Source: Pyrinomonadaceae bacterium (GTDB lineage: Bacteria; Acidobacteriota; Blastocatellia; Pyrinomonadales; Pyrinomonadaceae). From it: a stretch of DNA of 64,000 bases. Every line of letters begins with the position of its first letter. Position 1 is the stretch's first letter. The DNA lies in contig DASVTR010000020.1 in the NCBI GenBank assembly GCA_036387475.1, forward strand, positions 117,870 through 181,869, written 5' to 3'. The notes under the pieces are model-generated. The model saw only the letters and a program-made list of their open reading frames with translations. It did not search any database and was not told the DNA's origin. Positions 1-64,000 of this stretch are shown here, piece after piece. The position numbers were made by a program, and so were the translations under genes.

Positions 1-522
1 AAAACGTATCTCGTCTGCTCCGACGCCCTGATCTTCCATCAGCTTGCGAATGACAAGATACTGGTTGCTGTACTTGCTCGGAATGGCAAAGGTGCGCCCG
101 CGCAAATCTCGCAGGCTTTGCGCCGGAAGGTCTTTGCGTACCATCACGGTCGAGCCGTCACGGTGGCCCAGGTAAGCTATCTTGACAGGGACGTTTTGCT
201 CGCGCAGCTTCATCGCCAGCGGCGCGATCATAAAGGTAGCGTCAAGCCGCCCGCCCTTGATGGATTCAACAATGGTCGGGAAATCTGTGAAGCGTTGCGA
301 CTCGAACCGAGTCGTCGTGCTGGTACGGGTGGAGTAGTCCGTGACCGGGCACGTCAGGTGTCAAGTGACGGGCAAAAAGCCGACGCTCAATTGCGCACGC
401 GCCAGAGCCTTTGCGTCGCCCGCCCCGCCCACATGCCGCCACGGCTTATAACGCAAGACGCCGAGCACGGCGATGAGCGCCAGAGTGCCCGCAATCCATC
501 GTGCCAGAGAAGAACGAAGCAT
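1..522 (-). pseudogene. ABC transporter substrate-binding protein, NitT/TauT (NMT1/SsuA-like) family. Only the first ~174 codons are in the window (3' end off the left edge). In-frame TGA at 361-363.
   Basis: One minus-strand frame reads MLRSSLARWIAGTLALIAVLGVL...LSVGFLPVT-(TGA)-HLTCPVTDY...GGRLDATFMIAPLAMKL...LRGRTFAIPSKYSNQYLVIRKLMEDQG. GGAGG lies 5 nt before ATG 520-522. It is the last gene after the permease and ATPase. Confidence 0.7.
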
Positions 523-607
523 GCTAACTCCTCCGAAGTAAGTCTGGAGTCTGGAGGCTAAAGTCAAAGACACATCTGCTTTTGACTCCAGACTCACAAC
601 TAATGTT

Positions 608-1351
608 TTACGTCTGCACCAGCGCCTTTTCCGTGTCCTGTTCTAATCCCAGTTCCATCAGGATGCGATGAACGGCGCTGACGACTACAGGGTGCGTCGG
701 GTCGCGCGGGCGCTCCAGCTCCAAACGCAATTCGCAGCGAATCGTCGTTGGGCGTTCGGAGAGAACGACGACGCGGTCTGCCAACTGCGCGGCTTCCTCT
801 ATGTCGTGCGTAACGAGGACGACCGTGCGCGGTCTCTCTTTCAGCATCCGCGCCAGTTCGCGGCGCAGACGCAGGCGCGTCAGATAGTCCAGCGACGAGA
901 ACGGCTCGTCGAGCAGCAGCGTGTCTGTCTCGCCTGAAAGGGCGCGCGCTAGCTCTACGCGCTGCCGCATTCCACCCGATAACTGGTGCGGGTAATGCTG
1001 CTCAAAGCCTTTGAGCTTGATGAGCGAAATCATTTCGTTTAGTTGCCGTTTGCGCTCTGCTTCGTCTTTAATCTCGCCGAGGCCCATAGAGATGTTCTCG
1101 GCGACGGTTGACCAGGGAAAGAGTCCGTCCTGCTGGTAGACCATGCGCACGCGCCCCGTGCAGACGACGCGCCCCTCGCTTGGGCGGTCGAAGCCGGAAA
1201 AGAGGTTGAGCAGCGTCGTCTTGCCGCAGCCCGATGGGCCAACAATGGCGACGAACTCGCCGACCTCTACATCCAGCGAGAGGTGACGTAAGACTTCCAA
1301 CTCGCCGAAGGAACGCGAGACGTTTTCCAAACGCAAAGGCTTATCGTTCAT
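608..1351 (-). CDS. ABC transporter ATP-binding protein (NitT/TauT family)
   Basis: Walker A GPSGCGKTT, signature LSGGMRQR, Walker B LLLDEPFS. Confidence 0.9.
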   Translation of the reverse strand: MNDKPLRLENVSRSFGELEVLRHLSLDVEVGEFVAIVGPSGCGKTTLLNLFSGFDRPSEGRVVCTGRVRMVYQQDGLFPWSTVAENISMGLGEIKDEAERKRQLNEMISLIKLKGFEQHYPHQLSGGMRQRVELARALSGETDTLLLDEPFSSLDYLTRLRLRRELARMLKERPRTVVLVTHDIEEAAQLADRVVVLSERPTTIRCELRLELERPRDPTHPVVVSAVHRILMELGLEQDTEKALVQT

Positions 1352-2168
1352 AACCCCAACGAACGCTCTTAATCAGCGTCAAACGTAAAAGAATCCGGTC
1401 AATCAGGACACCGATCAATCCTATGACGATCATGCCGACCACCAGCAAATCCATGCGCAGGCCGTTGCGCGCGTCCCAGACTGCAAAGCCCAGCCCGTCG
1501 CGCCCCGCTATCATCTCCGCCGCGACGACGACGACCCAAGCCAGCCCCGCTGTCACGCGCAGAGCCGTGATGACCTGCGGCGCGATGGCCGGGAGCGTCA
1601 CACGCGTCGAGAGCCGCGCGCCGCTCAAGCCGTAATTGCGCGCGACGCGAAAGTAAACGGCGGGGATGTTTGCCACCGCCGCAATCGTCGCCAGCACTAT
1701 CGGGAAAAAAGAGGCCATGAAGATGAGGAAGATGGCGGGCACGTCGCCGATGCCAAACCAGAGAATCGCAAACGGAATCCACGCCAGCGGCGAAAGATTG
1801 CGGAAGAAGTTGACGGCAGGCAAAAGCGCAGCACGCGCACGCGCACGATTGCCCATGACGAGTCCGAGCGGAAGGCCCAAGCCTACGGCCAGCGCAAAGC
1901 CCGTCGTGACGCGAAAGAGCGAAGCGATGAGATCATTGAGCAGTCGCCCTGTGCGCACTTCTTCGACAAAGCCACGGGCGACCGCCGGCGGCGACGGAAA
2001 GGCCGATTCGGGAAACACGCGCAATAGCGCCAGCGCCGTCCAGATGAGCAATGCCATGAGCAGCACTACCAGCGGAAGCAGCCGCGCCTTCGGGGGAAGT
2101 TTCTCTTCAGTCATACACAGCGAAGGCCGTGCCGCCAATCCTTCATCTGACAATAAAGCCCGCGCCAT
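1341..2168 (-). CDS. ABC transporter permease (NitT/TauT family)
   Basis: Multi-TM protein whose 3' end overlaps the ATPase start by 11 nt. The start may be the internal MTEEK codon (ATG 2112-2114). Confidence 0.8.
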   Translation of the reverse strand: MARALLSDEGLAARPSLCMTEEKLPPKARLLPLVVLLMALLIWTALALLRVFPESAFPSPPAVARGFVEEVRTGRLLNDLIASLFRVTTGFALAVGLGLPLGLVMGNRARARAALLPAVNFFRNLSPLAWIPFAILWFGIGDVPAIFLIFMASFFPIVLATIAAVANIPAVYFRVARNYGLSGARLSTRVTLPAIAPQVITALRVTAGLAWVVVVAAEMIAGRDGLGFAVWDARNGLRMDLLVVGMIVIGLIGVLIDRILLRLTLIKSVRWGYER

Positions 2169-2385
2169 TCGGCGAGACTCATGCGGCTCATGCCTGAAAC
2201 GTTATCTTATAACATCACTTGAGCGATAACGAAGAAAGGGTGATGAGTAGTAACCTCTAGTTTCAAGATAGTTCATTCAAAAGAGAATCCGGGCTTGCTG
2301 CCCGCACGTTGACGAAGCGAGGCACTTTACGGTAGAAGCGGTAAGTCTTCACATTAACGTTCTAATAAATTTTGGAGGTCAAGAT

Positions 2386-2763
2386 ATGACAGATGCAGGA
2401 AACCCGACGAATATCAGACAGAACTTCGATAATCCGGATGAGACCCGCCCGTTTGAAAAGGGACGGGCTGAAGTCGTGGAAGTCAGCGGTGTCACGCTGA
2501 TGCGCGCGACGTTCGAACCCGGATGGAGTTGGTCAGAATGTGTCAAGCCCATTGCCGGGACGGAGAGTTGTCAGGTCTCGCACAAATGGTATGTCGTTTC
2601 CGGGCGCATGAAAATGCGTATGGATGACGGCACGGAAATCGAATGGAGGGCAGGCGATGTGGGCGTTGTCCCGGCGGGACATGATGCATGGGTCGAAGGC
2701 TCAGAGCCGTTCGTCTTTATAGATTTTGAGGGCGGCAACACGTTTGCTAAACCCCAGAGCTAA
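2386..2763 (+). CDS. cupin domain protein
   Basis: 125 aa of small beta-barrel type (...GWSWSECVKP...HKWYVVSGRMKMRMDDGTE...AGDVGVVPAGHDAWV). GGAGG lies upstream of the ATG. Confidence 0.65.
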   Translation: MTDAGNPTNIRQNFDNPDETRPFEKGRAEVVEVSGVTLMRATFEPGWSWSECVKPIAGTESCQVSHKWYVVSGRMKMRMDDGTEIEWRAGDVGVVPAGHDAWVEGSEPFVFIDFEGGNTFAKPQS

Positions 2764-2825
2764 CCTGTTTGAATGAAACTCAGGTCTAAAGCCTGACACC
2801 TGCGACCTTAAAGGAGAGCAAAAGC

Positions 2826-3014
2826 ATGGCCGACGAAAATCAGATTATCGAGAATCAGAAACAGATTCTGGCGAATCAGGAAAGAATCGAGGGTAACCAG
2901 CGACAGCTTCTATCGAATCAGGAAAAACTCGATCAGGTGCTCGCCAACCAAGCCCGCATGGAAGCCAACCAAGAAAAGATTCTGGCGAATCAGGAAAAGA
3001 TTCTGGCGAAATAA
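2826..3014 (+). CDS. 62-aa Asn-Gln heptad-repeat (coiled-coil-like) protein, function unknown
   Basis: AAGGAG SD 7 nt upstream and a perfect terminator hairpin downstream. The sequence is built from ANQEKIL-type heptads. Confidence 0.7.
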   Translation: MADENQIIENQKQILANQERIEGNQRQLLSNQEKLDQVLANQARMEANQEKILANQEKILAK

Positions 3015-3056
3015 TGCCCTACGGCTTCACAAAAGCTGGGTCAACCGCCCCATGAC

Positions 3057-3088
3057 AAAGAGGCGACCGGTTAACCGGTCGCCTCTTT
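3057..3088 (+). terminator. rho-independent terminator
   Basis: aaagaggcgaccgg-ttaa-ccggtcgcctcttt: perfect 14-bp stem followed by a T-rich tail. Confidence 0.75.
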
Positions 3089-3338
3089 ATCGTTTATTCA
3101 TACTGAGACGCAAACGCCCTTCCTTAGAGGGCGGCGCGAGTTTAGTGCTGCTGCCTGAATTTTAAGCGCCGAGGATGAGCGGCTGTGCGTTGCGGCGCAA
3201 CCGTTTCAGTAGCGCGCCGGACTTTGGCGCGTTTGCTCGACGTGGCGTCCAGATGTTTTCAAAATAATCAACCGCCGCGTATCCTGCATCATAAAGTCAG
3301 CCTGCAAAGAATGGCGAAACTGAATGAGGAGAGCATAG

Positions 3339-4097
3339 ATGCCTGACAATTTGACGGGCGCGAAAGAGAGCGCCAACCAGAGAAGCATCATCACACATGC
3401 GGTGCTGATAGGTCTGACTCCGCTCATCCCCGTGCCGTTCATTGACGATGTGGTGAAAGGCTATTTTCAAAGAAGGCTGGTGCGTATGCTCTCCGCCGCG
3501 CATGGACGTGAGGTGAGCGCCGAAGATATAGCAACACTCACGGAGGATCGCGGCAGCGGGTGTCTGCGCGGCTGTCTGGGCCAGGCGTTCATCTTTCCGC
3601 TCAAGATGATTTTCCGCAAAGTCTTTTTCTTCCTCGAATGGAAACGCGCTGTTGATCTGACGAGCCAGTCTTACCATCAAGGCTATTTGCTCGATTACTC
3701 TCTGCGCGAAGGATGGCTGGCTCGCCCGCCGCGCGCCAGAAGCGCCGCCGAAGTTCGAGCGGCCATTGACGAAGTTTGCCGCGAGTCGCCCATCAGGCCC
3801 GTCGAAAGCGCTATTAAACTCTCTTTCGGGCAATCAAAGAGTATGCTGAAGGCCGGAGCAAGAGTGCTGGAACGAGCGCTCAAGCGAATCACCGGAAGAC
3901 CCGACGACGCGCAGTTATCGGAAGCCGTGACAGCGGTCGAGGCAGAGGAAGAAAGAGAGATTGGAGGCGTCGTCAGCCGTCTACAGCGATCAATCGAGGC
4001 CATTCCCGACGAGCATTTCAATAGCTTGCGCACGCGATTAGCGGCCCGCTTGCGAGCGCAGCCCACTTTAACGCAAGGTAGCGGGAGACGAAGTTAA
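3339..4097 (+). CDS. hypothetical protein
   Basis: 252-aa ORF with GAGGAG upstream. No family recognised. Confidence 0.55.
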   Translation: MPDNLTGAKESANQRSIITHAVLIGLTPLIPVPFIDDVVKGYFQRRLVRMLSAAHGREVSAEDIATLTEDRGSGCLRGCLGQAFIFPLKMIFRKVFFFLEWKRAVDLTSQSYHQGYLLDYSLREGWLARPPRARSAAEVRAAIDEVCRESPIRPVESAIKLSFGQSKSMLKAGARVLERALKRITGRPDDAQLSEAVTAVEAEEEREIGGVVSRLQRSIEAIPDEHFNSLRTRLAARLRAQPTLTQGSGRRS

Positions 4098-4123
4098 CCG
4101 TCGCTCTCAGGCTAGCCGCGCTC

Positions 4124-5521
4124 TTATGAAATCTCTACGGCGTCAATTCGGCTGCGCTCTGCTTCATTGCCGAGCGCCTCAATCTCTTCGCGGATAACGC
4201 GGCGCTCTACGAGCAGTCGTTTGAAGAACCAGCGGCGCTTGATGAAATAGATGACGGCCTTCGCTCCTCCGATGAAGTTTTCCCACTCTTCCGCGAAGCG
4301 TATTGCCACGAAGCCTGAGACGGGAACGACAAACAGCGAGGCGAGCGCTATGGGCCAGCCGAGCCATCGGAAGCACAAGACGGCTACGCCAATCCACGTC
4401 AAAGGAAAGAGCAGCATCGCGGCGATAATCTTGAAGGTTGAGACGACATCGTCTTCGGCCTTTATGATTCCGGTGACCAAGAAGCCTGAGAGCCAGTAGA
4501 CAGGGTAGTGCACGATTGTTCCGAGCAGTGCCAGCGGAAGCAGTAAGAGAAAGACGGCGAGGCGCTCGATGAGGTGTCTGACGACGGCGCGCGTCGAAGT
4601 CGGGGGCGAGAGCTTGTGCGGGTCTAAGCCCGCCTGTTTTAATTCTTCTTCATAACGGCGCAGCCGTGCGTCGAGCGCAGCGAGTCTTTCGGGCTGATGC
4701 ACGCGATGAAAGGCATAACCCTCTACGAAGCGGCGGCGCAGCATCAACTCGCGCTTCAAATCGGGCGCGCGCAAAGAAGACTGCTCCTCCGCCGAGTAGA
4801 TTTTTTCAGCCCGGTCGATGAGTTGCAGCGGCTCTTCGTGCTCGACGTTGAGAGTGATTTTCAGCAGCGCGTCGCGGATGCGATTCGAAAGCGCATGCAC
4901 AGCCTCGCGCGGCGGGTCGCCGTCTTCCTTAAGCACAACGGGTTCGACCGTGAGCGGCTCGCCGAAGTAGAGCAGAGCATTGCTGCGAAAGGTCTTCTTC
5001 GCTGTGTAGTAAAGACCGGCGGGCACAATCCTGACATCGAGGCCCGCGCCCGAAGAGGCCGCGCCAAGGGCGATTCGCGCCGCGCCCGTCTTCAAAGGCT
5101 TCAACTGCGTGTCGTTGTGCGAGACGCCTTCGGGGCAAATGGCAATCGTGCCGCCGCGCGCGAGCAGTGCGCATGCCGCCTCAAACGTCTCGCGGTTGCG
5201 CGCCGGGTCGCTGCCCTTGTCCTGCCGCCTGTAAACGGGCAAAGAATCCAGAGCGCGTACGAGCGAACTGATGACGGGCATCCGAAAGAGCGGCGCTTTG
5301 GCGAGAAAAGAGACGCTGCGCGGCGCAAGACACAACAGGAAAACAGGGTCAACCAACCCGTTCGGATGATTCAATACGAAGATGACTGGCCGGTCGAGCG
5401 GGACGCGCTCCAGCCCCGCGACTTCGATGTGTCGAAAGAAGACGCGCAGCGCCAGCCGCAAGACCGCCGTGATGATTCGCCTCGTCAATGGCCCACAGCA
5501 CCTCCGCCAAACGGCGCGCAA
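4124..5521 (-). CDS. lysophospholipid / glycerol-phosphate acyltransferase family protein (PlsC-like) with C-terminal TM segments
   Basis: Acyltransferase blocks LNHPNGLVDP and CPEGVSH, plus a hydrophobic C-terminal region. Confidence 0.75.
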   Translation of the reverse strand: MRAVWRRCCGPLTRRIITAVLRLALRVFFRHIEVAGLERVPLDRPVIFVLNHPNGLVDPVFLLCLAPRSVSFLAKAPLFRMPVISSLVRALDSLPVYRRQDKGSDPARNRETFEAACALLARGGTIAICPEGVSHNDTQLKPLKTGAARIALGAASSGAGLDVRIVPAGLYYTAKKTFRSNALLYFGEPLTVEPVVLKEDGDPPREAVHALSNRIRDALLKITLNVEHEEPLQLIDRAEKIYSAEEQSSLRAPDLKRELMLRRRFVEGYAFHRVHQPERLAALDARLRRYEEELKQAGLDPHKLSPPTSTRAVVRHLIERLAVFLLLLPLALLGTIVHYPVYWLSGFLVTGIIKAEDDVVSTFKIIAAMLLFPLTWIGVAVLCFRWLGWPIALASLFVVPVSGFVAIRFAEEWENFIGGAKAVIYFIKRRWFFKRLLVERRVIREEIEALGNEAERSRIDAVEIS

Positions 5522-5661
5522 TAAATGCTCGCGCTCGCGTCCAACGACGGCAGGTTATATCGCAACGATGAGAAGCGGGCAAATAAAATCAGCTACAGAG
5601 AACTCAGAGAACGCATGTGGCTATCTATTGCATCTAGTCAGGCGCTTTAATGCCTGGCGGG

Positions 5662-7209
5662 CTATGGAGCAATCTGCACGAACTTAATCTTGTAGGCCTT
5701 ATCAACCAACTCGCGCCGTGATTCTTCTCGCGCGTGAGCGCTTAACCATGCTGCTCCCTGCGGTTGAGAGAGCAGTTGCTCAATCGCTGTGACCTCAAGC
5801 CAGACTGTCCCGCCCGCACTGTAAATACTGCGTAGCTCATTTTCCAACTCATCGGTCGTGCCCGTCTTCAGTTGCTTCCAGACGGTCGGCGGATTGAAGT
5901 ATCTGAACAGGCTGGCGTCCGCATTTGTCAAATAGTAGTAGATGACAGTCCCTCTCGGCCAGACACGGTTCATCTCCAAGGCCAACGCGAGCGGCGGGTA
6001 TTTCTCGACGTGAGAATAAGGAAAGATGAGAAAGAGAAAATTGCAGAGGCTCATCACGGCGACGATGAGAGCCAACGCATACGTCCGCGCGGGAGGCAAG
6101 AGAGATTCGCCCCGCGCGAGCAGGATTCCGATGAGCAGGATTAAAGCCGGGAGATAGAAGAGCCTGTAAAAAGTGTGGTGCGGCAGCCAGACGAAGAGAA
6201 AGGCCGTGTACACCGAAATCCATAGCACGCACAGCAGCAGCACAGGCTTCAACCGTGAATCATAATTTATCGCCCGCTGCCAGCGCGTTTTCAATTCGCG
6301 CAAGTTGCGTATCACTGTCAGGAAAAGGAGCGCGACCAGAATTGCCAGAACTATCATCAGCACGACGATGAAAGGATTCGTGATGCCCCTGAGCAGATTG
6401 AACCTGCCGCCGAAGAAGAGTCGCGTGAAACCGCGCAGCGTGTATGAGAGATTGCTTCCCGCGTTAAAGCTAAAGCTGGCGTCTGGCGAGAAGGATGTTA
6501 TCCAGCGCATCAAGCTACTGAAATCAAGTGTTCCGGTCGCCAGGTAGAAGAAGTAATAGTACAAGCCGAAAGTTAAGACGAACGCGGCGATGCTAAACTT
6601 GAGGACTGTCAATACTCTTTGCCTTGCAGCCTGCGCCGGAGTTTGCCAAAACAATCCCAAGACCAGCACCGGAAAGAAGACGACGGCCAACTGGTGAAAA
6701 CACATGCTCAACGAATAACAGAGCGCCAGCACCAGCGGCCTCTGTTTATTATCCGGCAGGATTAAATAAAAACTGAGCAGGATGAAAAGCACGCTCGGCA
6801 CGTAAGCATTAGCGTCAATGGAAAATTTCCACCACGTCGCCGAGAAAGCGAACAGAAAGGTGAGTGCGGCAGAGAGGTATAGAGAGAGCGCGGTGAGTCG
6901 TAAGATATGAAAGAGCACGAGTGCGGCCAAAGCGCTCAAGAAGCTATTCGTGATTTGTAAAACCGTAAGCGCCCTCGCCTCCAGACCGATGCCCCGCACC
7001 GCTCTGTAGATGAGATAGCCGAACCCCTCGTAAAAAAGATGGTTCGGGTGAATCAGTGAGGTGTCCAGCGCGGGCGCGCTTTCAATCGTCCAGGCAAAGT
7101 CAACGCCGTCGAAGAAATACTGTTTGGTCGGAAAGCAGAGGTAAACCAGCAAGACCACCGCACAGGTAATCCAGGGTACTAAGTTGGCTCGATCTTTAGT
7201 CATAGACAT
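5662..7209 (-). CDS. polytopic membrane protein, possibly a GT-C (ArnT/PMT-like) glycosyltransferase
   Basis: 515 aa with more than 10 hydrophobic segments and an acidic first loop (YFFDGVDF). The functional call is weak. Confidence 0.5.
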   Translation of the reverse strand: MSMTKDRANLVPWITCAVVLLVYLCFPTKQYFFDGVDFAWTIESAPALDTSLIHPNHLFYEGFGYLIYRAVRGIGLEARALTVLQITNSFLSALAALVLFHILRLTALSLYLSAALTFLFAFSATWWKFSIDANAYVPSVLFILLSFYLILPDNKQRPLVLALCYSLSMCFHQLAVVFFPVLVLGLFWQTPAQAARQRVLTVLKFSIAAFVLTFGLYYYFFYLATGTLDFSSLMRWITSFSPDASFSFNAGSNLSYTLRGFTRLFFGGRFNLLRGITNPFIVVLMIVLAILVALLFLTVIRNLRELKTRWQRAINYDSRLKPVLLLCVLWISVYTAFLFVWLPHHTFYRLFYLPALILLIGILLARGESLLPPARTYALALIVAVMSLCNFLFLIFPYSHVEKYPPLALALEMNRVWPRGTVIYYYLTNADASLFRYFNPPTVWKQLKTGTTDELENELRSIYSAGGTVWLEVTAIEQLLSQPQGAAWLSAHAREESRRELVDKAYKIKFVQIAP

Positions 7210-7457
7210 CTTGCGCCCGATTCAAAGATTTACGGGCGGTCTGACGTTAAAATTGAACAGCAGCGGGCGCAGGCGTTCAAGATTATCCGTCAAAGCGGTT
7301 TGATTATCTCGAAGCGTTGCAGGGCAATAGCGCTTTCTAACATCCGCCCTGCTCTCCTGTCTATCTTAATCAGGCGGGCGCAGGGGATGCGCGAAATGGC
7401 GGCTTAGTGCGATAATGCGTGCGCTCCCTTAGACCAACTTTCTTGAATGAGGACAGT

Positions 7458-9602
7458 ATGAAACGCTTGTGTATCTCAGCGGTGCTCGTCGTGCTCGCGC
7501 TTGTCGGCGTCAATTTCGGGCAGACGGCCAGTTCTAAATTTACGATTAACGATTTGCTCAAGGTGCGTCGCGTCGGCGACCCGCAGATTTCGCCCGACGG
7601 GCGCTGGGTGGCCTACACGATTACTGACATGGACAAGACGGCCAATCGCGGCCTGACGCAGATTTACCTCGTGCCCGTAGAGGGCGGCGAGCCGCGTCAA
7701 CTAACGAAGGATGCGAAATCTTCGTCTGCTCCGCGCTGGTCGCCCGACGGCAAGCGCCTCGCCTTTATCTCTCAACGCGAAGGCGGGCCGCAAATCTGGA
7801 CGATGGACGTAGCCACAGGCGAGATGAAGAAGATTACCAGCATCTCAACGGGCGCAAGTGACCCCGTCTGGTCGCCCGACGGACGGATGCTGGCCTTCGT
7901 CTCAGACATTTTTCCTGAATGCACTACGGACGAGTGCAACAGGGAACGCGACGCGAAGATGGAAGAGAGCAAGGTCAAGGCGAAGATTGCCGACCGCCTG
8001 CTCTTTCGTCACTGGAACAGTTGGAAGGAAGGCAAGCGCACGCACGTCTTCGTCGTCTCGGCGGACGGCGGCGTGGCGCGCGACATGACGCCCGGCGACT
8101 ACGACGCGCCGCCCTTCTCTCTGGGTGGGCCAACCGACTACGCCTTTTCGCCAGACTCTAAGGAACTAGCCTTTGCGCGCAACACAGACAAGGTTGAAGC
8201 GACCTCTACGAACGGCGACATCTTCATCGTGCCCGTGGCATTTAAATCCATCTGCCCTCCAGGAACTCCACCAGGTGCGACCTGTGATTTCGTGCCGGGC
8301 GCGGGCGGCGAGGCGCGTCGCATCACCGAAAGCAATCGCGGCGCTGACCTTTCGCCGCAGTATTCGCCCGACGGGCGCTTCATAGCTTACCGCTCGCAGG
8401 AGCGCGCAGGCTTTGAAAGCGACCGCTGGCGCTTGATGCTCTACGACCGCCAGAGCGGGCAGTCACGCGAGTTGATGAAAAATTACGACGCTTACGTCGA
8501 TACCTTCATCTTCACGCCCGATAGCAAATATATCTACTTTGCTTCGGGCGAGCGCGGACGCCAGCCCGTTTATGTTGTGCCCGTCGCGGGCGGCGCTCCC
8601 GTCAAAGTATTGCAGGGCTTTAACGACGACATGAAACTCTCTGCGGACGGCAAAACGATGGTCTTTACGCGTTCAAGCGCCACATGGCCGACAGAGATTT
8701 TCGTCACGCGCATCGCAGACCCGCGCCAGCGTATCGCGCAGGGCGAGAGCGCCGTGACGAAGCTCACGAAAACCAACGATGCATTTTTAGCCAATTACCA
8801 GATGCCGCCCGCCGAAGAGGCTACGTGGACGGGTGGCGAAGGCGCGCAGGTTCACGGCTGGGTCTTTAAGCCCGCGCAGTGTACAGCCCAGAACAAGTGC
8901 CCGATGGTTGTTTTGATTCATGGTGGGCCACAGGGCGCTTGGAACGACAACTGGGGCTATCGCTGGAATCCGCAGGTCTTCGTCTCCGCCGGATACGTCG
9001 TCTTCATGCCGAACCCGCGCGGCTCAATCGGCTATGGGCAGAAATTTCTGGACAAGATTTCCGGCGACTGGGGCGGCAAGGTCGTCGCAGACATCTTTAA
9101 CGGCGTCGAGCACGTCCTCGGCAAGGGCTATGTTGACAAGAATCGCCTGGGCGCGGCGGGCGGCTCTTACGGCGGCTACATGGTCAACTGGATTGAGGGA
9201 CACAACACAGACCCGCGCTTCCAGTTCAAGGCTCTCGTCTCACACGCGGGCGTCTACAATCTGACGAGCATGTACGGCGCGACCGAAGAACTCTGGTTCA
9301 CGGATTGGGAGTTCAAGGGCACGCCCTGGGACAACCCTGAAATGTACACGCGCTGGTCGCCGCACATGTTCGTCAAGAATTTCAAGACGCCGATGCTGGT
9401 CGTCCACGGCGAGCTTGATTATCGCGTGCCCGTCACCGAAGGCTTGCAGCTTTTCACAGCACTCCAACGCATGAATGTTGATTCCAAACTGCTCTACTTC
9501 CCGGACGAAGGCCACTGGATTCTCAAGCCGCAGAACTCCGAGCTTTGGTACAACACAGTGCTTGGCTGGTTTGACAAATACCTGAAGCCGACCGCCACAT
9601 AA
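7458..9602 (+). CDS. S9 family serine peptidase (prolyl oligopeptidase/dipeptidyl peptidase type) with an N-terminal TolB-like propeller
   Basis: Signal peptide MKRLCISAVLVVLALVG, repeated SPDG propeller motifs, GGSYGGYM nucleophile elbow, DYRVP and DEGHW. Confidence 0.85.
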   Translation: MKRLCISAVLVVLALVGVNFGQTASSKFTINDLLKVRRVGDPQISPDGRWVAYTITDMDKTANRGLTQIYLVPVEGGEPRQLTKDAKSSSAPRWSPDGKRLAFISQREGGPQIWTMDVATGEMKKITSISTGASDPVWSPDGRMLAFVSDIFPECTTDECNRERDAKMEESKVKAKIADRLLFRHWNSWKEGKRTHVFVVSADGGVARDMTPGDYDAPPFSLGGPTDYAFSPDSKELAFARNTDKVEATSTNGDIFIVPVAFKSICPPGTPPGATCDFVPGAGGEARRITESNRGADLSPQYSPDGRFIAYRSQERAGFESDRWRLMLYDRQSGQSRELMKNYDAYVDTFIFTPDSKYIYFASGERGRQPVYVVPVAGGAPVKVLQGFNDDMKLSADGKTMVFTRSSATWPTEIFVTRIADPRQRIAQGESAVTKLTKTNDAFLANYQMPPAEEATWTGGEGAQVHGWVFKPAQCTAQNKCPMVVLIHGGPQGAWNDNWGYRWNPQVFVSAGYVVFMPNPRGSIGYGQKFLDKISGDWGGKVVADIFNGVEHVLGKGYVDKNRLGAAGGSYGGYMVNWIEGHNTDPRFQFKALVSHAGVYNLTSMYGATEELWFTDWEFKGTPWDNPEMYTRWSPHMFVKNFKTPMLVVHGELDYRVPVTEGLQLFTALQRMNVDSKLLYFPDEGHWILKPQNSELWYNTVLGWFDKYLKPTAT

Positions 9603-9609
9603 GGAACTA

Positions 9610-9682
9610 GGAACGCCGCAACGATGAACGATGAATAGAAAGCAGCTTGCCTTTCATTCATCGTTCATCGTTCCGCGTTCAT
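9610..9682. repeat. heptamer-built hairpin (GATGAAC family)
   Basis: aacgatgaacgatgaat (9620-9636) pairs with attcatcgttcatcgtt (9656-9672). It starts 8 nt after the peptidase stop. Confidence 0.8.
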
Positions 9683-9725
9683 ACTTTGTCCGTATCTGGT
9701 TTTGTTTAGCAATCCAAACTGAAGG

Positions 9726-10490
9726 ATGAACTTCTTCGCATTCAAATCGGCGGCAGAGCGGTATGCCGTCGGGCGACTCTTTTTTCATACAATTGTCATC
9801 GCGCGCGTCAGGGAGTTTTTGTCACTGACCGAATTGCTGGCGCGTGCGCTCGACGTGGGCTGCGGCACTGGCCTCTCTTCGGTCGCGCTGAAAGAAATAG
9901 CGAGCCGGATTGTCGGCATAGACGCTGCGCCTTCGATGATCGCGCACGCCCCGACGGATGCGCGCATCAATTACAGTGTGGCCGTCGCCGAGCGCTTGCC
10001 CTTTTGCGAGCAGGCGTTCGATTTGATAACTCTCTCGCAGGTTTCACACTGGCTCGACCGCAAAGTATTCTTCGCCGAAGCGCGCAGGGTGCTGCGGCCC
10101 GGCAGATGGCTCATCGCCTATGACGCTTACTTTTCCGCGCAGACAATCGAGCACACCGATTTTCAAATGTGGCACGAGGCCATTTATCTCAAAAACTATC
10201 CAAGCCCGCCGCGCTCTCCCGTCGCGCTCGCGGCTGAGGACGTAGCGGGTACAGGCTTTCAACTGTGTGAAGAAGAGCGTCTGCAACACACGATTAGTTT
10301 CACTGTCGAACAGTTGGTGGAATATCTGTTGACGCAGAGCAACGTCATCGCGGCGGTCGAAGGCGGCACAAAAGAGATTGGCGAAGTTCGAGACTGGCTG
10401 ACGAAGAACGTCACGCCGTTCTTTGCCGGACATGACGCTGCGGGCTTCCTTTTCAATGTGCCAATCTGGTATCTACAATCCACAGTATAG
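9726..10490 (+). CDS. class I SAM-dependent methyltransferase
   Basis: Motif I LDVGCGTGLSS. Confidence 0.75.
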   Translation: MNFFAFKSAAERYAVGRLFFHTIVIARVREFLSLTELLARALDVGCGTGLSSVALKEIASRIVGIDAAPSMIAHAPTDARINYSVAVAERLPFCEQAFDLITLSQVSHWLDRKVFFAEARRVLRPGRWLIAYDAYFSAQTIEHTDFQMWHEAIYLKNYPSPPRSPVALAAEDVAGTGFQLCEEERLQHTISFTVEQLVEYLLTQSNVIAAVEGGTKEIGEVRDWLTKNVTPFFAGHDAAGFLFNVPIWYLQSTV

Positions 10491-10498
10491 AGACTAAG

Positions 10499-11284
10499 AT
10501 GGGGCGTGACAGCACATCTCTTCGGGTGATAACGATGAAAAAAACAGAAGTTAAAGAGAGTGACCGGCTACTAATGCGCGAGCGGCCCGATGGATTGCCC
10601 ATCGGACAGATGAACTGGGGAAAGCTCTTGTTTATGCACTGGCCGATAGCGGCTCAAGCTCTGCGCCCCTTAATCCCTAAGGGCTTGACGATTGATACTT
10701 TCGACGGCAAGGCGTGGATTGGAGTCGTGCCGTTTACGATGTGGGGCGTGCGCCCGACGTTTATGCCGCCCGTGCCTGGGTTAAGCGAGTTTCACGAACT
10801 GAATGTCCGCACATACGTTCACCTGGACGGCGTGCCGGGCGTTTGGTTTCACTCGCTCGACGCGGCGAGCCAGTTGGCAGTCTGGGGCGCTCGCACCTTT
10901 TTTCATCTCCCCTACTTTCATGCCGAGATGAGCCTCGAACAAGAGGACGACACTATCATCTACAATTCCGACCGCACGGAAGAAGACGCGCTCGCCGCCC
11001 AACTTCAAGCCACCTGGAAGATAGGCGAGCGGCTGCCGGAATCCGAACCCGGCTCGCTGGAATTTTTCCTCACCGAGCGCTATTGCCTTTACGCTGCCGA
11101 TGGAGAAAAGCTCTATCAGTTGCGCATCAATCACCCGCCCTGGCCGTTGCAGCAAGCAGAGCTTTCGTCCTATGAATCGACGATGATCGAATCACACGGC
11201 CTGCCAACTCCAAAGGGCGAACCGCTGCTGCACTACGCCGAAGAATTACACGTCGAAGCATGGCCATTGGAAAGGCAAGAATAA
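10499..11284 (+). CDS. DUF2071 (YqjF-like) family protein
   Basis: NWGKLLFMHWP...AWIGVVPFTMWGVRP pattern. An alternative start exists at 10535. Confidence 0.6.
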   Translation: MGRDSTSLRVITMKKTEVKESDRLLMRERPDGLPIGQMNWGKLLFMHWPIAAQALRPLIPKGLTIDTFDGKAWIGVVPFTMWGVRPTFMPPVPGLSEFHELNVRTYVHLDGVPGVWFHSLDAASQLAVWGARTFFHLPYFHAEMSLEQEDDTIIYNSDRTEEDALAAQLQATWKIGERLPESEPGSLEFFLTERYCLYAADGEKLYQLRINHPPWPLQQAELSSYESTMIESHGLPTPKGEPLLHYAEELHVEAWPLERQE

Positions 11285-11365
11285 GGCGAAAGGTAAAAGT
11301 GTGGGAAGCCATTTTATTTAAAGATGGCTTCCCTTCCTTTTGCCGCTTACCCTTTTACTTCCTCT

Positions 11366-12223
11366 TTACCTTTGGCCTTGTTTTGCAAGTGGGCCAAGCG
11401 GGCCGTCCGGGTTGATGACGTTGCGCAGCGCTGTGTAGGGGATGACGATGACGTGCTGGCCTTCGGCGTAGGAAGCGACCTGATAGGGGTCGAAGGTGAC
11501 GCTAAGGCCGCGTCGTGTGATGTTCCAGTTCTTGTAGTTTTCCGAATCCGGGCCAGCGCCGCGCTCAATCCATTCTGTGTCAGGGTCTGGGCCAAGCTTT
11601 TTCTTCAAGGCTGCTATCGTGTAAGCCGAGATGGCTTGCATGTAGTTTGAACGCGGCTTGAAGAGGTCTGACAATTTGAGGGTGCGGCCCGCGTTGAGGT
11701 CGTAGTTCAGGACTATCGTGTGATGATTCGGATGTGCAGCGCCCGCAAAGTAGGTGCTGATGCCGAATGAGACGCTGATTAAATCCGGGCCGCTGTAATC
11801 AACCGTGTAAGCCGCGTCGAATGAATTTTCCCGCACTTCCGCCGGAGTTTCCGGGTCGGGTTCAGGGAAATCTTTCTTGAAGGCGTTGACCTCTTCTGTA
11901 ATCAGGTCTTTGACGGCGCGATTAAACTGCAAGGCCTTCGCATCCTTCGCTGCGACAACCTGCGGATAGCTGGCCTTAATCGTGTACAGAAATCTCCTGT
12001 TTCTTTCGGCGATGCGGCGCGGCGCAAACCTGCGAGCACCCGTCATGCCCCGACGCTGCATGAACAATAAAGCAGGCGCGTGCGCGACGCTCACGTCTTG
12101 ACTCTGGCCTGCCTGCCGCATGCCTCTCGCCGAAGCATTGCCTGCGCTTGCCTGCGACAACAGACCGAACGAAAGCGCCAGCGCTAACGAAACCTTTAAG
12201 ACAACGACTTTTCTCATCTTCAT
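11366..12223 (-). CDS. secreted DUF3298/DUF4163-like protein
   Basis: Signal peptide MKMRKVVVLKVSLALALS, then ...GAAHPNHHTIVLNYDLNAGRTLKLSDLF. ATG 12221-12223 follows GAAGGG. Confidence 0.6.
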   Translation of the reverse strand: MKMRKVVVLKVSLALALSFGLLSQASAGNASARGMRQAGQSQDVSVAHAPALLFMQRRGMTGARRFAPRRIAERNRRFLYTIKASYPQVVAAKDAKALQFNRAVKDLITEEVNAFKKDFPEPDPETPAEVRENSFDAAYTVDYSGPDLISVSFGISTYFAGAAHPNHHTIVLNYDLNAGRTLKLSDLFKPRSNYMQAISAYTIAALKKKLGPDPDTEWIERGAGPDSENYKNWNITRRGLSVTFDPYQVASYAEGQHVIVIPYTALRNVINPDGPLGPLAKQGQR

Positions 12224-12313
12224 CCCTTCACCCCATATTCTCGTGCCCGAAGCACGCTGACTCAAAAGACGCGCCCCGTACTACGTTTTGCACTCGCCGT
12301 AAAGCAAGGATAA

Positions 12314-12388
12314 AAGAATTGATTCATTGATTGATTGGTTCATTGCTTCAATGACTAAATGAGTCAATGAATCAATGAATCAATTCTT
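12314..12388. repeat. heptamer-built hairpin (TGATTCA family)
   Basis: aagaattgattcattgatt (12314-12332) pairs perfectly with aatcaatgaatcaattctt (12370-12388). It overlaps the ATP-grasp stop codon. Confidence 0.8.
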
Positions 12389-13613
12389 ACGCCGGTCTTT
12401 CCGGCGGCGGGGCGACGGCTGTGAATTCTTCGGCGAAGCGCCGCGCGTATTGTTCCAGTAGTTCTTCGACGCGTTCGAGCTTGGCCGCGCGGACGACCAG
12501 CCCTGCGTGGTAACGTTTCCTGACGCGATAGACAATCTCCGGGTCTGTGTAGCTGCTGGTGTCAGGGTATTCCTGCCGCGCCAGCGAGAGCACTATGCCG
12601 CCGTATGCAAGCGCTGCTTGCGGAGCATGGTAAGGACGCGCGCGGTCTGCGGTCTCTATCCTGGCCCACTCGCGCCAGATGTTGATGCCGCTGGCTGCTT
12701 CCAGAGTCTCTGCGATGTAAGCGCCGCCGACGCGCGCCGCGATTTCGAGAAAGTAAAACTGGCCGTCCCTTTCGCTCTTGATAAACTCTGCGTGCGCCGC
12801 GCCGTCCTTCAGGCCCAGACTCTTAATCAGCTTGCGATTAATTTTCAGCAGGTTTCTACGGTCGGCGGAATTATAATTGACCGTGTGCGAGATAAAGACG
12901 CCGCCGCCGTGCGCGACATCCATCGGAGGCCGCCCGTAGCGATTGACGCCCGCGAAGACAACCTTGCCCCCGGCCACTCCTGAATCAACGTGAAAGACTT
13001 CGCCCGGCACAAAGCGTTCGAGCAGGTAATAAGACGATTTTTCGTTGAGCCGTTCGCGCGCATCCAGTTCGTCAATTGCCCGCCAGACCTGTTCGGAGTC
13101 GCGCATCTTTTTGATTCCCATTGCAGACACGTCCGAGCGCGGCTTGAGCACCCAAGGCGCAGGAGTGCGCTGCATGAAGTCGTGCAGGCGTTCGTAATTG
13201 AGGACGTGTACGAAATCTGGAACGAGAATGCCAGCCTCTTGTGCGCGAACGCGCATCGAAAGCTTATCGCGGAAGATGCGCGCCTGCGCGCTCGTCATCC
13301 CCGGCAAACAGAGATGCTCGCGGATTAGCCCGGCGGTGATGACATCGTATTCTTCGAGGGCGACGAGGCGATAGATTTTAACGGAGCGCGCTAGCTGGCT
13401 GACGACGTGTGTGAGGATTTCCGTCCCGGCGTCGTCCGGCACAGCCACTATGTCGTCCAAGCTCTCGCGCGGCCAATCCTCCTTCAACAGCTTCTCTTTC
13501 GTCACAAGGATGACGCGAAAGCCCAAAGCTTTGCACTCGCGCAAAAACTCGCCGCCCTTAAAATAGCTGGCGAGGCAGATGATTGTCTCCGCTCTGGGGG
13601 AAGATTCGCTCAT
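12387..13613 (-). CDS. ATP-grasp domain ligase (carboxylate-amine/L-amino-acid-ligase-like, with a pre-ATP-grasp N-domain)
   Basis: 408 aa: WVLKPRSDVSAMGIKK, YLLERFVPGEVFHVD, FLEIAARVGG. These are typical ATP-grasp nucleotide-binding elements. Confidence 0.8.
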   Translation of the reverse strand: MSESSPRAETIICLASYFKGGEFLRECKALGFRVILVTKEKLLKEDWPRESLDDIVAVPDDAGTEILTHVVSQLARSVKIYRLVALEEYDVITAGLIREHLCLPGMTSAQARIFRDKLSMRVRAQEAGILVPDFVHVLNYERLHDFMQRTPAPWVLKPRSDVSAMGIKKMRDSEQVWRAIDELDARERLNEKSSYYLLERFVPGEVFHVDSGVAGGKVVFAGVNRYGRPPMDVAHGGGVFISHTVNYNSADRRNLLKINRKLIKSLGLKDGAAHAEFIKSERDGQFYFLEIAARVGGAYIAETLEAASGINIWREWARIETADRARPYHAPQAALAYGGIVLSLARQEYPDTSSYTDPEIVYRVRKRYHAGLVVRAAKLERVEELLEQYARRFAEEFTAVAPPPERPA

Positions 13614-13656
13614 GTGTTTTTAGGCTTGTGCGCTTTTTTCCCAGAAAACGAAAGCG

Positions 13657-13676
13657 ATGACAACTGCTGTTGTCAT
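13657..13676 (-). promoter_or_regulatory. small hairpin enclosing the stop codon of the acidic-peptide ORF (possible attenuator or processing site)
   Basis: atgacaac-nnnn-gttgtcat: perfect 8-bp stem. TGA (13673-13675) lies inside it. Confidence 0.3.
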
Positions 13677-13882
13677 TCATCGCTCGCGTCCTCTTGGACG
13701 CCTGTGCCTGACCCGCCGCCGAGTATTGTGCTCATGCCCTCGTTCTCTTCAACGTCGGTTGGAGCATCGGGTTCGGCGACATCGCCCGCTTCGTCTGCGC
13801 GCGTGGCTTCATTGCCGGTGTCGCGCGTCTCGTTTGACGCCTCCTGCGATGCGTTAGCTGTTGAGCTTTCCTGCTTGTTCAT
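13673..13882 (-). CDS. 69-aa highly acidic, Ser/Thr-rich peptide (candidate ATP-grasp substrate or precursor)
   Basis: ATG 13880-13882 is preceded by GAAGGGGAAG. Composition is 18 Asp/Glu against 3 Lys/Arg, 14 Ser/Thr, and no Cys or aromatics. GC3 is about two-thirds by hand count. It lies 59 nt upstream of the ATP-grasp gene on the same strand. Confidence 0.55.
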   Translation of the reverse strand: MNKQESSTANASQEASNETRDTGNEATRADEAGDVAEPDAPTDVEENEGMSTILGGGSGTGVQEDASDE

Positions 13883-14153
13883 CCCGCTTCCCCTTCTCTT
13901 AAAATGCTGCCCCGGCTCTTGCCAAAAGAGGCCGTGCGATGATAAACGGTCGCTGGCGAGCGCCTTCCGGGTGAGTGGTATATAGCACAGCCGGTCGTGC
14001 GCCGTACACATTCTGACGGCTTTGAGCTAACGAACACGTCAAAGGGTAGCAGCATTTTTTCCGCACAAGGGGCGCGCTTTGCACGACGCGCATCAATCCA
14101 GGCATTGTGTTGCGCGCGTAAATCATTTCACAGGTTATGAGGAATGAAAATAT

Positions 14154-15731
14154 ATGATTTTTCGTAGCCCATACACGGACGTGTCGATACCCGAAGTTTC
14201 TGTGCCGGAGTTTGTCTTGCAGGACGCGCGAGCGCGCGGCGACAAACCGGCGCTGATTGATGGCGGAAGCGGGCGCGTCATTACTTATCGAGAGTTGGCC
14301 GAAAGCGTCGAGCGCGTGGCGGCGAGCCTTGCCGCGCGTGGATTCAAGAAGGGCGAAGTCTTCGCCATCTACAGTCCGAACGTCCTCGAATTTCCGCTTG
14401 CGCTCTACGGTGTCGCCACCCTCGGCGGGACGTGTACGACCATCAATCCGCTCTACACGGCGGACGAAGTTGCGCATCAACTCAAAGATGCGGGCGCGAA
14501 GTATCTGCTCACCGTCCCGGCGCTGATGGAGAAAGCTGAAGAAGCTGCGCGGGAAGCAGGCGTAGAGGAAATCTTCGTCATCGGCGAGACTGAAGGGGCG
14601 ACGCCGTTCGCTTCTCTGCTGGACGCAGATGCCGGAGAAGCGCCGACAGTTTCTATCAATCCGCGCGAGGATATTTTCGCGCTGCCGTATTCGAGCGGCA
14701 CGACGGGGCTGCCCAAAGGCGTGATGCTCACGCACTACAACCTCGTCGCCAACCTCTGCCAGCAAGAGCCTGTCAATCCGATTGCAGAAACGGACACGCT
14801 ACTTTGTATTCTGCCGCTCTTTCACATCTACGGCATGGCCGTCATCCTCAACACGGGACTGCACAGCGGCGCGACCATCGTCATGATGCAGCGCTTTGAT
14901 TTAGAGCGCGTGCTGCAAGCGATGCAGGACTACGGCGTGACGTTTGCGCACCTCGTTCCGCCCATCGTTCTCGCGCTGACAAAGCAAAAGGTCGTTGACA
15001 ACTACGACCTCTCCAAGCTCAGGGCCATCTTTTCGGGCGCTGCGCCGCTCAGCGAAAGCATCACACGCGCCTGCATTGAACGCATGAAGTGTCGGCTCAG
15101 GCAGGGCTACGGCATGACGGAGACCAGCCCCGTCATACACATGAGTCCCAATGAAACTGAGCTTATCAGGCACGGCTCGGTGGGCCGCTGCATTCCCAAC
15201 ACCGAATGCAAGATTGTTGATATGGAGACCGGCGCTGAGTTAGGCCCTAATCAGGAAGGCGAGATTTGCATTCGCGGCCCGCAGGTGATGAAGGGTTATC
15301 TCAATCGCCCGGAAGCGACCGCTTCAACGATTGATGCGGACGGCTGGTTGCACACGGGCGACATCGGCTACGCTGACGAAGACTGTCACTTCTTCATCGT
15401 TGACCGCGCCAAAGAGTTAATCAAGTACAAGGGCTTTCAGGTCGCACCGGCTGAACTGGAAGCGCATCTGTTATCACATCCGGCGATAGCGGATGCGGCG
15501 GTGATTCCCGTCGCGGATGAAGAAGCCGGAGAGATACCGAAGGCTTACATCGTCCTGAAAGCAGAGGCCGAGGCTGACGATGAAGAGATAATGAGATTCA
15601 TCGAAGAGCGCGTCGCCCCGCATAAGAAAATCCGTCTGATTGAGAGAATCGAGCAGATTCCCAAATCCGCTTCAGGCAAAATCCTGCGCCGCGTCCTCGT
15701 CGCGCGCGAACGAGAAAGGAAACCCGAATAA
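14154..15731 (+). CDS. AMP-dependent synthetase/ligase (4-coumarate-CoA / acyl-CoA ligase-like)
   Basis: YSSGTTGLPKGV, GYGMTE, GWLHTGDIGY, and a final K in PKSASGKILRR. Confidence 0.9.
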   Translation: MIFRSPYTDVSIPEVSVPEFVLQDARARGDKPALIDGGSGRVITYRELAESVERVAASLAARGFKKGEVFAIYSPNVLEFPLALYGVATLGGTCTTINPLYTADEVAHQLKDAGAKYLLTVPALMEKAEEAAREAGVEEIFVIGETEGATPFASLLDADAGEAPTVSINPREDIFALPYSSGTTGLPKGVMLTHYNLVANLCQQEPVNPIAETDTLLCILPLFHIYGMAVILNTGLHSGATIVMMQRFDLERVLQAMQDYGVTFAHLVPPIVLALTKQKVVDNYDLSKLRAIFSGAAPLSESITRACIERMKCRLRQGYGMTETSPVIHMSPNETELIRHGSVGRCIPNTECKIVDMETGAELGPNQEGEICIRGPQVMKGYLNRPEATASTIDADGWLHTGDIGYADEDCHFFIVDRAKELIKYKGFQVAPAELEAHLLSHPAIADAAVIPVADEEAGEIPKAYIVLKAEAEADDEEIMRFIEERVAPHKKIRLIERIEQIPKSASGKILRRVLVARERERKPE

Positions 15732-15735
15732 TTCA

Positions 15736-16122
15736 ATGTCAAACAATCACACCGAAAAAGCAGTCGCAGATTATTTCGCCGCCATCCGCGCGATGGACGT
15801 AGACAGTTGGCTTTCCACCTTTGCAGAGGATGCTGTCAGCAACGACCCCGTCGGCGCACCGCCTTTGAACGGGCACGCTGCGTTGCGTCAATTCTTCGAG
15901 GGCATCGCCGGGGCTTTCGAGAAAGTAGGACTCTTTGAAGACCAAGTATTCATCAACGGCAACGAGGCCGCTGTCAAATGGACTGGACGCGGCACGGGTA
16001 AGAATGGCCGCGAAGTCACCTTTGAGGGCATAGATGTCTTCGCGGTTAACGACGAGGGCAAGATTCAAACCGTCCGTGGCTACTGGAATCCGGCGGCGAT
16101 GATGGCCGAGTTGCAAAGCTAA
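15736..16122 (+). CDS. SnoaL-like / NTF2-fold protein
   Basis: 128 aa. The pattern (...YFAAIRAMDVDSWLSTFAEDAVSNDPVG...VKWTGRG...) is typical of small NTF2-like proteins. Confidence 0.6.
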   Translation: MSNNHTEKAVADYFAAIRAMDVDSWLSTFAEDAVSNDPVGAPPLNGHAALRQFFEGIAGAFEKVGLFEDQVFINGNEAAVKWTGRGTGKNGREVTFEGIDVFAVNDEGKIQTVRGYWNPAAMMAELQS

Positions 16123-16625
16123 TGGAAAAAATACACAGGCGGCTGGACAATGTACATGGGCGGCTGCTGACATTAATCGAGCCGCTCGATAAGGAGAAGT
16201 TTGCGCTGAGGCCCGCGCCGAACATTTGGAGCGTAGCAGAGGTCGTGCATCATCTCTGCCTCGTCGAACAGCACATGATTCAGAGCATAGAGCAGGAGCT
16301 AACGCAACCGCCGAAGCGCCTGCCCCTGCTCAATCATTTGATTCCCTACTCTTTGCTCGTGGGCCGCCGCGTCCGCCGCGTTCGCGCGCCGAAGGCGGTC
16401 GAGCCGCTCAACCCGCCGCCCAAAGAAACTGTCATCGAAAACTACAACCGCGTTCGGGCGACAATCAAAGCGCTAAGCCGTGAACACGGTCGCAAGCGGC
16501 TCTCTCAAGTAGTGATGAAGCATCCGTTCCTCGGCGCTTTCAGCGGCGTCAAGGCCATCGCCTTCGTCGGCTATCACGAGCAGCGTCACTACAAACAGAT
16601 TCAAGAGATTATCTCTCAACTATAA
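16122..16625 (+). CDS. DinB family protein
   Basis: His triad pattern (HHLCLVEQH ... YHEQRHYKQI). TAATG overlap with the upstream gene. Confidence 0.7.
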   Translation: MEKIHRRLDNVHGRLLTLIEPLDKEKFALRPAPNIWSVAEVVHHLCLVEQHMIQSIEQELTQPPKRLPLLNHLIPYSLLVGRRVRRVRAPKAVEPLNPPPKETVIENYNRVRATIKALSREHGRKRLSQVVMKHPFLGAFSGVKAIAFVGYHEQRHYKQIQEIISQL

Positions 16626-16690
16626 CGATGAACGATGAATAAAAGACAAACTCTTCTTCATTCCGCGTTCATCGTTCCGCGTTCATCGTT
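16624..16690. repeat. heptamer-built hairpin (GATGAAC family) between convergent genes
   Basis: It has the same 17-mer aacgatgaacgatgaat as at 9620, opposed by (ttccgcg/ttcatcg) heptamers at 16661-16690. Confidence 0.75.
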
Positions 16691-16695
16691 AATTT

Positions 16696-17928
16696 TCATC
16701 TCGCTTCCTTGCTCACTACCTGCCCATCTATGACGACGCCCGTGACTTGCGTCGTGTACTCGAAGGGGTCGCCGTCAAAGAGCGCGAGGTCTGCATCCTT
16801 GCCCGCTTCGAGCGTGCCGACGCGATTCGTGATGCCGAGGATTCGCGCGGCGTCGATTGTCACGGCAGAGAGCGCTTCCGCGAAAGAAAGACCGTTTGAA
16901 GCGGCCACTGCCGCTTCAAAGAGTACGACGCGCGTTTTCGGAACGTAAGTTTCATAACCGCTTTGCAGCGCAACGGGGATTCCCGCCTTGCGTAAAGCGG
17001 CGGCGGTTTCAAAGCTCAGGTTTTCGGCCTCGCCGACGGCGCGTGCCATCGTCGGATGCAGGATGACGGGAACATTCGCCGCCTTGATCTGCTCCGTCAC
17101 CAGATAACTTTCAGCCGCGCCGTCGAGAATGATACGCAGGTTAAACTCCTTTGCGACGCGCAGCGCCGACAGAATATCGCCCGCCCGATGAGCCGTGACG
17201 AGCAACGGCATCTCGCCTTTGAGGACACGCGCGAGGGCTTCCAAGTGCAGGTCACGACCGGGCCGCTTGTCTTCCGGCCCCGTCTGTTTCGATTGATACT
17301 CTTTGGCCTTTAACAACTCGCCGCGCAGCATTGCTACCATCTTCGCGCGCGTGCCCGGCGCTTTGCCCTGCGGCGCGAGAGCGGCGTTGCCGAGCGTGAC
17401 GGCAATCATCGCCGAAGGGTTCAGCACAGCGCGGCTGTCGTCAACGTCGCCCCGCGTTTTAATAATCATCGTTTGGCCCGGAATCAACGCGCCCGGAGCG
17501 TGGCCCGTGTGAATGGTCGTGACGCCCATGCTTCTGAGATATTCGATCAGCGTTTCGCGCGGGTTGTAAGCATCGACGGCGCGCAACTCCGGCTGCATCG
17601 CATTGGAGCGTTCGAGTTGATCCTGGTCTTGCGGCTGATTCAGGTAGCCCGCTAGTCCGACGACCGTATGCGCGTCAATCAAGCCGGGCGTGACGACACG
17701 CGCCGTCACAGTTTTATAGCCGTCGGGAATCCTGACCTGCGACGCTGGGCCAACTTTCTCTATCTTGCCGTCACGAATCAACACAACGCCGTCCTTGATG
17801 GCAGGCCCGGCCATCGTATGAACGGTCTCGCCGCGCACGGCCAGTTGGGCCAACACGGCGGGCGCGGCAATCATTAACAACAACGACGAAAGGCAAGCTC
17901 TGAGGAGTACGTTCTTCATCAATTTCAC
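16696..17928 (-). CDS. periplasmic amidohydrolase family protein (COG1228-like), HxH motif degenerate
   Basis: Signal peptide. GLIDAHTVVG occupies the HxH position. C-terminal GKDADLALFDGDP. Confidence 0.75.
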   Translation of the reverse strand: MKLMKNVLLRACLSSLLLMIAAPAVLAQLAVRGETVHTMAGPAIKDGVVLIRDGKIEKVGPASQVRIPDGYKTVTARVVTPGLIDAHTVVGLAGYLNQPQDQDQLERSNAMQPELRAVDAYNPRETLIEYLRSMGVTTIHTGHAPGALIPGQTMIIKTRGDVDDSRAVLNPSAMIAVTLGNAALAPQGKAPGTRAKMVAMLRGELLKAKEYQSKQTGPEDKRPGRDLHLEALARVLKGEMPLLVTAHRAGDILSALRVAKEFNLRIILDGAAESYLVTEQIKAANVPVILHPTMARAVGEAENLSFETAAALRKAGIPVALQSGYETYVPKTRVVLFEAAVAASNGLSFAEALSAVTIDAARILGITNRVGTLEAGKDADLALFDGDPFEYTTQVTGVVIDGQVVSKEAR

Positions 17929-19235
17929 TGGTCGCCCTCCCTCTGTTCTTCGCCGTCCAGATGCACTTGCTGGTCGCGGCCCGCGCCGTAGCCGCCCACG
18001 GCGTAGAGTCGATCCTTCGGGTTGTTGCGGTCAAACACACGCACGCCTTCGACGTATGTTTCCAACACTTTCGTATAAACACTCAAGGGGTCGCCGCTGA
18101 GCAATATGAAGTCTGCATCTTTCCCTGCTTCGAGCGAACCCGTGCGCTCTTGCAGGTCTAGCATCCGCGCGCCCGCGAGCGTCATCGCATAGAGCGCCTT
18201 GTCGCGCGGCATTCCTGCGCGCACGGCCAGCGCCGCCTGCCGCAGGAAGAGACGAGAATCCGTGATGTAGTCATCCGTGTGAAAGCCTACGAGCACACCG
18301 GCGCGGTTCAACGCTTCGCCGGTCTTGAGCGAAGCATCCATCGCTTCGAGTTTTCCGCCGGGGCTGTCGATGACGATGACGGAGGCGGGCGCTTTCGCTT
18401 TCGCAATCTCGCCGGGAACCTTCCAGCCTTCGGAGACGTGATGAAGGACGACGCGAAAGTTGAACTCGCGTGCCAACCGGAGCACTGTCAGAATGTCGTC
18501 CGCGCGGTGCGTGTGAAAGTGTACGGTTCGACGGCCTTCGAGGACTTCCGTCAAAGCTTCCATCGCTAAATCACGCGAGGGCAGCTTCGCGGCGTCTCCC
18601 TTCGCGCGTCGAATCTTGTCGCGGTACTCCTGCGCCTTCGTTAATTGCTCTCGCAGAAGCGCGGCACTCTTGGCGCGCGTGCCCGGAAACGGCGGGTTGC
18701 CGATGGGGTTCGTACCGTTCGCCATCTTGATGCCTCCGGCGATGTTGCCCTGCGCGTCCTTTATCAAGAGGTCGTCAACGTTCTCTCCGCTTCTTAACTT
18801 CAGATACAAGGTCTGGCCGCTCAGCAAGTGGCCCGAACCCGGCATCACGTTGACGGTCGTAATGCCTCCGGCGCGGGCGCGCTTTAAGCTCGTATCGCGC
18901 GGGTTGAAAGAATCCAGCAAGCGCACTTCGGGTTGAATCGGTGCTGATTGATCGCCGCCGGAGCCGCCGCCAATGTGGCTGTGCGAATCAACAAGGCCGG
19001 GCATAATGACCATTCCAACGACTTCGCGCACCTGCGCGCCCGCCGGAATCGTCGTTCTGTCTCTAGCTCCGACAGAGACTATCTTTCCCCTCTGCACGAC
19101 GAGCACGCCGTCTGTGATGACAGGGCCGCTGATGGGAATAATCTGCGCGCCGACGAAGGCTTGCGCCTGTTCCTGCGCGCGCGCAGGCGCGACCGCAAAG
19201 AACAACGCGCAGATGATTGCAATAAGCAGTTTCAT
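17925..19235 (-). CDS. periplasmic amidohydrolase family protein (COG1228-like)
   Basis: AAGGAG before ATG 19233-19235. Signal peptide, GLVDSHSHIG metal motif, GKDADFILLSGDP. ATGA overlap with the downstream paralog. Confidence 0.8.
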   Translation of the reverse strand: MKLLIAIICALFFAVAPARAQEQAQAFVGAQIIPISGPVITDGVLVVQRGKIVSVGARDRTTIPAGAQVREVVGMVIMPGLVDSHSHIGGGSGGDQSAPIQPEVRLLDSFNPRDTSLKRARAGGITTVNVMPGSGHLLSGQTLYLKLRSGENVDDLLIKDAQGNIAGGIKMANGTNPIGNPPFPGTRAKSAALLREQLTKAQEYRDKIRRAKGDAAKLPSRDLAMEALTEVLEGRRTVHFHTHRADDILTVLRLAREFNFRVVLHHVSEGWKVPGEIAKAKAPASVIVIDSPGGKLEAMDASLKTGEALNRAGVLVGFHTDDYITDSRLFLRQAALAVRAGMPRDKALYAMTLAGARMLDLQERTGSLEAGKDADFILLSGDPLSVYTKVLETYVEGVRVFDRNNPKDRLYAVGGYGAGRDQQVHLDGEEQREGDQ

Positions 19236-19395
19236 CTTTCGCTCCTTTTCATCTTTCACACTTGCTGGCTGAAAACTTACGCAGCTATTCGTCCAGAGTC
19301 AACCCAAGCCCTTGACGCTATTCTGTAGTCGCACTATCTTCGCAGACGTTTACCCTGCGCCCCGACGCTAATCTTGGCGGAGCTTTTTACAAGGC

Positions 19396-20814
19396 ATGTC
19401 ATCACAACCCTCGATTGTTCAGCCGGCGTGGACGATTCCCGGCTATCTGGAAGCGCGCGCCAGTCATTTGAGCATTGACGGCGTTGACGCGCTCAGTCTC
19501 GCCGCCGAATACGACACGCCGCTCTTCGTCTTTTCCGAACAGCGTATCCGTTCAAACATACGGCGCTTGCAGCAGGCCGCAGCCGCGGTCGAACGCCCTG
19601 TGCGTTTCTGCTATGCCTCGAAGGCCAACTCAAACATGGCCGTGCTCAGAACCGTGCGCGATGCTGGCATTGACATCGAAGTCAACAGCGGCGGCGAACT
19701 CTTCAAAGCCCTGCGCATAGGCTTTCGCCCGGAACAAATCATCTTCAACGGCACGAGCAAAACGGATGCCGAATTGGACGAAGCCGTGCGCGCAGGAATT
19801 TACTCAATCAACGTTGATTCAATTTACGAGATTGAGCTAGTCGAAGCTGCTGCCCGAAGACTGGGCAAGCGAGCGCGCATCGCACTTCGGTTAACGCCGG
19901 AAATCGGCACGCGCTCACATCTCGGACTACAGACCGCGCTGCTCACTTCCAAGTTTGGCATCTCATATTCCGAAGTGCTCGACGCTTTCCGGCGCGGCCT
20001 GCGCCATCCAGACCTCGTACACGTCTGCGGCATACACATACACGTCGGCTCGCAGACGCCCGATGTCGAGCCGTTTGCAGACGCCTTCAAAATGATGTGG
20101 GAGCATCTCGTCACGGTCAATCGTGAGACGGGGCACACGCTCGAACACATCAACTTGGGCGGCGGGATTCCAGTTAATTACCTGCGCGACGCTTCGCTGG
20201 CAGACCAGCTTCCAGAACACGAGCGCGACATGCTCGGCGCAGAGCTTGAGCCTGCTGACGTGCTGGCCGCTGCGCTTCGTGCCGCACGCGAATCGGCTCG
20301 CGCGGCTCATGCCGAACACCTGCTCGACGGCGTAGCCATCCTGCTTGAGCCGGGCCGCAGTATCATCGCCGATGCAGGGCTGGTCTTGACCACCGTGCGC
20401 AACATCAAGCGGCGACCCGAAACCTGCGACACGTGGCTGCTGACGGACGCGGGCTATAACCTCTTGCTCTCGATGAACAATTACAAGTGGTACTACCACC
20501 TGATTTCCGCTTCGCGCGCCGATGCAGCGCACGAGCCGTTGTACAAGGTCGCCGGGCCGCTCTGCGATTCCGGCGATGTCTATTTCGACATAGAGCAGGA
20601 GGGACGCCTGCCAGACTATCGTAAACTGCCAGCCGATGTTCAGCCCGGCGAAGTGCTGGCGCTTCTTAATAGCGGCGCTTACTCGCTCGCGCAGATGTTT
20701 CCTTATAACGGACGGCCACTGCCCGCCGCCGTAATGATTCGCTCGAACAGCAAAGTTGATTTGATACGCCGCCGTGATACTTACGAAGACTTGTTAACGA
20801 ACGATATTTGGTAA
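19396..20814 (+). CDS. type III PLP-dependent decarboxylase (diaminopimelate/ornithine/arginine decarboxylase family)
   Basis: YASKANSN (PLP Lys), NLGGGIPVNY, EPGRSIIADAG, GPLCDSGD. Confidence 0.8.
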   Translation: MSSQPSIVQPAWTIPGYLEARASHLSIDGVDALSLAAEYDTPLFVFSEQRIRSNIRRLQQAAAAVERPVRFCYASKANSNMAVLRTVRDAGIDIEVNSGGELFKALRIGFRPEQIIFNGTSKTDAELDEAVRAGIYSINVDSIYEIELVEAAARRLGKRARIALRLTPEIGTRSHLGLQTALLTSKFGISYSEVLDAFRRGLRHPDLVHVCGIHIHVGSQTPDVEPFADAFKMMWEHLVTVNRETGHTLEHINLGGGIPVNYLRDASLADQLPEHERDMLGAELEPADVLAAALRAARESARAAHAEHLLDGVAILLEPGRSIIADAGLVLTTVRNIKRRPETCDTWLLTDAGYNLLLSMNNYKWYYHLISASRADAAHEPLYKVAGPLCDSGDVYFDIEQEGRLPDYRKLPADVQPGEVLALLNSGAYSLAQMFPYNGRPLPAAVMIRSNSKVDLIRRRDTYEDLLTNDIW

Positions 20815-20868
20815 CAATGCCGGACGGTAAATCGTCAAACTCGTCAGTAAGATAAAGGCCAACGTTAT

Positions 20869-22398
20869 ATGTCAATGCCTGCGCGCAGCAACATTACACT
20901 TATTCGCGGCCTGACTTTGATTGCCGCCGCATCAATCGTTATCGGCAACGTCATCGGGACGGGCGTTTTTTTGAAGACGCGTGTGATGACCTGCAACGTC
21001 GGGACGCCGGGCATGGTCATCACGGTTTGGATTGCGGCGGGCATACTAAGCCTTGCGGGTGCGCTCACCTATGCGGAGTTGGCGGCGATGATGCCGCGCG
21101 CTGGCGGCGAGTATGTGTTTGTGCGCGAGGCTTACGGCGCGCCGCTCGGTTTTCTCTACGGTTGGATGCAGGTCTTCATCGCCAAGACCGGCTCGCAGGC
21201 TTCGGTCGCCGTGGCGCTCGCCATCTTTCTCAACGACCTGACGGGCGGACGCCTTAATCATATCTATTACACGCTAAAAATTCCCAGTTTCGATCTCTTC
21301 TTTTTCACTTTTCCCGGTTACCAAATTCCCTTCGGCGACTTACAGGTGGTCGCGCTCTCAGCCATCCTCATCGTCACGCTGATTAACTGCGCGACCGTCA
21401 AGGTCAGCGGCAACATCGCTGCCTTTCTGACCGTAATAAAAATCGCGCTCGTGCTTGGCGTCGGCTTCGGCGCGTTTCTGCTGGCGCGCGGCGGCGACTG
21501 GGCACACTTTTCGCAGTCCAATGTCCAGTGTCCGGCGCTTCCTGACATTGCCCTGTGGACTTTGGACTGCGGCAGGTGTTTCGGTGTCAACGATGCGGCG
21601 CGTTACGGGATGGCTGGATTCGGAGCGGCGATGCTCGGCGCGCTCTGGGGCTACGACGGCTGGAATAATCTGACGCTCGTTGCGGGCGAGGTTAAAAATC
21701 CGCAGCGCAATATTCCGCTGGCTTTAATCGGCGGAATGTTCATCATCATCTCGCTCTACGTCTTCGTCAACATCGCCTACTTTTACGCGCTCGACCCGAC
21801 GACAATTGCCGGCATCACTAAAGAATCTTCCGTTGCCAGAGAGGTCGCACTGACTTTTCTCGGCCCGGTCGCTATCAGCCTAATGGCCGCTGCGTTGATG
21901 TCTTCATCCATTGGAACCCTACATACTTCTATCTTGACAGGGGCGCGCGTGCCTTACGCCATGTCGCGCGACCGGCTCTTTTTTCAAAACCTCGCGCGGC
22001 TTAGCCCGCGTACACACGTGCCCATCGGTGCGTTGATAGTGCAAGGCATCTGGGCCAGCATCCTCGCGCTTTCCGGGTCTTTTGACACGCTGACCGATTA
22101 CGTTATCTTCGGCTCTTGGATTTTCTACGGATTGGTGACGGCATCCGTCTTCATCTTCCGCCGACGGATGCCAAACGCCGAAAGGCCGTATCGTGCGTGG
22201 GGCTACCCCGTAGTGCCCGCGCTCTTTCTGCTCGTCACAGCATGGCTGCTGATTAATACGCTGCTGACAACGCCCGTGCAGGCGCTCATCGGGATAGGGC
22301 TGATTCTACTGGGCCTGCCCGTTTATTACTACTGGGCACACCATAACCGCGTCACCTATCAGGGAGCGCCGCTTGAGGATGAAGAGGAACATTCCTGA
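20869..22398 (+). CDS. APC superfamily amino acid permease
   Basis: 509 aa with about 12 TM segments and the typical GTGVFL / AELAAMMPRAGGEY motifs. Confidence 0.85.
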   Translation: MSMPARSNITLIRGLTLIAAASIVIGNVIGTGVFLKTRVMTCNVGTPGMVITVWIAAGILSLAGALTYAELAAMMPRAGGEYVFVREAYGAPLGFLYGWMQVFIAKTGSQASVAVALAIFLNDLTGGRLNHIYYTLKIPSFDLFFFTFPGYQIPFGDLQVVALSAILIVTLINCATVKVSGNIAAFLTVIKIALVLGVGFGAFLLARGGDWAHFSQSNVQCPALPDIALWTLDCGRCFGVNDAARYGMAGFGAAMLGALWGYDGWNNLTLVAGEVKNPQRNIPLALIGGMFIIISLYVFVNIAYFYALDPTTIAGITKESSVAREVALTFLGPVAISLMAAALMSSSIGTLHTSILTGARVPYAMSRDRLFFQNLARLSPRTHVPIGALIVQGIWASILALSGSFDTLTDYVIFGSWIFYGLVTASVFIFRRRMPNAERPYRAWGYPVVPALFLLVTAWLLINTLLTTPVQALIGIGLILLGLPVYYYWAHHNRVTYQGAPLEDEEEHS

Positions 22399-22409
22399 GC
22401 TAAATTGAA

Positions 22410-22757
22410 ATGATGACCGTAGAGCGAAGAAGGGCTGAACGCGTCCGTGTTAATCTGGATGTTGTATACGCCGACCAGTCTCGCCAGCATAAAGGCACTA
22501 TCAGCGACATCAGCACGAGTGGTTGCTTCATCCTCGCAGCAACCGAAGAGCCGACCGCCGAGCCGATTACCGTCATCATCGAACTGCCGAGCAAAAAGAC
22601 CGTCAGGCTCACGGGCGATGTCGTCTACAACACGCCTGAGATAGGATTTGCCATACACTTTAAGGAACTGCCCGCCATCGGACTAAGCTTTATCGAAAAG
22701 CTGGTCAAGCGCTTTAACCAGACCGAGAGCCAGCCGGACAAAGGCAATGGGCAATAG
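22410..22757 (+). CDS. PilZ domain protein
   Basis: RRRAERVRV ... DISTSGCFI motif pair. Confidence 0.7.
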   Translation: MMTVERRRAERVRVNLDVVYADQSRQHKGTISDISTSGCFILAATEEPTAEPITVIIELPSKKTVRLTGDVVYNTPEIGFAIHFKELPAIGLSFIEKLVKRFNQTESQPDKGNGQ

Positions 22758-22789
22758 CTCGCCTCTCATCTTCAAACAAGGCGCGCCCT

Positions 22790-24295
22790 TCAGACCAACT
22801 CGCGTGCGGCGAGTGCTTCGCGCGCCACTTCCTTATCGTCGAAGTGAAAAGTCTCGCGCCCGATGATCTGGTAATCCTCGTGTCCCTTTCCGGCTATTAA
22901 GACTAAATCCCCGGAGCGGGCTTCTGCGATAGCGCGCTTGATAGCGCTGCGGCGGTCTGCGATTTTTTCATACGGCTTCGCCGAAGACCTGATTCCCGTT
23001 TCAACCTCGTTGAGTATTTTTTCGGGGTCTTCTGTGCGCGGATTGTCTGATGTGAGTATCACCACATCGCTGAGGCTGGCGGCGGCTTCACCCATCGGCG
23101 CACGCTTGGAATGATCGCGGTCGCCGCCGCAGCCAAACACTGTGATGATTCTCCCGCCCGTCACATCGCGCGCCGTGCCGAGGACGTTCAAGAGTGCGTC
23201 GTCCGAATGCGCGTAATCCACTACGACCGCAAAGTCGCCCCTGTGCGGCACACGCTCGAAGCGGCCCGGCGCGCCCGCGCAAGTAGAAATCGCACGCGCT
23301 ATCACGTCCAGGTCGTAGCCTAATTCAAGACCCGTAGCGGTGGCGGCGAGAATGTTGTAGATGTGCGGGCGGCCCACCAGCGGCGAGTGTAGGCTTCGCT
23401 CGCCTGCGGGCGTACGCAAGCGAAACTCCATACCTTCGAGCGAATGCCGCACGTCTGTGGCCGTCACGTCCGACTCTTCATTGAGCGCATAGCGCACCAC
23501 GCGCCCGCCGCCCTGCTCCAACTCAAACGCCAGCTTCAGGCCGCGCTCGTCGTCCACGTTGATGACGGAGGCGCGCGGCGGTTGGCCCAGGCTGCCGTCG
23601 AAGAGGCGGCGCTTGGCGGCAAAGTAAGCGTCCATTGTGCCGTGATAATCGAGATGGTCGCGCGTCAGGTTGGTGAAGACCGCGACGCTGTAAAGAAGCG
23701 CATCGCAGCGGTGCAAATCAATTGCCTGCGAAGAACTCTCCATGACAGCGGTGCGGCATCCCTTTTCGACGGCGCGGCGCAAGAGCCGCTGCATGTCTGT
23801 CGCTTCGGGCGTCGTGCGCTCGGCCTTTATGCGCTCGTCTCCGATGCGATACTCGACCGTTGTAGTCATCGCCAAAGGCTCGCCCGCAGCCTGCGCGATG
23901 GCGGCGACCAAGTAAGTCGTCGTCGTCTTACCGTTAGTTCCGGTGATGCCTGCGAGTTGAAGCTCACGGCTCGGATGTCCGTGCACTTCGGCGGCGGCCA
24001 GCGCCATCGCGCGTCGCACGTCCGAGACTTCGAGCCATGCTCCCGCGAAATCTTCCGGGCGCGGCAATTCGGAAATGACGCCGATTGCTCCCCGCTTCAT
24101 CACGTCTGCGACGAAGCGGTGTGCGTCCAATAGTGCGCCACGCACGGCGACGAACAGCGAGCCGTCGCGCGCCTGCCGCGAATCATGCGTCACGTCCACG
24201 ACGATTCGCGCGCCGTCTCCCGTCAGCTTTCCGCCCGTCGCCCGCGCCACATCTGCCACCGTCACTATTTGCTGCTGCATCATCTGTTCAGACAC
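22790..24295 (-). CDS. murE: UDP-N-acetylmuramoyl-L-alanyl-D-glutamate--2,6-diaminopimelate ligase
   Basis: GITGTNGKTTT, DYAHSDDAL, LTSDNPRTEDP (DNPR, the meso-DAP type). Confidence 0.9.
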   Translation of the reverse strand: MSEQMMQQQIVTVADVARATGGKLTGDGARIVVDVTHDSRQARDGSLFVAVRGALLDAHRFVADVMKRGAIGVISELPRPEDFAGAWLEVSDVRRAMALAAAEVHGHPSRELQLAGITGTNGKTTTTYLVAAIAQAAGEPLAMTTTVEYRIGDERIKAERTTPEATDMQRLLRRAVEKGCRTAVMESSSQAIDLHRCDALLYSVAVFTNLTRDHLDYHGTMDAYFAAKRRLFDGSLGQPPRASVINVDDERGLKLAFELEQGGGRVVRYALNEESDVTATDVRHSLEGMEFRLRTPAGERSLHSPLVGRPHIYNILAATATGLELGYDLDVIARAISTCAGAPGRFERVPHRGDFAVVVDYAHSDDALLNVLGTARDVTGGRIITVFGCGGDRDHSKRAPMGEAAASLSDVVILTSDNPRTEDPEKILNEVETGIRSSAKPYEKIADRRSAIKRAIAEARSGDLVLIAGKGHEDYQIIGRETFHFDDKEVAREALAARELV

Positions 24296-24364
24296 TCGCT
24301 ACCATCCAATTTGAATCTACCAACTAACTTGCGCCCCTCCGGCGCTTCGCATCATAGCCCAAGA

Positions 24365-24490
24365 AACGATGAACGCGGAACGCTCACCTCAGTAATCAGT
24401 TTTCGGTTTTCAGTTTTCAGCACAGACCAGTTGCTACTTTCTGAAAACTGAAAACTCAAAACTCTAAACTGAGTTCATCGTTCCGCGTTC
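24365..24490. repeat. nested heptamer hairpin (outer GATGAAC family, inner CAGTTTT family)
   Basis: gaacgcggaacg (24371-24382) pairs with cgttccgcgttc (24479-24490). cagttttcggttttcagttttcag (24397-24420) pairs with ctgaaaactgaaaac... (24441-24471). Confidence 0.8.
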
Positions 24491-24725
24491 CTCCTTCATC
24501 CTTGCTCTTCAGTCGGTCACACTTTTCAATCTGACCGACGCGCTCGTTTCATCCTGACCGAAGGCGCTCGGTTGAACACCGCAAAGTACTCAAAACACGG
24601 CCTTTTTGGCTCATTTCCGCATGGAATGAGGCTTGCAGTCTATTTCGGCGCTGAGCCGCGCGGCCTCACCTGCTGCCAGCACTCGTCAAGCGCTTCGTGG
24701 GATTCCTTCCAGTAGGAAATTAAAG

Positions 24726-26675
24726 ATGAAAGCGGTCGAACGGTTGTCAACACTCAAATCGATACTGAGCCTGTCGCTGGCCGTCTCCCTGTGCATGGGG
24801 ATTTTGATTGGCGACGTGGCTCGTGCCGCTTCCCCACTTGCAGCTACGCAAAATCTCGCCAACGATGTGACGAAAACGGATAAAGTAGCCCCCGGCTTAC
24901 GCGAGCGTTTGCGGGCCAACCCCAAGGGCGAAGACAGGGTTGAGATTATCCTTCAACTCGAAGGCGAAGCGAGCGGCCAACTCAATGCGCTCCTGAACCG
25001 CAACGGCGTTCGTGTTCGCAAGCTCTTCAAAAATCTCAACTCAAGAACAGTCGAGCTTCCCATAAGCGTCGTCGAGGAACTGGCAGACTACAGCGAAGTC
25101 TCTTACATCTCCCTTGACACTAAAGTCGCCACGATGGGCCATCTGGCGACGACGACCGGCGCGGCTGCACGTCGCACGCAGACCAGCAACACTGGCACGA
25201 ATTATCAACTGGACGGCACAGGCGTCGGCATCGCCATCGTTGATTCTGGAATCTACGCTCAACACAAATCGTTTCTCAATGCTGCGGGAAGCTCGCGCGT
25301 CATCTTCAGCCAGGACTTTACGGGCGAGAACCGGACGGACGACCCTTACGGCCACGGCACGCACGTCGCCGGGATGGCCGCCGGAAGCAAGCAATACTAC
25401 AACGGCGCTTACAGCGGCGTTGCGCCCAATGCCAACCTGATTAACCTGCGCGTGCTCAATAAGGACGGAGTGGGCAAGACCTCCGTCGTCCTGGGTGCGC
25501 TTGACTGGATTCTCTCCAATCACGCCGCCTACAACATACGCGTCGTCAACCTGAGCCTCGGCGCACCGGCGATTGACTCTTACAGAAATGACCCGCTGTG
25601 CAGGGCCGTTCGTCGCCTCGTGGACGCAGGGCTGGTCATTGTTGCCGCCGCCGGTAACGACGGGAAAGATAGCTCAGGACAGAAACTCTACGGACGCATA
25701 CACACGCCCGGCAACGAGCCTGCGGCCATCACCGTCGGCGCGGCCAACTCTTACGGCACGGATTCGCGCGCAGATGATTCAATCGCTACCTATAGCTCGC
25801 GCGGGCCGACACGCTCTTACTGGACAGATGTGGCGGGCGCTAAGCATTACGACCACCTCGTCAAGCCTGACATCGTCGCGCCCGGCAACAAGATCGTCTC
25901 ATCGGAAGCGCCAGACAATTTGCTCGTGCAGCAGAGTCCGAATCTGGACGCTAACCTGACAAACGACCCCACGAATAAGATGATGTTCATGAGCGGCACT
26001 TCGATGGCGACGCCCGCCGCCGCAGGCGCAGCCGCCATGCTGCTGCAACTGAATCCGAAGCTCACGCCAAACCTCGTCAAGATGCTCTTGATGTACACGG
26101 CGCAGCCGCTCTCCGGCTTTAATCACTTAGAGCAGGGCGCGGGCCAACTTAACTTAGCTGGTGCGGTTGACCTCGGAAAAATCGTCCGTACAGACCTCAC
26201 GGCGACGACCACGCTCGGCGCGCCGCTGCTCTCGACGAAAACCACGCCGCTCTCTCAATCCACAATCGCCAACTACACCTTCACATGGTCGCAGGGTTTG
26301 ATTCTGAATCAGAACTATGCAAAGGGCGTCGAGTTGATTACGAAGTATCAGAAGGTCTACGGCAAGGGCACGCTGCTGGGCGACGGCGCACGACTGAATA
26401 ACGGAGTGATGCTCGTCGATGCGATGAAGCTTTCGAGCGGAGTGATGCTCGGCGATAGTATTCTCAAGAGCAACGGCATGATGATTGGCGAAGGGACGTT
26501 TTTTCTTGGCGCGGGCGTGATGCTCGGAGACGGAGTAATGCTCGGTGATGGCGTCATGCTGGGCGATGGAGTAATGCTCGGCGATAGCTATTTGGCCGAT
26601 GGCGTGATGCTCGGCGATAGCATCCTGGCCCATTCAATTTTAACCGGCGGCGACGCCACATCATCTATGTGGTAG
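24726..26675 (+). CDS. secreted S8 (subtilisin family) serine peptidase with a C-terminal GVMLGD hexapeptide-repeat extension
   Basis: Catalytic triad contexts AIVDSGI, HGTHVAG, GTSMATP. Signal peptide after MKAVERL. Confidence 0.85.
   Translation: MKAVERLSTLKSILSLSLAVSLCMGILIGDVARAASPLAATQNLANDVTKTDKVAPGLRERLRANPKGEDRVEIILQLEGEASGQLNALLNRNGVRVRKLFKNLNSRTVELPISVVEELADYSEVSYISLDTKVATMGHLATTTGAAARRTQTSNTGTNYQLDGTGVGIAIVDSGIYAQHKSFLNAAGSSRVIFSQDFTGENRTDDPYGHGTHVAGMAAGSKQYYNGAYSGVAPNANLINLRVLNKDGVGKTSVVLGALDWILSNHAAYNIRVVNLSLGAPAIDSYRNDPLCRAVRRLVDAGLVIVAAAGNDGKDSSGQKLYGRIHTPGNEPAAITVGAANSYGTDSRADDSIATYSSRGPTRSYWTDVAGAKHYDHLVKPDIVAPGNKIVSSEAPDNLLVQQSPNLDANLTNDPTNKMMFMSGTSMATPAAAGAAAMLLQLNPKLTPNLVKMLLMYTAQPLSGFNHLEQGAGQLNLAGAVDLGKIVRTDLTATTTLGAPLLSTKTTPLSQSTIANYTFTWSQGLILNQNYAKGVELITKYQKVYGKGTLLGDGARLNNGVMLVDAMKLSSGVMLGDSILKSNGMMIGEGTFFLGAGVMLGDGVMLGDGVMLGDGVMLGDSYLADGVMLGDSILAHSILTGGDATSSMW
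26400..26640 (+). repeat. in-frame 18-nt (hexapeptide G-V-M-L-G-D) tandem repeats inside the S8 peptidase gene
   Basis: Four perfect consecutive GVMLGD units at 26514-26585, another at 26601-26618, and degenerate units from about 26400. The units differ at synonymous sites. Confidence 0.85.
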
Positions 26676-26765
26676 ACATCAGCACTGAGTCCGAAGTTAA
26701 GCGCGAGTGCAATTTCGATTAACCGTACGAACAAGGTCTGGAGTATTTGCTTGGAAGAGAAACTG

Positions 26766-27683
26766 ATGTCACCGCAAGCCGCGCCGCAGCCTCGAATCGC
26801 CACGCCGTCATCATTCGTCGTGAGTGATACAGCCCCTACGGCTGCGCCGACAATCGAGAGACTGGCAAACGGCCTTGAGAAAGAAGTCCTGGCTTTCCTT
26901 GCCAAACGGCCTCTTCACACCGTCTGGATGTCCGGGCTGATACGCGATAATGGCCTCGTCAGTTCTTTGAATCGCGGCGTCTTTTATGCTTGCCGGAATG
27001 CTGCTGGCGAGATTGAAGGCATCGCGCTGATCGGACATGCGACCCTCTTTGAGGCACGCACGGGCGCGGCGCTGATGATGTTCGCACGCCTCGCGCAAGG
27101 CCACGCGCGCGCACACATGCTGCTCGGCGAACAGGAGCAGATCGCGCAGTTCTGGCAACACTATGCAGAGGGCGGGCAGGCGGCGCGCGTCTCCTGCCGT
27201 GAGTTGCTGTATGAGATTCGCTGGCCCATCGAAGTGCATCGTAGTGTTAAAGGCTTGCGGCTGGCGACGCTCGCAGACCTTTCGCCGGTGATGTTGGCCC
27301 AGGCCGAGATGGCTTGCCATGAAAGCGGCGTTAATCCTATGCACACAGACCCGGTCGGCTTTCGCTTGCGCTGTGCCCGCCGCATAGAGCAGGGACGCGT
27401 CTGGGTTCTGGTCGAGAATGACGAACTCGTCTTTAAGGCAGATATTATTTCCGAGACGCCGGAGGTCATCTATCTCGAAGGCGTCTACGTCTCTTCCCAG
27501 GCGCGCGGGCAGGGCTATGGCTTGCGTTGCCTCTCGCAACTGAGTCGTAATCTGCTGGCGCGCGTCGCGTCCCTTTGCCTGCTCGTCAACGAGCAGAACA
27601 AGGACGCCCAGGGCTTTTATCAAAGCGCAGGTTTTCAGTTTCGTTATCGTTACGAAACAATCTTTTTGCAGCAGCCCCGCTAG
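26766..27683 (+). CDS. GNAT family N-acetyltransferase (two-domain)
   Basis: Acetyl-CoA motif SQARGQGYGLRCL. An upstream TTG at 26751 is also possible. Confidence 0.7.
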   Translation: MSPQAAPQPRIATPSSFVVSDTAPTAAPTIERLANGLEKEVLAFLAKRPLHTVWMSGLIRDNGLVSSLNRGVFYACRNAAGEIEGIALIGHATLFEARTGAALMMFARLAQGHARAHMLLGEQEQIAQFWQHYAEGGQAARVSCRELLYEIRWPIEVHRSVKGLRLATLADLSPVMLAQAEMACHESGVNPMHTDPVGFRLRCARRIEQGRVWVLVENDELVFKADIISETPEVIYLEGVYVSSQARGQGYGLRCLSQLSRNLLARVASLCLLVNEQNKDAQGFYQSAGFQFRYRYETIFLQQPR

Positions 27684-27850
27684 GCCACTCAATTCAACAC
27701 GCGCTAAACCAGAGCGGCACGCTCGCAGAGAAGCAAGAGCTTGACTCTTACTTCTCTGCGAGCGTTTCTCTTTTGCGCGCGCGACAATGAATGACCATTG
27801 ACGGGCTGCCGTGTGCGGGTGTAGAACGCCAGCGAAGATTTTTACCGCCG

Positions 27851-27930
27851 GATGAAGGATGAAACAATTGGTTCATTTGCTCATTGGTTCATTGATTAAA
27901 TGAATCGACGAACGAATTCTTTCTTCATTC
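27851..27930. repeat. degenerate heptamer hairpin (GATGAAG / TTCATTG units)
   Basis: gatgaaggatgaaa...ggttcattgatt aaatgaatcg...ttcttcattc. The pairing is imperfect and needs G-U pairs and bulges. Confidence 0.5.
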
Positions 27931-27970
27931 CTGCTTGTTCTTATCATAGAGGATTGCGAAATTGTCTCTG

Positions 27971-28996
27971 ATGCTACAGGAAATCGCCGAGCAACCGGCG
28001 GCGCTTGAGAGGACTATCACTGAGGAGCGCGGCAAGGTCGAGCGGCTGGGCAGTTACCTGAAAGAGCGCGACGTGGATTTAATCGTGTTGGTGGCGCGCG
28101 GCAGTTCCGACAACGCTGCGCTCTTCGGTCGCTACTTGCTGGAAATCACGACCGGCATCCCCGTCTCGCTCTCAGCGCCTTCGGTGCACACGATCTACAA
28201 AGCGAAGTTGAAATTACAGCGCGCGCTCGTCGTCGGCGTCTCTCAATCGGGCGAAGGCGAAGACATCAACCGTGTCTTGGAAGGCGCACGCGCGCGCGGA
28301 GCTTACACCGTCGGCATCACGAATGAAGCTGCCTCGACGATGACGAGCGTGGTAAACGATACGCTGCTGATGCACGGCGGGCGTGAGCGTTCCGTCGCCG
28401 CCACCAAGACTTTCACCGGACAGATGATGCTCTTTTACATGCTGGCGGCGGCGCTTGCAGAGTCTGCGGCTGCTCCCGCCTACGAAGCCATCCCGGAGTT
28501 GGCAGCCCGCGCGCTCGAACAGCAAGAGGCAATCAGCGAGTTGGTCGAACGCTACGTCTTTATGGAAAACTGCGTCGTGGTGGGACGCGGCTTAAGCTAT
28601 GCCAACGCTTACGAGTTGGCGCTGAAGTTGATGGAGACCTGCTACGTAGTGGCCGAGCGTTTTTCGTCGGCAGACTTTTTGCACGGGCCGCTGGCGATGG
28701 TCGAGCGCCACTTCCCGGTCATCTTCTTCGCTCCGCCCGGCGTCATGCTCGACGGCACACGCGAGTTGATTGAGCGCTTGAACGAACTGCGGGCCGACAC
28801 CCTTGTCATCACAAGCGAGCAGGAGTTGGCCCACAAATGCACGCGCGCCATCCTTTTGCCCGGCGAGATAGACGAGTTTCTGACCCCGATTCCGTACATC
28901 ATCCCGGGCCAACTCTTCGCCGCGCTCCTGGCCGACGCGAAGGGACTCGACCCGGACGCGCCGCGCTCGCTGTCGAAGGTAACGCGAACGCTTTAA
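27971..28996 (+). CDS. SIS-domain sugar-phosphate isomerase/aminotransferase-like protein (GlmS C-terminal / AgaS/FrlB-like)
   Basis: MLQEIAEQP start, two SIS repeats (VARGSSDNAA ... VGVSQSGEGEDI). The ORF track begins at TTG 27962. Confidence 0.75.
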   Translation: MLQEIAEQPAALERTITEERGKVERLGSYLKERDVDLIVLVARGSSDNAALFGRYLLEITTGIPVSLSAPSVHTIYKAKLKLQRALVVGVSQSGEGEDINRVLEGARARGAYTVGITNEAASTMTSVVNDTLLMHGGRERSVAATKTFTGQMMLFYMLAAALAESAAAPAYEAIPELAARALEQQEAISELVERYVFMENCVVVGRGLSYANAYELALKLMETCYVVAERFSSADFLHGPLAMVERHFPVIFFAPPGVMLDGTRELIERLNELRADTLVITSEQELAHKCTRAILLPGEIDEFLTPIPYIIPGQLFAALLADAKGLDPDAPRSLSKVTRTL

Positions 28997-29052
28997 GCGG
29001 GTCACTAAAAACATCGAACGCATCATCGAGGTTTAAGTCAGTGGGATCATCC

Positions 29053-30408
29053 ATGTCAGGGACGCTCGTTCCGGTCAAACGCACGCGTGGCCGATTGCTG
29101 CGTGTGCTCGGCGTCGGCTTTGGCATGGCCGTGACGATTGGCGGCGTCATCGGAATGGGCATCCTGCGCACGCCGGGCGAGGTGGCCGCGTATCTGCCAG
29201 AGCGTTGGCTCTTCATCGGCGTGTGGATTGCTGGCGGACTCTACGCGTTGCTCGGCACGATAAACGTCGCCGAGTTGGGGACGATGCTGCCGCGCTCCGG
29301 CGGGTTTTACATCTTCGTGCGTCGCGCTCTTGGCCCATACGCTGGTTTCATCGTCGGTTGGAGCGACTGGCTTTCGACGTGCGGGACGACCGCCATCGTC
29401 GCAATCGTGATGGGCGAATACGCGAGCAAGCTTTTTCCAAGACTGGCCGGGCAAAGTGTCAACATCGCGCTCGCAGTGACCGTCGGTTTCGCCATTCTTC
29501 AATGGCGCGGAGTGCGCTGGGGCAGCGGCGCGCAACAATTAACGAGCCTGCTCAAAGCGCTGGCCTTCATCGCGCTCATCATTGCTTGCTTCATCCTCGG
29601 CGGCGATGTTTCACAAACAAACGAACCCTTACCGCCCTTACCGACCGGCATGGCGCTCCTTCAGGCTTTGATACTGGCGATGCAGGGCGTCATTTACACT
29701 TACGACGGCTGGTATAACACCATCTACTTTTCTGAAGAGGTGCGCCGTCCTGCACGCAACATTCCGCGCTCGATGATCGGGAGCATGCTGCTCGTCACCG
29801 GCCTCTACCTGCTGATTAACCTTGCGCTGCTGTACGTCCTGCCGCTCTCCGAGATTGCCGGGGAGAATCTGGCCGTCGGCCTGGCGGCGCAGGCGATCTT
29901 CGGCCTCTATGGCGGGATGGTCATAAGCCTCCTGGCGACCGTCTCGATGCTGAGCACTATCAATGCCAACAATATGATTACGTCGCGCATTCTGTTTGCG
30001 ATGAGCCGCGACGGGCTATTCTCGCAGCGAGCGGTGAAGATCAATCGCGGCGGCACGCCGACCGTCACGCTCTTCATCAGCACTGCGACGACAGTGCTCT
30101 TTATCCTGAGCGGCAAATTTCGGAATGTGCTCGCGCTGCTCTCCTTTTTCTTCGTCATCAACTACACGATGACGTTTATCTCGGTTTTCGTCCTGCGCCG
30201 CCGCGAGCCAGACCTCCCGCGCCCCTTTCGCGCGTGGGGCTACCCCTGGACAACGCTGCTGGCGCTCGTTGGCTCTCTGGCGTTCCTCGTCGGCGCGCTT
30301 AAGAGCGACACGCGCAATAGCGTTTATGCGTTGCTCCTGCTCGCCGCTAGTTACCCTGCCTTTCTGCTGCTCAAGTGGACAAAAGCAAGTGTGAGTGATG
30401 CGGGATGA
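29053..30408 (+). CDS. APC superfamily amino acid permease
   Basis: Polytopic protein with AELGTMLPRSGGFY. The upstream part of the ORF overlaps the SIS gene and is rejected. Confidence 0.8.
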   Translation: MSGTLVPVKRTRGRLLRVLGVGFGMAVTIGGVIGMGILRTPGEVAAYLPERWLFIGVWIAGGLYALLGTINVAELGTMLPRSGGFYIFVRRALGPYAGFIVGWSDWLSTCGTTAIVAIVMGEYASKLFPRLAGQSVNIALAVTVGFAILQWRGVRWGSGAQQLTSLLKALAFIALIIACFILGGDVSQTNEPLPPLPTGMALLQALILAMQGVIYTYDGWYNTIYFSEEVRRPARNIPRSMIGSMLLVTGLYLLINLALLYVLPLSEIAGENLAVGLAAQAIFGLYGGMVISLLATVSMLSTINANNMITSRILFAMSRDGLFSQRAVKINRGGTPTVTLFISTATTVLFILSGKFRNVLALLSFFFVINYTMTFISVFVLRRREPDLPRPFRAWGYPWTTLLALVGSLAFLVGALKSDTRNSVYALLLLAASYPAFLLLKWTKASVSDAG

Positions 30409-30664
30409 TGGATGAAAGCGTGGCTGCTTGTCTTGAATCTACACGCTCTCAAAGGTTGCCGCCTTGCTCTGCTAGACATTCCAACTGTAATCCCTTAACC
30501 TCGCGCGTTCGCTCTCAGCGGTGAACTGTGAATGATAGAAAAGCATGTGCTATTCTTGAAGCTATAAGGTAATTCGCCTGCCACGCAGCGTATTGTCAGG
30601 AGGTAAACTTGTAGTGCGAGTCAGCCGGAATGGTGTAACTGGTAGCCATGCTAAATGATGACAT

Positions 30665-31126
30665 ATGAGAACAGATATTCTTGAGCGGCAAAAAGAGATT
30701 GAGAATTGGATAGCGGAACACCGCCCGAAAGCCTTTATCTGTCGTGAACTGAAATGCAAGCCGATAACGCTTGAAAGCTATCTAGGAAAGATGGGATTGA
30801 GCTATGCAGGGAACATAGGCGGTAAGAAATACAAGCGCTGTCCTACCCGTAAAAACGCACGCTTCTACTTACGCCGAGTCAGTTTTATCAGTAGCCATAA
30901 GCTGAAGCTAAAATTGCTTGAAGACGGAATGAAGAAACGTTGCTGCGAGCAATGCCACCGACAGGAATGGATGGGCGAACCAATCCCAATCGAACTCCAT
31001 CATGTTAACGGTGATAGATTTGACAATAGGCTTGGTAATTTGCTTTTACTTTGCCCTAACTGTCATGCCTTGACGGACAATCATGCGGGCAAAGGTATGC
31101 ATAGGAAGGTCAGGGATGTAGCTTGA
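30665..31126 (+). CDS. HNH endonuclease (phage/homing type)
   Basis: CCEQCH...ELHHVNGDRFDNRLGNLLLLCPNCH. G+C is about 44% (42/96 in the first 96 nt, hand count) against about 60% in the flanks. Confidence 0.85.
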   Translation: MRTDILERQKEIENWIAEHRPKAFICRELKCKPITLESYLGKMGLSYAGNIGGKKYKRCPTRKNARFYLRRVSFISSHKLKLKLLEDGMKKRCCEQCHRQEWMGEPIPIELHHVNGDRFDNRLGNLLLLCPNCHALTDNHAGKGMHRKVRDVA

Positions 31127-31130
31127 AAAT

Positions 31131-31211
31131 GCGAAAGTGGCGGAATTGGCAGACGCGCTAGGTTTAGGCCCTAGTACCGAAAGGTGTGGGGGTTCGAGTC
31201 CCCCCTTTCGC
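31131..31211 (+). tRNA. tRNA-Leu (anticodon TAG), class II with a long variable arm
   Basis: GCGAAAG acceptor, U8, ctagg-ttTAGgc-cctag anticodon arm, acc-gaaa-ggt variable arm, GGGGG-ttcgagt-CCCCC T arm. Only 5 C are present where a 5-bp T stem plus a 7-bp acceptor need 6. No CCA is encoded. Confidence 0.8.
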
Positions 31212-31314
31212 ATCAAACGTTTTTCCGTGTCGCACTGTTCGCGCGTGTGGGTTTGATTCGAGAAGAGACGCTCGTTGCACGCTACGTTGATGCGCGGCAG
31301 GCTTTGAGTTTTTA

Positions 31315-31968
31315 ATGAGCATGAGAATGAGATTTTATCGAGCAGCTATTGGAGAGATATTGCTGGCAACGGCGCTCTTGAGCGCTGGATGTAGCGGCCA
31401 CGGCGGCCATAATGCCAACTCTCCGGCGCAGCAGCCAAGCGGGCAGTCAAACACCAATGCGATGCCATCACAAGGCACACCTGCGCAAGCAACGCCTGCG
31501 CAAGTCGCGCCAGTGCAAGCGACGCCCGCGCCCGTTGGCGGCGCTGTCGATTCATTACCGATTACAGACGCGGATGCTTTCAGAGATCGCTTACTCGAAA
31601 TCGCCAGAGGCGCGCGGCCCGAATCGCAGGCAGCGTGGGCCAACGCCGAAGCGATTCGCAACGCCTGGGAGAAGCAGTATCCGAATCTGAAATTCTCTGT
31701 TTTCTACTCGATGCCCGCCGACCCGAACACCGTCTCGGCCAGCGATGCCTTTCTCATCTCCGGCGTGAGCGAAAACTTCGATCAGCTTTACGCGTTTGCC
31801 GTTGCCGATACGAAGGGCAAATGCGCGGGCGGCGTCGCGGTGATTCCCGGCGACAATGCGAATCGCAAAATCTCCGTAGAGAAAGCGCCGACCGTTTTTA
31901 AGCCTGTTGACATGTCAAGCGCCAAGACATGCAGCGGCGACGCCGCGAGCAAAAATTACAAACCCTAG
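31315..31968 (+). CDS. lipoprotein with a Pro/Ala/Gln-rich linker, function unknown
   Basis: Lipobox LLSAGCSG and TPAQATPAQVAPVQATPAPV repeats. Confidence 0.6.
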   Translation: MSMRMRFYRAAIGEILLATALLSAGCSGHGGHNANSPAQQPSGQSNTNAMPSQGTPAQATPAQVAPVQATPAPVGGAVDSLPITDADAFRDRLLEIARGARPESQAAWANAEAIRNAWEKQYPNLKFSVFYSMPADPNTVSASDAFLISGVSENFDQLYAFAVADTKGKCAGGVAVIPGDNANRKISVEKAPTVFKPVDMSSAKTCSGDAASKNYKP

Positions 31969-31979
31969 AGGAAAAAGTT

Positions 31980-33419
31980 TTGAAGACCGAAATCGTAGAC
32001 GTTTCTGAGACACGCAAAGAAATTAAGATTGAGATTGAGGCGGACGCCGTGCGCGCTGCCATGGAGCGCGTTTCGGCGCGCTATGCGAAGCTGGCTAACG
32101 TTCCCGGCTTTCGACGCGGAAATGCCCCGCAGTCTGTGATTCGCACGCGCTTCAAGGATGAGATTCGCAGTGAAGTCCTGCGCGAGTTGGTGCCGGAGGC
32201 CATCGATGGCGCGATTACGGAAAACGCGCTCGATGTCATCGGCGAACCCGAAGTTCATCTGGACAACACAGAAGGCTTGGAGAAGTTGGGCGAGCAGCCA
32301 ATCTCAGTACACGTGCATGTGGAAGTCTGGCCGCAGATCAAGCTTGGCGAGTACAGGGGGCTGGAGGCGGCGCGGCGCGTTCGTCCCGTTGCGGACGAGG
32401 ATGTAGAGCATATGCTCGAAGGCCTGCGCGAGCAATCAGCCGCGCTTCAGCCGGTCGAAGACCGTCCCTCGCAACTGGGCGACATCGTGACGGTTGATTT
32501 CAACGGCAAGTTTGTTAACGAGCCGGAAGCCGAAGAGATTAATGTTGAAGACGTGGATGTCGCGCTGGGCGGCGAGAATGTGCAACCGGAGTTTACTGAA
32601 AATCTGATTGGCGTCAGGCCCGACGATGAAAAGACGTTTACGGTCAAATACCCTGAGGATTTCACCTCCAAGGGTCTGGCCGGTAAAGAAGTCCTCTACA
32701 CCGCGCGCGTGACGGCGGTGCGCATCAAGACATTACCTGAACTGGACGACGAGTGGGCCAACAGTCTCGGTGAAGAGTTTAATTCCTTAAGCGCGCTGCG
32801 AGAGAGAGTGCGCGAGGATTTGGGCGAGCGAGCACAGCATGAAGCCAAACGACGATTGACGAGCGAAGTCATGCGCAAGCTCGTGGACGCGCACCCGTTT
32901 GAAGTGCCGCAGACTTTCGTTGAACAACAGACGAATCAGAATCTTGAGATGGTCGTGCGCGATCTGCGCAATCGCGGTATTGACCCGCGCACGCCGGAGT
33001 TGAATTGGGAGGGCGTGCGCGAGTCTTTGAAGGAGCAATCGGCGCGCGACGTGCGCGGCTCAATCCTGCTGGATCGCATCGCCGAAGCGGAAAAGATAGA
33101 GGTCACGGACGAAGAAGTTGCAGCGGAAATTGCCGAGTACGCACAGGCCACCAGACAAACGCCGGAGCAGGTGCGTGCTGCCTTGACAAAGCAGGGAGGC
33201 GAACGTAGCATCGCCGAGAGGTTGCGCAATCGCAAAGCGCTCGAATTGATTGTTGAAAATGCGCGTGTGACAGACGAAGAATGGCAAGAGGGCGCGTCCG
33301 AAGAACTCGAAGCCACCGAGCCATCAACCGACGACGGCGAAGAGGCGTTGGGCCAACCAGCGAGCGCCGACGAGAGTGAAGCTAAAGGGCAGTCAGCCTC
33401 GACGGAAAGCGAATCTTAG
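31980..33419 (+). CDS. tig: trigger factor
   Basis: ...KTEIVDVSETRKEIKIEIE..., PGFRRGNAP motif. Probable TTG start after GAGGA (start uncertain). Acidic C-terminal tail. Confidence 0.85.
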   Translation: MKTEIVDVSETRKEIKIEIEADAVRAAMERVSARYAKLANVPGFRRGNAPQSVIRTRFKDEIRSEVLRELVPEAIDGAITENALDVIGEPEVHLDNTEGLEKLGEQPISVHVHVEVWPQIKLGEYRGLEAARRVRPVADEDVEHMLEGLREQSAALQPVEDRPSQLGDIVTVDFNGKFVNEPEAEEINVEDVDVALGGENVQPEFTENLIGVRPDDEKTFTVKYPEDFTSKGLAGKEVLYTARVTAVRIKTLPELDDEWANSLGEEFNSLSALRERVREDLGERAQHEAKRRLTSEVMRKLVDAHPFEVPQTFVEQQTNQNLEMVVRDLRNRGIDPRTPELNWEGVRESLKEQSARDVRGSILLDRIAEAEKIEVTDEEVAAEIAEYAQATRQTPEQVRAALTKQGGERSIAERLRNRKALELIVENARVTDEEWQEGASEELEATEPSTDDGEEALGQPASADESEAKGQSASTESES

Positions 33420-33539
33420 CTCCGAAGGTTTGCGGGCCGTCAGCTATCAGATTAGAGGCAGAAGCCGAGGGTTCACTCATCCAGTATTTTTGTCGAACAA
33501 CGCGCTTCGCCGTGGAGTAATGAAAGGGTTAAAAGTTCT

Positions 33540-34124
33540 ATGGCTTTAGTTCCAATGGTCGTCGAGCAAACGTCGCGTGGCGAACGCGCCTTCGACATTT
33601 ACTCGCGCCTTTTGAAAGACAACATCATCTTTTTAGGCACGCCGATTGACGATCAGATTGCCAATCTCATCGTCGCGCAACTGCTCTTTCTCGAAGCCGA
33701 AGACCCGGAGAAAGACATCAACATCTACATCAATAGCCCCGGCGGATCAATTACTGCCGGAATGGCTATCTACGATACGATGCAGTTTATCCGTCCCGAT
33801 GTGACGACGATCTGCGTCGGCCAGTGCGCTTCGATGGGCGCGCTCCTGTTGACGGCGGGAGCAAAGGGCAAACGCTTCGCGCTGCCTAATTCGCGCATCC
33901 TCATTCACCAGCCTTCGGGCGGCACGCAGGGTCAGGCCACGGACATTCGCATCCAGGCCGAAGAGATTATTCGTATGCGCGAGTTGACTTCGCATATTAT
34001 CGCCAAGCATACGGGCCAGTCTTTTGAAAATGTCGAGCGCGATGTCGAGCGCGACCGCATTATGTCCGCCATGCAGGCGAAAGAGTACGGCCTGATTGAT
34101 GAAGTGATCGCACACAGAGAGTAA
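33540..34124 (+). CDS. clpP: ATP-dependent Clp protease proteolytic subunit
   Basis: [18 protein letters not shown]..., catalytic [15 protein letters not shown]. Confidence 0.95.
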
Positions 34125-34128
34125 ACTC

Positions 34129-34251
34129 GATTTTGGATTTTAGATTTTGGATTTTGGATTAATTGCGCTGCGAACCCAGCCCTCTTCCAGAATCCAAGCT
34201 CAAGATTGAACGGGTCGCCAATCTAAAATCCAAAATCTAAAATCCAAAATC
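34129..34251. repeat. heptamer-built long hairpin (GATTTTG family) between clpP and clpX
   Basis: The 32-nt arm gattttggattttagattttggattttggatt (34129-34160) pairs with 34220-34251, with a single G-U. Confidence 0.85.
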
Positions 34252-34264
34252 CCCTGAGACTCTT

Positions 34265-35509
34265 ATGGTACGACGAACCGATGACACGTTGCGCTGTTCG
34301 TTCTGCGGCAAATCGCAGAATGAAGTGAAGAAGCTCATTGCCGGCCCCACCGTCTACATCTGCAATGAGTGTATAGACATCTGCAACGAAATCATTACGG
34401 ATGACCAGAACGCCGAATCTGTGGCGACACGACCGCCGCTGCCCAAGCCAAACGAGATCAAGAGCTTTCTGGACGAATACGTCATCGGACAGGAAGAGAC
34501 GAAGAAGCGCCTGGCCGTCGCCGTCTACCAGCATTACAAGCGCATCGAACTCACGCGCCGCCGTTCCGACGTTGAGATTCAAAAATCCAACATCCTCCTG
34601 ATTGGCCCAACGGGAACGGGCAAGACCCTTTTGGCCCAGACGCTCGCGCGAATGCTCTCCGTGCCTTTCACGATAGTTGACGCGACGACGCTGACCGAAG
34701 CGGGCTACGTCGGCGAAGATGTCGAGAACATTATCCTGAAGCTCTTACAGGCCGCCAACGGCGATGTCGAGCGCGCGCAGCAGGGCATCATCTACATTGA
34801 TGAAGTTGACAAGATTTGTCGCAAGGACGAGAACCCTTCGATTACGCGCGACGTGTCGGGCGAGGGCGTGCAACAGGCGCTTTTGAAAATCCTGGAAGGC
34901 ACGGTCGCCAACGTCCCGCCGCAGGGCGGACGCAAGCACCCGCATCAGGAATTCTTCCCCGTTGACACGACCAACATTCTCTTCATCTGCGGCGGCGCGT
35001 TCGTCGGTCTCGAAAAGGTCGTCGAAAAGCGGATGCGCAATAAGTCTATGGGCTTTCACGCCGAAGTGAAATCGGGCATGCACCGCCACGCCGAAGCGCT
35101 CGCCGCCGTGCAGCCGGAAGACCTCGTGCGCTACGGCCTGATTCCTGAGTTCGTCGGACGCCTGCCCGTGCTCGGCGTGCTGCATGAGTTGGACGAAGGC
35201 GCGCTGATTAAGATTCTGACCGAGCCGAAGAACGCGCTCGTCAAGCAGTATCAAAAACGGTTTGACTTCGACAACGTGAAACTCAAATTCACGGACGACG
35301 CGCTCAAGTCTGTCGCCCGCCAGGCCGTCGAGCGCAAGGTGGGCGCGCGCGGTCTGATGATGATTCTCGAAGACCTCCTGCTCGACGCCATGTACACGCT
35401 GCCCTCGCAGAAACGCATCAAGGAATTCGTTATCACCTCCGAGATGGTCGAACGACGCCGCGCCATTCCCGGCGAAGGCTTGACGGGCGTAGACGGCGCA
35501 GCCGCCTGA
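34265..35509 (+). CDS. clpX: ATP-dependent Clp protease ATP-binding subunit
   Basis: Zinc ribbon CSFCGK...CNECIDIC and Walker A GPTGTGKT. Confidence 0.95.
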
Positions 35510-35642
35510 ACCAGCGCCCACAGGCGAGCCTTGAAGGAGACTGACACCATTCACCGAGCGAGCGCTTTCCAAGCGACACTGCTGCAAGCGCGCACTCGCC
35601 AATTACCATCTACCAACTAACCGAAAGGAATCTACAGCTTCA

Positions 35643-36029
35643 ATGAAGAATGTTTCTAGGAATCCCCTGCGTAAGTTGGCGGCCCTCGTCGCCATTTGTA
35701 CGATGTCAATGCTGCTCATCCCCTCGGCTTTCGCTCAAGGGAAGCAAGACTTCACGCTGCACAATATGACGGGCGTCGCCATCACAGAGCTTTATATTTC
35801 CCCGCACAGCACAGACCAGTGGGAGGAAGATATTCTTGGGCAGGACACGCTGCCCAACGGCGAAAGTCTCGACATCACCTTCGACCGCAAGGAGAAGGCG
35901 GCCAAGTGGGACTTGAAAATCGTTGACAAAGACGGCGACAGCATTGAGTGGGAAAATCTTAACCTGCTTGAAATCTCCGAAGTCACGCTGCATTTCGAAA
36001 ATGGGCGTGCGTGGGCCGAAGTTAAATAG
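35643..36029 (+). CDS. secreted protein, unknown ~97-aa domain (paralog 1)
   Basis: Signal peptide ...LLIPSAFAQG. The domain GKQDFTLHN...WEEDILGQDTLPNG...EISEVTLHFENG is shared with the next gene. Confidence 0.7.
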   Translation: MKNVSRNPLRKLAALVAICTMSMLLIPSAFAQGKQDFTLHNMTGVAITELYISPHSTDQWEEDILGQDTLPNGESLDITFDRKEKAAKWDLKIVDKDGDSIEWENLNLLEISEVTLHFENGRAWAEVK

Positions 36030-36123
36030 CGCTGGACTGCTAGTTCACAGACAGCACAAACGGGAAAGAGCGCGGGACTTCGCTCGTACACCACTAATCC
36101 GCTAAAGGAAGATGAAAAGATAA

Positions 36124-36636
36124 ATGAAAAAAACAACACTGATTGGCGGCCTTGCCGTCGCGTTACTCGTCGCCGCAGGCTGCTCCTCAACGGGGACAGC
36201 TAACAAGACGACAAATACTTCCACAACGACGACCACCACGAACACGGCCAACCGGACTACTCCTCCGGCATCGAACACGTCCAACACTACGACGTCTAAC
36301 ACCACGACCTCTAACACGACTTCCAGCAGCGCTCCGGCGGAGGGTGGTAAACAGGACTTCGCTTTGACCAACGCGACGGGCGTAGAGATTGACGAGCTAC
36401 ATGTCTCCCCGCACGACGTAGACGACTGGCAGGAAGACATTCTCGGACGCGACACGCTGCCTAATGGTCAGACCGTCAACATCACCTTCAACCCCAAGGA
36501 AAAGGCCGCGCTGTGGGACATCAAGATCACAGACAAGGAAGGCACGAGCATCCAGTGGGAGAGTCTTAACCTGATGGAAATTTCCGAAGTCACGCTGCAT
36601 TTCGAGAACGGCAAGCCGACGGCGACCGTCAAGTAG
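36124..36636 (+). CDS. lipoprotein with a Thr/Asn/Ser-rich linker and the same ~97-aa domain (paralog 2)
   Basis: Lipobox LVAAGCSS. The domain is roughly two-thirds identical to the 35643-36029 product (hand alignment). Confidence 0.7.
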   Translation: MKKTTLIGGLAVALLVAAGCSSTGTANKTTNTSTTTTTTNTANRTTPPASNTSNTTTSNTTTSNTTSSSAPAEGGKQDFALTNATGVEIDELHVSPHDVDDWQEDILGRDTLPNGQTVNITFNPKEKAALWDIKITDKEGTSIQWESLNLMEISEVTLHFENGKPTATVK

Positions 36637-36675
36637 CTGCGGGGCGGCGTCTTTAGCCCTTTAAGCCAGCATTAA

Positions 36676-36720
36676 AGAGCGGCGAGAGTTTCACACTCTC
36701 GCCGCTCTCTTGCTTTCCCT
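36676..36720 (+). terminator. rho-independent terminator
   Basis: agagcggcgagagt-ttcac-actctcgccgctct: 14-bp stem followed by cttgcttt. Confidence 0.65.
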
Positions 36721-36885
36721 TCCTTCAAGGGCCTTCGGCCCGGCATTTACTTTAGCCCAGTAGCGTGCGGGCGGGAAATGTTTTACAATTAAGCCTATCA
36801 GGAAACGAGGGCGAGCTGCCGCAGAAGCCGCTCGCCCTTACTTCTCTAGCTGTTAAGCGCTGGGGCGAAAGAGTTAAATCGAGTT

Positions 36886-39324
36886 ATGGAAGAATATTCA
36901 GATCGCATTCCGTCCGACATCGTGCGTTATCCGATGGTGCCGATTCGTGACGTGGTTATTTTCCCCTTCACTAAAGTTGCTTTTAAGATCGGGCGCGCCG
37001 GAAGCGTGCGCGCTCTCGAAGAGGCGCTCGCGGGCGACCGCACCATCTTTCTCGCCACGCAGCACGATGCCAGCATAGACGAGCCGACGCCCGAACAGAT
37101 TTACGGCGTCGGAACTCTGGGACGTATTCTCCAATCGCAAAAGCAGGAAAACGGCCAGATCAAGGTCGTCGTCGAAGGCCGCGAGCGGGCGACCACCGTG
37201 CGCGTCGAGAATAACAACGGCGCGTTTACAGCGCTCGTGCGCCGCGCTCCAGTCGTGGCTGAGGAGAGCGCGCGGCTTGAGCCTTTCCTCCAAAGAATCA
37301 ACACTCTCGTCGAACAACACTTGCGGCTCGCGCCCGATGCTCAAACCGATGCGCTGCAAACCGCGCTCCGTAATCAAGACCCGTCGCATCTGGCCGACGC
37401 GCTCGCTTCGCAACTGCGTATCTCTGTCGAAGATAAGCAGGGACTTCTGGAGATTTTTTCGACGCAGGCACGCCTTCAGCGCTTGATTGAACTGCTCGAA
37501 ACAGAACTGGAAAAACGCCAACTCGACCGCACCATCCAAACGCGCGTCAAGCGACAGATGGAGAAGGCGCAGAAGGAGTATTACCTCAACGAGCAGATCA
37601 AGGCGATTCACAAAGAGCTTGGCCGCAAGGATGAAAAGGCCGAACTCGAAGAATTGAAGAAGAAGATTGAAGAGGCTGGGATGTCGGAAGAGGCTAAGGA
37701 AAAGGCCATGCAGGAATTGCACCGCCTGGAAGCCATGCCCCCGATGTCCGCCGAAGGGACGGTCTCGCGCACCTACATTGACTGGCTGCTGAGCGTGCCC
37801 TGGAAACAAAAATCAAAAGAGATTAAAGACCTGACGCGCGCCGAAGAGGTCTTGAACGAAGACCACTACGGGCTTGAGAAAATCAAGGAGCGTATTCTCG
37901 AATACCTGGCCGTGCGCCAGTTAGTCAAAAATCCGAAGGGTTCAATTCTCTGCTTCGTCGGCCCGCCCGGAGTCGGAAAGACATCCTTGGGGAAATCCAT
38001 CGCACGCGCGACGAATAGAAAGTTTGTCCGCCTCTCTCTGGGCGGCGTGCGTGACGAGGCTGAGATTCGCGGCCATCGTCGCACCTACATCGGCGCACTT
38101 CCCGGCCAGATTATTCAGATGATGAAGAAGGCCGGAACAGTTAATCCCTTAATCCTGCTCGACGAAGTTGATAAGCTCGGCGCGGATTTCAGGGGCGATC
38201 CCAGTTCTGCCCTTTTGGAAGTGCTCGACCCCGAACAGAACAACACATTTCAGGATCACTACCTGGATGTCGAATACGATCTTTCGCGTGCCTTCTTTAT
38301 CGCGACGGCGAACGTGCTGCACACGATTCCGCCGCCGCTTCAAGACCGCCTTGAGATCATACGCCTTTCGGGCTACACGGAGCGCGAGAAGCTGGAAATC
38401 GCCAAGCGCCATCTAGTGCCGAAGCAGGCCGAAGGCAACGGACTCAAGGCCGAGCAGGTAGAATTTACGGACGACGGCCTTTTGGAAATCATTCGCCACT
38501 ACACGCGCGAGGCTGGCGTGCGCAACATGGAGCGCGAGATCGGCTCTTGCATGAGGAAGGTGGCCCGCCGGTTTGTGACTGAAAATGCGGGCGAAGATTT
38601 CAAGGATGTTGTGACCGAAGAACGTGTGCGCGAGATGCTTGGGCCAATCCGTTTCCGTCAACAGGGCGTGGCGGCGGAAAGCGAGATTGGTCTGGCTACG
38701 GGACTGGCTTGGACGGAAGTCGGCGGCGAAGTCCTGCAAATCGAGGCGACGCTCGTCAAGGGTCGCGGCGGCGTGACGTTGACGGGCAAGCTCGGCGAAG
38801 TAATGCAGGAATCGGCGCAGGCCGCTTTGACCTGTATTCGCGCCCGTGCGGAGCGGCTGGGAATGAGTCTGGACTTCATTCGTAAGCGCGACATGCACAT
38901 ACACATTCCCGAAGGCGCGATTCCGAAGGATGGCCCATCGGCGGGAATTACGCTGGCGACCGCCATGTCCTCGGCCTTGATGCGCGTCCCCGTTCGCAAG
39001 GACGTGGCGATGACGGGCGAGATAACGCTGCGCGGAAAGGTTCTACCCATCGGCGGCGTCAAAGAGAAACTGCTCGCGGCGCATCGCTTTGGCATCAGTA
39101 CGCTGATCCTGCCGAAGGACAACGAAAAGGATTTAATGGAAATCCCGGAGGAAGTGCGCAGTCTGCTGGATGTCCACTTTGTCGAGACGATTGACGAAGT
39201 ATTGGCGCTTGCGCTGGAAAACGCTTGCCCGACGGATGCCGAACCGACCGACGAGACTAAGACGACGCCGCCGCTCTGGACGACAGAGCCGCCGTCGCAG
39301 GGAATACAAACCATCGCCGAATAA
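36886..39324 (+). CDS. lon: ATP-dependent Lon protease
   Basis: LON N-domain, Walker [10 protein letters not shown], catalytic KDGPSAGIT. Confidence 0.95.
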
Positions 39325-39538
39325 CGCTTGTTCGCCGCAGGGGCGAGGGGGCACATCCAAGCGGCATGGCCGGACTTGCGTGCTCCCGCCCTGCGGATGT
39401 ATCTTGAAACCTCGCCTCGCTTTTGTTCGTCTATACAGTCGGACTCAGCAATCATCAATCTTAACCCAGAACGACGAGCACGTTCGCCGGTTAGCTTTCC
39501 GGCTGCGACCAGCGCGTTCAAATCGAATGGAGATTCCA

Positions 39539-39979
39539 ATGAGCGAAAAACATGAATCCGCCAAGCTGATTCTCAAGCTCTATGACCTGCGGCGCGAAGA
39601 AGTGATGAGGAAAGCGCGCTCCTGGTTCATCGCTGAATTTAATCCGCAGAACTTGCAGGATTTCGTCAACGTGACGGCGAGCGACAAGAGCGCCTATTAC
39701 CGTATGGTCACGACCTACTGGGACATGGCCTGCTCGCTGGTCGTCAATGGCGCAATAGACGAGGAGATGTTCTCGGACGCCAACGCAGAGCACGTCGCCG
39801 TCTATTCCAAGATCGAGCCTTTCATCACAGAGATTCGTGCCGCCTACTCGCAAACCTACATGAAACATCTCGAAAAGGTCGTGATGGGTATGCCGAACGC
39901 TAAAGAGGTGGTGGCGACGACGCGCGAGCGGCTCAAGCTGCTCACGACCAACCGTGCCGACGCTGCGAACACTCAGTAA
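39539..39979 (+). CDS. hypothetical protein (146 aa)
   Basis: ATG 39539 after GGAG. The upstream part of the listed ORF overlaps lon and is rejected. Confidence 0.55.
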   Translation: MSEKHESAKLILKLYDLRREEVMRKARSWFIAEFNPQNLQDFVNVTASDKSAYYRMVTTYWDMACSLVVNGAIDEEMFSDANAEHVAVYSKIEPFITEIRAAYSQTYMKHLEKVVMGMPNAKEVVATTRERLKLLTTNRADAANTQ

Positions 39980-39984
39980 AGAAG

Positions 39985-40114
39985 TGATTCGGAAAAGCAG
40001 AATTCAGAATCCAGCAGTCAGGAGTCAGAAGGGAAAGAAAATCAGAAGAATGGGGCTTCCGCAGATTATTCCGGCTTCTGGATTCTGACTCCTGACTGCT
40101 GCTTTTCCGAATCA
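39985..40114. repeat. heptamer-built long hairpin (CAGTCAG / CAGAATC units) ending 2 nt before the engB ATG
   Basis: tgattcggaaaagcag (39985-40000) pairs with ctgcttttccgaatca (40099-40114). Inner cagtcaggagtcagaa pairs with ttctgactcctgactg. Alternative registers exist. Confidence 0.85.
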
Positions 40115-40116
40115 TT

Positions 40117-40704
40117 ATGAAAATTACGAGCGCCGAGTTTATCAAGAGTGCCTTTACGGAGGAGCACTGGCCGACGAACCCTTTGCCGGAGATAGCGTTT
40201 CTGGGGCGCTCAAACGTCGGCAAATCGAGCCTGATAAATTCGCTGTTGGGCGTCAAGGGGCTGGCACGGACTTCTTCGACTCCGGGGCGAACGCAATCGC
40301 TCAACTTTTTTCTGATTAATAATCGTTTCCGTTTCGTTGACCTTCCCGGCTATGGTTACGCGCGCGTTCCCCGAAATGTAAAAGCCGAGTGGGGTGAAAT
40401 GGCGACGAACTTCCTTGCCAAGCGGCTAGGGCTTGTGCTATCAATTCAGATCGTAGATTCGCGCCACGAACCCACAACCCAGGATTTGCAACTCAAGGAA
40501 TGGCTCCAGCACCATGCGAAGCCGCGCGTTGTAGTTGCCACGAAATCCGATAAGCTCTCTAACAATGAGTTGCGTAAAAACATGGGGCGCGTGCGCCGGG
40601 TGATGAACACAGAAAAGGTCATCGCATATTCGGCCACGACCGGGCAGGGACGCGAAGAGGTTTGGCGCAGTATCGAAACAGCAATCAAAGGTTTTTCCCT
40701 TTAG
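40117..40704 (+). CDS. engB: ribosome biogenesis GTP-binding protein YihA/YsxC
   Basis: GRSNVGKSSLINSL (G1), DLPGYGYA (G3), TKSDK (G4). Confidence 0.9.
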   Translation: MKITSAEFIKSAFTEEHWPTNPLPEIAFLGRSNVGKSSLINSLLGVKGLARTSSTPGRTQSLNFFLINNRFRFVDLPGYGYARVPRNVKAEWGEMATNFLAKRLGLVLSIQIVDSRHEPTTQDLQLKEWLQHHAKPRVVVATKSDKLSNNELRKNMGRVRRVMNTEKVIAYSATTGQGREEVWRSIETAIKGFSL

Positions 40705-41225
40705 TAGCCCCTTGGTTTTCTCTAATTTTCGGCGCGAGGCCACGCGCGGGATTTCCCAAGCATCAGAGTGGAGGTCAACGACTAAAGACCCCGGCAGACA
40801 GCTTAACGGATTTGACAGACGCGACCTGAAAGCGGAGCAGCATCGTCGCCTTGCGTAACTACGATTGATGCAAAAGCGCCTCACGCGCGCTTGCCTGACT
40901 CCCGCGTTCACACAGAAAACCCCTGCTCTAAGATTCATCAACGAAAGTTTTCATCACATTGACAACCACGCGGCCATAGATGCCGTACAGAATTTTGAAG
41001 GTATAAAGAGCGTCCCCGTAAATTTATCGGGGCGCATTGAGAAGAACTGAAATGTCACAACGCACACCACGCACACGCACTACTTCAAGCAACAGTTCCG
41101 GCTCGGACGGAAACGGCGAGAACGGAGCGGCGACCACAACCGCCACCGCCGAAGCTCCAGCACCGGAAAAAGTCACCACCAAAGAATCTGCGACGGCCAG
41201 AGAAACGGGAGGCAAGGGCGATGAA

Positions 41226-42479
41226 ATGCTAAATATCGCCGACCTCAAGGAAATGTCCATCTCAAAGCTGACGCAGATCGCCAAGGGCATGGACGTTCCC
41301 GGCGCAACAGGGATGCGCAAGCAGGAATTGATCTTCAAAGTCCTTGCCGCGCAAACCGAAAAAAGCGGGCTTATCTTCTCCGAGGGCGTCCTGGAAACCT
41401 TGCCCGACGGCTTTGGTTTCCTGCGCGCTCCTGAGTACAACTATCTGCCCGGCCCGGACGACATTTACGTCAGCCCGTCGCAGATTCGCAAATTCGATTT
41501 ACGCACGGGCGATACCGTATCCGGGCAGATTCGTCCGCCCAAAGAGGGCGAGCGCTATTTCGCTCTGATTAAGGTCGAGGCCATTAACTTTGAGGCTCCC
41601 GGCGAAACGCGCGACAAGGTTTTCTTCGACAATCTGACGCCGCTCTACCCTGACGAGCAACTGCGTATGGAGACGGCGAAGGAGAATCTTTCGGCCCGCG
41701 TCATAGACCTCGTCACGCCCATCGGTAAAGGCCAGCGCGGCCTTATCGTCGCGCCGCCCCGCACAGGCAAGACGATGCTCTTGCAAACCATCGCCAACTC
41801 CGTCACGGAGAATCACCCGGAAGTTACATTAATCGTTCTCTTGATTGACGAGCGCCCGGAAGAGGTCACGGACATGCAGCGCTCTGTCAACGGCGAAGTC
41901 ATCTCTTCGACGTTTGACGAGCCGCCGACGCGCCACGTGCAGGTCGCAGACATGGTGATCGAGAAGGCCAAGCGCCTCGTCGAGCACAAGCGCGATGTCG
42001 TCATCCTGCTCGACTCGATTACACGTCTCGCCCGCGCGCACAACGCGGTCGTGCCGCCTTCGGGCAAGATTCTCTCCGGCGGTATTGATTCCAATGCCCT
42101 CCAACGTCCGAAGCGTTTCTTCGGCGCGGCGCGCAATATCGAAGAGGGCGGAAGCTTGACGATTATCGCCACAGCCCTGATCGACACAGGCTCACGCATG
42201 GACGACGTGATCTTCGAAGAGTTCAAGGGCACTGGCAATTGCGAAATCCATCTTGACCGGCGCTTGAGCGATAAGCGCCTGTTCCCGGCCATCGACCTTC
42301 AGCGTTCAGGCACACGCAAAGAGGAACTCCTGCTCAGCAAGGAAGACCTCAATCGTATCTGGGTGATGCGCCGCGTGCTCAATCCGCTCTCGCCCGTAGA
42401 GCAGATGGAAGTCGTCCTTGAGCGCTTGGAGAAATCCAAATCCAACGCCGAATTCCTGGCCTCGATGCAAAGCTCATAA
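41226..42479 (+). CDS. rho: transcription termination factor Rho
   Basis: [20 protein letters not shown] (Rho_N), RNA-binding [15 protein letters not shown], Walker [13 protein letters not shown] lies 7 nt upstream. In-frame upstream starts at 41052/41037 would add a low-complexity extension. Confidence 0.9.
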
Positions 42480-42481
42480 AG

Positions 42482-42555
42482 TAGTGGTCAGTGGTTGGTG
42501 GTCAGTGTTCAGTAAAGGCAAGTTGCTTTGACTGACCACCGACCACTGACCACTA
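42482..42555. repeat. heptamer-built hairpin (TGGTCAG family) after rho
   Basis: tagtggtcagtggttggtggtcagt (42482-42506) pairs with actgaccaccgaccactgaccacta (42531-42555): 25 bp with one G-U. Confidence 0.85.
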
Positions 42556-42659
42556 ATCACTCGTCTTGACAAAGAAGACTTCGCTTCGCATAGTATCCGA
42601 ACGCTCTTGCAGTTTAATCACTAGCGACGGACACCCGACGGGGTGCAGTGTAAAGAGTT

Positions 42660-44084
42660 TTGCGTATTGCAATTCTTTCGTCTGAAGCTGTGCCCTTCGC
42701 CAAGACCGGCGGACTGGCGGACGTGGCGGGCGCGTTGCCGAAGGCACTGGTGGCGGCGGGCGCTGACGTACTGCTAGCGCTCCCGCTCTTTGAGCAGATT
42801 GACCGGCGGCTGCTGAAAAAGCAGGCCATTGATAATCTGTCGGTCGAGTGGCGCGGGCGCGATTATCGTGCGTCTGTCTGGTATTCGGATGCGCCGGGAG
42901 CGCCGTCGTTTTTGATTGACGCGCCGGAGTATTTTGGGCGTCCTTCGATCTACGGCTTTCGCGACGACCATGAGCGCTTCGCCTTTTTCTGTCGCGCGGC
43001 ACTGGCTTTGATGAAGCGTTTGGGCCAGCCGCCCGATGTCGTTCACGTCAACGATTGGCCCGGCGGCTTTGCAGCCGTCGAACTGCGAGCGCGCCGCTCT
43101 TACGATTCATATTACGCGCAAACGCGGACGCTCTTTTCCATACACAATCTTGCTTATCAGGGCGCGTTCGACGGGGGCGAACTTTACAAACTCGGATTCG
43201 ACTGGCCGGAGCAGCGCGAGATGTTCATGGCAAGCGGCGCGGCCTCGGCTTTAAAAGCCGGATTGCTTGCCTCAGACGCGCTCTCGACCGTCAGCCAGCG
43301 CTACGCTCTTGAGATTCAGACACCGGAGCACGGTCATGGCCTTGAATGGATTCTGCGTGCGCGGCGAGACCGGCTCGTAGGGATTACAAACGGCGTCGAC
43401 TATGAAGTCTGGAATCCAGCGACGGACGAGCATCTTCCGGCGCACTACAGCGCGGATAACTTGGAAGGCAAACGCTATTGCAAGCTCGCGCTGCTGAGCC
43501 GTTTGGGGCTGCCTGCGGATTTAGACCGCCCCGTAATTGCGACCATCTCGCGCCTGACGCCGCAGAAAGGCTTCGACTTGATACGCGAAGCGGCGGGTGC
43601 AATCCTTGAAACGGGCGCATATTTTGTCGCGCTCGGCTCAGGCGCGCAGGAGTACGAAGACTTTCTGCAACTGATGCGCGACCACTCGCCCCGGCAGGTC
43701 GGCATCTACAAAGGCTTCAACGAGCCGCTGGCGCACCAGATAGAAGCAGGCGCGGACATCTTTCTCATGCCGTCGCAATATGAGCCGTGCGGACTGAACC
43801 AGATGTACTCGACGCGCTACGGCACTGTTCCGGTGGTGCGTGCGACAGGCGGCCTTGACGACACGGTGCAGGATTTCGACCGTCTGGCCGGAACGGGCAA
43901 CGGCTTTAAGTTTGGGCCGTACACAGCCCAGGCTATGCTTGAAAAAATTCACGAAGCGCTTTACTGTTATGCTGAACCTGAGACATGGACGCGGATTCAG
44001 CAGAACGGCATGCGCGTGGACAATTCATGGCAAGCCGCCGCCTTGAAGTATCTGAATCTTTACCGGGCCGTGACCAGAATGTAA
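42660..44084 (+). CDS. glgA: glycogen (starch) synthase
   Basis: MRIAILSSEAVPFAKTGGLADV. GT5/GT1 C-terminal motifs. TTG start. Confidence 0.9.
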   Translation: MRIAILSSEAVPFAKTGGLADVAGALPKALVAAGADVLLALPLFEQIDRRLLKKQAIDNLSVEWRGRDYRASVWYSDAPGAPSFLIDAPEYFGRPSIYGFRDDHERFAFFCRAALALMKRLGQPPDVVHVNDWPGGFAAVELRARRSYDSYYAQTRTLFSIHNLAYQGAFDGGELYKLGFDWPEQREMFMASGAASALKAGLLASDALSTVSQRYALEIQTPEHGHGLEWILRARRDRLVGITNGVDYEVWNPATDEHLPAHYSADNLEGKRYCKLALLSRLGLPADLDRPVIATISRLTPQKGFDLIREAAGAILETGAYFVALGSGAQEYEDFLQLMRDHSPRQVGIYKGFNEPLAHQIEAGADIFLMPSQYEPCGLNQMYSTRYGTVPVVRATGGLDDTVQDFDRLAGTGNGFKFGPYTAQAMLEKIHEALYCYAEPETWTRIQQNGMRVDNSWQAAALKYLNLYRAVTRM

Positions 44085-44220
44085 GAGCGCCGTTAGATGC
44101 TGGCTAACGCTTGATGCTGGCATCTGGCAACAACATCTATTTTTAAAGGACGCGCCGAGAGTTAAGCTCAGGCTCGCTTGCTGGCCGTCACAAGGTGAAA
44201 GAAATAAGGAGAGTACAATA

Positions 44221-44562
44221 ATGAGTGAAAACGTGATTGAAGTAAGCGACAGCAGTTTTGAGAAGGACGTTCTACAGTCGGACACGCCCGTGCTCGTAGA
44301 CTTCTGGGCGGCATGGTGCGCGCCCTGCCGTATGCTCGCGCCGACGGTCGAGGCTGTGGCCGAGAAATACTCCGGCACTGCGCGCGTCGTCAAGCTCAAC
44401 GTCGACGAGAACCCTTCTATCTCGCAGCGCTACGGCATCAAGGGCATCCCGACGCTGATTCTCTTCAAAGGCGGGAAGGAAGAAGAGCGCGTCGTCGGCG
44501 CGACGAGCAAGGAAGCGATCTCGCGTATGCTCGATAAACACGTCAGTGCCGCCACCGCTTAA
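44221..44562 (+). CDS. trxA: thioredoxin
   Basis: DFWAAWCAPCR active site (WCAPC variant), GIKGIPTLILFKGG. Confidence 0.9.
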   Translation: MSENVIEVSDSSFEKDVLQSDTPVLVDFWAAWCAPCRMLAPTVEAVAEKYSGTARVVKLNVDENPSISQRYGIKGIPTLILFKGGKEEERVVGATSKEAISRMLDKHVSAATA

Positions 44563-44584
44563 AAAATTCCGAACGATACCGGAT

Positions 44585-44624
44585 GGCGCGGTCGGACATT
44601 GTACTTCCGCGCCTTCGTCTGTTT
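44585..44624 (+). terminator. probable rho-independent terminator
   Basis: ggcgcgg (44585-44591) pairs with ccgcgcc (44607-44613), followed by ttcgtctgttt. Confidence 0.5.
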
Positions 44625-44727
44625 AATGAAAAGCAAGAGAAGTTCCGTTGGGCTACGTAGTCATCTCCTGTAGCTGTTAGCGCCTGCTGCTCTCAAGGCA
44701 CGCGCGGGCGAGAGCGGAAGCTACCCT

Positions 44728-45135
44728 ATGAAACCAACGCAGAGTCGCGCCGTCACGCGCCGCAAGCGCACGTTTGAAGAAAGGCTCGCTGAGCGTCTGC
44801 GCTCGCGCACGGTCGAAGACGCACGGCTGCGCGCACGGCAGGCGCAGGGTAAGCTGCGTCGCTTCGTCAGCGCCAACTTTCGCAAGCAGGAAGCCATCGA
44901 GGCGCTCGCCCTGCGGCGCGGCGACTGCAATCGCTGCGGCGCGTGCTGCGAGCTTCTCTTCAAGTGTCCATTCCTTAAGAAGCAGGATGATGGGACTTCC
45001 CTGTGCGGCATCTACGAAGATCGCCCCAACCAGTGCCGCTTCTTTCCCATCACACAGCGCGACATCGAAGAAGTGCGCGGAACCTGTAGCTTCTACTTTA
45101 TCGAGAAGCCGGTCAATTTAGAGAAAGCAAGCTAA
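44728..45135 (+). CDS. YkgJ-family Cys-cluster (putative Zn/Fe-chelating) protein
   Basis: CNRCGACCELLFKCPFL ... CGIYEDRPNQCRFFP. Confidence 0.7.
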   Translation: MKPTQSRAVTRRKRTFEERLAERLRSRTVEDARLRARQAQGKLRRFVSANFRKQEAIEALALRRGDCNRCGACCELLFKCPFLKKQDDGTSLCGIYEDRPNQCRFFPITQRDIEEVRGTCSFYFIEKPVNLEKAS

Positions 45136-45136
45136 A

Positions 45137-45212
45137 CAGTTTTCAGTTTTCGGTTTTCAGTTTTAAGCCGCTGGCTGCTGACTGAAAACTGAAAACCGAA
45201 AACTGAAAACTG
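45137..45212. repeat. heptamer-built perfect hairpin (CAGTTTT family) filling the gap up to purA
   Basis: The 28-nt arm cagttttcagttttcggttttcagtttt (45137-45164) is perfectly complementary to 45185-45212. The purA ATG is at 45217. Confidence 0.9.
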
Positions 45213-45216
45213 ACTT

Positions 45217-46530
45217 ATGATTATCGTCATCATCGGCGCGCAATGGGGAGACGAAGGTAAAGGCAAGGTCGTTGACCTGCTGGCCGAACGTTTCGACGTG
45301 GTAGCGCGCTATCAGGGAGGGCACAACGCAGGTCACTCTGTTTACGTCGGCGACCGCTCGTTTGTGCTACGGCTGCTGCCTTCCGGCATAGTGCATGAGG
45401 GCAAGGTATGCGTGCTCGGCAACGGGATGGTCATTGACCCGAAGGCTTTCTTCGAGGAAGCAGACCAACTGGCTGCGCAGGGCGTGGCGGTCACGCCCGA
45501 ACGCGTCCGCGTCAGTTCGCGCGCGCACCTGATTCTGCCCTACCATCGCGCGCTCGATCACACGAGCGAAGAGAGGCTCGGCAATGAGCGTGTGGGCACG
45601 ACCCTGCGCGGCATTGGCCCGGCGTATGAAGACAAGGCCGGGCGGCGCGGCATACGCGTCGCCGATGCGCTCGACCCGGAAGTCCTGCGCTCGCGCATTG
45701 AGCGCAATCTCGAAGACGCCAACCGCATCATCCTCGCCTACGGAGGCACTGCTTTAGACGCCCAACAGATTTTCGACGAAACGTCTCTTTACGCAGAGCG
45801 CCTCGCGCCCTTCATCACCGACACGACTTACTTTCTGAACAAAGCTGCGCGCGATGGGCGCACCATTCTGATCGAAGGCGCGCAAGCCACCCTGCTTGAC
45901 GTAGACCACGGGACATACCCCTTCGTCACTTCATCAAGCACGACCGCCGGTGGCGCAAGCATCGGCACTGGCCTCGCTCCACACCGCATCACGGGCGTGC
46001 TCGGCATCGTCCGCACCTATACAACGCGCGTCGGTGAAGGCCCGTTTCCCACGGAGATGCTCGAATCCGAAGCCGAGATGGGCCAACTTATCCGCGAGCG
46101 CGGGCGCGAGTATGGCGCTGTCACTGGACGCCCACGCCGATGCGGCTGGTTCGACGCCTTTGCCACACGCTACGCCGCGATGATTAGCGGCTTCACCTCC
46201 GTCGCCCTGACCAAGCTCGACGTGCTCGACGCGCTCGATGAAATCAAAGTCTGCACAGGCTATCGCCTGAATGGCCGCGACCTCGAATCCTTCCCCGCCG
46301 TCTCGCAGGAGTTGCGTCGCATCGAACCCGTCTACGCCACACTTCCCGGCTGGAACACCTCCACCGAAGGCATCACCCAAATGGAAGACCTGCCACCGAA
46401 GGCACGCGCCTACGTTGAATTTCTCTCGCGCGAGATTGGCGTCGAAATCGGCCTCGTCTCTACCGGCCCCGAACGCGGGCAGACCATCATCGTCAAAGAT
46501 TCTGCCCTCGGCAAATGGATTCAGCACTAA
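45217..46530 (+). CDS. purA: adenylosuccinate synthetase
   Basis: GAQWGDEGKGK P-loop, GTTLRGIGPAYEDK, GPERGQ. Confidence 0.95.
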   Translation: MIIVIIGAQWGDEGKGKVVDLLAERFDVVARYQGGHNAGHSVYVGDRSFVLRLLPSGIVHEGKVCVLGNGMVIDPKAFFEEADQLAAQGVAVTPERVRVSSRAHLILPYHRALDHTSEERLGNERVGTTLRGIGPAYEDKAGRRGIRVADALDPEVLRSRIERNLEDANRIILAYGGTALDAQQIFDETSLYAERLAPFITDTTYFLNKAARDGRTILIEGAQATLLDVDHGTYPFVTSSSTTAGGASIGTGLAPHRITGVLGIVRTYTTRVGEGPFPTEMLESEAEMGQLIRERGREYGAVTGRPRRCGWFDAFATRYAAMISGFTSVALTKLDVLDALDEIKVCTGYRLNGRDLESFPAVSQELRRIEPVYATLPGWNTSTEGITQMEDLPPKARAYVEFLSREIGVEIGLVSTGPERGQTIIVKDSALGKWIQH

Positions 46531-46618
46531 CGAGCACACCCATTTCCCCTCACGCTTGATTGGCCGCACTATCCTATGTAGAATGCCTTCAAGGCTATTC
46601 AAATAGCACGACGTACGC

Positions 46619-46691
<73 letters not shown>

Positions 46692-46710
46692 TCCCGGCCT
46701 TATCAATCAT

Positions 46711-46750
46711 TTAGGGGCGACCATGATGGTCGCTCCTAAACGCTTTTGGT
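46711..46750 (+). terminator. rho-independent terminator after tRNA-Lys
   Basis: ttaggggcgacca-tga-tggtcgctcctaa (13 bp, one G-U) followed by acgcttttgg. Confidence 0.6.
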
Positions 46751-46846
46751 AGACAACTGGCAGACTTCTTCTTGAATTTGCTAATTTTTGAATTCTCGGA
46801 AGAGAATGTCTAATTAATTCAAGTTATTAGTTAGCGTATTGCCGCC

Positions 46847-47083
46847 TCAGATGGTCTTTCGTCCATAGATAGAGTCAGGCCGGATGCGGTAGATGACGAC
46901 ATTGCTCAAGCGATGCCACGCGCCGATATCCGTCTTGTTAAGAGCCGGCGTGAGGGTTGGGTTACTCCCGGTGATAAATTGCATGGCGCGCTCCGTTTCA
47001 TCCGGCTTTGTAATCTTGCGCGCCGCGCCAATGACCATCACGCTCTGCCAGTTGGATACATCGTTGACCGCCCTAGTTCTTCC
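46847..47083 (-). pseudogene. possible C-terminal fragment of a pyridoxamine-5'-phosphate-oxidase-like (FMN-binding split-barrel) protein
   Basis: ...SNWQSVMVIGAARKITKPDETERAMQF...VVIYRIRPDSIYGRK resembles the C-terminal strands of that fold. No room for an N-terminal half before ppdK. Low-G+C surroundings. Confidence 0.3.
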
Positions 47084-47113
47084 CTATCTTTTACCGCCCG
47101 ACTTTTCTCAAGT

Positions 47114-49822
47114 TTATTTAGTCGCAGCCATTGCTTCTCCATTTTCGGCGAGCGCGGCCTGCGCGGCGGCGAGTCGCGCGACCGGCACACGAAACGGCGA
47201 GCAACTGATGTAATCAAGCCCTATCTCATGACAGAAGGCGATGGAACGAGGCTCGCCGCCATGCTCGCCGCAGATGCCGACCTTGAGCTTCGGCTTCACG
47301 CTCCGTCCGAGCCGCGTTCCGGTCTTGACCAATTCTCCGACTCCTTCGCGGTCTAATACCTGAAAGGGATCGTCCGGCAGAATTTTGTCTTCCACATACT
47401 TTGAGAGGAAACGCCCCGAATCGTCACGGCTCAAACCGAAAGTGGTTTGCGTCAGGTCGTTCGTCCCGAAGGAGAAGAAGTCCGCATGAGCCGCTATCTT
47501 ATCGGCGGTCAAAGCGGCTCGCGGCAACTCGATCATCGTGCCGACTGTATAGTCAATCCTCATCCCGTGCTCGTCCATCGCCTGCCGCGCGACTTCATGT
47601 ATCAGCTTCGCTTGATGATGAAGCTCCTCGGCGGTTGAAACCAGCGGCACCATGATTTCGGGGCTGACCTCGCTGCCTTCGCCTTTCACCTGACAGGCCG
47701 CCTCGAAGATGGCGCGCACCTGCATCCGCGTCACTTCGGGATAAACCAGTCCGAGACGACAGCCGCGATGTCCGAGCATCGGATTGCTTTCATGCATCCT
47801 CTCGACCTGATGCAGCAGTCGCCGCTTCTCGTCTATCTGGTCGAGAAGCCTGTCCATGTCGCGAATGGCTGTAGCGCGCTGCAAAGCCATCTTTAACTCT
47901 GAAAGCTCCTCCATCAATTCCTGTATGTTTGGAAGAAACTCGTGGAGCGGCGGGTCGAGCAGGCGGATAGTGACGGGCAAGCCCTGCATGGCCTGAAAGA
48001 TTCCGGTGAAATCCCTGCGCTGCAAGGGAAGCAGTTTTTCCAGCGCTTTTTCACGCGCGCCGATTCCGTCCGCCAGAATCATCTCGCGCATCGCGGCGAG
48101 ACGGCCCTCGCCAAAGAACATGTGCTCGGTGCGACACAATCCGATGCCTTCCGCGCCGAAGTCGCGTGCGACCTGCGAGTCCTGCGGCGTGTCTGCGTTG
48201 GCCCGCACGCGTAGGCGACGGAAATCATCGGCCCAACTCATCAATTCCTTGAAGTCATCGCCGAGTGTAGGCTGAACAGTCGGCACTTGCCCTAAAAAGA
48301 CACGTCCTGTTGAGCCATCAACCGTAATCCACTCGCCTTTGGGAACGACCGTGCCATCAACGCTGAATTGCTGCTGGCCGTAATCAACATTCAACATGCT
48401 CGCGCCAGACACGCATGATTTTCCCATCCCACGCGCGACGACTGCCGCATGAGAAGTCATCCCTCCGCGCGCCGTCACAATCGCTTGAGCTGCGACCATG
48501 CCGTGAAAATCGTCGGGGCTGGTCTCCTGCCTGACGAGAATCACTTTTGCGCCGTCGCGCGCCATCTCTTCGGCTTCGTCAGGGTCAAAGACAACACGAC
48601 CCTGCGCTGCTCCTGGACTCGCGGGCAATCCGGTTGCCAGCACTGTCGTCTCTGCTTTGGGGTCAACCGTCGGATGCAGGAGTTGGTCTAACTGCTCCGG
48701 CGTGACGCGGCGCACGGCGGTCGCCTTGTCAATCAATTCTTCGTGAACCATATCAACGGCCACGCGCACGGCTGCCGCGCCCGTGCGTTTACCTGTGCGT
48801 GTCTGGAGCATCCAGAGCTTGCCCCGCTCAATGGTGAACTCCACGTCCTGCATGTCTCGGTAATGACGCTCAAGCAATCCTGTAATCGAAGCAAACTGGT
48901 CGTAGACTTCCGGCAGTTCCTCGCGCAGTTGACTAATGGGGTTCGGCGTGCGGATGCCCGCCACGACATCCTCGCCCTGCGCATTCAAAAGATATTCACC
49001 GTAAAGCACCTTCTCGCCCGTCGAAGGGTTGCGCGTAAATGCTACGCCGGTTCCGCTCCGTGCGCCCATGTTACCGAAGACCATGACCTGAATGTTGACG
49101 GCAGTGCCTAAGGTGTCTGGAATACGATTGATGCGGCGATAGTCTATGGCGCGGCGTCCCATCCAGGAATTGAAGACCGCTGCGATGGCTACGCGCAATT
49201 GTTCGTAAGGGTCTTCGGGAATAGCGTGGCCGCTCTGCTCGGCGGTGATGATCTGTTTTTCGGCGGCGATGATCTCGCGCAGTTGTTCTGGGTGAAGGTC
49301 TGTATCTCGCCCTCCCGTCGTCTGCGCCTTGAAGCGATCCATGACGCGCTCAAACTTTTCATGCGCGACGCCAATCACGATTTCGCCGAAAAGCGAGGCG
49401 AAGCGACGGTAAGCATCCAGCGCGAAGCGCAAGTCATTTGTCTGAGCAGCTAATCCCTGTACGGTCTCGTCGTTGAGTCCGAGGTTGAGCACGGTGTCCA
49501 TCATGCCGGGCATGGAAAAGGCCGCGCCGGAACGAACTGAAACGAGAAGAGGATTATCCGCGTGGCCGAAACCTTTTCCGGTCTTCTCTTCGAGTTTCCG
49601 CAAGCCCTCTACCACCTGCTCCCACATCCCTGCGGGAAACTGTTTATTATTCGCATAAAAGGCATTGCAGGCTTCGGTCGTGACGACGAAGCCGGGAGGC
49701 ACGGGCAAGCCCGCGCGCGTCATCTCGGCCAGGCCCGCGCCCTTACCGCCGAGCAGTTCTTTGGCGTCGCCGCTCCCCTCTTCAAAGAGGTAAACCCATT
49801 TTTGATTACTGTTCTCGTTCAT
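47114..49822 (-). CDS. ppdK: pyruvate, phosphate dikinase
   Basis: 902 aa. LLGGKGAGLAEM, phospho-His GGMTSHAAVVARG, C-terminal CGEHGG. Confidence 0.95.
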   Translation of the reverse strand: MNENSNQKWVYLFEEGSGDAKELLGGKGAGLAEMTRAGLPVPPGFVVTTEACNAFYANNKQFPAGMWEQVVEGLRKLEEKTGKGFGHADNPLLVSVRSGAAFSMPGMMDTVLNLGLNDETVQGLAAQTNDLRFALDAYRRFASLFGEIVIGVAHEKFERVMDRFKAQTTGGRDTDLHPEQLREIIAAEKQIITAEQSGHAIPEDPYEQLRVAIAAVFNSWMGRRAIDYRRINRIPDTLGTAVNIQVMVFGNMGARSGTGVAFTRNPSTGEKVLYGEYLLNAQGEDVVAGIRTPNPISQLREELPEVYDQFASITGLLERHYRDMQDVEFTIERGKLWMLQTRTGKRTGAAAVRVAVDMVHEELIDKATAVRRVTPEQLDQLLHPTVDPKAETTVLATGLPASPGAAQGRVVFDPDEAEEMARDGAKVILVRQETSPDDFHGMVAAQAIVTARGGMTSHAAVVARGMGKSCVSGASMLNVDYGQQQFSVDGTVVPKGEWITVDGSTGRVFLGQVPTVQPTLGDDFKELMSWADDFRRLRVRANADTPQDSQVARDFGAEGIGLCRTEHMFFGEGRLAAMREMILADGIGAREKALEKLLPLQRRDFTGIFQAMQGLPVTIRLLDPPLHEFLPNIQELMEELSELKMALQRATAIRDMDRLLDQIDEKRRLLHQVERMHESNPMLGHRGCRLGLVYPEVTRMQVRAIFEAACQVKGEGSEVSPEIMVPLVSTAEELHHQAKLIHEVARQAMDEHGMRIDYTVGTMIELPRAALTADKIAAHADFFSFGTNDLTQTTFGLSRDDSGRFLSKYVEDKILPDDPFQVLDREGVGELVKTGTRLGRSVKPKLKVGICGEHGGEPRSIAFCHEIGLDYISCSPFRVPVARLAAAQAALAENGEAMAATK

Positions 49823-49914
49823 TGAATAATCCTTTGAACTGAAATATGCGACTCTCTGGTTCGCCCGTTTTATCGTTTATATCCGGTAGCCACCAATCGT
49901 ATAGAGTAGCTTCG

Positions 49915-49963
49915 AAGAATAAAAGAGGAGGCTCTCGCTTTGCAAATGCGATGGCCTCCTCTT
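49915..49963 (-). terminator. minus-strand intrinsic terminator-like hairpin upstream of ppdK
   Basis: On the minus strand: aagaggaggc-21 nt-gcctcctctt followed by ttattcttc. Confidence 0.5.
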
Positions 49964-50782
49964 CGTGAAAGGAACTTTGTGATCTTAAATTAAGCCTTCA
50001 ACGCCTTCTCGTCATGCCTTCGTTTCATAAACTACAGACGACGGCTCGAACCACAGGAGATTCTTCTCTCCCTGCTCATCTTCAATCTCCAAAGCTTAGT
50101 CTCGTCCGCCAGCGCAGCACTTCGGTAGGATTCGCTTCACGGCTATGATTGTATAAGTTTGACGACGAGAATCCGTCACGCTCTCGTTGCCCGGCATAAC
50201 GTGAATGCGCGTCATGCCTTCGCGGTCGGCTTCAAGACTAAGACCAACCAGCGTCATGCCGCTTAAAGCCGCAAGCCACAGGTGCTGGTAGGGATGTGCA
50301 AATGCGGTGTACCTCTTCAACTGTGAGACAAGGACACCTCCACCGGTCTTGATGTTCTCGCATATGGCAGCCGTCGAATCCTGTGTTTATGAACGAGATG
50401 AAATGCCAAAAGTACGGAGCCGAGGTTCACGTTTCAGACTTGTCCGGCTTCGGTGAAGAAACCTATTTCCTCTATCGCTCGTAGAATAGGCGGCATACAA
50501 GCAGCACTTGATTGGTCGAAACCAGGGGCGGGGATATTAACGATAGCACTCGGCAGAATCCATCCAATCTGTCATGGGGCTTCGTGCGCGCGCCGCTGGC
50601 AAGGCTCTCTCGTTTGTGTTGTCGGACTGTAAAGATGGAGGAATTGTCGCCGATGTAATTTGCATCGAGAAGGGTCGCACCGAAGGACTCAAGCCCGGTG
50701 TTAACATTTCGTAGAACTAATCGTTATCAGTTAAGGGCGGCAATATCCAGAAAGTAACGACAAGAGTCGGAAGGAGAAGACA

Positions 50783-52087
50783 GTGAAGTCACGATTGCTA
50801 ATTATCATCGCAGCGTTTTGTTTTTGTTTCTCAGCCGTCTTTGTTACGAGGTCTGCCAACATGGCTGCTTCGACTTCCGACTGGCCTCAGTGGCGAGGCC
50901 CGGAACGTAACGGAATATCGAAGGAGCGCGGACTCCTTAAGCAATGGCCGAAGGAAGGGCCGAAACTGCTCTGGCAAGTGAATGACATAGGAGACGGCTA
51001 TTCAACGCCGGTGGTCGTCGGAAAGCGGCTCTACCTAATGAGCAATCGTGGCATGGACAATGAGTTTGTTCAGGCTCTCTCAACACAGGATGGAAAACCT
51101 ATCTGGACAACGCGCGTTGGCAACGTCGGCAACCCGGATCAGAGTCCGCCTTACGCGAAGGCACGGTCTACTCCGACCGTTGACGGTGACTTCATATACG
51201 CGCTCGGCTCAGACGGCGACCTCGCCTGCCTCGAAGCCAAGAGCGGCAAGATTCGATGGCAGAAGAGCATTCGTAAAGAGTTTGGCGGCCAGCCGGGCAC
51301 ATGGGCCTACGCAGAATCTCCGTTGGTTGATGGCGACGTTGTTGTCGTAACCCCCGGCGGCGCAGATGCCACTTTAGTGGCGCTTAACAAAAAGACTGGC
51401 GCGCTCATCTGGAAATCGGCGGTGCCGGGCGGCGACCCAGCGGGCTACGCATCGGCGATTGTCGTGCAAGGGGGCGGGCGCAAACAATACGTGCAGTTTT
51501 TGAGCAAGGGCATGGTCGGAGTTGACGCGAAGACGGGCCAGTTCCTCTGGCGCTACAAGGAGGTTGCCAAGGGGCCGGCGCAGTATTTCACGCCAATCGG
51601 GCGCGACGGGTATGTGTACGGCGGAGCACTCGGCGTCGGAGGCGGACTAGTTCGTCTAAAGGCGGACGGCGGCGGAGTCGCCGCAGAGCAGGTCTACTTC
51701 GAGCGCGGACTTCCGAACGGCATCGGTGGAGCAGTGCTGGTTGGTGACTATCTTTACGGCTCGGACATCGCTCCTGGGGAGTTGGTCGCCATCGAGTTCA
51801 CGACGGGGAAGGTGAAATGGAAGGCCGAGAGTATCGGCAGGCTTTCGATTGCCTACGCCGACGGGCTTTTATATCTTCACGGATTGAATGGGGATTTCGC
51901 GTTGGCGGAGGCGACCCCTGAAGGCTATCGCGAAAAGGGCCGATTCACTCCGCCGAATCAGCCGAAGCATAAACAGGTTGGCCCATATCCTGAGATGTCG
52001 TTTGCGTATCCGGTTATTGCTAACGGGAGGCTGTATATTCGCGACCTGGGCACATTGTGGGCCTACGACATCAAGGCCAGCCGTTAG
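50783..52087 (+). CDS. secreted PQQ-like / BamB-like beta-propeller repeat protein
   Basis: GTG start after GGAAGGAG. Signal peptide. DWPQWRGPERNG and repeated G..Y..S..G.L.ALD..TGK..W units. Confidence 0.8.
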   Translation: MKSRLLIIIAAFCFCFSAVFVTRSANMAASTSDWPQWRGPERNGISKERGLLKQWPKEGPKLLWQVNDIGDGYSTPVVVGKRLYLMSNRGMDNEFVQALSTQDGKPIWTTRVGNVGNPDQSPPYAKARSTPTVDGDFIYALGSDGDLACLEAKSGKIRWQKSIRKEFGGQPGTWAYAESPLVDGDVVVVTPGGADATLVALNKKTGALIWKSAVPGGDPAGYASAIVVQGGGRKQYVQFLSKGMVGVDAKTGQFLWRYKEVAKGPAQYFTPIGRDGYVYGGALGVGGGLVRLKADGGGVAAEQVYFERGLPNGIGGAVLVGDYLYGSDIAPGELVAIEFTTGKVKWKAESIGRLSIAYADGLLYLHGLNGDFALAEATPEGYREKGRFTPPNQPKHKQVGPYPEMSFAYPVIANGRLYIRDLGTLWAYDIKASR

Positions 52088-52090
52088 ACA

Positions 52091-52139
52091 CTGATAGCTT
52101 AACCAGCGCGTCGCAGGCTCGCGTCCTGCTCGACTCATC
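52091..52139 (+). other. tRNA-Lys-derived relic (3' part, possibly with a remnant of the 5' end)
   Basis: 52099-52139 matches tRNA-Lys 46653-46693 at 36 of 41 ungapped positions (hand count), and the T arm is still foldable. gatagct (52093-52099) matches 46624-46630. Confidence 0.7.
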
Positions 52140-52149
52140 AATCGAATCA

Positions 52150-52190
52150 AAAAGTTAATGGTATCCGCACGGATGCCATTAACTTTTTCT
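52150..52190. terminator. strong, potentially bidirectional terminator hairpin
   Basis: aaaagttaatggtatcc-gcac-ggatgccattaactttt: 17 bp with one G-U, A-tract before and T-tract after. Confidence 0.75.
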
Positions 52191-52305
52191 GCCACTCTTC
52201 CTGCCCTTTAACGCTAACGGAATCGAGAGAGAAATAAAATTTTCGCTCCCTTTCATCTCTTAAAATGGTCATTTCGACATGAGATAGCTAGAGTAGCTGG
52301 ATGCT

Positions 52306-52875
52306 TTAATTCCTTACGCGGTAAGCGATTTGGACGCAGCCGTTTTTGTGCACTGTGCAGTCGAGCAGTTCTAAATCGAGTTGCATGCCGATGTCCGGGA
52401 AGAGCGGAATACCTGAGCCGAGCAGGATGGGGTGAATGTTCAAACTGATTTCATCAACCAGCTTTTCCGCCAACAAACTTTTTGCCAACCCGCCGCCGCC
52501 CATCAACCAGATGTCTTTGCCTGCTTCCGATTTCAGATTGCGGACGAACTCCCCGGCGTTGTCAGAGATGATGTTGACATCCTCATCCGGCGAGGGCTTC
52601 AGCGTGCGCGAGAAAACGTAGCTTTTCATGCCCCAGTTGGTTGAGCTTTTGCTTTTTGCTTTCTTACTTTTGCTTTTCCGCTTGTCGTCTGCGCCGTGGC
52701 CGACGGCGAATTCGTAAGTCTTTCGTCCGAGCAGAACCGCATCGATTGTCTTGAAAAATTCGCCCATGCCGTAATCCGTGCCGTCATTGAAAAGCCAATC
52801 GACTGCTCCGTCGCGCCGGGCAATGAAGTTATCGAGACTATTGGCGACTAAGTATTTTACTTTGCGCATTCTCAT
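52306..52875 (-). CDS. dihydrofolate reductase family protein (RibD C-terminal domain type)
   Basis: KYLVANSLDNFIARRDG...LLGRKTYEF...WLMGGGGLAKSLL. Contains a Lys/Ser-rich insert KRKSKSKKAKSKSS. Confidence 0.75.
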   Translation of the reverse strand: MRMRKVKYLVANSLDNFIARRDGAVDWLFNDGTDYGMGEFFKTIDAVLLGRKTYEFAVGHGADDKRKSKSKKAKSKSSTNWGMKSYVFSRTLKPSPDEDVNIISDNAGEFVRNLKSEAGKDIWLMGGGGLAKSLLAEKLVDEISLNIHPILLGSGIPLFPDIGMQLDLELLDCTVHKNGCVQIAYRVRN

Positions 52876-52990
52876 CTCCTTATCTTAAACAGTAAAGATT
52901 TCAGTCGGTCGCTTCATGCCTGCTTCAGACATGAATTGTAGCGTCTTAGTTTAAGAAAGACGGCGCGGCGTGTCTTGGCGTTTTTTGATA

Positions 52991-53809
52991 TTACTTTCGG
53001 GCGGCGTGGCGAGCGCGATGAGGCCGCATGATCGTTTTGCAAGCGCCCGGCGACGTATTCGTGGTCTGGCGAAACTGTTTATAAAACCGGCTCAAATCAT
53101 TGTAGCCCACGTCCTGCGAGACGTTGACGATTTCTTCGCCCCTCGCCAGACGGAGCGGTGCGTCCGCCACTCTCAACTGGCGAAAATAGCTGCTCGGACT
53201 CATTCCGAAATCGCGTTTGAACTGGCGGGAGAGATGCTCGTGCGTTACGCCCAGCCGCGCACTGATGCGTGCGATTGACGGATAAACAAGATAGTTTTCG
53301 TCAATCAGTTTTTTCGCCTTGAGCGAGAGCAGAGACGGCTTCGGATTCATCTCAATCAATTGACGATGCTCGCCCGCATTTACAATCTCTATCGCTTGCG
53401 CTGCGCTGGAAGGAGGCGTGTTGCAGGCCGTTTCAAAAATAACCGGAGCAGATGTTAACCCTGCTGGTAAGACTTCAGTCGCGGCGATTCCTATGAGGCG
53501 TCCTTTAGCGTTTTTGAAACAAGGCTGAGCAATAGAAAAAGGCGGGTAGAAGACTCCGAAACGTTTTGTGCCTGGGCGTATGTGCTCTTCTGCGCCCCTG
53601 ATAAAAAAGTGCTCGCCCGCCATCAACTCGTAAAGCTCAAGCAGCCACGCCGCACACGTAATAACGGTGAAAGTGATAACGCCCCGGACTTTTAATTCGT
53701 CTACGAAGAGATACGAGCCATCGGGCAACAGTTTCGTCTGGCGGCGCGCAAGCCTCCCACCGTCTTTAAGCTCAACATGGAAATCAGAATTCTCTGGTTT
53801 GTTTCTCAT
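52991..53809 (-). CDS. AraC family transcriptional regulator
   Basis: C-terminal double HTH (...ISARLGVTHEHLSRQFKRDFGMSPSSYFRQLRV...GYNDLSRFYKQFR). Confidence 0.85.
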   Translation of the reverse strand: MRNKPENSDFHVELKDGGRLARRQTKLLPDGSYLFVDELKVRGVITFTVITCAAWLLELYELMAGEHFFIRGAEEHIRPGTKRFGVFYPPFSIAQPCFKNAKGRLIGIAATEVLPAGLTSAPVIFETACNTPPSSAAQAIEIVNAGEHRQLIEMNPKPSLLSLKAKKLIDENYLVYPSIARISARLGVTHEHLSRQFKRDFGMSPSSYFRQLRVADAPLRLARGEEIVNVSQDVGYNDLSRFYKQFRQTTNTSPGACKTIMRPHRARHAARK

Positions 53810-53850
53810 CCCCGAAATAAGCTCGCTCCGACAGAAGACGCGCCGCTTCG

Positions 53851-54492
53851 TTAATTGCCCGAATGCTTCTTGACCACCTCAAACTCGAAGCGCAACTCCT
53901 TACCGCGAAAAATATAGCTCAAATAGAACTCCCAGAACTTGCGCGTGAAGCGAAGGGCGGGCCAGCGCTGATCCAGATTGACGAGGAATTCCAGACCGAT
54001 GATGCGCCACAAATTTGCCAGCGAGACATAACTGCGCACGAGTTTTAATTCAACGTCCGTATAAAAGGGAAAGAGCCTGCGATCCTGCATAAAGCAGTTG
54101 AAAGTATAGCTGTTGAAATGATTGCGATGCGTCGGGTCTGTGGGCCAATCGGGGTTTGAGTAATGTGGCGTCACGAGTTTGATGCGCCCGCCCGGTTTGG
54201 TAATCCGGTGCAGTTCAGAGATAAAAGCCATCACGTCCGGCACGTGCTCGGCGACGTGGTGCGTAAAGATTTCATCAAACTCGTCGTCGGCGAACGGATA
54301 GGGCACGACGCCTAGATCGTGTATCACGTCGGCCTCGGTGCGCGGGTTAATGTCCATCCCGATTGCGCCCGGAAGTTTATTATTTCCGCAGCCAACGTCC
54401 AGTATCTTCTTAGGATTCTCGCCAGCCGCCGCGCGCTTCGTGTGCCTGCTCTCGGTTATCATTTCTTCGGTCAGCATCAAGAGAGATGTCAA
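53851..54492 (-). CDS. class I SAM-dependent methyltransferase
   Basis: Motif I LDVGCGNNKLPG and a Methyltransf_11-like core. Confidence 0.75.
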   Translation of the reverse strand: MTSLLMLTEEMITESRHTKRAAAGENPKKILDVGCGNNKLPGAIGMDINPRTEADVIHDLGVVPYPFADDEFDEIFTHHVAEHVPDVMAFISELHRITKPGGRIKLVTPHYSNPDWPTDPTHRNHFNSYTFNCFMQDRRLFPFYTDVELKLVRSYVSLANLWRIIGLEFLVNLDQRWPALRFTRKFWEFYLSYIFRGKELRFEFEVVKKHSGN

Positions 54493-54678
54493 TACGGTTT
54501 CTCTTTACATCTTATGTCAAGCGCCGTACGATGTGAAACTTCTTGAAATCAAACGGAGCAATCGTCTTTACAAAATGCGTCTGCCGGGCCGTTGTGATAA
54601 GGTGCTCTCAGATGATGAACGGACGAGAGACGCAGAAGACGTTCAAGCTATTTATTATAAGGGGGAGGGGTGAAGAAG

Positions 54679-54852
54679 ATGAGTGAAAATATGGGAACGG
54701 GTAGAGCCGTGGAAGACGAAGGACAGGCGAACGAGGAAAAGAGTCCGGCGGAGAAGCTCGAAGGCGACAAACTGACAGGCTCTCTGACTCCCGGCGTGGA
54801 GAAGACGGAGAAGACGGAGATTAAAGAGGAAAAGAGTCCGAACACGGAATAA
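54679..54852 (+). CDS. small charged Glu/Lys-rich protein (57 aa), hypothetical
   Basis: GGGGGAGGGG SD before the ATG and a strong hairpin downstream. Low-complexity product. Confidence 0.4.
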   Translation: MSENMGTGRAVEDEGQANEEKSPAEKLEGDKLTGSLTPGVEKTEKTEIKEEKSPNTE

Positions 54853-54866
54853 ACTGCCAAGGGGAA

Positions 54867-54917
54867 AGAGCCGGAATCATCAAGCAGGTGTCAGAACCGC
54901 TTGATGATTCCGGCTCT
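54867..54917. terminator. 19-bp perfect hairpin between convergent genes (no U tract)
   Basis: agagccggaatcatcaagc-13 nt-gcttgatgattccggctct. Confidence 0.55.
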
Positions 54918-54946
54918 CTAGCCTATCGGTGAATCTCCCTTCGGAG

Positions 54947-57900
54947 TCAGCGAGGGTTGGCGCTTTCGGCAGCCGAGAGTGTTCTGGCAATGTCTGTGAA
55001 GCCCAGACGGTTCGCTAAATCCAGAGCCGTTTCACCGCTGCTATCCTGCGCGGAGAGGTCTGCGCCGTGTCGCAGCAGAAAGTCAACGGTCGCCCGCTGC
55101 TTATGCCTGACGGCGTACATCAGCGGAGTCCGCCCGTTGCGGTCACGCGCGTTGATGTCTGCGCCGCCCTGCAAGAGCGCTTCGGCCATCGGCAGGATGA
55201 TACGATCAGGCCGGTATTCCATAGAGATCAACATCAAAGCCGTGCGTTCCTCTTCGTCGCGCGCGTTTATGTCCGCGCCCCTGCTGAGCAATCGTGCTAC
55301 AACGTTCTGACGCGGGTGCAGGTCATCCGCCGTTATCGTGCTGCCGTCAAAGAGGCCGCGATAACGCGCCGCGCTCAACAGCGCCGTTCCCTTGACCGTC
55401 TTCTCGTTGATGTCCGCCCCTTTTGAGAGCAGCAGGTCAATCGCTGCCGGTGAATAGATGGCCGCGACCATCAGCGGCGTGCGATTGTTTGAGTCCTGCA
55501 CGCGAATATCCGCGCCGTGTTCGAGCAGCACGCGCACAGACTCCGGGAAGTCTATGGTGATCGCGCTCATCAGCGGAGTCGTCGTCACGTCCGTTTTATA
55601 CGGCGGCGTCCACCCGCGATTAAGCATCACAGGCGCGTTCACATCAGCGCCCTTGTCTAGTAGTAGCTCTATGATGGGCGCTCCCTGCTGCATGATTCTT
55701 CCGACATCCGGGTGATAGCCCATTGACCAAAGGGGCACGGGCACGCCCGAAGCATTAAACGCCTTGACCAGATTGACCGAGCCGTCTTCAACCGAAGAGG
55801 CCATTAGCTCCTTCTTCAAAAGCTGCCAGCCGGAGACGGCGAGGACGACGGCGCTGGCGAGCGCAATGGCTCTGCCGTGTGCAATGCGTGGCCGCTCCGG
55901 TTTCGGCGCGCTCGCGGGCGCTGATACTTCTGCAATAGTGCTCACACGCTCGCCGTCAATCTCGCGCGCCTTCATGTAGAGTACGGCATGCTCTATCGCT
56001 GTCCGCACCTGCAACAGGTTCAGACAAAAGGCCAGCAGCGTCATAAACGGCAACAAGATGACCAGCGCATCAACCATCGGAGGCCGCGGCGATGGCGTGC
56101 GCGCCACTACGTCAACCAACACGCCCAGCGTTGCCAGCGCCAATTGATAAACCAGCAGCGTGAACAAAACTGACGCCAGATGCAGCGCTCTGATGTCCAA
56201 CACCAGCCGTCGCACATGCGCCGCCAGCCTTTTTGCTCTCTCAAGCGCCGCGCGCCCGCTGAGCTTTTCTGTAATTGCGAGCGGCAGCAATAGCAACGAA
56301 TCGAAGTATGCCCTCCATCCATCGCGACGCAGCGACAGCAATTGGCGAAAACAATCGCCCACGCCGCTTAAGACCGCGCTTGCCAGCGGCGCGCTTTCCT
56401 TCCGCACTGCGCGGGAGATTGCTTTAGCGGTGTCGCTTGATTGAGCAGCGTCTGGAAGCTGTTCGACCAGGAGCGTGCAGGCGGCTGTCGTCGTGGCGTT
56501 GCCGTAAAGAGTCAAAAACAGCATGACGAGCCAGAGCAGGCTAAACACTATGAGCGACACAGCAGGCGACAACACGGGCAGCAACACCGCTCCGAGCAGA
56601 AGCAGCATGGCAAAACTTATGACGGGTGCGTGAACACGCGCCGCCGTCTTCAGAAAGAGCCACTTGTGCTTTTGATAGAGGGCGTGCGCCTCTCTGCGGA
56701 TAGCGCTCTCGCCTTCAGCGCCCAGCCGCAGGGCGCACGCAAACGCACCGGCAGTCGCAGGCCGTCCCGCACGCTCCTTCGAGAGCGCGCCGTTGAGCGT
56801 TTCCCAGACCCCAGGGGGTAACCCCGGACGCTTCTCAGAGAGCGGCGGCGGCGGCATCTCTTTATGCTTGGAGAGCAAATCTGTCGTCGTGCCCGCGAAC
56901 GGCGCTTCCCCGGCAAGCATTTGATAAGCGATGACGCCGAGGCTGTAAATATCTGAGGCTGTATCAAGCCGCTCGCCGCGACACTGCTCCGGCGACATGT
57001 ATGTCGGCGTGCCCAGAACCATCCCCGTGCGGCTGAACCAGTGCGGGGCGGTGCGCGTATCCAGTTGGCCGATGGTCGGTCGAGTCAATGCTCGTTCCGA
57101 GGCTTCGTCGTCGTCCACATCGGAAGCTTTTCGCTCGTCTGCGTTGTTGTTTAATGCCGCAGGCGTGGGCGGCGCGGAGAAGACGCGCAGGAGCGTGTGC
57201 GCTTCATCATCAGTTAAGACGCGCGTGCGGTTGGGAAGCGCACTTGCGGGCGGAGGCTGTGAGACGACGCCGCTCGCTTCATCCAATGTTACGTCGCGCA
57301 GCTTGGCAAGACCGAAGTCCAGCACTTTGACTTGATAACCGCCGCGCTTGAGCGGCTCCAGCCAGATATTTTCGGGCTTGAGATCGCGATGCAGAATGCC
57401 TGCGTGGTGTGCTTCGTCAATGGCGCGGCAAACCTGTTCGAGAATACTGACGACCTCTTCGAGCGCCAATTCCTTCTTCTCCTTCAATAAGTCTGCGAGC
57501 GTCAATCCCTCAAGATATTCCATCACGAGATAGGCGACCGCGTGTGCTCCCGCCTGCGCCGACAAGCCGAAGTCCGTGACGTTGACGACGTTCGGGTGAT
57601 TGAGCATCCCCGCGGCTTTGGCCTCGCGCTTGAAACGCTCTACGAACTCAGGATTCGCCATAAACTCAGGCGCGATAATCTTGATGGCGACGCGGCGGCC
57701 CGTGCCCTGATGCGTCGCGCGATAAACAGCGCCCATCCCGCCCTGCCCGCGCCGCTCCTCAATCAGATACTTACCGTCCAGCACTTGGCCCAACAGATAA
57801 TCCGGCGGGCGCGTGTGATTCGCCGCTGCCTGCTCGTCGGCCTCGAACGCGCCAACAATCCGCCCCTGCCAGTCGCCAAACTGCCCCGCCAGATTTGTCC

Positions 57901-58138
57901 CGACTATTGGAGTCTCCATAAAGTCCTCGCCTTCCTCGTGCGACGCCAGAAGCGCGAGCGCTTCGTCTCTCAGCGACGCATCCCCGGCGCAACTGCGGCG
58001 GATAAACTCCGCGCGCTCACCCGGCGCAATCTCCAACGCCTGATGAAAGATTTGGTTGAGCTTTTCCCAGTCGTAGGTCATACGGCTCGCTTTGAGTTTC
58101 GGGGTTTGTGACGCGTGCCCCTCTCGTTGTACTCTCAT
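54947..58138 (-). CDS. Ser/Thr protein kinase with a multi-TM region and C-terminal ankyrin repeats
   Basis: VAIKII, HRDLKPENI, DFGLAK, GTPTYMSPE. Long hydrophobic middle section. At least 4 ankyrin units (G.TPLM.A......V..LL..GADI). The start at 58138 (GGAG 4 nt upstream) is preferred over 58303 or 58081. Confidence 0.85.
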   Translation of the reverse strand: MRVQREGHASQTPKLKASRMTYDWEKLNQIFHQALEIAPGERAEFIRRSCAGDASLRDEALALLASHEEGEDFMETPIVGTNLAGQFGDWQGRIVGAFEADEQAAANHTRPPDYLLGQVLDGKYLIEERRGQGGMGAVYRATHQGTGRRVAIKIIAPEFMANPEFVERFKREAKAAGMLNHPNVVNVTDFGLSAQAGAHAVAYLVMEYLEGLTLADLLKEKKELALEEVVSILEQVCRAIDEAHHAGILHRDLKPENIWLEPLKRGGYQVKVLDFGLAKLRDVTLDEASGVVSQPPPASALPNRTRVLTDDEAHTLLRVFSAPPTPAALNNNADERKASDVDDDEASERALTRPTIGQLDTRTAPHWFSRTGMVLGTPTYMSPEQCRGERLDTASDIYSLGVIAYQMLAGEAPFAGTTTDLLSKHKEMPPPPLSEKRPGLPPGVWETLNGALSKERAGRPATAGAFACALRLGAEGESAIRREAHALYQKHKWLFLKTAARVHAPVISFAMLLLLGAVLLPVLSPAVSLIVFSLLWLVMLFLTLYGNATTTAACTLLVEQLPDAAQSSDTAKAISRAVRKESAPLASAVLSGVGDCFRQLLSLRRDGWRAYFDSLLLLPLAITEKLSGRAALERAKRLAAHVRRLVLDIRALHLASVLFTLLVYQLALATLGVLVDVVARTPSPRPPMVDALVILLPFMTLLAFCLNLLQVRTAIEHAVLYMKAREIDGERVSTIAEVSAPASAPKPERPRIAHGRAIALASAVVLAVSGWQLLKKELMASSVEDGSVNLVKAFNASGVPVPLWSMGYHPDVGRIMQQGAPIIELLLDKGADVNAPVMLNRGWTPPYKTDVTTTPLMSAITIDFPESVRVLLEHGADIRVQDSNNRTPLMVAAIYSPAAIDLLLSKGADINEKTVKGTALLSAARYRGLFDGSTITADDLHPRQNVVARLLSRGADINARDEEERTALMLISMEYRPDRIILPMAEALLQGGADINARDRNGRTPLMYAVRHKQRATVDFLLRHGADLSAQDSSGETALDLANRLGFTDIARTLSAAESANPR

Positions 58139-58258
58139 TTTACTCCGGCTCGTTTTGCGCGCGGCTCGCTTCTGCGTTTTTTGTCCTTCACTATAGATAG
58201 CGAGAAACGCCCATGTTTCCGCCCACCGCTCGCGAAAAAATTTCGGAGGTGAAGCAAA

Positions 58259-58840
58259 ATGTCGTCCAGATCGCAAGAGGTCAGCTTGCTGCTCGAACAG
58301 CACAGGCAGGGCCAGCCGGAGGCTTTCACGAAACTCCTGGCATTAGTATACGATGAGTTGCGCAGGCTGGCCGCTTACCAACTCCAAACAGAGCGCCCCG
58401 ATCACACGCTGCAACCGACCGCGCTCGTACATGAAGCTTACTTGCGGATTGCCGTTGAAGGGCAGCACATACAGTGGCAGAACAAGGCGCACTTCTTCGC
58501 GCTCGCAGCGCAGGTGATGCGGCACGTCCTCGTAGACCACGCCCGCGCGCACCGCACGGAAAAGCGTGGCGCAGGACAGACGAAAATCCCGCTTGAAGAA
58601 GCCGAACAACTTTCCGCCACAGCCAATCTCGATTTGGTCTTGCTCGACGAAGCGCTCCGTGCGCTGGCCGAAAAGGACGAGCGCAAAAGCCGCATCGTCG
58701 AGCTACGCTATTTCGGCGGACTCTCCATCGAAGAGACAGCCGAAGTGCTCGGCCTCTCTCCAACCACCGTGCGCCGCGAGTGGACGCTAACCAAAGCGTG
58801 GCTGCGACGCGAGATGAAGAGCAAGGGTAAAGAGAAATAA
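58259..58840 (+). CDS. ECF-type RNA polymerase sigma factor (kinase-associated, TIGR02999-like type)
   Basis: LLALVYDELRRLAAYQL...HTLQPTALVHEAYLRI (region 2). LRYFGGLSIEETAEVLGLSPTTVRREW (region 4). Confidence 0.85.
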   Translation: MSSRSQEVSLLLEQHRQGQPEAFTKLLALVYDELRRLAAYQLQTERPDHTLQPTALVHEAYLRIAVEGQHIQWQNKAHFFALAAQVMRHVLVDHARAHRTEKRGAGQTKIPLEEAEQLSATANLDLVLLDEALRALAEKDERKSRIVELRYFGGLSIEETAEVLGLSPTTVRREWTLTKAWLRREMKSKGKEK

Positions 58841-58970
58841 TAGTATGGAACGACGCACAGACGGGGCGGTCTGTATTGCCTGCGCATTGACCAACCGCGA
58901 TGATCTAGCTAAGTCGCGGCTGGTGGAGTAACATTTAGCGTGCCTTAAATTCTTTGCTTGATAGCATCCG

Positions 58971-59222
58971 ATGAAGAAACAGAAGCTCTTACGTAAAGCG
59001 CTAACAAGCCCCAAGAACTTCCGTTTTAATGACATGGTGACGCTGGTTGAGGCTTTTGGTTTTCGCTTAGCCCGCTCAAGTGGGAGCCATCATGTTTTTG
59101 TTCATCCAGAGATTGCAGAACTGGTTAACTTGCAAGAAGTTCAAGGTCAGGCCAAGCCTTATCAGGTCGGCCAGTTTCTTCATCTGGTCGAGCGCTATAA
59201 TCTCAAACTCGGAGAAGAATAA
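58971..59222 (+). CDS. hicA: type II toxin-antitoxin system HicA family toxin
   Basis: ...GFRLARSSGSHHVFVHP... core. TAATG overlap with the next gene. Confidence 0.75.
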   Translation: MKKQKLLRKALTSPKNFRFNDMVTLVEAFGFRLARSSGSHHVFVHPEIAELVNLQEVQGQAKPYQVGQFLHLVERYNLKLGEE

Positions 59223-59443
59223 TGAAGGATTATCACATCAACATCTTCTATAGTGAAGATGACGGCGGCTACATCGCCGATATTCCAGACCTTCGGGTGT
59301 GTTCTGCCTTTGGGCACTCGCCCGCAGAGGCTCTGGCAGAGGTTGAAATTGCTAAACGACTTTGGCTGGAGACGGCCCGCGCCGAAGGTAAACCAATCCC
59401 CAGGCCGCGCTACCGCCCGGCAATTTACAAGCTGGCGTCCTAA
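59222..59443 (+). CDS. hicB: type II toxin-antitoxin system HicB family antitoxin
   Basis: YHINIFYSEDDGGYIADIPDLRVCSAFGHSPAEALAEVEIA (UPF0150/HicB N-domain). Confidence 0.8.
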   Translation: MKDYHINIFYSEDDGGYIADIPDLRVCSAFGHSPAEALAEVEIAKRLWLETARAEGKPIPRPRYRPAIYKLAS

Positions 59444-59501
59444 GAGACAGGCAAACTGCTTTCATACTCTCACCAACGTCCGCCGCGAAATGAAAAGCAA
59501 A

Positions 59502-59552
59502 GATGAAGGCACGGCTACCCGAACTTGAGTAGCCGCGCCTTCATCCTTTTTT
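59502..59552 (+). terminator. rho-independent terminator after hicB
   Basis: gatgaaggcacggctac-10 nt-gtagccgcgccttcatc followed by cttttttc. Confidence 0.75.
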
Positions 59553-59743
59553 CTGCTTCCGATAGCCACCAAGAAGCAGTTTGAAAATTCCTGTCCAACC
59601 ACGTTCGGCTGTCTATTCACTGCCTTTCTTCTATTGGCGCATCCTTCGAGTCTTTCACCAGAGCGATAGGGTGAAGACAATCCTGTTTATTGCGATAGCC
59701 CTCGTCCGCGCTGAACGAGTTGTTAGACTGCGCGCTCGCGTCG

Positions 59744-60667
59744 CTACGACGCGTTGATCCAGAAACCAAAGTTGCGATAGACGGACATCGTCCACCAGAT
59801 TGATGTCTGGTACTTGCGATTAGTACGACCGGCCTGGCTTTGCAATGGGCGCACGACTTTCGAACCGCTACGGACAGCCTTCTTGGCTGTCGTCTCTGGA
59901 ACTACAGGGCAGATGTGGCCTGAGCGGTTTGGTATTTTATGCTGGGCGCTGATGATAACCGCCTGCCCGTCGTTGGCAGCATTCTGCATTTCTGTGAGAT
60001 CGAAAGTTCTCTTCCAGCCAAACTTTGGGCCAAAGTCTCTGAACCATTCGAATAAACTATTCGCATTTAATTCAACCACTGTATTACCGTAAGAAGGCCG
60101 GACGGTTCTTCCCACTCTGAGTTCTTCGAGAGCCGAATGCGTCCACCAGACTCTCGGCACATACACGCCACCCAGATAGCTGTAATCATACGCATAGATA
60201 TTACAGTAAGTGCTGGTGGGCTTTGGGCGAAACCGGGCTTTGTTTTCAACGTCCAGCCATTTAATTATTTCAGTCAGCGCTTTAGCCTTCTCCGCGTTGC
60301 TCGAAGAACTCTTACGCGTCGGTTGCCCCGCTTCATTCAGCGGGTAAGCATATTGAGTGTTGTTACGGGTGACTTTCATAGTACCTGGGATTGGGAGATG
60401 AACCGCCGTAATACTACGAACCGGGTCTGGCGCGACAAAAGTTGAATCGGGGACTAAAAACCTGCTGCTCGCAAACCCGCTCACGCTCGCGCCTTCGATT
60501 GTGGTTGACACTTCCCACCACCCCGCGACAGACGAATCCGCCACTTTAGTCACCAATTGCCCCATTGGGAGCACGGCTATTTTGGTGCTCTCTTTAACAA
60601 CCGGCTCTGACCTGAGAAACAAGCCCATTGTTGCCTTGTCACTAACTCTGAATTTTGATTGTGACAT
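59744..60667 (-). CDS. SH3b-like N-domain protein with a C-terminal putative Cys/His (papain-fold, NlpC/P60-CHAP-like) hydrolase domain
   Basis: N-terminus LFLRSEPVVKESTKIAVLPMGQLVTKV...GWWEV...GFASSRFL (SH3b pattern). Later TSTYCNIYAYDY and SGHICPVVPE are candidate catalytic Cys and His. No signal peptide. The domain call is tentative. Confidence 0.45.
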   Translation of the reverse strand: MSQSKFRVSDKATMGLFLRSEPVVKESTKIAVLPMGQLVTKVADSSVAGWWEVSTTIEGASVSGFASSRFLVPDSTFVAPDPVRSITAVHLPIPGTMKVTRNNTQYAYPLNEAGQPTRKSSSSNAEKAKALTEIIKWLDVENKARFRPKPTSTYCNIYAYDYSYLGGVYVPRVWWTHSALEELRVGRTVRPSYGNTVVELNANSLFEWFRDFGPKFGWKRTFDLTEMQNAANDGQAVIISAQHKIPNRSGHICPVVPETTAKKAVRSGSKVVRPLQSQAGRTNRKYQTSIWWTMSVYRNFGFWINAS

Positions 60668-60895
60668 GATACTTCTGCCTCCTTCATGACAGACGGTGAA
60701 ACAGAGGAACGATGAACTAGCGATTGCTTGAGCTATCGTTAGCGTGGAAGTGCGAGGTTAAAGCGTATGCAAAATAGCTGTGAAGGATTTCGTTGTCAAT
60801 AGATTCGTGAGGATGCAGCCCGAACGCCCGAATCAAATCGGCGCGAGCGAGCCGCCCTTCAATTCACAACGTCAGGAATGATGACGAAAGTCATG

Positions 60896-61705
60896 CTAGC
60901 GGTTGACAGGCTCGGATGACTCTTCGGGCGACACTGCACGGATATAGTTTAGTTGGGAAGACTTTCTGACAGGCTCTTCTCTGAGCTTGTCTATGAATTC
61001 CTTCTCGAAATATTCAAGCATCTCCTGTTTATCGCCGCCGTTCGGACAGCGGTAATCTATCATCGTTAGTCTGACAACGCTCTGCTTATCCTTTTCGCTG
61101 ATGGTAACGCGTGCCATGCCCGTGCAGGAACCGAAACCAATCTCGAACGTATCCGCTTCCCAAAACTGAGGGAGCACATCGTTGGATGGTAGGTGGCTCA
61201 TCCGTTCCACCAATTCCTTTTTGGAAAACGCGAACTGATACGTGTTGTCATAAGCAGTCTTTTTGCTAAACGATGTGGCTGTGAAAGCAAAGAGCGAAAG
61301 GGCCGCGATGAAACAGATCAAGGGGCGTTGGACGGCAATCTTCGGAGGACTCCAGCGATAAACATATGAGAGAGGTAAAACCAGCAAAGCTGAGAGATCA
61401 GTGTCATCAATTGTTCTCTCAACCGGGAAGAGATGCAAACTATTCCAGCCATCAATGAAGGGCTGCGAATAAATGGATTTCCAGAATAGAAATAAGATGG
61501 CGGTGACGACGTAAGACGAAGTCTTGAGGCGTGGGAACAGGGCCGACCAGAAGAGTGGAAAGATGAACAGCCCTGCGAAATCAGAGAGCTTGCCCGTCAA
61601 TTCATTATGAAATTGCTGCTTGAAGATAAAATCATTCAACAGCAGCAGGCATAAACCGGCCAGAAAGCCGGGCGATGCCATGATACGTAAATCCCTCTCA
61701 CTCAT
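60896..61705 (-). CDS. membrane protein (4-5 TM) with a soluble C-terminal domain, function unknown
   Basis: LLLLNDFIFKQ...GKLSDFAGLFIFPLFW and further TM segments. About 50% G+C. Confidence 0.55.
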   Translation of the reverse strand: MSERDLRIMASPGFLAGLCLLLLNDFIFKQQFHNELTGKLSDFAGLFIFPLFWSALFPRLKTSSYVVTAILFLFWKSIYSQPFIDGWNSLHLFPVERTIDDTDLSALLVLPLSYVYRWSPPKIAVQRPLICFIAALSLFAFTATSFSKKTAYDNTYQFAFSKKELVERMSHLPSNDVLPQFWEADTFEIGFGSCTGMARVTISEKDKQSVVRLTMIDYRCPNGGDKQEMLEYFEKEFIDKLREEPVRKSSQLNYIRAVSPEESSEPVNR

Positions 61706-61744
61706 TTTCTTTTCACTAAACGAACCGTGGAGCTTTCGTACAGC

Positions 61745-62275
61745 CTAAACCCCATATCCCTCATTCCGGCATTTGATACCTTTAACCGATATTTCTTCAA
61801 ACTTCTCTGTCTTACGATTAGCCCGCCATGCCCGCCGTATGCGAGTAAAGAACTCCGCTTCAAATTCTTCATCTGCGATTGCTGCGATTTCTCCGTCAGG
61901 CTTCTGAGCTAAGAAACACAGAGAATAGACTAGAATCTGTTTTCTAAGAATCTTTGGAAGGACGAGCACGTCTTTGACCTCCCAATAGGCAGCTCCGGAA
62001 TCATCGCGATGCGTCAATCGCTCAAACCAAAGCATTTTTACCTTGCCTTTGTGGACTTCGCTCATCCCGTATTCCTTAACATCTCCTACATCCGAGACTA
62101 AACTCCCGCCCACCTCTTGAAGGCCGGCAGGGAGGGACGGGCCATGTCGCAAGCCTATATACTTCGCAGACTCACCCGCAGAAGCATTTCGCTGACCGCG
62201 CACGGGCGCTTGCTGCGCAAAGGCGCAGGGCAATACAACGACACAAGCAATCAGGAACAGCGCCAAAGATTTCAT
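61745..62275 (-). CDS. secreted hypothetical protein
   Basis: Signal peptide MKSLALFLIACVVVLPCAFAQQ. Stops 39 nt upstream of the membrane-protein gene. Confidence 0.5.
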   Translation of the reverse strand: MKSLALFLIACVVVLPCAFAQQAPVRGQRNASAGESAKYIGLRHGPSLPAGLQEVGGSLVSDVGDVKEYGMSEVHKGKVKMLWFERLTHRDDSGAAYWEVKDVLVLPKILRKQILVYSLCFLAQKPDGEIAAIADEEFEAEFFTRIRRAWRANRKTEKFEEISVKGIKCRNEGYGV

Positions 62276-62641
62276 CAGCCACTCCTTTTGTGAAGCATAC
62301 GACTGCCGCCCCGTACCGTATGTAGAAACTCTTAAAATGATTGCGCCCACAAGCTTGTGATGTCGAGCCGTTTGGCATCAAGCTTTCCGTTTCAACCTAT
62401 CATAGCGCCCGCCGCGCCGCCAGAGAAAGAGACGCCTACGGCCTGCGCCGCAGCAGTAAAAGAGCCTGTGAGCGTGGAACACGATGCAGAAGAAAAGCCC
62501 ACCCACTCAACCCAGATAGCGAGACTTTCATCCTTTTACCTGCCCTTCTGCCGCCGCGCCGCGAGTCAACTTCGTGATAGAATGCGGCATCAATAATTTC
62601 TCCCATAAATTTCCCGAACAGACTGGTAAGGAATTGAGAAT

Positions 62642-63952
62642 ATGAAAGCACTCTACACAGCAATCTTTTGTCTCCTCTTAACCGTGTGCGCGAGCGCGCA
62701 AAGCTTTAAGCCGCCGCGCGAAGCGGCAATGGATCGTTTCCTGCGCTACTTGAAGATTGATACGCAGTCGGCGGAGGATCAACAGACCGTGCCGAGCACG
62801 AAGAAGCAGTTTGACTTGGCGAATTTGCTGGCGAAAGAGTTGAAGGAACTCGGCGCGCAGGGTGTACGCGTCAGCGAGTACGCCATTGTCTACGCGACTA
62901 TTCCCGGCAACCTCGCGGACAACTCGAAAGTCCCCGTCATAGGCTTCATCGCGCACATGGATACCTCTCCGGCAGTCTCCGGCGCAAACGTCAATCCAAT
63001 CATCCACAAAAATTATCAGGGCGGCGACATCGTTCTGCCCAACGACAAGACGCAGGTCATCACCGTCGAGAAAAACCCTTATCTCAAAGAATTAATCGGC
63101 GACGACATTATCACAGCCGACGGTACGACCCTGCTCGGCTCTGACGATAAAGCAGGCATCGCAGAGATTATGACCATGATTGACACCCTGCGCGAAAACC
63201 CTGCCATCAAGCACGGCACAATCGCTGTCGCCTTTACGCCCGACGAGGAAGTTGGCGGCGGCATAGACAAGTTTGACATCAAAGGCTTCGGCGCGCAGTT
63301 CGCCTATACTGTGGACGGTGAACAACTGGGCGACATTAGCGACGAAACATGGAGCGCGCGCACGGCGACCGTTACCTTCAAAGGCAAAAGCACGCATCCG
63401 GGGACGGCCAAGGGCATCATGGTCAACGCAGCCTACGCCATCGCAGATTACCTCTCGCGCTTTCCCAAAGACATGCTCCCGGAAACCACAGAAGGCCGCG
63501 TCGGCTTCGTACACCCATACACGGGCACGCTCGATGTCGAAGAATCCAGCTTGAAGATTCTGCTGCGCGATTTTGATTTAAGCGGGCTGGAAGCGAAGGA
63601 AGCCAATTTACGCGAGATGGTCAAACAGACGCAGGAGAAATTCCCCGCCGTCAAAATCAGCATTGAAGTCAAAGAGAATTACAAGAACATGAAAGAGGTG
63701 TTGAAGAATCATCCGCAACTCACGGAATACGCGATGGAGGCAACACGCCGCGCCGGACTCAAGCCGATGATTCGTCCCATTCGCGGCGGCACAGACGGCT
63801 CAAACCTGACCTTCCGTGGCCTGCCGACCCCGAACCTCTTCACCGGCGGCATGAATTTCCACGGCAAGCTCGAATACAACTCCCGCCGTGGCTTGGAAAA
63901 ATCAACCGAGACGCTCCTTCATCTCGTACAGCTTTTCGCTGGAAAGAAATAA
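62642..63952 (+). CDS. pepT: peptidase T-like M20B tripeptide aminopeptidase with an N-terminal signal peptide
   Basis: FIAHMDTSP, GSDDKAGIAEI, FTPDEEVGGG, RGGTDGS. The N-terminus MKALYTAIFCLLLTVCASAQ looks exported. Confidence 0.8.
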   Translation: MKALYTAIFCLLLTVCASAQSFKPPREAAMDRFLRYLKIDTQSAEDQQTVPSTKKQFDLANLLAKELKELGAQGVRVSEYAIVYATIPGNLADNSKVPVIGFIAHMDTSPAVSGANVNPIIHKNYQGGDIVLPNDKTQVITVEKNPYLKELIGDDIITADGTTLLGSDDKAGIAEIMTMIDTLRENPAIKHGTIAVAFTPDEEVGGGIDKFDIKGFGAQFAYTVDGEQLGDISDETWSARTATVTFKGKSTHPGTAKGIMVNAAYAIADYLSRFPKDMLPETTEGRVGFVHPYTGTLDVEESSLKILLRDFDLSGLEAKEANLREMVKQTQEKFPAVKISIEVKENYKNMKEVLKNHPQLTEYAMEATRRAGLKPMIRPIRGGTDGSNLTFRGLPTPNLFTGGMNFHGKLEYNSRRGLEKSTETLLHLVQLFAGKK

Positions 63953-64000
63953 GAAAGTAAAAAGGCAAACGGCTTTGCCTAAAAATCCCCTTTCGTGACC

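Follow-up and report, generated by a model that had tools for sequence, protein, structure and literature searches.

Intergenic hairpins with tandem-heptamer arms next to stop codons in a soil acidobacterium and its relatives

Introduction

Among the closest described counterparts of the elements reported here are the short tandemly repeated repetitive (STRR) heptamers of cyanobacteria, which are intergenic tandem repeats with several unit families per genome and whose inverted arrays can fold into hairpins between genes that are transcribed together. A role in stabilising the transcript or in translational coupling has been proposed for the hairpins of 7-bp repeats found between hupS and hupL (PMC2670836). 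Lineage-restricted intergenic heptamer arrays near gene boundaries, which vary in length between relatives and occasionally form inverted pairs, have also been described in Xanthomonas (GGGAATC) and Beggiatoaceae (TAACTGA) (PMC4692102; PMC4679880). The REP/BIME/REPIN elements of Proteobacteria are dispersed intergenic palindromes of 60–130 nt in multi-copy sequence families, often situated after genes or between convergent genes, with mRNA 3'-end protection and termination as proposed roles. All these traits recur in the elements described below. Additionally, in selective RNA processing and stabilisation operons, mRNA stability is set by stem-loops between cistrons (PMC4423207), and for Actinobacteria long stems lacking U-rich tails have been reported where transcript 3' ends are predicted (PMC13613805).

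Here, we analyse a 64-kb stretch of DNA (the window) from a Pyrinomonadaceae bacterium. Heptamer-armed stop-codon palindromes occur in this soil acidobacterium, in several relatives and in many soil bacteria. They are widespread, fast-evolving intergenic palindromes in which each of the two arms consists of a short run of tandem units of 7 nt (occasionally 8 nt), a variant of the heptamer repeats that are already known, yet unexplained, as in cyanobacteria.

Results

Inverted repeats armed with tandem units were recovered at every site of the original prediction with two independent tools (an inverted-repeat search and TRF). Using our own ungapped hairpin detector with a locus threshold of score ≥14, we found that the window yields 13 loci, whereas 100 dinucleotide shuffles give 0.12 on average; lag-7 identity reached at least 0.7 in six of the 13, against 0.01 expected. 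The hairpins are real and far above chance. They are not an assembly artefact, because independent assemblies agree: the hairpin at 39985 is identical in three of them (JGI, ENA and Logan), and at 45137 the hairpin sequence is matched exactly by a JGI contig. Minimum free energies (MFE) compared with those of shuffles indicate robust folding at eight of the nine sites (z −4.4 to −11.4), which are as follows, with no strand assigned to any hairpin.

S1, 9611..9680: GATGAAC/GCGGAAC-family hairpin (repeat search, TRF, folding), starting 8 nt past the stop (9600–9602) of an S9 peptidase gene, with the following gene starting at 9726; fold from 9606, MFE −40.2 kcal/mol, z −8.1.
S2, 12314..12388: hairpin of 8-nt units ATTGATTC/ATTGGTTC (TRF period 8, 4.6 copies), overlapping the stop (12387–12389) of a minus-strand ATP-grasp gene; fold from 12310 on the minus strand, MFE −29.2 kcal/mol, z −6.5.
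S3, 16624..16690: GATGAAC/GCGGAAC-family hairpin with unequal arms of 2.3 and 4 units (TRF, folding), between convergent genes, overlapping the stop (16623–16625) of a DinB-family gene and ending 5 nt from that of an amidohydrolase gene (16696); fold from 16620, MFE −20.1 kcal/mol, z −4.4.
S4 outer, 24363..24497: hairpin with GATGAAC/GCGGAAC-type arms (inverted-repeat search, folding) in the divergent spacer between a Mur ligase gene (left) and an S8 peptidase gene (right); fold from 24362, MFE −56.5 kcal/mol, z −9.8.
S4 inner, 24398..24463: CAGTTTT/CGGTTTT hairpin (inverted-repeat search, TRF, hairpin detector), sharing its unit family with S9.
S5, 27850..27930: weak, degenerate composite with GGATGAA arms on the outside and ATTGGTTC octamers of the S2 family on the inside (TRF), between a canonical terminator (27719–27765 plus T-run) and a SIS-domain gene; fold from 27848, MFE −23.5 kcal/mol, z −2.9, marginal and equalled by 2 of 200 shuffles.
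S6, 34129..34251: GATTTTG hairpin whose arms are 32 nt long and include a single G.U pair (inverted-repeat search, TRF, folding), filling the spacer from clpP (stop 34122–34124) to clpX (ATG 34265); fold from 34124, MFE −50.3 kcal/mol, z −8.2.
S7, 39983..40116: compound hairpin in which a unique outer stem of 17 bp encloses a CAGTCAG/CAGAATC stem (inverted-repeat search, folding, assembly comparison), extending from 3 nt past the stop of a DUF4760 gene to the base preceding the engB ATG (40117); fold from 39980, MFE −63.2 kcal/mol, z −7.4.
S8, 42482..42561: TGGTCAG hairpin (inverted-repeat search, folding), beginning 2 nt past the rho stop codon and followed, upstream of glgA, by a promoter-like site (TTGACA-17-TAGTAT); fold from 42479, MFE −52.2 kcal/mol, z −9.5.
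S9, 45137..45212: CAGTTTT hairpin with a perfect 28-bp stem (inverted-repeat search, folding, assembly comparison), beginning 1 nt past the stop of a CxxCxxCC gene and ending 4 nt short of the purA ATG (45217); fold from 45134, MFE −45.3 kcal/mol, z −11.4.

The original prediction of at least nine tandem-heptamer sites needs amending at 27851, which is weak, and at 12314, where the supposed TGATTCA unit is in fact the octamer ATTGATTC (lag-7 identity 0.25) and pairing registers slip by 8. Two entries, 24365 and 24397, are one composite, the CAGTTTT hairpin lying in the loop of the GATGAAC/GCGGAAC hairpin. Slipped registers were correctly foreseen: a helix shifted by 7 nt folds at −39.5 instead of −42.0 kcal/mol in S9 and at −47.3 instead of −48.6 kcal/mol in S8. 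So was the scarcity of U tracts, absent from seven of the nine sites; sequence inspection places U-rich stretches only after 12314 (on the minus strand) and 16624. The expected start near a stop codon applies to seven sites, all within 8 nt (−2 to +8), and fails at 24365, in a divergent spacer, and 27851, behind a canonical terminator.

In the larger data set, for which gene calls outside the window come from our own simple model, 96 of 190 strong hairpins have period 7, 85 are non-periodic and nine have another period; among metagenome loci the counts are 76 for period 7, four for period 8 and one each for periods 6 and 4. Among the tandem repeats of intergenic DNA, 7 is the dominant period in each of the three locus groups, Acidobacteriota loci lacking such hairpins included, which matches the general heptamer excess reported for bacteria (cited in PMC4679880 and PMC4692102). 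What differs is pairing: in this lineage ~80% of heptamer arrays form pairs vs 13 of 47 in other Acidobacteriota. Locus L087 carries the hairpin units in long arrays that are unpaired, a point against the reading favoured below. Units form a small discrete alphabet, 39 of 62 family members have unequal unit numbers in their two arms, and both loops and unit numbers change from copy to copy. Nested composites are seen in S4, S5, S7, the hairpin after rho in L005, and L010.

Placement follows stop codons. Co-directional spacers contain 50 hairpins, of which 42 begin ≤20 nt past the stop (median ~3 nt) and nine stay within 9 nt of it despite 88–1820 nt of spacer beyond. Thirty of the 50 (60%) end ≤30 nt before the next start codon and fill the stop-to-start spacer, which therefore has no room for a promoter. 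Divergent spacers hold six of 72 classifiable hairpins, and these count against a reading of the elements as 3' ends of messages.

The 5' arm has more G than C in 91 of 95 hairpins. The same polarity marks ordinary non-periodic hairpins of the phylum (17 vs 0; L014–L082), which puts periodic and non-periodic hairpins in one constraint class. Stems are near-perfect Watson–Crick and both strands fold about equally well; the claim that mismatches are only G-U is true of 34129 and 42482, but co-directional stems of the larger data set show 12 G.U, 12 A.C and 35 other mismatches. Since the stems carry no sense-strand signature, constraint could act on DNA, or the elements could be too young to have acquired one.

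Supported as a class of dispersed, intergenic, REP-like palindromes, the elements are not genome-specific, as had been proposed: equivalents occur in metagenome-assembled genomes of other Pyrinomonadaceae and Acidobacteriota, and the GAACGAT/GAACGCG family is found on at least 120 metagenome contigs, with at least 75 hairpins on unrelated soil contigs. At the 3' end of rho, orthologous sites in relatives keep the hairpin with differing units (TGGTCAG, GCTTTGT, GTGACAG, CCGTGAR), so that the architecture outlives the sequence; in L009, L012 and L013 a short hairpin plus T-run takes the same place. The suggestion of selection on structure rather than sequence is borne out there, but it sits poorly with the strict polarity and with a small unit alphabet that is re-used at many sites in many genomes. 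More than 20 unrelated units occur within a few genomes. The S6 hairpin is absent from the clpP–clpX spacer of L004, L007, L012, L013 and L026, in L004 despite 95% identical ClpP and ClpX; any function must therefore be dispensable.

Discussion

We tentatively favour the reading that these are slippage-built REP/STRR-like palindromes whose transcripts fold into stem-loops shielding the upstream message at its 3' end, and which are read through instead of serving as efficient terminators. As to origin, for which the repeat counts give part of the evidence, 7 nt is the favoured period of intergenic tandem repeats in these bacteria, whole units would be gained or lost independently in each arm, and new arrays would arise preferentially at the tip of an existing hairpin. 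The GAACGAT/GAACGCG, CAGTTTT and ATTGRTTC families are re-used across many sites and genomes, presumably via some copying route; in-situ slippage gives no account of identical units in different genomes. As to function, the element would be transcribed as the extreme end of the upstream cistron because its stem begins so close past the stop codon. A very stable stem-loop there may mark and protect the message 3' end as a barrier to 3' exonucleases, possibly also as a substrate of double-strand RNase, while RNA polymerase would read through it inside operons. The terminating ribosome would have to melt the stem base, so that folding, and with it pausing or termination if they occur, would depend on upstream translation, as would access to the next start codon.

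It is unlikely, though the recurrence of identical unit families both within a genome, at several sites, and across at least 120 unrelated metagenome contigs would fit, that the elements are selfish non-autonomous REPIN/MITE-like DNA without host function, copied by an enzyme encoded elsewhere that recognises heptad hairpins and prefers to insert them close to stop codons or into the loops of hairpins already present. Nesting, the presence/absence differences among close relatives, and a size and stem quality like those of REPINs (PMC3116915) are likewise consistent with mobility. Loops and unit numbers are not conserved among copies, unlike those of a transposed unit, no target-site duplication is apparent in the flanks inspected, and the many unit families per genome would require many enzymes or very loose specificity. 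No transposase, RAYT or integrase gene lies within the 64-kb window, nor was a viral contig found with the exact 18-mer GTTCATCGTTCCGCGTTC that S1 holds at 9663.

Slippage could also suffice by itself, with ordinary 3' hairpins inflated by 7-nt replication slippage as a neutral by-product tolerated outside coding sequence, and template switching within the palindrome keeping the arms complementary. This we regard as quite unlikely. It would account for period 7 in loci lacking hairpins, for unequal arms and for near-perfect stems without G.U intermediates, and the short AATCGTGAATAG hairpin after rho (L009, L012, L013) resembles an unexpanded form of the L154/L103 arrays; it leaves unexplained the same units at unrelated sites and genomes, the tight tie to stop codons where a long spacer is available, and the excess of array pairing in this lineage.

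That the hairpins are true factor-independent terminators, like the long-stemmed ones proposed for Actinobacteria, with a weak RNA:DNA hybrid from a pyrimidine-rich 3' arm replacing the U tract, seems rather improbable. The canonical terminator after rho in relatives, the good promoter-like site after S8, the position of S3 between convergent genes and the polarity shared with ordinary hairpins would suit this role. Yet U-tract-independent termination is unlikely to be the main one, judging from sequence, because the 30 hairpins closest to a start codon leave a downstream gene that must be transcribed through them; efficient termination would silence clpX, engB and purA, for example. Stems begin 1–8 nt past the stop, and in E. 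coli the ribosome represses a terminator sited a few bp past the stop codon (PMC4824070); loops of 13–59 nt are far above those of known intrinsic terminators.

Highly improbable is that the arrays are binding sites for a protein reading 7-nt repeats, on DNA like ribbon-helix-helix proteins on heptad arrays or on single-stranded RNA like ring-shaped regulators or cold-shock proteins, with binding competing with hairpin formation: the strict period and polarity, the discrete unit alphabets conserved across genomes and the cold-shock protein binding discussed for other heptamer repeats (PMC4679880) would agree with it, but so many unrelated units would demand many proteins or almost no sequence specificity, and the sites have no linked candidate gene.

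Comparison with described systems

Like the cyanobacterial STRR, the present repeats are unexplained, and some units are similar (Nostoc TTGTCAG [PMC2408588, Table 3] vs TGGTCAG here). The phylum differs, being Acidobacteriota; most arrays here are hairpin-paired, whereas the heptamer arrays described in PMC4679880 and PMC4692102 are mostly direct repeats; and arrays are short (2–5 units), flush with stop codons and strictly polar, with a G-rich 5' arm. The Xanthomonas and Beggiatoaceae repeats have one dominant, mostly direct unit in place of many mostly inverted ones, and the TAACTGA repeats are mostly found shortly before start codons whereas the hairpins are tied to stop codons. Compared with REP/BIME/REPIN elements, arms are internally periodic, loops and arm lengths vary, and families per genome are many; there is no conserved GTAG/CGTC head (S8 alone starts with GTAG, by happenstance), and no association with a RAYT gene is known.

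Intrinsic terminators, including long-stemmed U-less ones, also are hairpins 3' of a stop codon, with the G/C polarity of ordinary hairpins of the phylum, and relatives have canonical ones in the same place; the present elements differ in mostly lacking a U tract, in their long loops, in stems of 25–32 bp and in a next start codon often only 0–14 nt away. Selective RNA processing and stabilisation stem-loops are neither repeat-built nor dispersed families. Like the hairpins described here, they are stable and directly follow a cistron in an operon; RNA polymerase reads through them, and they determine how stable the upstream segment is (PMC4423207; PMC8219983). In our view, the heptamer hairpins would work in the same way.

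Hairpins of the window

Ordinary chromosomal DNA of a Pyrinomonadaceae-like acidobacterium makes up the window, which carries tig-clpP-clpX-lon-DUF4760-engB-rho-glgA-trx-purA plus assorted metabolic genes; a Pfam scan of 40 window proteins found no transposase, RAYT or integrase. Nine hairpin sites were delimited (S1–S9; window coordinates, with stem starts given relative to the stop codon):

S1, 9611: GATGAAC/GCGGAAC family; stem starts at +8 nt
S2, 12314: 8-nt unit ATTGATTC; stem start overlaps the stop codon
S3, 16624: GATGAAC/GCGGAAC family, flanked by convergent genes; stem start overlaps the stop codon
S4, 24363: nested, GATGAAC/GCGGAAC family outside and CAGTTTT inside, in a divergent spacer
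S5, 27850: behind a canonical terminator
S6, 34129: GATTTTG, clpP-clpX spacer; stem starts at +4 nt, 13 nt from stem to the clpX ATG
S7, 39983: DUF4760-engB spacer; stem starts at +3 nt, 0 nt to the engB ATG
S8, 42482: TGGTCAG, after rho; stem starts at +2 nt
S9, 45137: CAGTTTT, before purA; stem starts at +1 nt, 4 nt to the purA ATG

A hairpin-first detector was used; a strict detector that seeks tandem and then inverted repeats misses most of these sites. In the 64-kb window 13 hairpin loci score at least 14 on the ungapped stem, against a mean of 0.12 in 100 dinucleotide-preserving shuffles, and the arms of six of the 13 have a lag-7 identity of 0.72–0.92 (0.01 expected from shuffles). A repeat finder and Tandem Repeats Finder (TRF) each recovered all the listed sites, which, with the excess over shuffles, bears out the original prediction of inverted repeats with tandem-unit arms. 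The period-7 arrays reported by TRF (9620, 9657, 16624, 16661, 24396, 24441, 34129, 34220, 39998, 42483, 42531, 45137 and 45181) are all intergenic. Since the hairpin at 39985 has the same sequence in three independent assemblies (a 1.45-Mb contig from JGI, one from ENA and one from Logan) and the JGI contig is identical across the one at 45137, the hairpins are not assembly artefacts.

RNA folding gives −20 to −63 kcal/mol (z −4.4 to −11.4) at eight of the nine sites and a marginal fold (z −2.9) at 27848; the stems fold about equally well on either strand. Registers slipped by 7 or 14 nt almost match the best one in stability (−39.5 against −42.0 kcal/mol at S9, −47.3 against −48.6 at S8), so the prediction that several slipped registers can form holds. 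Loops measure 13–59 nt, and a U tract is absent at S1 and S4–S9, in keeping with the claim that most sites lack one. Other details needed correction. The supposed TGATTCA heptamer at 12314 is the octamer ATTGATTC, whose family also supplies the inner part of 27851; 24365 and 24397, given as two sites, are both present but form one nested composite; and the stems, said to deviate by G-U pairs only, are near-perfect Watson-Crick palindromes in which G.U is not the sole exception.

Two sequence motifs were considered and set aside. Only in the GATGAAC family does the 5' arm carry a stop codon in each of its three frames. A conserved loop motif amounts to a loose AAAG...CTTT tendency, many loops of the data set opening with AAAG and closing with CTTT(C), together with a single match between the apices of S1 (9637–9654) and S8 (42513–42530, reverse orientation), which are identical at 15 of 18 positions (AAAGCARCTTGCCTTT) and sit on arms of different heptamers.

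Position relative to genes

At seven of the nine window sites the stem starts −2 to +8 nt from the stop codon. The predicted proximity to stops thus applies to these seven but not to S4 or S5, and the predicted placement between convergent (S3) and co-directional genes (S6, S7 and S9) stands, with S4 in a divergent spacer as the exception. Both the source-assembly gene calls and the extent of the Pfam domains are consistent with the starts of clpX, engB and purA. At 3057, 27719 and 36676 the window also has canonical hairpins, which start 35–42 nt after their stop codons.

Further features of the window were recorded alongside the hairpins:

42566–42594: strong sigma-70-like promoter match (TTGACA, 17 nt, CATAGT, with TAGTAT 2 nt further on), directly after hairpin S8 and upstream of glgA, both packed into a 180-nt spacer
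34215–34243: promoter-like TCGCCA, 17 nt, TAAAAT within the 3' arm of the clpP-clpX hairpin, a chance-level match of a kind that A+T-rich heptamers can produce by mimicking −10 boxes
24524–24577: 23-nt direct repeat in 2.3 copies (TTTCAACCTGACCGAACGCGCTCG), adjoining site S4 in the divergent spacer upstream of an S8 peptidase gene
26514–26630: tandem repeats of 18, 36 and 33 nt in the 3' part of the S8 peptidase gene, with a weak Pfam hexapeptide-repeat match
54947–58081, minus strand: large Ser/Thr protein kinase with C-terminal ankyrin repeats
59486–59561: hairpin followed by a T-run, resembling a canonical terminator and carrying the main heptamer-family motif GATGAAGG/CCTTCATCC

For regularities beyond the window, it was pooled with 200 loci (the metagenome part drawn from the matches listed), yielding 96 period-7 hairpins. 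Genes outside the window were called with our own 3-periodic Markov model trained on the window, for which start codons are approximate; it replaced longest-ORF calling, which got rho and DUF4760 wrong and assigned too many hairpins to the ‘divergent’ and ‘inside gene’ classes. Fifty hairpins are co-directional, 11 convergent, six divergent and five apparently inside genes, the other 24 sitting at the ends of contigs. Hairpin density per kb in divergent spacers is lower by a factor of about three. In co-directional spacers, 42/50 start no more than 20 nt after the stop codon (median 3 nt), 33/50 end no more than 30 nt from the next start codon, and 30/50 (60%) do both, filling the spacer. Nine hairpins lie within 9 nt of the stop despite 88–1820 nt of spacer beyond, which ties them to the stop codon and not just to short spacers.

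The pooled hairpins are also polar, G exceeding C in the 5' arm of 91 out of 95 (41 of 45 without the ascertained family). Ordinary non-periodic hairpins have the same G-rich 5' arm (17 against 0 in Acidobacteriota loci without periodic hairpins), and this shared polarity places the heptamer hairpins and the ordinary hairpins of the phylum in one constraint class. A possible reason is that a pyrimidine-rich 3' arm would make a weak RNA:DNA hybrid. A sense-strand signature is absent: G.U and A.C mismatches number 12 each, beside 35 others largely due to unit swaps, and G.U excess was therefore dropped as a sign of RNA-level selection.

Distribution and turnover

Among intergenic tandem repeats, period 7 leads in all three locus groups, and arrays have an inverted partner in 27/34 cases in the window and its close relatives, 165/248 on the metagenome contigs listed and 13/47 in other Acidobacteriota. 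Nesting is common (S4, S5, S7, L005 after rho, L010, L113 and L135).

Relatives were represented by one genome per species with Rho, giving 80 Acidobacteriota loci in pieces of about 20 kb, widely syntenic from tig to rho. Strong periodic-arm hairpins occur in L004, L005, L006 and L009 (Pyrinomonadaceae and allies) and in L036 and L048, with period 7 in 12 of 13 periodic cases; none was found in about 60 loci of Bryobacterales, Terriglobia and Vicinamibacterales. The position after rho is occupied by differing hairpins:

Table. Hairpins after rho
Window: TGGTCAG hairpin
L004: GCTTTGT hairpin
L005: GTGACAG hairpin within a CCGTGAC stem
L006: CCGTGAR hairpin
L003: non-periodic 27-bp hairpin
L009, L012 and L013 (lower G+C): short AATCGTGAATAG hairpin and T-run

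Similarly, the DUF4760-engB spacer holds four unrelated hairpins in the window, L006, L009 and L010, each running from 1–5 nt after the stop codon to 1–11 nt before the ATG, while the short spacers of L003, L004, L005 and L008 have no such hairpin. The clpP-clpX hairpin is missing from L004, where the flanking proteins are 95% identical. Such comparisons indicate that individual hairpins are gained or lost quickly and that their place and geometry recur. Metagenome loci scarcely overlap one another, and the sole strain variant is L002, from another sample and with the same ClpP protein (665–752, against window 34125–34212); its third 5'-arm unit differs by a single T-to-C substitution and its loop by several changes, and its contig stops inside the hairpin, leaving the 5' arm and loop to be seen.

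A second dispersed palindrome family, non-periodic and with arms of about 35 nt (TGTCAGAACCGCCTGCGGTAGCGGGCGGTTGAA), was noted at the following places:

L100, 323–424 and 7544–7657
L189, 973–1066
L010, 8696–8862: extends across the whole DUF4760-engB spacer, stop codon to start codon, with a TAATGAT-type heptamer hairpin in its loop

The original prediction of a genome-specific class is overturned by these relatives and by the 18-mer GTTCATCGTTCCGCGTTC, which occurs three times in the 64-kb window and on at least 120 contigs of metagenomes, predominantly soil ones; no match was found in the viral contigs searched. Among the matches listed, contig G+C is 0.39–0.70 (nearly all 0.49–0.70), and 75 of 145 matches lie in strong hairpins with the 5' arm AACGATGAACGCGGAACGATGAAC. 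The metagenome set was ascertained through this single 18-mer. In the matches listed, the arms are mosaics of a small unit alphabet (GAACGAT about 60%, GAACGCG about 25%); unit number differs between the arms of 39 of 62 family members, and the loops are unrelated between copies. The same contigs carry further period-7 hairpins with recurring units (AGTGATG, GGATGAG, CGTRAAT, TRAATGG, CAGGTGA and others), and strong hairpins on the listed contigs comprise 76 of period 7, four of period 8, one each of periods 6 and 4, and 48 non-periodic. On metagenome contig L087 (500–740), main-family units also form a long STRR-like array, with more than 30 GTTCATC/GTTCCGC/GTTCCTC units and no inverted partner.

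Origin and function

A bias towards 7-nt slippage runs through the phylum and agrees with the heptamer excess in many bacteria that PMC4679880 and PMC4692102 cite. Unequal arms and unit mosaics show that whole units are gained and lost. The stems pair almost perfectly and have no G.U intermediates, which suggests that the arms serve as DNA templates for each other or that the elements arose recently. For identical units to recur at different sites and in different genomes, either a copying mechanism or a strong sequence constraint is needed.

The best-supported reading is that the hairpin would act as a very stable 3'-end or intercistronic stem-loop, a barrier to exonucleases and possibly a processing site. 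It would be carried within the transcript of the upstream gene, and RNA polymerase would have to read through it, because no promoter fits behind 60% of the co-directional hairpins. The general lack of a U tract favours this reading, as does the finding that in E. coli the ribosome represses a terminator placed a few nt after a stop codon (PMC4824070). Comparable roles have been proposed for the hupS-hupL heptamer hairpin of cyanobacteria (PMC2670836) and for stem-loops of selective RNA processing and stabilisation operons (PMC4423207). Folding of the hairpin would then respond to translation of the upstream gene. A similar barrier or processing role has been proposed for REP elements.

That the elements are selfish mobile DNA seems to us rather unlikely. 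The multi-copy GTTCATCGTTCCGCGTTC family would suit it; the family shows no MITE signature, its loops being unrelated and no flanking duplication being visible by eye in 62 members, and the window proteins scanned include no mobility enzyme. We give somewhat less credence to a neutral by-product of slippage, to which the phylum-wide 7-nt slippage bias would be congenial; set against it is the anchoring to stop codons. To an equal degree we doubt that the hairpins are true terminators without a U tract, a role suggested by the hairpin and T-run found after rho in L009, L012 and L013, and opposed by the spacer-filling hairpins in front of co-directional genes.

A putative ribosome-bridging device is a more speculative and quite improbable reading. 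The stem base would hold the stop codon and the next start codon a few nt apart (0–14 nt either side); a terminating ribosome would melt it, exposing the pyrimidine-rich 3' arm and a start codon usually without a Shine-Dalgarno sequence, and would re-initiate beyond the helix, as ribosomes do when they shunt on the leaders of plant pararetroviruses, while periodic arms would let the helix re-zip in shifted registers during passage. Shine-Dalgarno-like motifs precede 10 of 42 genes directly behind a hairpin and 155 of 376 others (p = 0.03), an argument that is weak and was abandoned because engB seemingly (by eye) lacks such a motif in hairpin-free relatives too. If true, bridging would couple translation in low-Shine-Dalgarno bacteria in a way not recognised before and might explain the start-codon-adjacent heptamer repeats of cyanobacteria and Beggiatoaceae. 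Protein-binding arrays, which the 7-nt period would suit and the variety of unit sequences would not, are the least probable explanation.

Whichever reading applies, stop codon, stem and start codon make a concrete, testable geometry, and their recurrence at matching junctions of one conserved housekeeping operon across several genomes makes for a comparative system in a soil phylum that is abundant yet poorly studied. These hairpins can also mislead terminator prediction and break short-read assemblies, as in L002.

Comparison with known elements

Intergenic heptamer repeats of bacteria have been known for decades (e.g. STRR), and PMC4679880 and PMC4692102 cite reports of a heptamer excess in many bacteria, with no accepted origin or function. 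The closest known relatives of the hairpins are the heptamer repeats of Xanthomonas and Beggiatoaceae, the STRR heptamers and hairpins, and REP/REPIN elements.

Like the cyanobacterial STRR, the hairpins consist of heptanucleotide tandem repeats in intergenic DNA. Described STRR units are CCCCAGT, TTGGTCA and CAACAGT. Taxon and units nevertheless exclude the hairpins from that class, the host here being a Pyrinomonadaceae-like acidobacterium and TGGTCAG being merely similar to TTGGTCA. One end of a REP/REPIN element bears a tetranucleotide head, GTAG or CGTC (PMC3733652), whereas a GTAG start is found only at S8 and not at S1, S3, S6, S7 or S9; GTTCATCGTTCCGCGTTC is multi-copy (three in 64 kb, at least 75 metagenome hairpins), but the whole element, with its loop and unit number, is not conserved. 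Lacking the conserved head, and with loops and unit numbers that vary between copies, the hairpins probably fall outside the REP class.

Intrinsic terminators have a G+C-rich stem, a 3–8 nt loop and a U tract and end a transcription unit, whereas loops here reach 13–59 nt, seven sites lack the U tract, S6, S7 and S9 abut the next gene, and the spacer is filled in 30 of 50 co-directional cases. The hairpins are thus set apart by loop size, by the U tract and by the distance to the downstream gene, although S8 is followed by a gene with a predicted promoter of its own, as a terminator would be. A consensus terminator scan of 27000–46900 listed the canonical hairpin at 36676–36708 and none of S6–S9. 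An Rfam scan returned two tRNAs at the gathering score and no family for the hairpins, which gave sub-threshold matches to microRNA-precursor models, i.e. behaved as generic long hairpins. Integron attC sites, CRISPR and iterons were rejected for want of an integrase, a spacer array and a replicon context, respectively, and the heptamer units presumably do not fit attC core sites.

In the full-text literature searched, hairpins of this sort are not described for Acidobacteriota. The underlying kind of repeat is already known and still unexplained; this lineage presents it in a cleaner form, with arrays almost always paired as hairpins, anchored to stop codons and strictly polar. The predominant hairpin pairing, the stop-codon anchoring, the filling of spacers from stop to start, the strict polarity and the occurrence of the units across many soil genomes appear to be new.
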